Positions 1 to 20,000 of a stretch of 20,000 nt of DNA are shown piece after piece. Both the position numbers and the translations under genes were made by a program. Source of the DNA: Myxococcota bacterium (GTDB taxonomy: Bacteria; Myxococcota_C; UBA6777); the NCBI GenBank assembly GCA_023150835.1, contig JAKLKB010000020.1:44482-64481 (forward strand). Reading direction: 5' to 3'. Under the pieces are notes generated by a model. That model did no database searches, was not told where the DNA came from, and worked only from the letters and a program-made list of their open reading frames with translations. The number at the start of each line of letters is the position of its first letter. Within the stretch, counting starts at the first letter, position 1.

Positions 1-1034
1 TCTTGTGTCTCTGGGTCTTTGACTTCGACAAGCGCTTGCGCAGCATCAACCCGTGTATTGGGGTTGCTGTCTTTTAACAGACCTGCAAGCACACTTCCGC
101 CCTCGCGCCGACCGAGCCGACCGAGCGCATAACCCGCAGCGATCTGCACTTCTTTCGAGCCATCCTTGAGCAAGCCAACCAGTTTGTCTCTCGCGGATTT
201 ACCGCCAAGATCGCCAAGTGTCGTGGCTGCGATCTTGCGGGAGCTTGCAGTATCCGAAGACAAATCCGCAGTAAACAGCTTGATCCAGCTTTTATCGCCC
301 AATTGCTTGAGCGATTGCGCCAATTGAGCGCGCACACGGCGGTTGTTGTTGCTGGCCATCTGCTCGCGCAAAAACTCCGCCACACCGCGATCTTTGACCT
401 CGCCAAGAAAGCGAGCGCACATCAGCTTCGATCCGCCCGTTTCTTTTTGATAGCATGTTTGTAACGCTTCCATTCCGCCCTTGTCACGGAGTTGAGCAAG
501 CGCCAATGCCGCTTGGTAGCGCACAAAAGGACGACGCTCTTCGAGCAGCTTGCGCAACGGCTTCACGGCGCTCTTGTCGCCCAGTTCACCGAGTGCTTCG
601 GCGGCTTTCATGCGCGTCAAAAAGTTCGGCGAGGACAACAACGGCAGCAGTGCCTTCACCGCTTCTTTTTTCTTCATCTTGCCCAAAAACTCGGCGGTCA
701 CTTGTTGGCCTTTTCCATCCGAGCCCCCCAGCAGATCGCGGGTGTACGACCAAACCAGCTTGCCCAAGACTTCGGGGTCTTCGCTGTCGTTCATCGCCAC
801 CAACACTTCGTACGCACGCAGCGCCTTTTCCACTTGGCCGAGCTGCGCAAGCGCATCCACCCGCAGGGCCACAGCCTGTTTCATGTACTTGTCGAGCTGT
901 TTGAGCGCAGCTTTCGCTTGCCCTTTTTTGAGCTGTCCTTTGAGCGTGTCCAGTTCTCCCGCATGGGCCGGAACCCACGCGCACAAACCCCAAAGAATCC
1001 ATGTCGCAAAACCAATCGCGGTGTGTCTCTGCAT
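1..1034 (-). CDS. Exported HEAT (PBS-lyase-type) repeat protein, 3' end beyond the window
   Basis: Not in the ORF track because there is no stop in the window. Manual translation from ATG 1034 is open for 344 codons: MQRHTAIGFATWILWGLCAWVPAHA|GELD... (Sec signal, A-H-A cleavage), then HEAT-like units (EAVKALLPLLSSPNFLTRMKAAEALGELGD; SAVKPLRKLLEERRPFVRYQAALALAQLRD; ARDKLVGLLKDGSKEVQIAAGYALGRLG; VLAGLLKDSNPNTRVDAAQALVEVKD). SD AAGGAG at 1050-1045 overlaps the upstream gene's TAA. Confidence 0.9.
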   Translation of the reverse strand, partial: MQRHTAIGFATWILWGLCAWVPAHAGELDTLKGQLKKGQAKAALKQLDKYMKQAVALRVDALAQLGQVEKALRAYEVLVAMNDSEDPEVLGKLVWSYTRDLLGGSDGKGQQVTAEFLGKMKKKEAVKALLPLLSSPNFLTRMKAAEALGELGDKSAVKPLRKLLEERRPFVRYQAALALAQLRDKGGMEALQTCYQKETGGSKLMCARFLGEVKDRGVAEFLREQMASNNNRRVRAQLAQSLKQLGDKSWIKLFTADLSSDTASSRKIAATTLGDLGGKSARDKLVGLLKDGSKEVQIAAGYALGRLGRREGGSVLAGLLKDSNPNTRVDAAQALVEVKDPETQ

Positions 1035-1049
1035 CAAGTCTTGTCTCCT

Positions 1050-2018
1050 TTATGGTCTCAAGTGAACGGCGGGGAGATTGCCTTCTCTCGTTGTGGGATG
1101 CAAGGAGCAAGCTCCATGCGTCGAAAAAACGGATGCGGATCGTACAGATCGGGGAGTTTCTTTGAAGACGGGTGGAAGGGGATATCGGAACAAAGACAGC
1201 GAAGCGGCCTGCAAGTATTTGCGCGCAAAGTCATCAAGAAAGCCTTGCACGCTGCTTCCGACCTGCTGCACAAAAGCTTGCTCGAATGTGTTTCCAGTGC
1301 GCATCGACCGCAACAATCGGCTCACCCCTTCTTGCTTAATCCGTTGCTGAAGTTCATCAAACAGCCAGTGACCAAGGCTATACAGCTCGTTTTGATAAAA
1401 GCGCAACGCCTCCACAGATTCAAGCGCACGCCAAACCCGCTTGCCTTGGGGACTCGCAAAAAAAGAAGCCAAGCGCTCCACCGACAAACGGACATAACCT
1501 TGCTGCGCGGTCACAGAAGCCATTCCTTCCCGAAACCACAGGGGTATCGAGCGATTGTCCCAATCTTTTTGCTCGCAGCACATCTGAAACATCGCAACAT
1601 GCGCGATCTCGTGCGTCAACAGCTCTGTCAAAGGCCACTGATAAAACTGCCTGCGCCACGTACGAGGACTTTGCAACCAGATATCTCCATAACGCGCCCA
1701 AGCCCGTACCCATGGCAAACGAAGCTGCAACGCTTCCTCAAGCGACTGATGCGTCGGAAAGATCCGCAGATGCAGCGGAGCTTCTAAGGTCGTCCAACGC
1801 TGATTCTCTCGCAAAGCGTACAGTGTGGCTTTGAGCGTGTCCGAAACAACAGCGGCATCTCGCTCAAAAAACGAAAGACGCACCGAATTGGGAGCCTCAC
1901 GCGGAGTCGCTCGCACTTCCAGCGGAAAATCGGGGATGATCGCCTCACGATAACAACCCACCAGCCCCAGCACCCACCCCAAGCACCACAACAACAGCAT
2001 CCTCGCCTTTTTTTGCAT
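1050..2018 (-). CDS. Putative lipoprotein zinc metallopeptidase (clan MA/gluzincin, Peptidase_MA-like)
   Basis: Intact LTHEIAH (HEXXH, ~1599-1613) followed by IPLWFREGMA (third zinc ligand, P-x-W-F-x-E-G motif). Start moved from 2093 to ATG 2018, which has GGAG just upstream and gives a basic n-region, hydrophobic core and lipobox LVG|C (MQKKARMLLLWCLGWVLGLVGC). Confidence 0.85.
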   Translation of the reverse strand: MQKKARMLLLWCLGWVLGLVGCYREAIIPDFPLEVRATPREAPNSVRLSFFERDAAVVSDTLKATLYALRENQRWTTLEAPLHLRIFPTHQSLEEALQLRLPWVRAWARYGDIWLQSPRTWRRQFYQWPLTELLTHEIAHVAMFQMCCEQKDWDNRSIPLWFREGMASVTAQQGYVRLSVERLASFFASPQGKRVWRALESVEALRFYQNELYSLGHWLFDELQQRIKQEGVSRLLRSMRTGNTFEQAFVQQVGSSVQGFLDDFARKYLQAASLSLFRYPLPPVFKETPRSVRSASVFSTHGACSLHPTTREGNLPAVHLRP

Positions 2019-2111
2019 CCATCGCTCCAAAAAAATCACCCGACCCACATCCATCGGACCAACACAATATCGTCGACGGATGTGATGGGGCATTGCTTAG
2101 AAGCTGCGCGT

Positions 2112-3275
2112 CTAAAGCCCCCAAGAGACCGACAGGATCGGAACAATCGGGTCATTGGGGTTTAACATCTCTTGAAGATTCAAAAACACGCCAATCGAAA
2201 ACTGCCCAATGATCGAGAAAAAGCGCAGACCGAACCAAAAACTCAGCCGAAAGTCCGAAGTGAACGTGTTGTCATCAACTTTCGCTCCTTGGGGCAAAGC
2301 CACCTTCAACGAAACGCCCATCGCTCCGAACCCAAGGCTGAGATAATTCAAGTAAGGACGAGCTTGTCGGGGCATCAAAAATCGGTAAGATATCTCGGCT
2401 CCAAACAACAACGAGAGGTCGAGGTTTGTTTGAAAAGAAAACAGATCAAACCCAACGTAGGCCGAGATCAGCCACTGATCCCGAAACAAAAAATCAAGCC
2501 GAACTTCTTGACTTGTTGGCGTGATCGAATTGTTTTTGTCTGCGGCCTTGCTTCCGAGCGCAAACGAAAAGCGCGCCAAGAGATGTACTTCAAATTGAAA
2601 ATAAGGCCAACCCTCCCGTTTGGCGGGCTTGCTGTGAAAAAGCGACTCGATCAGATGCCTTCGTGCCACAAGGCCGATCGGATGGCGGCGTGGCCCAAGC
2701 TCCGTCATCACCCCGATCACACGGCCTTCTTCGTCCAACAAGGGCGCCCCCGCATACCCCCGCATCAACGGCATATTGACTTGCACGAAGTCCTTCGTGA
2801 CGCGCCCAATCGCACCTTGCACAAAACTCCAGCTCAAGGCCGTTTGCGTCAGCCTTTGCACCAACCCTTCGCTGGGAAAAGGATGTCCGACCGCACCCAC
2901 TTGGACGCCAACATCGACCTGTTCGACAGGCGAAAACACCAACGGTCGACCAGCCATCCGTCCCATAACACGCAAGATCGCTGTGTCGTGGGTCTTATTA
3001 AAAGCCCAGAGATCCGCACGAATCCATTGATGATCTTCTGCGTCTCGCTGGATCCAGATATCTCGACCGCATCCCGCAACGCTCACACTTGTCACGATAT
3101 GGTGACGATCAAATGCCAAAAACCCCGACCCTTTGCGCGTTCCGCAATGCACGATGTAGATCTGCGTCACGGTGGCCTTGTACACCCGCTGCCAACGCTT
3201 GTTCCCATACTCCATCGCAGGAGCCGTCATCGACAACCACACCGACGCCAACATCACCGAAACAACCGATGTCAT
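2112..3275 (-). CDS. Trypsin-like (S1/HtrA-type) protease-homolog domain, apparently inactive, fused to a predicted outer-membrane beta-barrel
   Basis: Signal-like N-terminus. S1C landmarks GSGF, IVTSVSV, HDTAILRV, VGAVGHP, GYAGAPLLDEEGRVIGV. The C-terminal ~165 aa has about eight amphipathic aromatic-rich strands ending ILSVSWGL. SD-like GGAAGG precedes ATG 3275. Confidence 0.8.
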   Translation of the reverse strand: MTSVVSVMLASVWLSMTAPAMEYGNKRWQRVYKATVTQIYIVHCGTRKGSGFLAFDRHHIVTSVSVAGCGRDIWIQRDAEDHQWIRADLWAFNKTHDTAILRVMGRMAGRPLVFSPVEQVDVGVQVGAVGHPFPSEGLVQRLTQTALSWSFVQGAIGRVTKDFVQVNMPLMRGYAGAPLLDEEGRVIGVMTELGPRRHPIGLVARRHLIESLFHSKPAKREGWPYFQFEVHLLARFSFALGSKAADKNNSITPTSQEVRLDFLFRDQWLISAYVGFDLFSFQTNLDLSLLFGAEISYRFLMPRQARPYLNYLSLGFGAMGVSLKVALPQGAKVDDNTFTSDFRLSFWFGLRFFSIIGQFSIGVFLNLQEMLNPNDPIVPILSVSWGL

Positions 3276-3407
3276 CGAGTAAACCTTCCATCAAACGAGG
3301 CTTTGTTCTCCATCGATGCCGCTTGTGGACAAAACCCCCCGCGTTCGCCCCGTTGCGAGCGACAGGATCGTTGTCTTGAAAAACCATCGTTCTCTTCGCC
3401 AAATTTA

Positions 3408-3456
3408 TGGGGTCAAGGGGCAAAAGTCCCTTGTGGAGTGTGGGGTTTCACCCCAC
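3408..3456 (+). repeat. REP-like twin GC-rich hairpin element in the divergent intergenic region
   Basis: CAAGGGGC-AAAA-GTCCCTTG (3414-3433, 8-bp stem with one G-T) and GTGGGGT-TTC-ACCCCAC (3440-3456, perfect 7-bp stem). G-run-rich, against the C-rich bias of this strand. Single copy in this window. Confidence 0.5.
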
Positions 3457-3566
3457 CAAAACCATCCACATCGCGCAAGTTCCATAACCAAAAAAGAACG
3501 CCGCCGATGCGTGGCGTTGCAGACTACCACAATCGCCTTCAAAAGAAAGCGGATGTTTCGATCCAG

Positions 3567-3596
3567 TTGACATCGGTACGTGTCTTTTGCAAAGCT
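3567..3596 (+). promoter_or_regulatory. Possible sigma70-type promoter for the CHASE2 gene
   Basis: Perfect TTGACA at 3567-3572. The -10 is weak (TGc-AAAGCT, 3588-3596, 18-nt spacer). Confidence 0.25.
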
Positions 3597-3684
3597 GCGC
3601 GAGGGTTCAACGTCCGTCCTTTGCGCAGACAAGAACCCAACATGCACCTGCACAACCTCGAAAGCCCAAGCGGTAGGGGCCATC

Positions 3685-6108
3685 ATGAGATCATCGTTCT
3701 TTGTTAAGCCATTCTTTGTCGCACTCCTCGTCATCTTGCTGTTGATCGTCGCCAAGTTCGTGATCGGCACAGATTACCTCGCAGACTTCGAACAACAACA
3801 ACTTCGTCAACAATTTCTCGGACGCACCCAAACTCCTGTCCGCTTTCCCAAAGACATCGTACTTGTCGAGATCAACGAAGCCAACACAGAAGCCAGCTTG
3901 CGCTGGCCTTGGGATCCCGGCAAAGTCGCGACCCTGATCAAAACACTGCGCGAAGCCAAAGCCAAAGTAATCGCGCTCTCTCTACCGTTGGTTTCGATGA
4001 GTCGAGCGTCCTACATACAAAGCCTAAAAGACGCCCTCGAACAACTCAACAAAGCCTTCCCCCCGCTTGAAAAGCTCGATCCCAACAAGACCAAAGGCAT
4101 GAACCGCCGCCAAAAAGCAGACTTCCAAAAAAAGCGTGCAAAACAAGAAGCCGAAGAAGAGCGCGTTAAAGAACTCCGCAAAAAACTAGAAGAACTCACC
4201 AAAACGGACGGATACGGCGAGCTTATCAAAGAAGTCCAAGCCACCAAAAACCTTGTGATCGGTTACTACTACTACAAAACTGAAGACAACATCCCCGGGG
4301 TAGAAGCCACTTATCTCAAACAAAAACAGCAGATACTCCACGAACAAAAGCACAACAAAGACAAGAAAAAAACCAAAAAAGACGATCGACTTGTCGATCT
4401 CTATCGCCTCGATCCACCGCAGTTTTTGCTTGGGGCGACCGTCGAGCCCGCCACCGAAGTGGCCGCTTTGCGTGAACAAGGCGATCTCGCTCGTCACCTC
4501 CGCTATCACGGCTTCCTCAACCTCACAGAGAACCCTGACAATCCCCTTTACCAAGTCCCCTTCTTTGCCAAAAACGAACAGAAGATCTATCCGAGCTTTG
4601 CACTTGCCACGTACATCGCAGCCCACCCAGACAGCCCGCCCAAACGCCTCGTTGCAAGCAGCGGATACACGGGCCTTGAGATCAACGTCAAAGGAACCAA
4701 GAAGCTTCTGCCCTTGGATCGCGACGGCCTATACCGCTTGAATTATTACGGGCCTGTTCAAAGCATCCCCCGCAATCAGCGCGCTCTTGCAAGCACGGTG
4801 ACAGAAACCAAAGGCTTTGCCGACGGATTCTTTGAAGGCAAGATCGTATTCGTCGGGATCAATCACCCACAAAAAGGGTTACGCATCCAAACTCCCTTCC
4901 CACGATCTTTTTCGGAAGTCGAACTCCACGCGATGGTCCTTGCAAACCTGCTCCAAGGAAACCCGCTGCTCCAAGGTTCCGCGATGGTCGAGATCGCTGG
5001 GTTGCTGATCTTTGGCCTACTGTTGGGCTTTTTGCTCAGCCTATTTCGGTACCTCCTTGGTTTCATCGCAACGATCGGCCTCAGCGTTACCTTGATCTTT
5101 TTGGATCGCTTCTACTTGTTCCCCGACAACGTCTGGTATCAATGGAGCTACACCATCCTCGGACTGGGCTTGATCTACCTCAGCGTCAGTCTAGTTCGCC
5201 GCCTCACAACCGATCGTGATCGCAGCCTCACCATCGGCCGCTTTCGTGAACACGTCCACCCAGACGACCTCGCCAAGATCCTCAAAGATCCAAAAAGCCT
5301 CCCCACCCAAGGAACATGGCGCCCGATCGCCTTCCTTTCCGCCTATGCCCATCCCGTCGGAGACAACCTCAGCGAAGAAAAAAATGCAGCCCGCATCAGC
5401 GAGATGTTCGCACACCTCGTCACCCCCATGGGCGAAGCCATCCGCAACGCACGCGGGATCGTGACCCAGATATCCAGCCATAATTGCCAAGGACTTTTTA
5501 ACGCTCCCCTTCCCCTCGGCAACTACGAAGAACAAGCCGCACTCGCCGCCCTCCAGATCCAATTTGCTTGGAATGACTTTGTTCACAAATACTGGATCGC
5601 CGAAGGGCTGTCGGAACCCAACTTTGGGATCGGACTGGATAGCGGATCGGCAGTAATCGGGAATTTTGGAGGCGAAAGCAACTACATCTTTACAGCAGTG
5701 GGCAAGCCTGTGACCTACAGCGAGATCCTACAAGACCTGACCAGCACCTACAAATGCCAAGTGCTGGTGTCCGAGAATATGCAGCAAAAGCTCCAAGCAA
5801 CCGGGCAATTTGTCATCCGCGAACTCGATTGGGTGCAGATCAGCGATGCACACCCCAACATGACGCTGTACGAACTGCTCGGAAAAGCCCCCGCAAGCAG
5901 CCCGCTCCCAGAAGCCGTCGAATGGTATCAACAAGGTCTTTCTTACTACCGCTCGCGAAACTTCCAAGAAGCCCAACGCTACTTCGAAGAGATCTTGCAA
6001 CGCCGCCCCCAAGATGGCCCTGCTCAAGTGATGTTGGCACGCTGCAAACAATACCTCTCCTATCCCCCCAACTTTAACTGGGACGGGACTTGGAAGCTCA
6101 AAGCCTGA
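3685..6108 (+). CDS. CHASE2-domain membrane sensor with a degenerate class III adenylate/guanylate cyclase domain and C-terminal TPR
   Basis: One N-terminal TM. CHASE2 motifs DIVLVEINE, RWPWD, AKVIAL, GFLN, YPSFALA, GKIVFVG, TPF..SEVELHAMVLANLLQG. Three further TMs. Cyclase scaffold (LFNAP, GIGLDSGSAVIGNFG, QVLVSE, RELD, LYELL) and the TPR/WDG tail typical of this architecture. Likely start ATG 3685 (AGGGG upstream; MRSSFF...) rather than the ORF-track start 3580. Confidence 0.9.
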   Translation: MRSSFFVKPFFVALLVILLLIVAKFVIGTDYLADFEQQQLRQQFLGRTQTPVRFPKDIVLVEINEANTEASLRWPWDPGKVATLIKTLREAKAKVIALSLPLVSMSRASYIQSLKDALEQLNKAFPPLEKLDPNKTKGMNRRQKADFQKKRAKQEAEEERVKELRKKLEELTKTDGYGELIKEVQATKNLVIGYYYYKTEDNIPGVEATYLKQKQQILHEQKHNKDKKKTKKDDRLVDLYRLDPPQFLLGATVEPATEVAALREQGDLARHLRYHGFLNLTENPDNPLYQVPFFAKNEQKIYPSFALATYIAAHPDSPPKRLVASSGYTGLEINVKGTKKLLPLDRDGLYRLNYYGPVQSIPRNQRALASTVTETKGFADGFFEGKIVFVGINHPQKGLRIQTPFPRSFSEVELHAMVLANLLQGNPLLQGSAMVEIAGLLIFGLLLGFLLSLFRYLLGFIATIGLSVTLIFLDRFYLFPDNVWYQWSYTILGLGLIYLSVSLVRRLTTDRDRSLTIGRFREHVHPDDLAKILKDPKSLPTQGTWRPIAFLSAYAHPVGDNLSEEKNAARISEMFAHLVTPMGEAIRNARGIVTQISSHNCQGLFNAPLPLGNYEEQAALAALQIQFAWNDFVHKYWIAEGLSEPNFGIGLDSGSAVIGNFGGESNYIFTAVGKPVTYSEILQDLTSTYKCQVLVSENMQQKLQATGQFVIRELDWVQISDAHPNMTLYELLGKAPASSPLPEAVEWYQQGLSYYRSRNFQEAQRYFEEILQRRPQDGPAQVMLARCKQYLSYPPNFNWDGTWKLKA

Positions 6109-6154
6109 CCTTCCACCTCCGCCCCTTCACCCCAAACTCTCATGGGGACGTACC

Positions 6155-6850
6155 ATGCGTACAAACACCAGTTCTTGGCTTTCCCGATCTCTCGTATACA
6201 TCGGGCTATGCGGCGCTTTACTGCTTTCCAATTGCGAGTGTAGCGCTCCCGTCCGCCCTCAAGACCGCTTCAACAACGGACTGGTGTGTACAGGTGTAAG
6301 CGGAGACAACCAATGCAAGGGACTTTTCTGTTGGCGATTCAAAAAAGATCCCCCCAACGGCGATGGCGTCTGCACCACAGTCTGCACCAACGAAGAAGAA
6401 GCTTGTGCGAACGGCGGTATCTGCCGTAAAGGCTTCCAGCCCGAGTCGCCTGATCGCGGATACTGCGTCGTCCCCTGCACCTCCGAAAAAGATTGCGCCC
6501 CCACACTTGGCTGCCAACAAATCAACAACCAAGGCGACAAATACTGCTGGCGAACAGACCCCACCACCAAACAAAACACCAACGGCAGCAAATGCACCGA
6601 TGCCCGCGAGTGCTTGGGTGGACACTGCATCAAAGGCTTGTTTGAAAGCGGGTTGGCTCTATGCAGCGAGACCTGTACGAAACTCGGCGATCCGTGCAAA
6701 CATCGCGGTGTTTGCGCTATCCAAGACACACTCGGCGGCACAGCAACACTGTTTTGCTTGGTCGAATGCCAGCAAAACAGCGACTGTTCTGACAACCTTT
6801 CCTGCAACGCTTCCCCAAGCAAGCGCAAGTACTGCGGCCTCGCCCCTTAA
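6155..6850 (+). CDS. Cysteine-rich lipoprotein with two tandem 12-Cys modules
   Basis: Signal peptide with lipobox-like LLLSN|C-E-C. Two homologous modules each start NGxxC, end KYC and carry 12 Cys. GGGGA precedes the ATG; 46-nt gap after the upstream gene. Confidence 0.85.
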   Translation: MRTNTSSWLSRSLVYIGLCGALLLSNCECSAPVRPQDRFNNGLVCTGVSGDNQCKGLFCWRFKKDPPNGDGVCTTVCTNEEEACANGGICRKGFQPESPDRGYCVVPCTSEKDCAPTLGCQQINNQGDKYCWRTDPTTKQNTNGSKCTDARECLGGHCIKGLFESGLALCSETCTKLGDPCKHRGVCAIQDTLGGTATLFCLVECQQNSDCSDNLSCNASPSKRKYCGLAP

Positions 6851-6884
6851 ACAGACTCTTCTGCGGCCTCGCCCCTTGAACAGA
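6832..6884 (+). repeat. 24-bp direct repeat (period 29) duplicating the 3' end of the Cys-rich gene
   Basis: CTGCGGCCTCGCCCCTTAAACAGA (6832-6855) vs CTGCGGCCTCGCCCCTTGAACAGA (6861-6884), 23/24 identical. Confidence 0.9.
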
Positions 6885-6897
6885 TCCGTCTTTGCTC

Positions 6898-6926
6898 TTG
6901 ACGTCCGACGCGGATACTCGTAGAGT
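6898..6926 (+). promoter_or_regulatory. Putative sigma70 promoter for the TPR lipoprotein gene
   Basis: TTGACG (6898-6903), 17-nt spacer, TAGAGT (6921-6926). SD GAGAGG at 6950-6955 precedes ATG 6961. Confidence 0.5.
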
Positions 6927-6960
6927 CAAGCGGTCTTTTTGCTAGGATAGAGAGGTTTGT

Positions 6961-7746
6961 ATGCTTTGGACAGATCGTATCCGTTGTTGGCTTCCTTTCT
7001 TTGGCGTGTGGATGCTCAGCGTTGCCCTCCTTCAAGGCTGCCCCAACGCCAAGATCCACGAACGTGCCAAGTTTCTACATGACCGAGGACTTCTACTGCT
7101 TCAACAAGACAAATTGGAACTTGCAGAAGAAAGCTTCAAAGCAGCCCTTGAGTACGACGCCCGCTTTAAACAGGCCCTCAATAGCCTCGGTCTGCTCGCC
7201 GTCCGTAAAGGCAAACTCAAAAAAGCCGAAACCCTCTTCAAACAAGCCCTTGCGATCGACTCCAATTTCGCCAACGCACGCGGTAACCTTGGGTATGTGT
7301 ACTTCCAATACAAAGACTACCCCAAATCCATCCAGCTCAATCTCTCGGCTTTACAGATCGAACCCGCCCTTCACGACGCACGCTACAACCTCTCGCTTGC
7401 TTATTTTTATACCCGCGACTTCAAAAACGCACGCAAACACCTCGTCCGATTGTTGCTCTACGATCCGAACCACGTCAACGCACACTTTGTCCTGAGTTCC
7501 ATCGAGTTCGAGCGGAAAAACTACAAGCAAGCCGCTCAACACGCCATCCGCGCCGCTCAGATCGATCGCAACCACAAACGCGCTTACGAAGTCCTTTGCA
7601 AATCCTTCTATCACCTCGGTCAATACAAGATCTCCTGCCAACAGTGCAAGCAGATCGTTCGCATCGATCCCGAAGACCCCATCGGCAAAACACTCGTCGA
7701 TGTCGTCCACAAAAAGCTCCAAGAAACTGGGGAATCTTGCCAATAA
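6961..7746 (+). CDS. TPR-repeat lipoprotein (Tgl/PilF-like architecture, orthology not established)
   Basis: Lipobox LLQG|C, then about six canonical 34-aa TPRs (ALNSLGLL..., ARGNLGYVY..., ARYNLSLAY..., AHFVLSSI...). 261 aa with a good SD. Confidence 0.88.
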   Translation: MLWTDRIRCWLPFFGVWMLSVALLQGCPNAKIHERAKFLHDRGLLLLQQDKLELAEESFKAALEYDARFKQALNSLGLLAVRKGKLKKAETLFKQALAIDSNFANARGNLGYVYFQYKDYPKSIQLNLSALQIEPALHDARYNLSLAYFYTRDFKNARKHLVRLLLYDPNHVNAHFVLSSIEFERKNYKQAAQHAIRAAQIDRNHKRAYEVLCKSFYHLGQYKISCQQCKQIVRIDPEDPIGKTLVDVVHKKLQETGESCQ

Positions 7747-8037
7747 ACCTTTGTTATCCGCTGATTTCCTTTGGTATGTATGTCGTTGTTGTGTCTCTCT
7801 CTCTCGAAAACGTGGTTGCCTTTCCTCGAAGGCCTGTGCTAATAGAAAGGCCCAACATTTTCGTCTGTGCGGACTTCTCATACAAAGCGCGAACGTCTCT
7901 GTGAGGAAATCAAACTACACCCAAAGCCTTCTTCATCAAAGACCTCACGCAACGCATGGTAGCATTCGTTTTTTTTGTGGTTGGATACTGAAACGCGAGT
8001 GAGCATTGAAACTTCAGCACGCAGGAGCGGTGAGTCT

Positions 8038-11000
8038 ATGTCGGTAGAAGAAATTCAGAATTATTTGCGGATCCTAGAGGCCGTTCCAACGAACGTGCCT
8101 GCTTTCGAAGCCCTCAAGCAGATCTACACAGAACACCAACGTTGGGAAGAACTGGCCCAACTCGTAGAAGACCGTGCGGAACGCTTGCCTGATCGCAGTC
8201 AAGCCCCTGCGCTTTATCTACAAGCGGCCAACACTTGGTTCCACAAGGAGCAAAACACCGAACGCGCCAAAAAGACCATCACCAAAGTGTTGGAGTTGAT
8301 CCCCAACGAACGCAACGCCCTCGCTCTCTGGCGCGAACTCGCCACTTTTGAAGGGGACTTTGCAACCGCGATCAAGATCTTGCGCCAAGAGATCCAGATC
8401 ACCGAAGACGCCCGCGAAAAAAGCAAGCGTTTTGTGGATATCGCCAAGATCTTCGAAGAACACATGGACAACCAAGAACACGCTGCGATGGCCTACCATC
8501 AAGCCTTCTTGCAAGACCCCGAGAATTTGGGGCCGATGGAGCAAGCGCTTCGACTCTACCGCAGCCGAGGCGATTGGCAACGTGTGATCGCAGTCCTGCG
8601 AGCGCGGCTCGAAAAAGTCTCCGAAGCCTCGAACAAAGCGCGCCTGATGTTCCAAATCGGCCAAATCTTTATCCAACATCTTGATGAAGGCAAAACTCCC
8701 GAAGGACTCGCCAAAGCCGCTCAACTTTTCCGCGAAGCCCTTAACCTTGATCCCGATCTCGATGACTTTGACAACGCACTCGAACTCTACAAAGACAACA
8801 AAGAGTGGTCTCAAGTCACCGCACTCTTGCGCGCAAAACTCGAGGTTGTCACCGAAAACACCAAAAAAGCGCGGCTGCTGCTTGAGCTTGGAAACGTCAT
8901 TCTTCAACACCTCGAAGAAGGACAAACCCCCGAAGGTCAACAAAAAGCCTCGCAATTCTTTCAAAAAGCCCTTGAGTTCGACCCCAGCCTCAACGAAGCC
9001 AAAGAAGCCATCGAAGAACTTTCCTACGCAACGGAAGATTGGTCTTCTCTGCTCAAGCGTTTGAAGAAAGACATCCGTGACGCGGGCAAAGACGAAGATC
9101 GCGCCGCCTTCTTGAACTACAAGATCGCAGAAGGCTATCTCCTCCGAGAAGACAAACCTGCTTACGCTGTCCGTTATTGCAAACAAGCCCTCGAACTCCA
9201 ACCCAACCACACCAAGTCTCAAGACCTGTTGCAGCGCTTGTACGCGGATTTGGAACGATGGGAAGCCTTGGCGGACTTCTTTAACGATTGCACCAAAACG
9301 GCCCTTGATGCCCCGGCAAAAGTCAAGTGGCTCAAAAAACTCGCTCGCCTTTACCGCGAACAAACCAAAGAACGCGAACGCGAGATCGAAACCCTTGAAC
9401 GCATCCTTGATATCCTTCCCACCGAGCGCGAAACCCTCCAACACCTCGAGAACATCTACCGCGACAACGGCCAATACAGCCGCGCACTCGAAGTGATGGA
9501 CAAGCGTCTCAAAACCTTTGAAGAATCCGCAGCGAAAAAAACCCTGCTCTACGAGATGGCCACCCTCGCCAACAAGGAACTCCAAGACTCAACGCGAGCC
9601 GCCGGATACTACGAGCGGATCTTGTCTCTTGATCCCGACGAGATGGACGCGATCGATGCGTTGCTGCCGCTATATGAAGCCGAAGCCCGTTGGGAAAACC
9701 TGATCCAAGGACTCAAGCGAAAGCTCGAACGCACCGAAGATCGGCACGCTCGCGCAACCATGCTGACACGTGTCGGCGACATCTACGCGCAACGCCTTGC
9801 TCTCTCCAAAGAAGCCTTCGATGCCTACACACAAGCCCTTCGTGAAAACCCCCAAGACAGCGATCTGACCCAAAAACTCGAAGCCCTCGCACGTCAGATC
9901 GGTAACTGGGAAGAGATGGTCGCGCTCTACCGCAACACCTTGGAAAGCGCAAACGATCCTGCCGATCAAGCCGCCCTCTACTTCCGCATCGGCGACATCT
10001 ACGAACGCGAACTCCAAGATGTCGAGCAAGCCAAAGCATCCTACGAAGAGGCTCTCGAACGCGCCCCACAACTCGGCGCAATGAACGCCCTTCAACGCCT
10101 CTATCGCCAAAGCGAAGACTGGACCTCCTTGGCAGAGCTTCTCCAAGAAAAGTCCAAAAACGACAACCTCGATGAAGACCAACGCATCGAAGTCTTCGAA
10201 GAACTCGCTCGCATTCAACTCAACTACATCGACGATGCCGACGGTGCAGCCGAGACTTACGAAAAGCTGCTCGACGCAAGCCCTTCGTATGGCCCAGCCC
10301 TCGAAGCCTTGGAGCGTGTCTACAAACAAAACGAAAATTGGGCCAAACTGCGTGGTGTCTACCAGCGCCGCGTGGACAACCCCAACAGCGAGTCCGAACT
10401 CAAATCGACGCTACATATCCTCGGTAGCCTTTTGATCGAACAGCTCGATGCTTTCGAAGATGCCGTCCAAGTCTACCAACAATTGCGCGTCCTTGATCCC
10501 AACGACTTGAGCATCTTGACCCGACTCGAAGGTCTCTATCGCGACTTGGGCCAATGGGAACAATGGGTGGACACTGCGCGCCAACGCGCTGAAAGTATCC
10601 GTCGCCCCGAGCAAAAGAAAGAAGTCTTGCTGGAGATCGCCAAGATCCAAGAAGAAGAACTCGATGATTCTGTCGGAGCGATCGCTGTTTTGCGCGAACT
10701 TCACGAGATCGACAGCCAAGATATCAAGATCCTCGATGAACTTGAGCGACTTCTCGAAGTCGAAGACGATAAAGCCGGTCAGTTGGAGATCCTTCGCAAA
10801 AAGGTGAACCTCCAACAAAATGCCAACGAGAAAAAAGTCCTGCTCTTCCGCGTCGCAGACCTCCACCGTGCGCTTGATAACGAAAGCGATATGGCCGAAG
10901 CCTACCGCGAGATCTTGGATATCGATCCCCGCGACCTTCGATCCTTGCGCTCCCTCCAAGCCTACAACCAACTCCAAGGCGATCACGAAGGCGTCCTCGA

Positions 11001-14000
11001 TCTCTTGCTGCGCGAACGCGATATCGTCACCGAAGACGCCGATCGCAGCCGCCTCACTCAACGCATTGCTCAACTTCAAGCAAACTTGGGCCGTTACGAA
11101 GACGCGATCATCGAATATCGCCAGATCCTCGCCCAAAACAACAACGACAACCAAGCCCGCACGGCGCTGGAAGAGATCGCAACCAAACACGCTGGCTGGC
11201 GCGTTGAAGCCCTCCAAGTCCTCGAACCGATCTACCGCGCAGCCCAAGACTGGGAAGCCTTGGTCAAGGCACTCGAAGCTCGCTTCCAAGTGGTGCATGA
11301 CAAAGCACAACGCCTCGATATGGCCCGTGAACTCGAAGAGATCTATCGCCGCCTGAGTGACGATGAAAAAGCTTTCTATTGGAGTTGCCAACTCCTACGC
11401 GAAGACTTCGCGGATACCGAGATGCGCGAACGTGTCGAGATGATGGCCGATGAGATGGAGCGTTGGGACGAATTGCTCGTAGTCTACGAAGATATCGTTC
11501 GCAGCTTTGTTGATCGCCAACAGATCGTCGAAACCTACCTGTTTATCGCACGCAATTATCAAGATCGCCTCAGCCAACCCGAAAATGCCCTGCGTAACTA
11601 TCGCCGCGTGTTGGACTACGATTCCAATAACCCCGAAGCCATCGACGCGCTCGAAGAACTGTATCGTGCGCTCGGACAATGGCGCGATCTGATCGATATC
11701 TTGCGTATGCGCGTCGAGATGACCGCCGCCGTCGACGAAAAGAAAGAACTCCTGTTTGAAGTCGCCGATCTATGGGAAGACAAACTCCAAGATCCCCCCG
11801 AAGCCATCCAAGTCTTCAACGATATCTTGGAACTTCAAAACAACAACCTGACCGCGATCCGTCGTCTTGCTGCGTTGTATGAGCGAGAGTCCCGATACAC
11901 CGACCTCGCAGAAACATGGGAAAAAGAACTCTCCCTACTCGACAACGAAGAAGAACTTCTTTCCTTGCGCTTCAACCTTGGGCAACTGTATGCGGATCAT
12001 CTCAACCGCATCGAAGACTCCCTCAAGATGATGCAGCAAGTCCTCGAAGTGGATCCCGAGCACCAAGAAGCCATCCAGCGCGTCCATGCTCTTCGCGAAG
12101 AAGACGCTTACCGCTTGATCTGCGCCCGCATCTTGGAGCCGATCTATCTCCACCAAGAAAACTATCCCGAACTCAAAGCCATCTACAAGATCCAACTCGA
12201 AGACGCTTCACAAAACGCAAACGACCGTCGCAAGGCCCTGATGCGCCTTGGCCAGTTGCACGAAGAAAAGCTCGGCGAATTCCGCGAGGCTTTTGACCGC
12301 TACCTCCAAGTGTTCAAAGAAACCCCCGGCCAACACGGTACCCGAAAAGCCCTGTTGCGTATGAGCGAAAAGCTCGATGCTTGGCGCGAATTGGCTCTGA
12401 ACTTTGAAAACGGTGTCGATGCTTGCGAAGACTCCGAAGAAAAGATCCAAATCCACCTCGATTTGGCGCGGATCTACCGCGAACGCCTCCACGATCCAGA
12501 TCGCGGAATGAATCACGACCGCCGTGTCGTGGACGATCTTGATTCCAAAAACCTCCAAGCCATCGAAGCCTTGGAAGACTTTTATCAAGAGCGCGAAAAC
12601 TGGCATTCGCTGATCGACATCCTCTTCCAAAAAGAACAAGCCCTCCACGATGAAGTCCTCAAAAAGGGCGTGTTCAATCAGATCGCCAATATCTATGAGA
12701 ACCAACTCTCCGACAAATACCAAGCGATCTTGATCTTGCGCCAATACCTCAGCCGACTTGAAACCCAAGATCCCGGCCCTGCCCCTGTTGAAATCGCCTT
12801 GCGCGAAGCAAAAGAGCGCGAAACCAAGCTCCAACAGGAAAACCAAGAACTGATCGATGCCGTCGAGATGGCTCGCGAACAGCTTTCCAGCCTCGAAAAC
12901 CAAGCCGAAGAGGCCGAAGCTTCGCTCAAAGAGTACCGTGACATCGTCGCAGAATCCATGCGCACCCCCGAAGAAGACGCCGAAGTCGAGCGCACTGAGG
13001 CCGCATGGAAACAAACGCAAGCCGCGCTTGCAAAAGCCGAAGAATCGGCGGCTGCACGCATCGCACATGCCAACGCGCTCGCTGCTGAACTTCAATCTCT
13101 CGAAGAAGCCGCTGAACCCGATGTAGACGCCATCGCAGTCAAAACAGGCGAAGTGGCCGATGCCACCGAAGCTGTGGAAGCTGCCGATCACCAGATCGAA
13201 GAAGCCCGATACATCGCCCAAGCCGCACGCACCGCCTACGAAGACGCTCAAACCGCAAAAGCCGCAGCATCCGCAGCCGGCCCCAGTTCGGATCAAGCGT
13301 CCGAACTCAAACGTCTTGAATCGATGCACCGAATGGTTCAGCAAGCCCAAGAAGCCAAAGCTGCCGAACTGCGCGAGATGCAAGAACAACTCGATCAAGC
13401 AGAAGTCAAAGAAGCCGAAGCTGCCGAAGCCGTCCGCACCGCCGAACAAGCCATGGAAGCAGCGGCGGAGCAGATCCAAACTATCCTTGAGCAACGCACC
13501 GCCTTCAAACTCGACACCATCCAAGAACTCGCTCGGCTCTTTGAAGAAGAAGAGCGTTGGGCTGATCTCGTCGAGATCTTGGAAAAAGAAGTCGAATTGC
13601 TCGCAGAACCCGAAGAAGCCCTGCGCCTGCGCTTCCGCATCGCTCAGCTCTGGCAGGATCAATTGCACGATGTCCCCCGTTCTATCCGCCTTTATCGTGA
13701 GATCCTCAACGACGATCCCGACTTTGAATCCGCCCTCCAAGTCATGGAAGAACTCAGCGAAAATGAAGATTACCAACTCATGGTCGCCGAATCGCTCGAA
13801 AGCTATTTCCGCGAAGGCCGCCAAGATTGGACTCGCTTGATCGAGATGGTCGAGATCCAACTCAACCACACCGCTGAAAGCGAAAAACGCTTGGCCTTCC
13901 TCAAAGAGATCGTGGCTCTCTACGAACTCGAACTCGACAACACCGATATGGCCTTCGTCTATCTGTGCCGTGCTTTCCGCGAAGCCCCCACCGATCGCGA

Positions 14001-17000
14001 TGTCATCTCCGAACTCGAACGCCTCGCCGAAGAAAACGATGCGTGGGAAGAACTCGTCGGTGTCTACGAAGACAAGGTCGAAGACATCGGCGATATCCAA
14101 CTCGCCCTGCGGATGTACCTCAAGATCGCCAACATCTACGACGAAGCGCTTCAAGATCCCGAAGAAGCCATCAAAAACTACTGCAACGCCCTGAAACTCG
14201 ACGAGCACAACAACGTCGCTCTCAACGCCTTGGATCGCCTCTATCGCCAAGAGCGCCAATGGGAACAACTCGTCGATATCCTTCAACGCAAGGTCTACAC
14301 CAGCGCAGACACCCGCGAACAAGTCACCTTGCTTTCTCGCGTCGCGCAGATCTGGGAACGTGAACTCGAAAACCCCAGCGAGGCCATCGGCGCATACCGC
14401 CGTATCCTCGAAGTCGACAGCCAAAACGCAAACGCCCTCTCCTCGCTCCAACGGCTCTACGAAGAAGACCAACAATGGGAAAACCTCTTCGAGATCTGCC
14501 AACGAAAAGTCGGCCTTGTCGACGCCGTCTCCGAACGCGCCAAGCTCACCAAACAAATGGCGCAGATCTGTGCCCTACATCTCGGTCGAACTGCCGAAGC
14601 CATCGAGCTTCACGAAAGTGTCCTAGCGACCTCCGAGCGCGACGAAGAGAGCTTGACAGCCCTCCACACCCTCTATGAACAAACCGAACGATGGGATGCG
14701 TTGGTCAACATCGTGCAGCGTCTTCTCAAAGTCGTGTCGGGTGTGGAAAAGAAAAAAGACTTTTACCGAACCCTCGGCCGTACCTACGGCGAACGCCTGT
14801 TTGAAGAAGAAAAAGCCATTGAAGGCTGGCAAAAAGTCCTTGAACTCGATCCCAAAGATCGAGATGCCCTCGAAGCCCTCCAACGTATCTACGCCAACCG
14901 CGAAGAGTGGCAAAACCTCGTGGGGATCTTGCGCCGCCTGATCCCGCTTCAAACCGAACCCGCCCAAACCTTGGAGATCTACCTGCGCCTTGCCTCGATC
15001 TACCAAGAAAAAATGAACCGCCTTGAAGACGCGATCGCCTCTTGGCGCCGCGTCTTGGAGATCGATCCAACCCACTGGCAAGCCCTTGATACGTTGGAAA
15101 ATCTGTTGATCGAGCGCAACGATTGGCGCGCAGTCCTCGGCATCTTGGAAAAGAAGGAAGCTGTGGTTCAAGACAACTTCTCCAAGATCGAACTCTTGAT
15201 GCGCGCCGCACAGATCTGCCAAGAGCGCCTGCGCGAGATCAACCGCTCCACACCTTACTACGAACGCATCCTCGAGTTCGATCCCACTTACCTCCGAGCC
15301 GTCGAAGCCTTGGGCTCGATCTACACGCGCAACCAAGATTGGAAAAAGCTGGTCAACATCTTCAACATCGAAGTCAACTTGTTTGAAGAGAAAAGCCAAA
15401 AGCTTGAAAAGCTGAAAGCCATCGCAGAGTTGTACGAAAATCGCCTCTTCAACAAGGCCGAATCGTTCAACACGCTGTTGCGCGCCTTCCAGATCGATCC
15501 TGAACAAGACGAGATCCGCACGCGCTTGGAACGTATCGCGGACGAAACCGACCGTTGGAACGACCTTGTTGGCGTCTTCGCCCAAGAGATCGATCGCATC
15601 GAATTCTTTGACACCAAGATCGCTCTCCTGATGCGCATCGGCCACATCTACCACGTCGAGCTTCGCGAAAGCGAACCCGCGATCGTGGCCTACCAAAAGA
15701 TCATGCTGATCGATGAAAACCATCGCCAAAGCATTGAGGCGCTCGAAGAACTCTACGACGAAACTGAGCGCTGGCCCGAACTGATCGCCATATACAACAA
15801 AAAGCTCCAGATCACGCACGAGATCGAAGAACAAAAAGATCTGCTCTTCCGCATCGCCGAGTTGCAAGAGTACCAACAAGGCGATCGCGTCGCAGCCATC
15901 GAGGCTTACCGTCAGATCCAAGCCCTCGATCCAAGCGATCGCGCTGCACTCGAAGCTCTCGAAAAACTCTACCGCGAAGAACAACGCTGGCCCGAACTGA
16001 TCGACGTGTTGAATCGACGCATCCAACAAAGCACCGATCAAAAACAGATCTTCCGTATGAAGTTCGAGGTCGGTTCGATCTACGCCAACAAGCTCGAAGA
16101 ACTCAATCTTGCGGTCGATGCTTATCGCGACGTTCTCAGCATGGACCCCAACAACCTCGACGCGATGCACGCGCTTGAGCGGCTGTACACCGATCTCGAA
16201 GACTGGAATTCGCTTCTTCAGATCCTCCATCGCGAGCTTGAGATCAGTACCCGCCCCGAAGAAAAAGTCCCGCTGTATGGCCGCATGGGATTGATTTGGG
16301 AAGAAGAACTCGGTCAGCCCGGTCGCGCCATCGAATGCTTGACCTACATCCTCGAAGTCGATCGCTGGAATATCGGTGCCATCAAAGATCTCGAACGGCT
16401 TTATCGCCAAGCCCAAGAATGGCAACGCTTGATCGAGATCTACGAACAACACATCCGCGCCATCAACGACCTCGAAGAGATGGCGATGCTCTACTACGAA
16501 GTGGGTTCGATCTACGAAACCTACATGGGCGATGTAGACAAAGCCACAACCTACTACCTCCGCGTTCTTGATGCGGATCCGTACTACCAACCCGCACTCT
16601 CCTCGCTTGGAAAGATCTACGAATCCGTCGGAAACTGGCCCAAATGCATCGAGATGAGAGAGCGCGAAGCCAAGGTCGCCAACGAACCCGAGCGCCTCGT
16701 CGAAGTGTACTTCAGCATCGGCAAGATCTACGAAGAGCGCCTCGTTCAAATCGACCGCGCCAAAGAAAGCTACCGCAAAGCACTCGAGATCCAACCCAAC
16801 TATCTCCCCGCTCTGCGCGCACTCAAGGTGATCCACTTCTTGCAACGCGACTGGGAAGGCGTGATCCGACTTGCCCACATGCAAGAGCAATTCACCGATG
16901 CACCCGAAGAAAAAGCGATCCTCTTCTGTGAAATCGGAAAGATCTCCCGAGAACGCCTCTCCAATATGCCCAACGCCATCCAAAGCTACGCCCAAGCCCT

Positions 17001-19182
17001 TCATTTGGTCCCGGGCTACCTCAACGCTGCCAAGCCACTCGCCGAACTCTACATGGAAGCCAAGCGATGGGCAGAAGCAGAGCAAGTCTTGGATATCGTG
17101 GTACAAGTCCTCCAACAAAACGAACTCAGCGAGGATCTCTATCTCTGGTATTACCAACTGGCCCTTGCTTCCGAGAAACAAGACAATATCCAAAAGGCAC
17201 TCTACTACTACCAAGAGTCCTATAACCTCAACCCGACCCACTTCCCCACCCTCAACGGTCTTGGTCGGATCTACTACACCAAACAAGAGTGGGATCGTTC
17301 GCTCAAGGTCTACCAAACCATCCTGTACCACCACCGCGCACAGCTTTCTGAACGCGATCTCAGCGAAGTGTATTATCGGATGGGTCTGGCTTTTGACCAA
17401 ATGCAGCAGCCCGAACAAGCGATCGAGTACTACGAACAAGCCCTTGAGATCGACCCCGCCAACCCCCTCGTGTTGCGCCGCCTCTCCCAATACGCCGAAT
17501 ATCAGCAAGATTGGGAACGCACCCTCGAACTCAAAGAACGCCTCCTGCTCGTTCTCGAAGAAGAAGAAGAACGCTACCAAATCAATATTGAACTGGGTAC
17601 TTTGTGCCAAGAACGCCTTGGCCGCTTGCACCAAGCTGTCGACTTCTTCCGTCAAGCCTTCAATCTCAAGCCCGAAGACCTCAATCTCCTCTACAAATTG
17701 CTCGGCCTCTACCAAGAAACCGAACAATGGTACGAGATGATCGAGACTTTGGAGATCTTGATCCAAGCGACCCAAGAACTGGAGCAACAGCTTCAGTACG
17801 TCTATCAGATCGCCGAGATCTACCAATCGCGTCTCCAAGACGTCGACAACGCGGTCGGATACTACAACAAAGCCTTGGATATGCACCCCGGCTATGATCC
17901 GGCCTTCCAAGCCCTCGAACAGTTGTTGTTCCACATCCAAGACTGGGCCCGACTCGACGAAAACTACCGCCAGATGTTGCGACGCCTTCCCCAAGACGAC
18001 AGCCAACCCGAGCGCAAGCTCGAGATCTGGCGCAAGTTGGGTGAGTTGTACCGCTACAAGCTCAACAATCTCGACAACGCCGTCATGGCCTATGAGATCG
18101 TCTACCAACTCGAACCCAATGTCCCCAACTTGGAGATCCTCGCCGATCTTTACGGACAAAGCGAAAACTATCGCCCCAAAGCCGTCGAGATCCATCACAA
18201 GCTGTTGCTCCAAAACCCCGCACGCATCGATTCGTACAAATCGCTGATCCGACTCTACTACGAACTCCAACAATACGACCGTTCCTTCGCGGTTTGCTCG
18301 ACACTCAAGTTCTTGCGCGAAACCTCTGCCGAAGAGGATCAGTTCTACAACAGCATGAAAGAGAAAGCCCCCGACCGCATCACTCGTGCCTTCCGCGAAG
18401 AAGAAACGTGGCGCGAACTCCTCTTCCATCCCAGCGCAAAAACACCGCTGGCCGATATCATGGCGATCCTTTACCAATTCTGCGGAACCAGCTTCGCCAA
18501 AAGCACCAAAGAATACAAAATCAAAAAGACCGATCGCGTCGACCCAAGCCTCTTCTTCTCCCGTACCTACGACTACGTCGCCAAGGTACTCAACCTTCAG
18601 CCCCAAGAAGTCTACACAAGCACCCTTGTTTCGGGCTTGCGCGTGGTCAACACCTTCCCGCCTGTGATCTTGGCTGGCGAAGATATGTTCAAAGAACGCC
18701 ATCCCAAAGAGCTTTTGTTCATGATCGCACGCCAGATCACGCTTTCTCGCCCTGAGTTCATCTTTGCATCTGTCCTCTCTTATCAAGAGTTCCGTGCGTT
18801 GCTGTCCTCGCTCTTCCATATGTACAACGCGAACTTCCCGCTCGAAGTCCCTCAAGACGTCGCGCAACAGATCCAAGGCCGCATCTCCAAAACCTTGCCC
18901 GCAGATCGCCAAGGGCAGCTCACCCAACTGATCCAAGCCTGTATGCAAGATCCCAACGCCATGAACCCAGACCGTTTCCTCGAAGGCATCGAGCATACCG
19001 CCAACCGCGTTGGTTTTGCCCTCGCTGGCGATATGAACATCTCCTCCAAAGTCTGCGAACGCGAAGGCCGCGATGACTTCAAAGTCGCCCACCGCGCCAA
19101 AGTCAAAGAGCTCGTCCTTTACTCGATCTCCGAAGAATACTTCACCTTCCGCGATCGCCAAGGACTTGCCGTCAAACTCTAA
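8038..19182 (+). CDS. Giant (~3714 aa) cytoplasmic TPR-repeat protein, AgmK/GltI-like
   Basis: Uninterrupted 11.1-kb ORF with consistent codon usage. Dozens of TPR-like units of the form A..AY..IL..DP....ALEALE.LY....W..L. No signal peptide or TM. AGGAG at 8023-8027 supports ATG 8038 over the ORF-track start 7975. Size and repeat style recall Myxococcus AgmK/GltI (from recollection, not aligned). Confidence 0.92.
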   Translation: MSVEEIQNYLRILEAVPTNVPAFEALKQIYTEHQRWEELAQLVEDRAERLPDRSQAPALYLQAANTWFHKEQNTERAKKTITKVLELIPNERNALALWRELATFEGDFATAIKILRQEIQITEDAREKSKRFVDIAKIFEEHMDNQEHAAMAYHQAFLQDPENLGPMEQALRLYRSRGDWQRVIAVLRARLEKVSEASNKARLMFQIGQIFIQHLDEGKTPEGLAKAAQLFREALNLDPDLDDFDNALELYKDNKEWSQVTALLRAKLEVVTENTKKARLLLELGNVILQHLEEGQTPEGQQKASQFFQKALEFDPSLNEAKEAIEELSYATEDWSSLLKRLKKDIRDAGKDEDRAAFLNYKIAEGYLLREDKPAYAVRYCKQALELQPNHTKSQDLLQRLYADLERWEALADFFNDCTKTALDAPAKVKWLKKLARLYREQTKEREREIETLERILDILPTERETLQHLENIYRDNGQYSRALEVMDKRLKTFEESAAKKTLLYEMATLANKELQDSTRAAGYYERILSLDPDEMDAIDALLPLYEAEARWENLIQGLKRKLERTEDRHARATMLTRVGDIYAQRLALSKEAFDAYTQALRENPQDSDLTQKLEALARQIGNWEEMVALYRNTLESANDPADQAALYFRIGDIYERELQDVEQAKASYEEALERAPQLGAMNALQRLYRQSEDWTSLAELLQEKSKNDNLDEDQRIEVFEELARIQLNYIDDADGAAETYEKLLDASPSYGPALEALERVYKQNENWAKLRGVYQRRVDNPNSESELKSTLHILGSLLIEQLDAFEDAVQVYQQLRVLDPNDLSILTRLEGLYRDLGQWEQWVDTARQRAESIRRPEQKKEVLLEIAKIQEEELDDSVGAIAVLRELHEIDSQDIKILDELERLLEVEDDKAGQLEILRKKVNLQQNANEKKVLLFRVADLHRALDNESDMAEAYREILDIDPRDLRSLRSLQAYNQLQGDHEGVLDLLLRERDIVTEDADRSRLTQRIAQLQANLGRYEDAIIEYRQILAQNNNDNQARTALEEIATKHAGWRVEALQVLEPIYRAAQDWEALVKALEARFQVVHDKAQRLDMARELEEIYRRLSDDEKAFYWSCQLLREDFADTEMRERVEMMADEMERWDELLVVYEDIVRSFVDRQQIVETYLFIARNYQDRLSQPENALRNYRRVLDYDSNNPEAIDALEELYRALGQWRDLIDILRMRVEMTAAVDEKKELLFEVADLWEDKLQDPPEAIQVFNDILELQNNNLTAIRRLAALYERESRYTDLAETWEKELSLLDNEEELLSLRFNLGQLYADHLNRIEDSLKMMQQVLEVDPEHQEAIQRVHALREEDAYRLICARILEPIYLHQENYPELKAIYKIQLEDASQNANDRRKALMRLGQLHEEKLGEFREAFDRYLQVFKETPGQHGTRKALLRMSEKLDAWRELALNFENGVDACEDSEEKIQIHLDLARIYRERLHDPDRGMNHDRRVVDDLDSKNLQAIEALEDFYQERENWHSLIDILFQKEQALHDEVLKKGVFNQIANIYENQLSDKYQAILILRQYLSRLETQDPGPAPVEIALREAKERETKLQQENQELIDAVEMAREQLSSLENQAEEAEASLKEYRDIVAESMRTPEEDAEVERTEAAWKQTQAALAKAEESAAARIAHANALAAELQSLEEAAEPDVDAIAVKTGEVADATEAVEAADHQIEEARYIAQAARTAYEDAQTAKAAASAAGPSSDQASELKRLESMHRMVQQAQEAKAAELREMQEQLDQAEVKEAEAAEAVRTAEQAMEAAAEQIQTILEQRTAFKLDTIQELARLFEEEERWADLVEILEKEVELLAEPEEALRLRFRIAQLWQDQLHDVPRSIRLYREILNDDPDFESALQVMEELSENEDYQLMVAESLESYFREGRQDWTRLIEMVEIQLNHTAESEKRLAFLKEIVALYELELDNTDMAFVYLCRAFREAPTDRDVISELERLAEENDAWEELVGVYEDKVEDIGDIQLALRMYLKIANIYDEALQDPEEAIKNYCNALKLDEHNNVALNALDRLYRQERQWEQLVDILQRKVYTSADTREQVTLLSRVAQIWERELENPSEAIGAYRRILEVDSQNANALSSLQRLYEEDQQWENLFEICQRKVGLVDAVSERAKLTKQMAQICALHLGRTAEAIELHESVLATSERDEESLTALHTLYEQTERWDALVNIVQRLLKVVSGVEKKKDFYRTLGRTYGERLFEEEKAIEGWQKVLELDPKDRDALEALQRIYANREEWQNLVGILRRLIPLQTEPAQTLEIYLRLASIYQEKMNRLEDAIASWRRVLEIDPTHWQALDTLENLLIERNDWRAVLGILEKKEAVVQDNFSKIELLMRAAQICQERLREINRSTPYYERILEFDPTYLRAVEALGSIYTRNQDWKKLVNIFNIEVNLFEEKSQKLEKLKAIAELYENRLFNKAESFNTLLRAFQIDPEQDEIRTRLERIADETDRWNDLVGVFAQEIDRIEFFDTKIALLMRIGHIYHVELRESEPAIVAYQKIMLIDENHRQSIEALEELYDETERWPELIAIYNKKLQITHEIEEQKDLLFRIAELQEYQQGDRVAAIEAYRQIQALDPSDRAALEALEKLYREEQRWPELIDVLNRRIQQSTDQKQIFRMKFEVGSIYANKLEELNLAVDAYRDVLSMDPNNLDAMHALERLYTDLEDWNSLLQILHRELEISTRPEEKVPLYGRMGLIWEEELGQPGRAIECLTYILEVDRWNIGAIKDLERLYRQAQEWQRLIEIYEQHIRAINDLEEMAMLYYEVGSIYETYMGDVDKATTYYLRVLDADPYYQPALSSLGKIYESVGNWPKCIEMREREAKVANEPERLVEVYFSIGKIYEERLVQIDRAKESYRKALEIQPNYLPALRALKVIHFLQRDWEGVIRLAHMQEQFTDAPEEKAILFCEIGKISRERLSNMPNAIQSYAQALHLVPGYLNAAKPLAELYMEAKRWAEAEQVLDIVVQVLQQNELSEDLYLWYYQLALASEKQDNIQKALYYYQESYNLNPTHFPTLNGLGRIYYTKQEWDRSLKVYQTILYHHRAQLSERDLSEVYYRMGLAFDQMQQPEQAIEYYEQALEIDPANPLVLRRLSQYAEYQQDWERTLELKERLLLVLEEEEERYQINIELGTLCQERLGRLHQAVDFFRQAFNLKPEDLNLLYKLLGLYQETEQWYEMIETLEILIQATQELEQQLQYVYQIAEIYQSRLQDVDNAVGYYNKALDMHPGYDPAFQALEQLLFHIQDWARLDENYRQMLRRLPQDDSQPERKLEIWRKLGELYRYKLNNLDNAVMAYEIVYQLEPNVPNLEILADLYGQSENYRPKAVEIHHKLLLQNPARIDSYKSLIRLYYELQQYDRSFAVCSTLKFLRETSAEEDQFYNSMKEKAPDRITRAFREEETWRELLFHPSAKTPLADIMAILYQFCGTSFAKSTKEYKIKKTDRVDPSLFFSRTYDYVAKVLNLQPQEVYTSTLVSGLRVVNTFPPVILAGEDMFKERHPKELLFMIARQITLSRPEFIFASVLSYQEFRALLSSLFHMYNANFPLEVPQDVAQQIQGRISKTLPADRQGQLTQLIQACMQDPNAMNPDRFLEGIEHTANRVGFALAGDMNISSKVCEREGRDDFKVAHRAKVKELVLYSISEEYFTFRDRQGLAVKL

Positions 19183-19245
19183 CCCTTCTCTCCACCCGCA
19201 CTTCCTCCTCCCTTTTTGCTCTCTTTCCCCTCCTCAACAGAATGC

Positions 19246-19273
19246 TTGACAGCACACCTGCTCTGTCTATACT
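19246..19273 (+). promoter_or_regulatory. Near-consensus sigma70 promoter upstream of 6S RNA
   Basis: TTGACA (19246-19251), 16-nt spacer, TATACT (19268-19273). Predicted TSS about 19279-19281. Confidence 0.7.
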
Positions 19274-19279
19274 CTCATC

Positions 19280-19327
19280 CAACAAAAACAATGCCCCCCC
19301 CACGGTGGGCCTCTTGCTTTTTTGTTG
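19280..19327 (+). terminator. Hairpin with flanking A and T tracts (possible terminator, attenuator or 6S leader hairpin)
   Basis: CAACAAAAA (19280-19288) pairs with TTTTTGTTG (19319-19327), enclosing a GC core CCCAC-G-GTGGG. Confidence 0.4.
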
Positions 19328-19402
19328 AAGCAACGAGATCCTTGATTACGACACATCCACTCCAATCCATCGAAGGAACGGAGTTGACGAATACGGTTGA
19401 CC

Positions 19403-19591
19403 AAGTTCCCCTGCCCGGTGCGTGATTGATGCAGAGAGTTTCGAACCAATGTGTAGAAAAAAGGGAGCGCAAGTTGGTTGAGAAGATGACACCACACGAA
19501 AGTGTTGGATGACGCCGAGACAGCCACAGCGTACCCACCTTTTGGACCCGGTTCAAAAGATCCTGTTCACACGGCCAGCGGCGGGGGTTTT
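19403..19591 (+). ncRNA. ssrS: 6S RNA
   Basis: ~185-nt rod. Closing stem CCCCTGCC (19408-19415)/GGCGGGGG (19580-19587). GAACC/GGTTC and GGGAGCGC/GCGTACCC helices flank a central bubble (AATGTGTAGAAAAAA opposite ACCTTTTGGACCC). Apical ACAC-GAAA-GTGT GNRA hairpin. Conserved 6S words in the expected order (GAACC, GGGAGC, CCCACC, GGTTCAAAA, ACGGC), then a T-rich tail. Ends approximate. Confidence 0.88.
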
Positions 19592-20000
19592 TCTTTTCTC
19601 CGTGCTTTCTACGGCTTCTCCAAGGGACGCTCGTTTTGCGTAGGCTTTTTTTGCAGATCAAAGCACGCGCAAAACGCCTTCCATCGAGAAGTTTCTCTGT
19701 TGATGGCATCCAGAAGATCTCTGCAACTTGGCTTCGTCTTGTCTGTGTCGCTCTCACGCGCGACAGGCAAACCCTTGGACAAAGCGCTTCTCCTGTTCTT
19801 TTTCTCTCTACCTTTCTTCGTGCCACACACACACGCCTGCTCTCCCTTTATCCACCGCCCCACCCCCCCCTCCTTCGCACAAAGCCACGAAACAACGCGC
19901 ACATACCTTTCTACGTTGCCTGCTTCTGATCCAAAACACCAAACCACCTGTTTTTCCCGCCCCCATCCCTCCCCCCTCTACCAGCCTTGCCTCGCTCAAA

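Follow-up and report, generated by a model that had tools for sequence, protein, structure and literature searches.

Do neighbouring genes that encode unrelated, catalytically dead enzymes specify a single machine, or do they simply lie side by side? The question is raised by positions 2112 to 19182 of a 20 000-nt stretch of Myxococcota DNA (hereafter the window), where a sequence-only reading had seen five genes, three of them for pseudoenzymes, as one envelope-spanning system. The answer that we favour, with a probability of about 0.6, is that the interval is made of juxtaposed, separately conserved units: a giant protein of the GltI type ending in a pseudo-M48 domain, a pseudo-cyclase receptor, and an operon that combines a pseudo-HtrA with an Mla-type transporter. 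The five ORFs were said to be intact and they are, being uninterrupted at 2112-3275 on the minus strand and at 3580-6108, 6155-6850, 6961-7746 and 7975-19182 on the plus strand. The claimed gap of 290 nt upstream of the last one also holds, provided that ATG 8038 is the start codon of the giant; a conserved AGGAG precedes this codon, and 291 nt then separate it from the upstream lipoprotein gene. The internal promoters did not fare as well: a promoter scan gave 3 promoter-like sites versus 2.4 expected, i.e. chance level, and a terminator scan gave no excess either (7 terminator-like sites versus 8.5 expected).

The minus-strand gene at 2112..3275 codes for an exported protein with two invariant cysteines, a trypsin-like N-terminal domain and a beta-rich C-terminal domain. 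The former scores 58 bits against Pfam Trypsin_2 (cut-off 27.6) and, in the AF2 model, resembles DegS/HtrA by Foldseek comparison (E 1.6e-9, TMt 0.7-0.8). It is dead, as had been proposed: in the alignment to Deg1 (3qo6, E 1.9e-10), the catalytic His is replaced by Ser and the catalytic Ser by Ala, the catalytic Asp being kept. The family is narrow, with 15 full-length relatives found among 5.8 billion clusters; the His-Asp-Ser triad is complete in only one of 16 members (P0171), and some further members of this set retain His or Ser. The fold and sequence family of the protease domain are shared with HtrA, DegS and DegP (S1C), from which the protein differs by the replacement of the catalytic His and Ser and by the lack of PDZ domains, instead of which there is a C-terminal domain of ~160 aa with eight predicted strands. 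In the AF2 model (pLDDT about 50-83), these are eight long strands lying between residues 230 and 386. No Pfam OMP family was matched by this domain at E ≤ 10; the Atlas leads were to OM beta-barrel clusters (scores 0.88-0.89), and the conserved terminus of the protein reads ...SVSWGL. Judging from the model, an OM barrel is plausible, and the fusion of a pseudo-HtrA to a predicted 8-strand beta domain is possibly new.

The next gene, at 3685..6108 on the plus strand, encodes a CHASE2 receptor (103 bits for CHASE2) with a degenerate class III cyclase-homology domain; its ORF is open from 3580 and the database proteins begin at ATG 3685 (807 aa). Hydrophobic windows are found at residues 34-70 and 463-514, and a single TPR lies at the C-terminus. 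No Pfam match to Guanylate_cyc (PF00211) was obtained in this protein, even at E ≤ 10 with the domain piece. With phmmer against the PDB, residues 540-722 align to the class III cyclases 6fht (1.1e-6), 3r5g (1.6e-5), 2w01 (1e-4) and 1wc0 (2.7e-4). From the N-terminus on, the receptor shares with the CHASE2-class III adenylate cyclases (PF05226 + PF00211) a TM segment, the periplasmic CHASE2 domain, a TM bundle and the cyclase-homology domain, followed in many of them by a single TPR; they are 20-28% identical to the window protein over most of its length. These enzymes keep the two metal-binding Asp, the substrate-defining Lys and the transition-state Asn and Arg. All five are replaced in the window protein, Asp by Tyr and Asp by His, Lys by Gln, Asn by Thr and Arg by Ile, so the cyclase is indeed a dead one. 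The catalytic set is lost in 5/5 orthologs of the family versus kept in 7/7 distant CHASE2-cyclases, one ortholog (that of G004) retaining Asp at the second metal position; an independent CHASE2 set gave the same picture, with catalytic residues lost in 2/2 family members and intact in 6/6 distant homologs. In line with this, PF00211 went undetected in three close CHASE2 relatives and was present in the other 11 of 14 matches. The five orthologs range from 39 to 100% identity, and the motifs around the lost catalytic positions remain conserved. The cyclase domain of this unit (3685-6108) would have lost its catalytic set before the genera of the family split, and yet it stayed conserved. Such a receptor may signal by way of protein contacts or dimerisation, without synthesis of cAMP or cGMP. 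Nothing specific on CHASE2 pseudo-cyclases in Myxococcus was found among the literature matches listed. The protein could serve as a clear-cut example of such a receptor in bacteria, its cyclase domain being fully degenerate but conserved.

The third pseudoenzyme claim concerns the end of the giant protein (8038..19182, plus strand), which is 3714 aa long from ATG 8038 and up to 3735 aa from TTG 7975. Only TPR families were recognized in it, and neither a signal peptide, nor a TM segment, nor a hydrophobic window was found. Its C-terminal globular domain (18376..19179) had been described as M48-like and dead. Profile-profile comparison bears this out: the last ~270 aa align with the M48 profile over 170 columns (hhalign probability 87%, E 4e-6, versus E ≥ 0.22 for all eight controls), with R-Q-x-x-L in place of HExxH. 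In this alignment, A-R-Q-I-T-L faces A-H-E-x-x-H and the segment EHTANRVG (EHTANRxG) faces ExxADxxG; the Glu of the latter is kept, and we take it to be at the position of the third zinc ligand of M48. The match spans the beta-sheet, the 'active-site' helix and the Glu-bearing helix of M48 peptidases (HtpX, BepA, Ste24, Oma1; PF01435), from which the domain differs by being cytoplasmic and by its attachment to a TPR array thousands of residues long. Other searches were of little help. No Pfam M48 match was seen at E ≤ 10, neither sequence nor profile search of the PDB showed the M48 likeness, the profile search returning only TPR proteins, and, when the AF2 model of the last 380 aa (pLDDT 92.8) was compared by Foldseek and VIA-align, TPR proteins matching its residues 1-112 took up both lists. 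The Atlas leads to M48 scored 0.80-0.81.

The loss of HExxH is not peculiar to this locus: it is common to the whole giant family. With the last 380 aa as query, 1843 cluster representatives are matched at E ≤ 1e-3, and 1027 are still matched at E ≤ 1e-10; among the 150 matches listed, the aligned region reaches or approaches the C-terminus of proteins that can be as long as about 4400 aa, and the position of the first His is occupied by R in 71, by K in 68 and by H in a single one. Across these 150 members, the motif has become [R/K]-x-x-x-[Y/L/F]. This domain is also the best conserved part of the giant, with 66-73% identity across genera versus 39-48% for the neighbouring genes. It would be an ancient zincin fold of the M48 type whose zinc site was lost family-wide; we infer a binding module rather than a protease. 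That GltI-type proteins end in an M48-like domain is, as far as profile similarity can tell, possibly new: the available text of PMC11761067 contains no occurrence of peptidase, protease or M48, and in the literature searched no paper was found that calls the GltI C-terminal domain zincin- or M48-like. A zincin-like fold devoid of zinc site in GltI-type scaffolds would suggest a peptide-clamping module, and thus a target for mutagenesis.

The three pseudoenzymes being real, the question of a single system turns on how their genes are associated elsewhere. The synteny check proposed with the sequence-only reading was run across five related genomes belonging to three genera, G001 being of the same genus as the genome of the window (G000), and G003 and G005 forming part of another one. 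Genes missing from G005 and G002 are weak evidence because these genomes are incomplete (86% and 64% complete, respectively). The interval splits into separately conserved units. The TPR lipoprotein gene lies directly upstream of the giant in the four genomes where this could be resolved (G000, G001, G004 and G005), at a distance of 291-384 nt. The CHASE2 and pseudo-HtrA genes are divergently oriented in the four genomes that hold both (G000, G001, G004 and G003). The two pairs adjoin each other in G000, G001 and G004. They are apart in the third genus: in G003, CHASE2 is followed by the gene of a 1074-aa HEAT protein and the giant pair is not adjacent; in G005 (86% complete), the lipoprotein/giant pair has GTP cyclohydrolase II as its neighbour, and orthologs of CHASE2 and of the pseudo-HtrA were looked for without success. 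These two breaks count as a single rearrangement since both genomes are of one genus. What stands between the pairs also varies: in the genus of the window it is the Cys-rich protein, the place of which is taken in G004 by genes of the DUF819 and ATP-grasp types. One envelope-spanning system of five genes does not pass the refutation test set out with the sequence-only reading, with units that are adjacent in two genera and apart in a third, and with differing genes in between. The first unit (6961-19182) would consist of the gene of the periplasmic TPR lipoprotein followed by that of the genome's sole GltI/AgmK-type giant. The CHASE2 and pseudo-HtrA units, as constant divergent neighbours, probably work together, as far as their synteny can suggest.

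The minus-strand unit extends from 3275 to before the window. The pseudo-HtrA gene is at the head of a putative operon with a peptidase gene whose HExxH is intact and with an Mla/MCE transporter, a feature overlooked in the sequence-only reading. The peptidase (1050..2093, minus strand), encoded outside the interval of that reading, is a lipoprotein (lipobox LVGC) that resembles MA-clan metallopeptidases and keeps its HEIAH motif intact; it scores 21.2 bits against Peptidase_MA_2, under the cut-off of 32.4, and 28.6 bits against the flagellinolysin HExxH model, and its orthologs adjoin the pseudo-HtrA gene in G001, G004 and G003. The third gene (3..1037, minus strand) encodes a HEAT-repeat protein (Pfam HEAT_2 E 9e-39) whose first 345 aa are encoded in the window; the complete ORF has 481 aa (L088:18074-19519) and a signal-peptide-like N-terminus. 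In G004 and G003 as well, its ortholog comes after the peptidase. G000, G001, G004 and G003 thus have pseudo-HtrA, peptidase and HEAT genes in this order, and the Mla genes come next in G000, G001 and G004. Beyond HEAT, tightly packed, are orf197, MlaE (238 bits), MlaF (an ABC ATPase), two MlaD/MCE proteins and a DUF3078 protein. This unit may specify a lipid-transport system of the envelope, of the Mla/MCE type, along with accessory proteins. MlaE, the ABC ATPase and the two MlaD/MCE proteins are what it shares with the Mla/MCE phospholipid transport systems (MlaFEDB-type ABC transporter); to our knowledge, the pseudo-HtrA, the HExxH lipoprotein, the HEAT protein and the DUF3078 protein are absent from the described E. 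coli Mla system.

The largest protein of the interval turned out to belong to a class that already has a name. In five Myxococcota MAGs, 18 matches to its C-terminal domain were found, which fall into four size classes. One of them, a 4154-aa giant of MAG G043 (E 1e-59), is preceded by a glt cluster made of OMP_myx_plus, GltC, a 1228-aa TPR protein, GltE, GltG and CglE, with scores (cut-offs in parentheses) of 609 (450) for GltC, 240 (225) for GltE, 595 (650) for GltG and 109 (70) bits for CglE, and the gene after it encodes a zinc-finger protein similar to GltJ (241 bits for a cut-off of 450). The order around the G043 giant is that of M. xanthus gltG-H-I-J, as given in Table 1 of PMC3169522. 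In a maximum-likelihood tree built from 22 such domains, the clade of the window giant's C-terminal domain joins the ~4100-aa class with 97/97 support, and the three other size classes stand apart from it. The term 'motility-associated' was thus right for the giant, which groups with the GltI/AgmK scaffolds of the gliding motor (PMC11761067 and PMC3169522, for the parts available).

By homology, the giant would be this lineage's version of GltI, the cytoplasmic scaffold of the myxobacterial gliding motor, its orthology to M. xanthus GltI (MXAN_4863) resting on the synteny in MAG G043 and on the tree of the C-terminal domains. Its role would be that of the TPR scaffold of the Agl-Glt (bacterial focal adhesion) machinery; the predictions published in the texts available to us have the TPR array of GltI docking the cytoplasmic domains of GltG and GltJ. 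The likeness extends to several traits given in the accessible parts of the two papers. GltI (AgmK) is reported as a protein of 3822 or 4132 aa (PMC11761067, PMC3169522), versus 3714 aa here; as described there, it is likewise a giant cytoplasmic TPR protein without signal peptide or TM, with a large helical C-terminal domain that the window giant also has. Both occur in genomes of the Myxococcota type in which GltC/D/E/G/H/J-like genes are present too. The location is what differs: the accessible sources place the M. xanthus gene in the glt cluster, whereas the window giant lies between the TPR lipoprotein and 6S RNA genes. G000 has glt-like clusters on two contigs (C115 and C176), from both of which the giant is absent. 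It carries GltC/D/E/G/CglE-like genes and, next to the cluster on C115, a GltJ-like one; GltG (442 bits), CglE (67.7 bits) and the GltJ-like protein (about 115 bits) are all under the NCBIfam cut-offs. The CglE-like gene is followed there by that of a 385-aa TPR protein and then by that of an S1-domain protein, with no gltI at that place. It would appear that gltI left the glt cluster in this small, deep-branching lineage (6 species in the GTDB phylum), and that the relocated gene travels with the small TPR lipoprotein gene and the 6S RNA gene.

That the giant is instead a GltI-like paralog with a job outside motility, e.g. a general cytoplasmic scaffold in a lineage-specific system with the TPR lipoprotein, is an alternative that we hold to be rather unlikely. 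Its location outside both glt-like clusters of G000 would be accounted for, as would the upstream lipoprotein, for which the gltH-gltI order of M. xanthus has no counterpart in Table 1 of PMC3169522 as available. Other Myxococcota have at least four paralog classes, one only of which is shown in a glt cluster, and the C-terminal domain is about 30-34% identical to the ~4100-aa class. However, the giant is the only member of its family in G000, a genome that keeps the GltC/D/E/G/CglE- and GltJ-like genes, the tree joins it to the glt-cluster class, and its size and architecture fit those of GltI as given in the available text of PMC11761067. The pseudoenzyme status itself can be disputed, by viewing the three domains as divergent active enzymes or as decaying genes with no special non-catalytic role. 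The low or absent Pfam scores of the degenerate domains point that way, as does the P0171 member of the pseudo-HtrA family with its His, Asp and Ser, along with those that keep His or Ser. We deem it extremely unlikely in view of the intact ORFs, of the five cyclase positions substituted in all five orthologs (save the second metal Asp of G004), of the conservation of the giant's C-terminal domain well above that of its neighbours, and of the single His at the first zinc-ligand position among 150 giant-family members.

There remains the reading we started from, in which the products of all five genes, from the pseudo-HtrA to the giant, belong to one envelope-spanning assembly for contact- or mechano-signalling through protein interactions. 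Predicted locations do range from the OM or periplasm through the IM to the cytoplasm, the three domains have been conserved despite being non-catalytic, the giant is from a motility scaffold family, and the pairs are neighbours in two of the three genera, which would be compatible with a functional link. Against it are the broken adjacency in G003 and G005, the genus-dependent genes between the pairs, the packing of the pseudo-HtrA gene into an Mla-type operon, and the lack of any CHASE2 or trypsin gene within 14 kb upstream of the GltI-type giants in other Myxococcota glt clusters; these make a single assembly very unlikely. Because the pseudoenzymes are in separate gene groups and the giant is of the GltI type, they do not make up one new machine. 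A still more doubtful variant would have the adjacency be functional, the CHASE2 pseudo-cyclase reading the state of the OM via the pseudo-HtrA and the Mla transporter and relaying it to the GltI scaffold. The relay, held to be just as doubtful, would be the dead cyclase dimer and its TPR tail, with the M48-like domain clamping an unstructured tail. If true, the envelope or contact state would gate the assembly of gliding focal adhesions without a second messenger. With juxtaposed, separately conserved units as the preferred reading, the locus illustrates that 'dead enzymes' encoded close together may be neighbours by chance, as parts of units that evolve separately; the largest of these enzymes was already named.

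A few points concern the small genes around the giant. Two lipoproteins had been predicted. This stands for the TPR protein (6961..7746, plus strand), a small periplasmic protein and upstream neighbour of the giant with a G-C lipobox that is invariant in 3/3 orthologs; it does not stand as well for the Cys-rich protein (6155..6850, plus strand; 27 Cys in 231 aa), a secreted protein or lipoprotein which has only an atypical L-S-N-C. The latter belongs to no Pfam or NCBIfam family and is confined to the genus, its ortholog being found in G001 only (87% identity). The TPR lipoprotein has three invariant C-terminal cysteines and gave generic TPR matches only when sought in the five Myxococcota MAGs. 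Tgl and GltE were considered as identities for it and rejected because the scores (48 and 61 bits) are far under the 225-bit cut-offs. Downstream of the giant and outside the claimed system lies a 6S (SsrS) RNA gene (19405..19591, plus strand), with a full-length match (1-187) to Rfam RF00013 at 57.5 bits for a gathering score of 46.4; in G003, G004 and G005, both-strand similarity to this region is found at the same spot downstream of the giant.

Seven real genes make up the window, which is the final 20 kb of contig C148 in an assembly of 7.56 Mb (239 contigs, estimated 93% complete) from a phylum with only six genomes in the GTDB set used. Three lie on the minus strand and code for a HEAT-repeat protein (3-1037), a Peptidase_MA-like protein with an LVGC lipobox and an intact HEIAH motif (1050-2093) and a Trypsin_2 protein, hereafter pseudo-HtrA (2112-3275). 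On the plus strand are found a CHASE2 protein with a single C-terminal TPR (3580-6108), a Cys-rich protein without family (6155-6850), a TPR lipoprotein (6961-7746) and a giant 3735-aa ORF matching TPR families only (7975-19182). The Cys-rich protein has 27 Cys in 231 aa and looks like four repeats of ~45 aa with spaced Cys; it gave no family match and, among the family genomes searched, its gene is confined to the genus.

The sequence-only reading had proposed, as a candidate, one envelope-spanning system joining five genes of the 2112-19182 interval and built from three pseudoenzymes. The three degenerate domains that it claimed are real, as judged from alignments, profiles and residue losses. 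In pseudo-HtrA, alignment with Deg1 (3qo6; E 1.9e-10) shows the catalytic His replaced by Ser and the catalytic Ser by Ala, with the Asp retained, and the AF2 model (pLDDT 72.9) matches DegS/HtrA protease domains in Foldseek (E 1.6e-9). Across the family (16 members, 38-100% identical), the residues found at the catalytic His are S, A, K, G and H, and those at the catalytic Ser are A, T, S and E; the full triad is present in only one member. Residues 230-386 are predicted by AF2, with modest confidence, to form eight long strands; the terminal SVSWGL is conserved and the Atlas leads are outer-membrane (OM) beta-barrel clusters (0.88-0.89), making an OM barrel plausible for this modelled domain. 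The fusion is a novel form within known families.

The cyclase domain of the CHASE2 protein escaped Pfam detection and aligns with four solved class III cyclases (E 1e-6 to 3e-4). All five catalytic residues (the two metal Asp, Lys, Asn and Arg) are substituted; the loss is common to the five family orthologs (5/5, down to 39% identity), and seven of seven distant CHASE2-cyclases retain all five residues. A separate set gave the same partition, with loss in 2/2 family orthologs versus retention in 6/6 distant homologs. From its sequence, we infer that the protein is unable to synthesise cyclic nucleotide; it would then have to signal via contacts of the dead cyclase dimer and the TPR tail. This pseudo-cyclase receptor is also a novel form within known families. 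Elsewhere, two unrelated genomes each have an M48 peptidase gene adjoining that of an active CHASE2-adenylate cyclase homolog (G011:C6:12408-15667 and G033:C1:60160-62839), a hint that CHASE2 sensors and M48 proteases may be more widely linked.

The last 380 aa of the giant were modelled with a pLDDT of 92.8 as three TPR-like hairpins followed by a globular alpha/beta domain. TPR matches filled the structure-search listings obtained with this model, so that they were uninformative on the globular part. Profile-profile comparison of 150 family members with 30 M48 peptidases gave a probability of 87% (E 4e-6, 170 columns); the eight controls (two unrelated alignments, one reversed M48 alignment and five column shuffles) were all at E of at least 0.22. 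Atlas leads from the domain also point to M48 clusters (0.80-0.81). In the profile-profile alignment, A-R-Q-I-T-L falls on the A-H-E-x-x-H of M48 and EHTANRVG on its Glu-bearing ExxADxxG segment. At the first-His position, 71 of the 150 members have R, 68 have K and one has H: loss of HExxH is family-wide. The domain would serve as a binding module.

Representative relatives of this domain number 1843 at E<=1e-3 and 1027 at E<=1e-10; in the 150 listed, which reach lengths of about 4400 aa, the match falls at the C-terminus or close to it. Five Myxococcota MAGs gave 18 matches in four size classes. In one of them (G043), OMP_myx_plus, GltC, a 1228-aa TPR protein, GltE, GltG and CglE precede a 4154-aa member (three NCBIfam matches above cut-off, GltG slightly under) and a GltJ-like zinc-finger protein follows it. 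This arrangement agrees with the gltG-H-I-J order of Myxococcus xanthus in Table 1 of PMC3169522; there, agmK (gltI, MXAN_4863) codes for a TPR protein of 4132 aa that lacks a signal peptide and TM segments. In G043 (C2:116127-117925; L031:12127-13925), an inserted AbiEi/AbiEii toxin-antitoxin pair separates the giant from the CglE (GltH)-like gene. Maximum-likelihood analysis of 22 C-terminal domains groups the window clade with the ~4100-aa class (97/97) and separates it from the classes of ~1950, ~1790 and ~3350 aa. The window genome has glt-like clusters on contigs C115 and C176, with a GltJ-like gene beside the former; neither contains a giant, and that of the window is the sole family member in the genome. 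By sequence comparison, likened to MXAN_4863 through the MAG giants, it is assigned as a GltI/AgmK-type scaffold, an already known kind of protein, and would scaffold Agl-Glt motors in the way described for GltI. That the C-terminal domain of GltI is M48-like appears to be a reading new to the searched literature; peptidase, protease and M48 have no occurrence in the main text of PMC11761067.

Neighbourhoods were inspected in the five other family genomes. Gene order is as in the window in G001 (same genus). G004, of another genus, has HEAT, peptidase and pseudo-HtrA and, divergently, CHASE2, DUF819, ATP-grasp, TPR lipoprotein and giant. In G003 (third genus), a 1074-aa HEAT protein and CHASE2 diverge from pseudo-HtrA, peptidase and HEAT; other short contigs carry the TPR lipoprotein and the giant, the latter in two halves. 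G005, of the latter genus, has giant, TPR lipoprotein, GTP cyclohydrolase II and WD40; no CHASE2 or pseudo-HtrA ortholog was found in this 86% complete genome, and none of the genes in G002 (64% complete). The CHASE2 and pseudo-HtrA genes are divergent neighbours in the four genomes holding both, and the TPR lipoprotein is directly 5' of the giant in all four resolvable genomes (gaps of 291-384 nt). These two pairs adjoin in two genera but not in the third. What is shown comprises homology, the lost residues, the order of the genes and the compartments predicted for their products. The original observation is largely confirmed; its interpretation as one system of five genes is not supported.

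The sequence-only reading also missed a longer predicted operon, in which pseudo-HtrA belongs with the peptidase, HEAT and Mla/MCE genes. Upstream of the window, the genes on the same strand for orf197, MlaE (238 bits), one ABC ATPase, a pair of MlaD/MCE proteins and one DUF3078 protein are spaced 4-52 nt apart, save for a single gap of 192 nt; a HEAT gene followed by the same set is found in G001 and G004 (38-98% identity). Pseudo-HtrA and the HEAT protein both have a signal-peptide-like N-terminus. Given the Mla/MCE genes, the lipobox peptidase and these exported-type proteins, an envelope-spanning system may be present, but of Mla/MCE type and with an apparently active peptidase. Pseudo-HtrA could serve this system, the CHASE2 sensor, or both, as a partner in the periplasm or OM that has no catalytic role.

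The spacer separating the giant from the TPR lipoprotein gene (about 300 nt; window 7747-8037, L011:11289-11670, L012:14680-15002) retains its length in four genomes (291-384 nt). The block TCGAAA.CGTGGTTGC...TGCTAA is common to the window genome and G005, and a GCAGGAGCGGTGA Shine-Dalgarno region is also conserved; the spacer may be a promoter or leader. On the 3' side, a full-length 6S (SsrS) RNA gene (19405-19591, plus strand; Rfam 57.5 bits versus a gathering score of 46.4) starts about 220 nt past the stop codon of the giant, and the small ORFs there are for that reason spurious. In G003, G004 and G005, tblastx similarity on both strands at the corresponding position downstream of the giant suggests that the gltI-ssrS neighbourhood is conserved across the family.

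Two other loci of contig C148 were recorded. At 26745-30933 (L088:745-4933), roughly 14-18 kb upstream of the window, a precursor bearing numerous Inhibitor_I10 repeats of marinostatin/microviridin type adjoins an MvdD-type ATP-grasp gene and forms with it a microviridin-like RiPP cluster. At 31661-36892 (L088:5661-10892), ATP-citrate lyase-type genes (Citrate_bind + Citrate_synth_N; Ligase_CoA + Citrate_synt) adjoin an isocitrate dehydrogenase-like gene, a grouping like the reductive TCA cycle and unusual in a Myxococcota-like genome.

Follow-up and report, generated by a model that had tools for sequence, protein, structure and literature searches.

Receptor cyclases are usually read as devices in which a signal enters and cAMP or cGMP leaves. 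A gene for a CHASE2 receptor pseudo-cyclase at 3685..6108 (+ strand) of the window, the stretch of 20,000 nucleotides of DNA from an uncultured member of the Myxococcota analysed here, raises the question of what such a receptor may do once its cyclase domain has lost the canonical catalytic residues. The gene encodes 807 aa plus a stop codon, and the open reading frame that covers 5310-5880 in frame extends over 3580..6108 (+). ATG 3685 is the true start, as both a 96%-identical relative (L001) and the 807-aa database entries begin there. GTG 3580 was rejected as a start because a 1-nt indel just upstream in L001 breaks the extension.

Architecture of the receptor

The protein opens with a transmembrane helix (aa 9-27; 3709..3765, +), assigned from the full-length AF2 model and the hydrophobic sequence, followed by a periplasmic CHASE2 domain (aa 28-445; 3766..5019, +) recognised by Pfam as PF05226 with 103.1 bits against a cut-off of 26.3. 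This domain carries K/E-rich helical inserts, with helices at 107-124, 141-173, 176-186 and 205-224. Three transmembrane helices (aa 433-453, 456-481 and 488-about 508; 4981..5208, +) come next, CHASE2 being thus preceded by one membrane segment and followed by three (AF2 helices 9-27, 433-453, 456-481 and 488-520), and lead to cytoplasmic linker helices in the position of the cyclase-transducer element (CTE) (aa 509-540; 5209..5304, +; AF2 helices 488-520 and 526-534). The remainder of the chain consists of a degenerate class III cyclase-homology domain (CHD; aa 541-735; 5305..5889, +), delimited by phmmer, AF2 and Foldseek, and a C-terminal three-helix TPR-like tail (aa 736-807; 5890..6105, +) ending YPPNFNWDGTWK. 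One TPR_2 repeat passes marginally in the tail (Pfam, 28.5 bits against a cut-off of 27), whose helices span 741-756, 760-773 and 778-792 in the AF2 model. NCBIfam returned nothing beyond sub-threshold noise on the protein, and a promoter and terminator scan over 3200-8100 gave no signal exceeding the shuffled expectation. The ESM Atlas features merely repeat 'Guanylate_cyc-like' for this protein.

The succession of CHASE2, transmembrane segments, linker, CHD and tail is collinear with that of 17 proteins combining CHASE2 and PF00211 and with that of 141 relatives. It is also the design of Cya2 from Synechocystis (2W01; cyclase part of 6FHT), described in passages of PMC5995499 and PMC6005667 as joining a CHASE2 domain, transmembrane segments, a linker/CTE, a class III CHD and a C-terminal extension, and Cya2 is the top PDB match to the window protein by both sequence and fold. 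The tail of the window protein has the PPxxDWDG end of the Cya2-like architecture, a motif common to the Glu-Gly group of relatives, and WDG occurs in 106 of 141 active relatives; judged by these motifs, the tail is a trait of the whole CHASE2-cyclase family and not of the window protein alone. In the active Cya2, activity is stimulated by the C-terminal extension, which also acts on the linker-CTE (PMC5995499, in part), so the tail is already a functional element in the family.

Catalytic positions in the window protein and its relatives

One chain of a class III dimer contributes the pair of metal-binding Asp residues, and its partner contributes the Lys, Asn and Arg. In the window protein, the first metal Asp is replaced by Tyr554 (TAT, 5344..5346, +), the substrate Lys by Gln595 (CAG, 5467) and the second metal Asp by His599 (CAT, 5479; together 5467..5481, +). 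Likewise, the transition-state Asn is replaced by Thr677 (ACC, 5713) and the Arg by Ile681 (ATC, 5725; together 5713..5727, +). Among 140 canonical sequences, the corresponding residues are Asp in 139, Lys in 130, and Asp, Asn and Arg in all 140. In addition, ISDA takes the place of VKGK at 5839..5850 (+), the lysine of this motif, present in 121 of the 140 canonical sequences, being Ala in the window protein. The initial annotation, which had described every canonical catalytic position as changed and VKGK as reading ISDA, is borne out by the codons and by three independent alignments that agree on one register: a pairwise phmmer alignment with PDB 6FHT (Cya2 cyclase; E 1.1e-6), a MAFFT alignment of 153 family members, and a profile HMM built from 140 canonical relatives (195 bits, E 6e-62, posterior mostly '*'). 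It had named an alignment shift restoring Asp, Asn or Arg as one outcome that would overturn it; such a shift was rejected, none in the three alignments bringing back Asp, Lys, Asp, Asn or Arg.

Both residue sets being lost, the window chain supplies neither half-site, which upholds the earlier claim that it could complement an active partner in neither the C1 nor the C2 role. The window protein has 0/5 of the D-K-D-N-R set, whereas, among its 150 best matches, the full set is found in 129 of the 141 relatives outside its own clade, and both metal Asp together with Asn and Arg in 139 of these 141. Measured against these relatives, so complete a loss is far from chance, and we infer that the protein makes no cyclic nucleotide. 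In this respect it departs from Cya2, a cGMP-producing enzyme whose catalytic set is complete; identity between the two is about 20%, and PF00211 (Guanylate_cyc), the Pfam model against which the domain was to be aligned, does not detect the window protein, with no row at E<=1. None of the 12 clade members, the query included, reaches the gathering threshold of this model (21.9 bits), the best other member scoring 20.4 bits.

This clade is monophyletic, with identity down to 34%, and is a small sample of 12 sequences of which two are fragments; its named members (four named records) come from Myxococcota MAGs only, and the window protein has 96% aa identity to a protein of the MAG Myxococcota bacterium KLAP109. 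Bit scores drop from 429 to 215 after nine representatives. In the tree, 12/12 clade sequences fall on one branch with SH-like support of 100, and the same holds for 10/10 clade sequences (SH-aLRT 100) when only the CHASE2, transmembrane and linker columns are used. A false clade produced by convergent degeneration was rejected, the clade being recovered from these N-terminal columns alone. At the five catalytic sites, ten of the 12 members have no canonical residue and two have one. Intact orthologs around a gene degenerate only here, an outcome the initial annotation had allowed for, are not what is found, as the catalytic set is missing clade-wide. The phylogeny shows a single catalytic loss at the root of the group; what the trees describe is an old clade, not one degenerate gene. 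Some database sources label its members 'adenylate cyclase', a name that is almost certainly wrong.

The residues that replace the catalytic set vary between clade members at each site, which indicates that the catalytic sites have not been re-used. His at the second metal site, present in 7/10 clade members, is fairly conserved and could be a hint of a residual site. That the domain might still be an enzyme, either a cyclase with non-canonical or migrated residues or a catalyst of new chemistry on the cyclase fold, has a precedent in the migrated catalytic residues of some supposed pseudoenzymes (PMC10211241, in the portion available), and a few polar residues are specifically conserved in the clade (Asp528, Asn606, Gln624, Glu640, Asp652 and Ser679). 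These residues are scattered across different secondary-structure elements, however; no conserved acidic pair substitutes for the metal ligands, and all five catalytic sites are free to vary among clade members, so that retained catalysis appears very improbable.

Fold, constraint and the putative output

The AF2 model of the CHD has a pLDDT of 95.9 and a pTM of 0.93. Foldseek retrieved 193 PDB matches for it at E<=0.001, with class III cyclases throughout the top of the list, the best being 6FHT (E 7e-15), and target-normalised TM values of 0.80-0.85 to CyaC, Cya2, Rv1625c and RhGC (including 2W01, 1WC1 and 7YZ9); the full-length model gave cyclase matches only and none for CHASE2. Together with the four transmembrane helices and the TPR_2 pass, these values agree with the earlier statement that fold, membrane segments and TPR tail are preserved. 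A Nei-Gojobori comparison of the window gene with L001, a single close pair, yielded an omega of 0.056 overall, 0.036 in the CHD (dS 0.47) and 0.018 in the tail. By this dN/dS measure, proposed beforehand as a check, the dead domain is shown to have since been kept by strong purifying selection. An enzyme fold that is kept, catalytic residues that are absent and purifying selection are what defines a pseudoenzyme, and the CHD shows all three.

The loss of all catalytic residues, and a domain that Pfam no longer recognises, could also be expected of a decaying gene or a functionless domain remnant. Against this stand a frame open over 807 aa in both the window and L001, the omega of 0.036 at a dS of 0.47, the retention of the dead architecture across the clade down to 34% identity and the very confident fold prediction. 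Decay to a pseudogene was rejected on the omega value and the clade-wide retention, and is scarcely credible.

Constraint is distributed differently in the clade and in its active relatives. Mean pairwise identity in the CHD is 0.38 in the clade versus 0.51 in active relatives, and in the linker, the least conserved part of clade members, 0.25 versus 0.42, whereas the tail reaches 0.53 in the clade versus 0.33 in active relatives. The CHD and its predicted dimer interface are the most conserved parts of the active proteins, and the tail takes that place in the clade, where its residues Tyr748, Phe760, Gly778, Met783 and Phe797 are invariant. A homodimer predicted with ESMFold2 scored 0.82 (best of three controls, 0.00), a value that may reflect the memory of the model for solved cyclase homodimers; the mark used for a homodimer was reached by 20/30 proteins solved as one-chain pairs and by 1/23 solved as single chains. 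The runs have at least 93% of contacts in common with a partner pLDDT of at least 88, and the predicted interface includes 6/7 former active-site positions and zero tail residues. Conservation of the predicted interface columns is 0.72 in active relatives, and in the clade 0.52 versus 0.57 for the rest of the CHD (permutation p 0.93), a pattern suggesting that dimerisation itself may not be strongly selected there.

These figures bear on the two outputs that the initial annotation had put forward, namely signalling by protein interaction and dominant-negative heterodimerisation. According to the second, the dead CHD would pair with an active CHASE2 cyclase paralogue, leaving no competent site and titrating the cyclic-nucleotide output. 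The class III fold and a confidently predicted head-to-tail dimer geometry would allow such pairing, and any partner would be poisoned by a chain in which both half-sites are missing. Mammalian membrane adenylyl cyclases (AC, C1/C2) and soluble guanylyl cyclase (sGC, alpha/beta) as a rule form heterodimers of which one site is degenerate; a chain with a partial catalytic set is kept there through pairing, and a non-catalytic pseudo-symmetric site results (PMC6005667, in part). Each chain there keeps one half-site, however, giving one working site per dimer, whereas the window chain has lost both, so that a dimer it enters must be inactive at any site to which it should contribute. Furthermore, a subunit that must fit the interface of active partners should keep its columns, which the clade does not; the linker is the most relaxed part of the clade, and no cyclase gene is present in the 20 kb of the window, nor in L001 over a further 10 kb upstream. 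On balance, this pairing is unlikely. Signalling by protein interaction fits the conservation pattern better, because conservation in the clade is highest in the tail.

Binding of c-di-GMP is known from degenerate GGDEF and EAL domains, and the old cleft of the CHD might by the same token serve as a sensor for ATP, GTP, a cyclic nucleotide or some other small molecule, which it would bind but not turn over. The predicted fold would still form a cleft, the His at position 599 recurs in the clade as described above, and Thr670 (the second specificity position, T of YT.xGD), Thr in 129/140 canonical sequences, is retained in the window protein, although it is variable inside the clade (Thr in 4/11). 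In sGC and AC, regulators bind at the pseudo-symmetric site (PMC6005667, in part). A conserved ligand would nevertheless predict a conserved pocket, and conservation within the CHD of the clade is lowest at the seven cleft positions, with a mean of 0.38 versus 0.98 in active relatives; the phosphate-binding loop after strand 1 has a one-residue insertion and is likewise unconserved. A ligand-sensing role is accordingly improbable, more so than the poisoning of an active paralogue.

The reading that we favour, and hold to be probably correct, is that of a CHASE2 receptor whose CHD is a true pseudoenzyme acting as a scaffold, with a partner-bound tail as its predicted output. The CHD, which probably still dimerises head-to-tail, would provide a structural platform that CHASE2 and the transmembrane input would move; a putative protein partner would then bind the TPR-like tail, possibly together with the adjacent CHD surface, and read the output. 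The tail is proposed for this role because it takes no part in the predicted dimer interface and because constraint in the clade is strongest there. An analogous logic operates in Staphylococcus aureus GdpS. This membrane protein, whose cytoplasmic domain is of the nucleotide-cyclase type (a degenerate GGDEF), works by binding and positioning DgkB, and its catalytic residues are dispensable for this (PMC11962490, in excerpt). Unlike the window protein, GdpS carries a GGDEF instead of a class III CHD, lacks a CHASE2 sensor and has a known partner (DgkB). In the literature covered, which comprised journals outside subscription, no paper was found that describes a CHASE2 protein whose cyclase domain is dead. 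Among the cyclase-like proteins of mycobacteria (M. tuberculosis), some class III-like domains are reported to lack canonical catalytic residues; these proteins have other architectures, without CHASE2.

Downstream of the gene, co-directional genes encode a Cys-rich envelope protein, a TPR lipoprotein-like protein and a 3735-aa cytoplasmic TPR giant, and their products are candidate partners by position only. Synteny was seen in a single 96%-identical relative and is uninformative on a functional linkage with these neighbours. Sinorhizobium meliloti, too, has CHASE2 receptors whose cytoplasmic part is a class III domain; its CyaD1, CyaD2 and CyaK sense an external protein signal aided by the outer-membrane protein NsrA (passages of PMC13001267), so that CHASE2 sensors assisted by envelope co-factors have a precedent. 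Compared by description, these are, unlike the window protein, active enzymes that pass cAMP to the regulator Clr. A wider and rather doubtful extension of the scaffold reading would apply to the whole old Myxococcota CHASE2 pseudo-cyclase family: its fold would be a pure conformational scaffold, and its tail would recruit a cytoplasmic partner, perhaps the TPR giant, upon an envelope signal sensed with the Cys-rich and TPR lipoprotein-like neighbours.

Implications for CHASE2 cyclases

A second, non-catalytic output of an enzyme fold is already known for GGDEF domains and pseudokinases. A receptor kept for so long without its chemistry implies that the class III fold can carry such an output too. 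For the Myxococcota, cyclase counts drawn from architecture or loose homology will be inflated. The clade also constitutes a natural separation-of-function mutant for studying the C-terminal extension of CHASE2 cyclases, whose role is poorly understood, and is useful for asking how CHASE2 signals traverse the membrane. If the tail is indeed the output, it may bind a partner in active CHASE2 cyclases as well, Cya2 among them, beyond its part in internal activation.

Loss of the catalytic residues in a preserved cyclase fold

The degenerate cyclase domain placed at 5310-5880 by the initial annotation sits within a single long ORF on the + strand (3580..6108). Comparative evidence indicates that the ATG at 3685 is the true start of the pseudo-cyclase gene (3685..6108, 807 aa, whose numbering is followed here): the ORF of L001, a locus in the MAG Myxococcota bacterium KLAP109 encoding a 96%-identical protein, starts at the matching position, a one-base indel in L001 shortly upstream of the ATG disrupts the frame of any extension from GTG 3580, and the database entries are 807 aa long. 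The GTG start is ruled out, its 35-codon in-frame extension (3580..3684) not being kept in L001; some gene callers predict this 842-aa form (database member P0175).

Pfam recognizes CHASE2 (103.1 bits, cut-off 26.3; window 3766..5019) and a single TPR_2 repeat (28.5 bits, cut-off 27), with no row for Guanylate_cyc (PF00211) even at E<=1; NCBIfam returned only noise. The full-length AlphaFold2 model (pLDDT 89.3) orders the protein as an N-terminal TM helix (aa 9-27), the CHASE2 domain with long K/E-rich helical inserts, three TM helices (aa 433-453, 456-481, 488-520), a short second linker helix, an alpha/beta domain and three C-terminal helices.

Direct reading of the codons bears out all five proposed substitutions: the first metal Asp is Tyr554 (TAT, 5344), the substrate Lys is Gln595 (CAG, 5467), the second metal Asp is His599 (CAT, 5479), the transition-state Asn is Thr677 (ACC, 5713) and the Arg is Ile681 (ATC, 5725). 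In a phmmer search of the PDB, aa 505-687 align with the cyclase part of 6FHT (E 1.1e-6), with further matches to CyaB 3R5G, Cya2 2W01 and CyaC 1WC0/1WC1. A MAFFT alignment of 153 members of the family gave an identical register, as did a profile HMM trained on 140 canonical relatives (195 bits, E 6e-62, posterior high over the whole alignment), and in none of these three alignments does a shift give back a catalytic residue. Canonical FSDIrgF thus reads LSAYAHPV, lDKyiGDaimA reads VTQISSHNCQG, GDaVNlaSRLEG reads GKPVTYSEILQD and VKGK reads ISDA.

Among the 150 best matches, the metal Asp, Lys, metal Asp, Asn and Arg (D-K-D-N-R) are all present in 129 of the 141 proteins outside the pseudo-cyclase clade, and 10 more keep the Asn, the Arg and both Asp, with Glu, Gln or Arg in place of the Lys. 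The only deviants are P0095 (Asn at metal site 1) and P0139 (E-R-N-P-R), so that the complete absence of the set from the window protein is a sharp departure rather than noise. P0139 represents a second, independent and apparently recent degeneration in the CHASE2-cyclase family, still scoring 51.7 bits with PF00211. Seven other relatives (P0045, P0061, P0074, P0097, P0111, P0113, P0142) combine Glu at the Lys site with Gly at the partner position, as is typical of Cya2-type guanylate cyclases, and form one branch (support 98).

The fold itself is preserved, as had been proposed: aa 505-807 were modelled with pLDDT 95.9 and pTM 0.93 (AlphaFold2, 69-row alignment). Foldseek gave 193 PDB matches at E<=0.001, with class III cyclases exclusively at the top of the list (6FHT, E 7e-15; target-normalised TM 0.83 for Cya2 2W01, 0.80 for CyaC 1WC1 and 0.84 for Rv1625c 7YZ9), and ESM Atlas features agree. 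What remains is a class III cyclase fold that has lost every metal-, substrate- and transition-state-binding residue, and the protein probably makes no cyclic nucleotides.

An old loss common to a clade

In a word-indexed search, close relatives numbered just two (87% and 75% identity, the second carrying the name 'CHASE2 domain-containing protein [Myxococcales bacterium]'); canonical CHASE2 plus PF00211 proteins at ~25% identity make up 17 of the remaining 20 matches. An exhaustive search over 1.84 billion representatives (20,232 matches at E<=0.001) is headed by seven full-length sequences (58, 41, 39, 37, 40, 34 and 35% identity; 1005 to 429 bits) and two fragments, after which scores fall in a clear step to 215 bits. 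The resulting clade comprises 12 sequences, the window protein included. The catalytic set is absent from all 12: ten have no canonical residue at the five sites, P0029 retains the second Asp only and P0031 the Arg only. Replacements vary between members (metal 1: Y, Q, H, K, S, R; Lys: Q, Y, T, G, E, S, H; metal 2: H, Q, D, L; Asn: T, S, E, D, V, A; Arg: I, L, Q, M, F, R, T), and none of the 12 reaches the PF00211 cut-off (best 20.4 bits, versus 76.7 in a canonical relative).

In a FastTree phylogeny of 153 sequences, the 12 members form one side of a branch (support 100, stem 0.81). An IQ-TREE analysis of CHASE2, TM and linker columns only (46 rows, including 34 canonical ones drawn at random plus P0095 and P0139, and excluding the two fragments and long-branch P0118) also places the 10 full-length members on one branch (SH-aLRT 100). 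Catalytic loss is old and common to a clade, and a single loss at its base is the simplest history given these trees, both unrooted.

Those members that carry a source name come from Myxococcales or Myxococcota MAGs or are listed as 'Deltaproteobacteria bacterium'; a single cluster is represented on 74 contigs, marine (Tara) data included, and three members are labelled 'adenylate cyclase' in IMG. Clade members carry K/E-rich CHASE2 inserts (aa 107-124, 141-173, 176-186, 205-224) that active relatives lack, and their CHASE2 domains score ~100-125 bits, lower than the 187-205 in two other relatives scanned (canonical P0033, independently degenerate P0139).

Selection, constraint and the predicted dimer

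The window protein is under strong purifying selection. Nei-Gojobori estimates against L001, a single close pair and thus bearing on recent selection, give omega 0.056 for the whole gene (dS 0.36), 0.059 for CHASE2, 0.13 for the TM region, 0.036 for the dead cyclase-homology domain (CHD, aa 541-735; dS 0.47, 7.5 non-synonymous versus 45.5 synonymous differences) and 0.018 for the tail (aa 736-807). For the longer term, selection is indicated by the domain having stayed open and foldable across the clade. Column conservation shows the CHD fold core kept in the clade (e.g., GNfGg, GLDxG, FNaP, PvxxSexL, RElDwV, YELLG) and the catalytic columns unconstrained; mean conservation at the seven old cleft positions is 0.38, versus 0.98 in active relatives. 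Being the least conserved part, the old cleft is probably not a conserved ligand pocket.

A two-copy model of aa 505-807 scored 0.82, versus 0.00 for the best of three controls, a value that may reflect likeness to solved cyclase dimers instead of binding. Among proteins of solved structure, 20 of 30 one-chain pairs and 1 of 23 single chains reached this mark, a calibration that is only rough since our own alignment was supplied. Three runs shared at least 93% of contacts, with partner pLDDT of at least 88. The predicted interface follows the classical pattern, formed by helix 1, the beta2-beta3 arm and beta4-beta5 together with helix 4, and comprises six of the seven former active-site positions and no tail residue. 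Its non-catalytic columns average 0.72 conservation in active relatives versus 0.52 in the clade (rest of the CHD, 0.59 and 0.57), and within the clade they are no better conserved than the remaining CHD columns (permutation p 0.93). Having drifted, the clade interface is unlikely to be held to an obligate fit with its highly conserved counterpart in active cyclases.

Constraint has a different distribution in the tail, where mean column conservation is 0.68 in the clade versus 0.44 in active relatives. Mean pairwise identities (8 clade members versus 40 active relatives drawn at random) are 0.53 and 0.33 for the tail, 0.37 and 0.33 for CHASE2, 0.34 and 0.21 for the TMs, 0.25 and 0.42 for the linker, and 0.38 and 0.51 for the CHD.

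Neighbouring genes and the tail as candidate output surface

The genes 3' of the pseudo-cyclase lie on the same strand in an order identical to that in L001, the one locus found by a genome-contig search and too close a relative for this to be informative. A Cys-rich, secreted-looking protein (6155..6850, +; 231 aa, 27 Cys, signal- or lipoprotein-like N-terminus) begins 47 bp past the pseudo-cyclase and has no Pfam or NCBIfam match; its gene evolves fastest in the cluster (87.5% aa identity to L001, versus 96-99% for neighbours). It is followed by a TPR lipoprotein-like protein (6961..7746, +; 261 aa, lipobox-like LLQGC judged by eye), 99.2% identical to its L001 copy and only sub-threshold in its likeness to the TPR lipoproteins PrsT, GltE, Tgl and PilW. 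Next is a giant 3735-aa protein of nearly all TPR-like repeats (7975..19182, +; no signal peptide by eye), with a 247-aa Ala/Glu-rich segment (aa 1598-1844, window 12766..13506); long opposite-strand ORFs across it (e.g., 14623..19161, 1512 aa) look like composition artefacts.

The divergent upstream cluster (3..3275) encodes, on the - strand, a trypsin-like protease (2112..3275), a Peptidase_MA-like protein (1050..2093) and a HEAT-repeat protein (3..1037). Neither the window nor the additional 10 kb of L001 has another cyclase gene; together these stretches carry HEAT-repeat, peptidase and Mla-type ABC transporter genes, the last farther upstream (L001 1..8376; MlaE, ATPase, two MlaD-domain proteins). 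An outer-membrane helper protein is described for S. meliloti CHASE2 cyclases (PMC13001267), so that envelope co-factors for the pseudo-cyclase, although speculative, would not be far-fetched.

The clade tail consensus is approximately wY.qGL..YR.RnFqeA.ryFqEiLr.RP.DGPA..ML.R.q.y..YPPsFqWDG.WK. The PPxxDWDG end is common to active relatives, the Glu-Gly (Cya2-like) group included (WDG in 106 of 141), and the tail is thus no invention of the clade. According to the Cya2 paper behind structure 6FHT, the C-terminal extension of Synechocystis Cya2 strongly increases cyclase activity, influences the linker-CTE region and is described there as structurally uncharacterised (PMC5995499). With an exposed position clear of the predicted dimer interface and a constraint tighter than that seen in active relatives, the tail is the best candidate for the output surface and would act through binding a protein partner. 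The same logic has been shown for the degenerate-tolerant GGDEF protein GdpS, which recruits DgkB without need of its catalytic residues (PMC11962490).

Cyclase-like proteins without catalytic residues have been reported in mycobacteria. The literature searched, largely outside the subscription journals, contained no account of a CHASE2 protein whose cyclase domain is dead. The degenerate cyclase of the initial annotation is confirmed and its reading supported: it is the pseudoenzyme form of an already known family of receptor cyclases, kept throughout a clade, for which output through the tail is a concrete, testable hypothesis.
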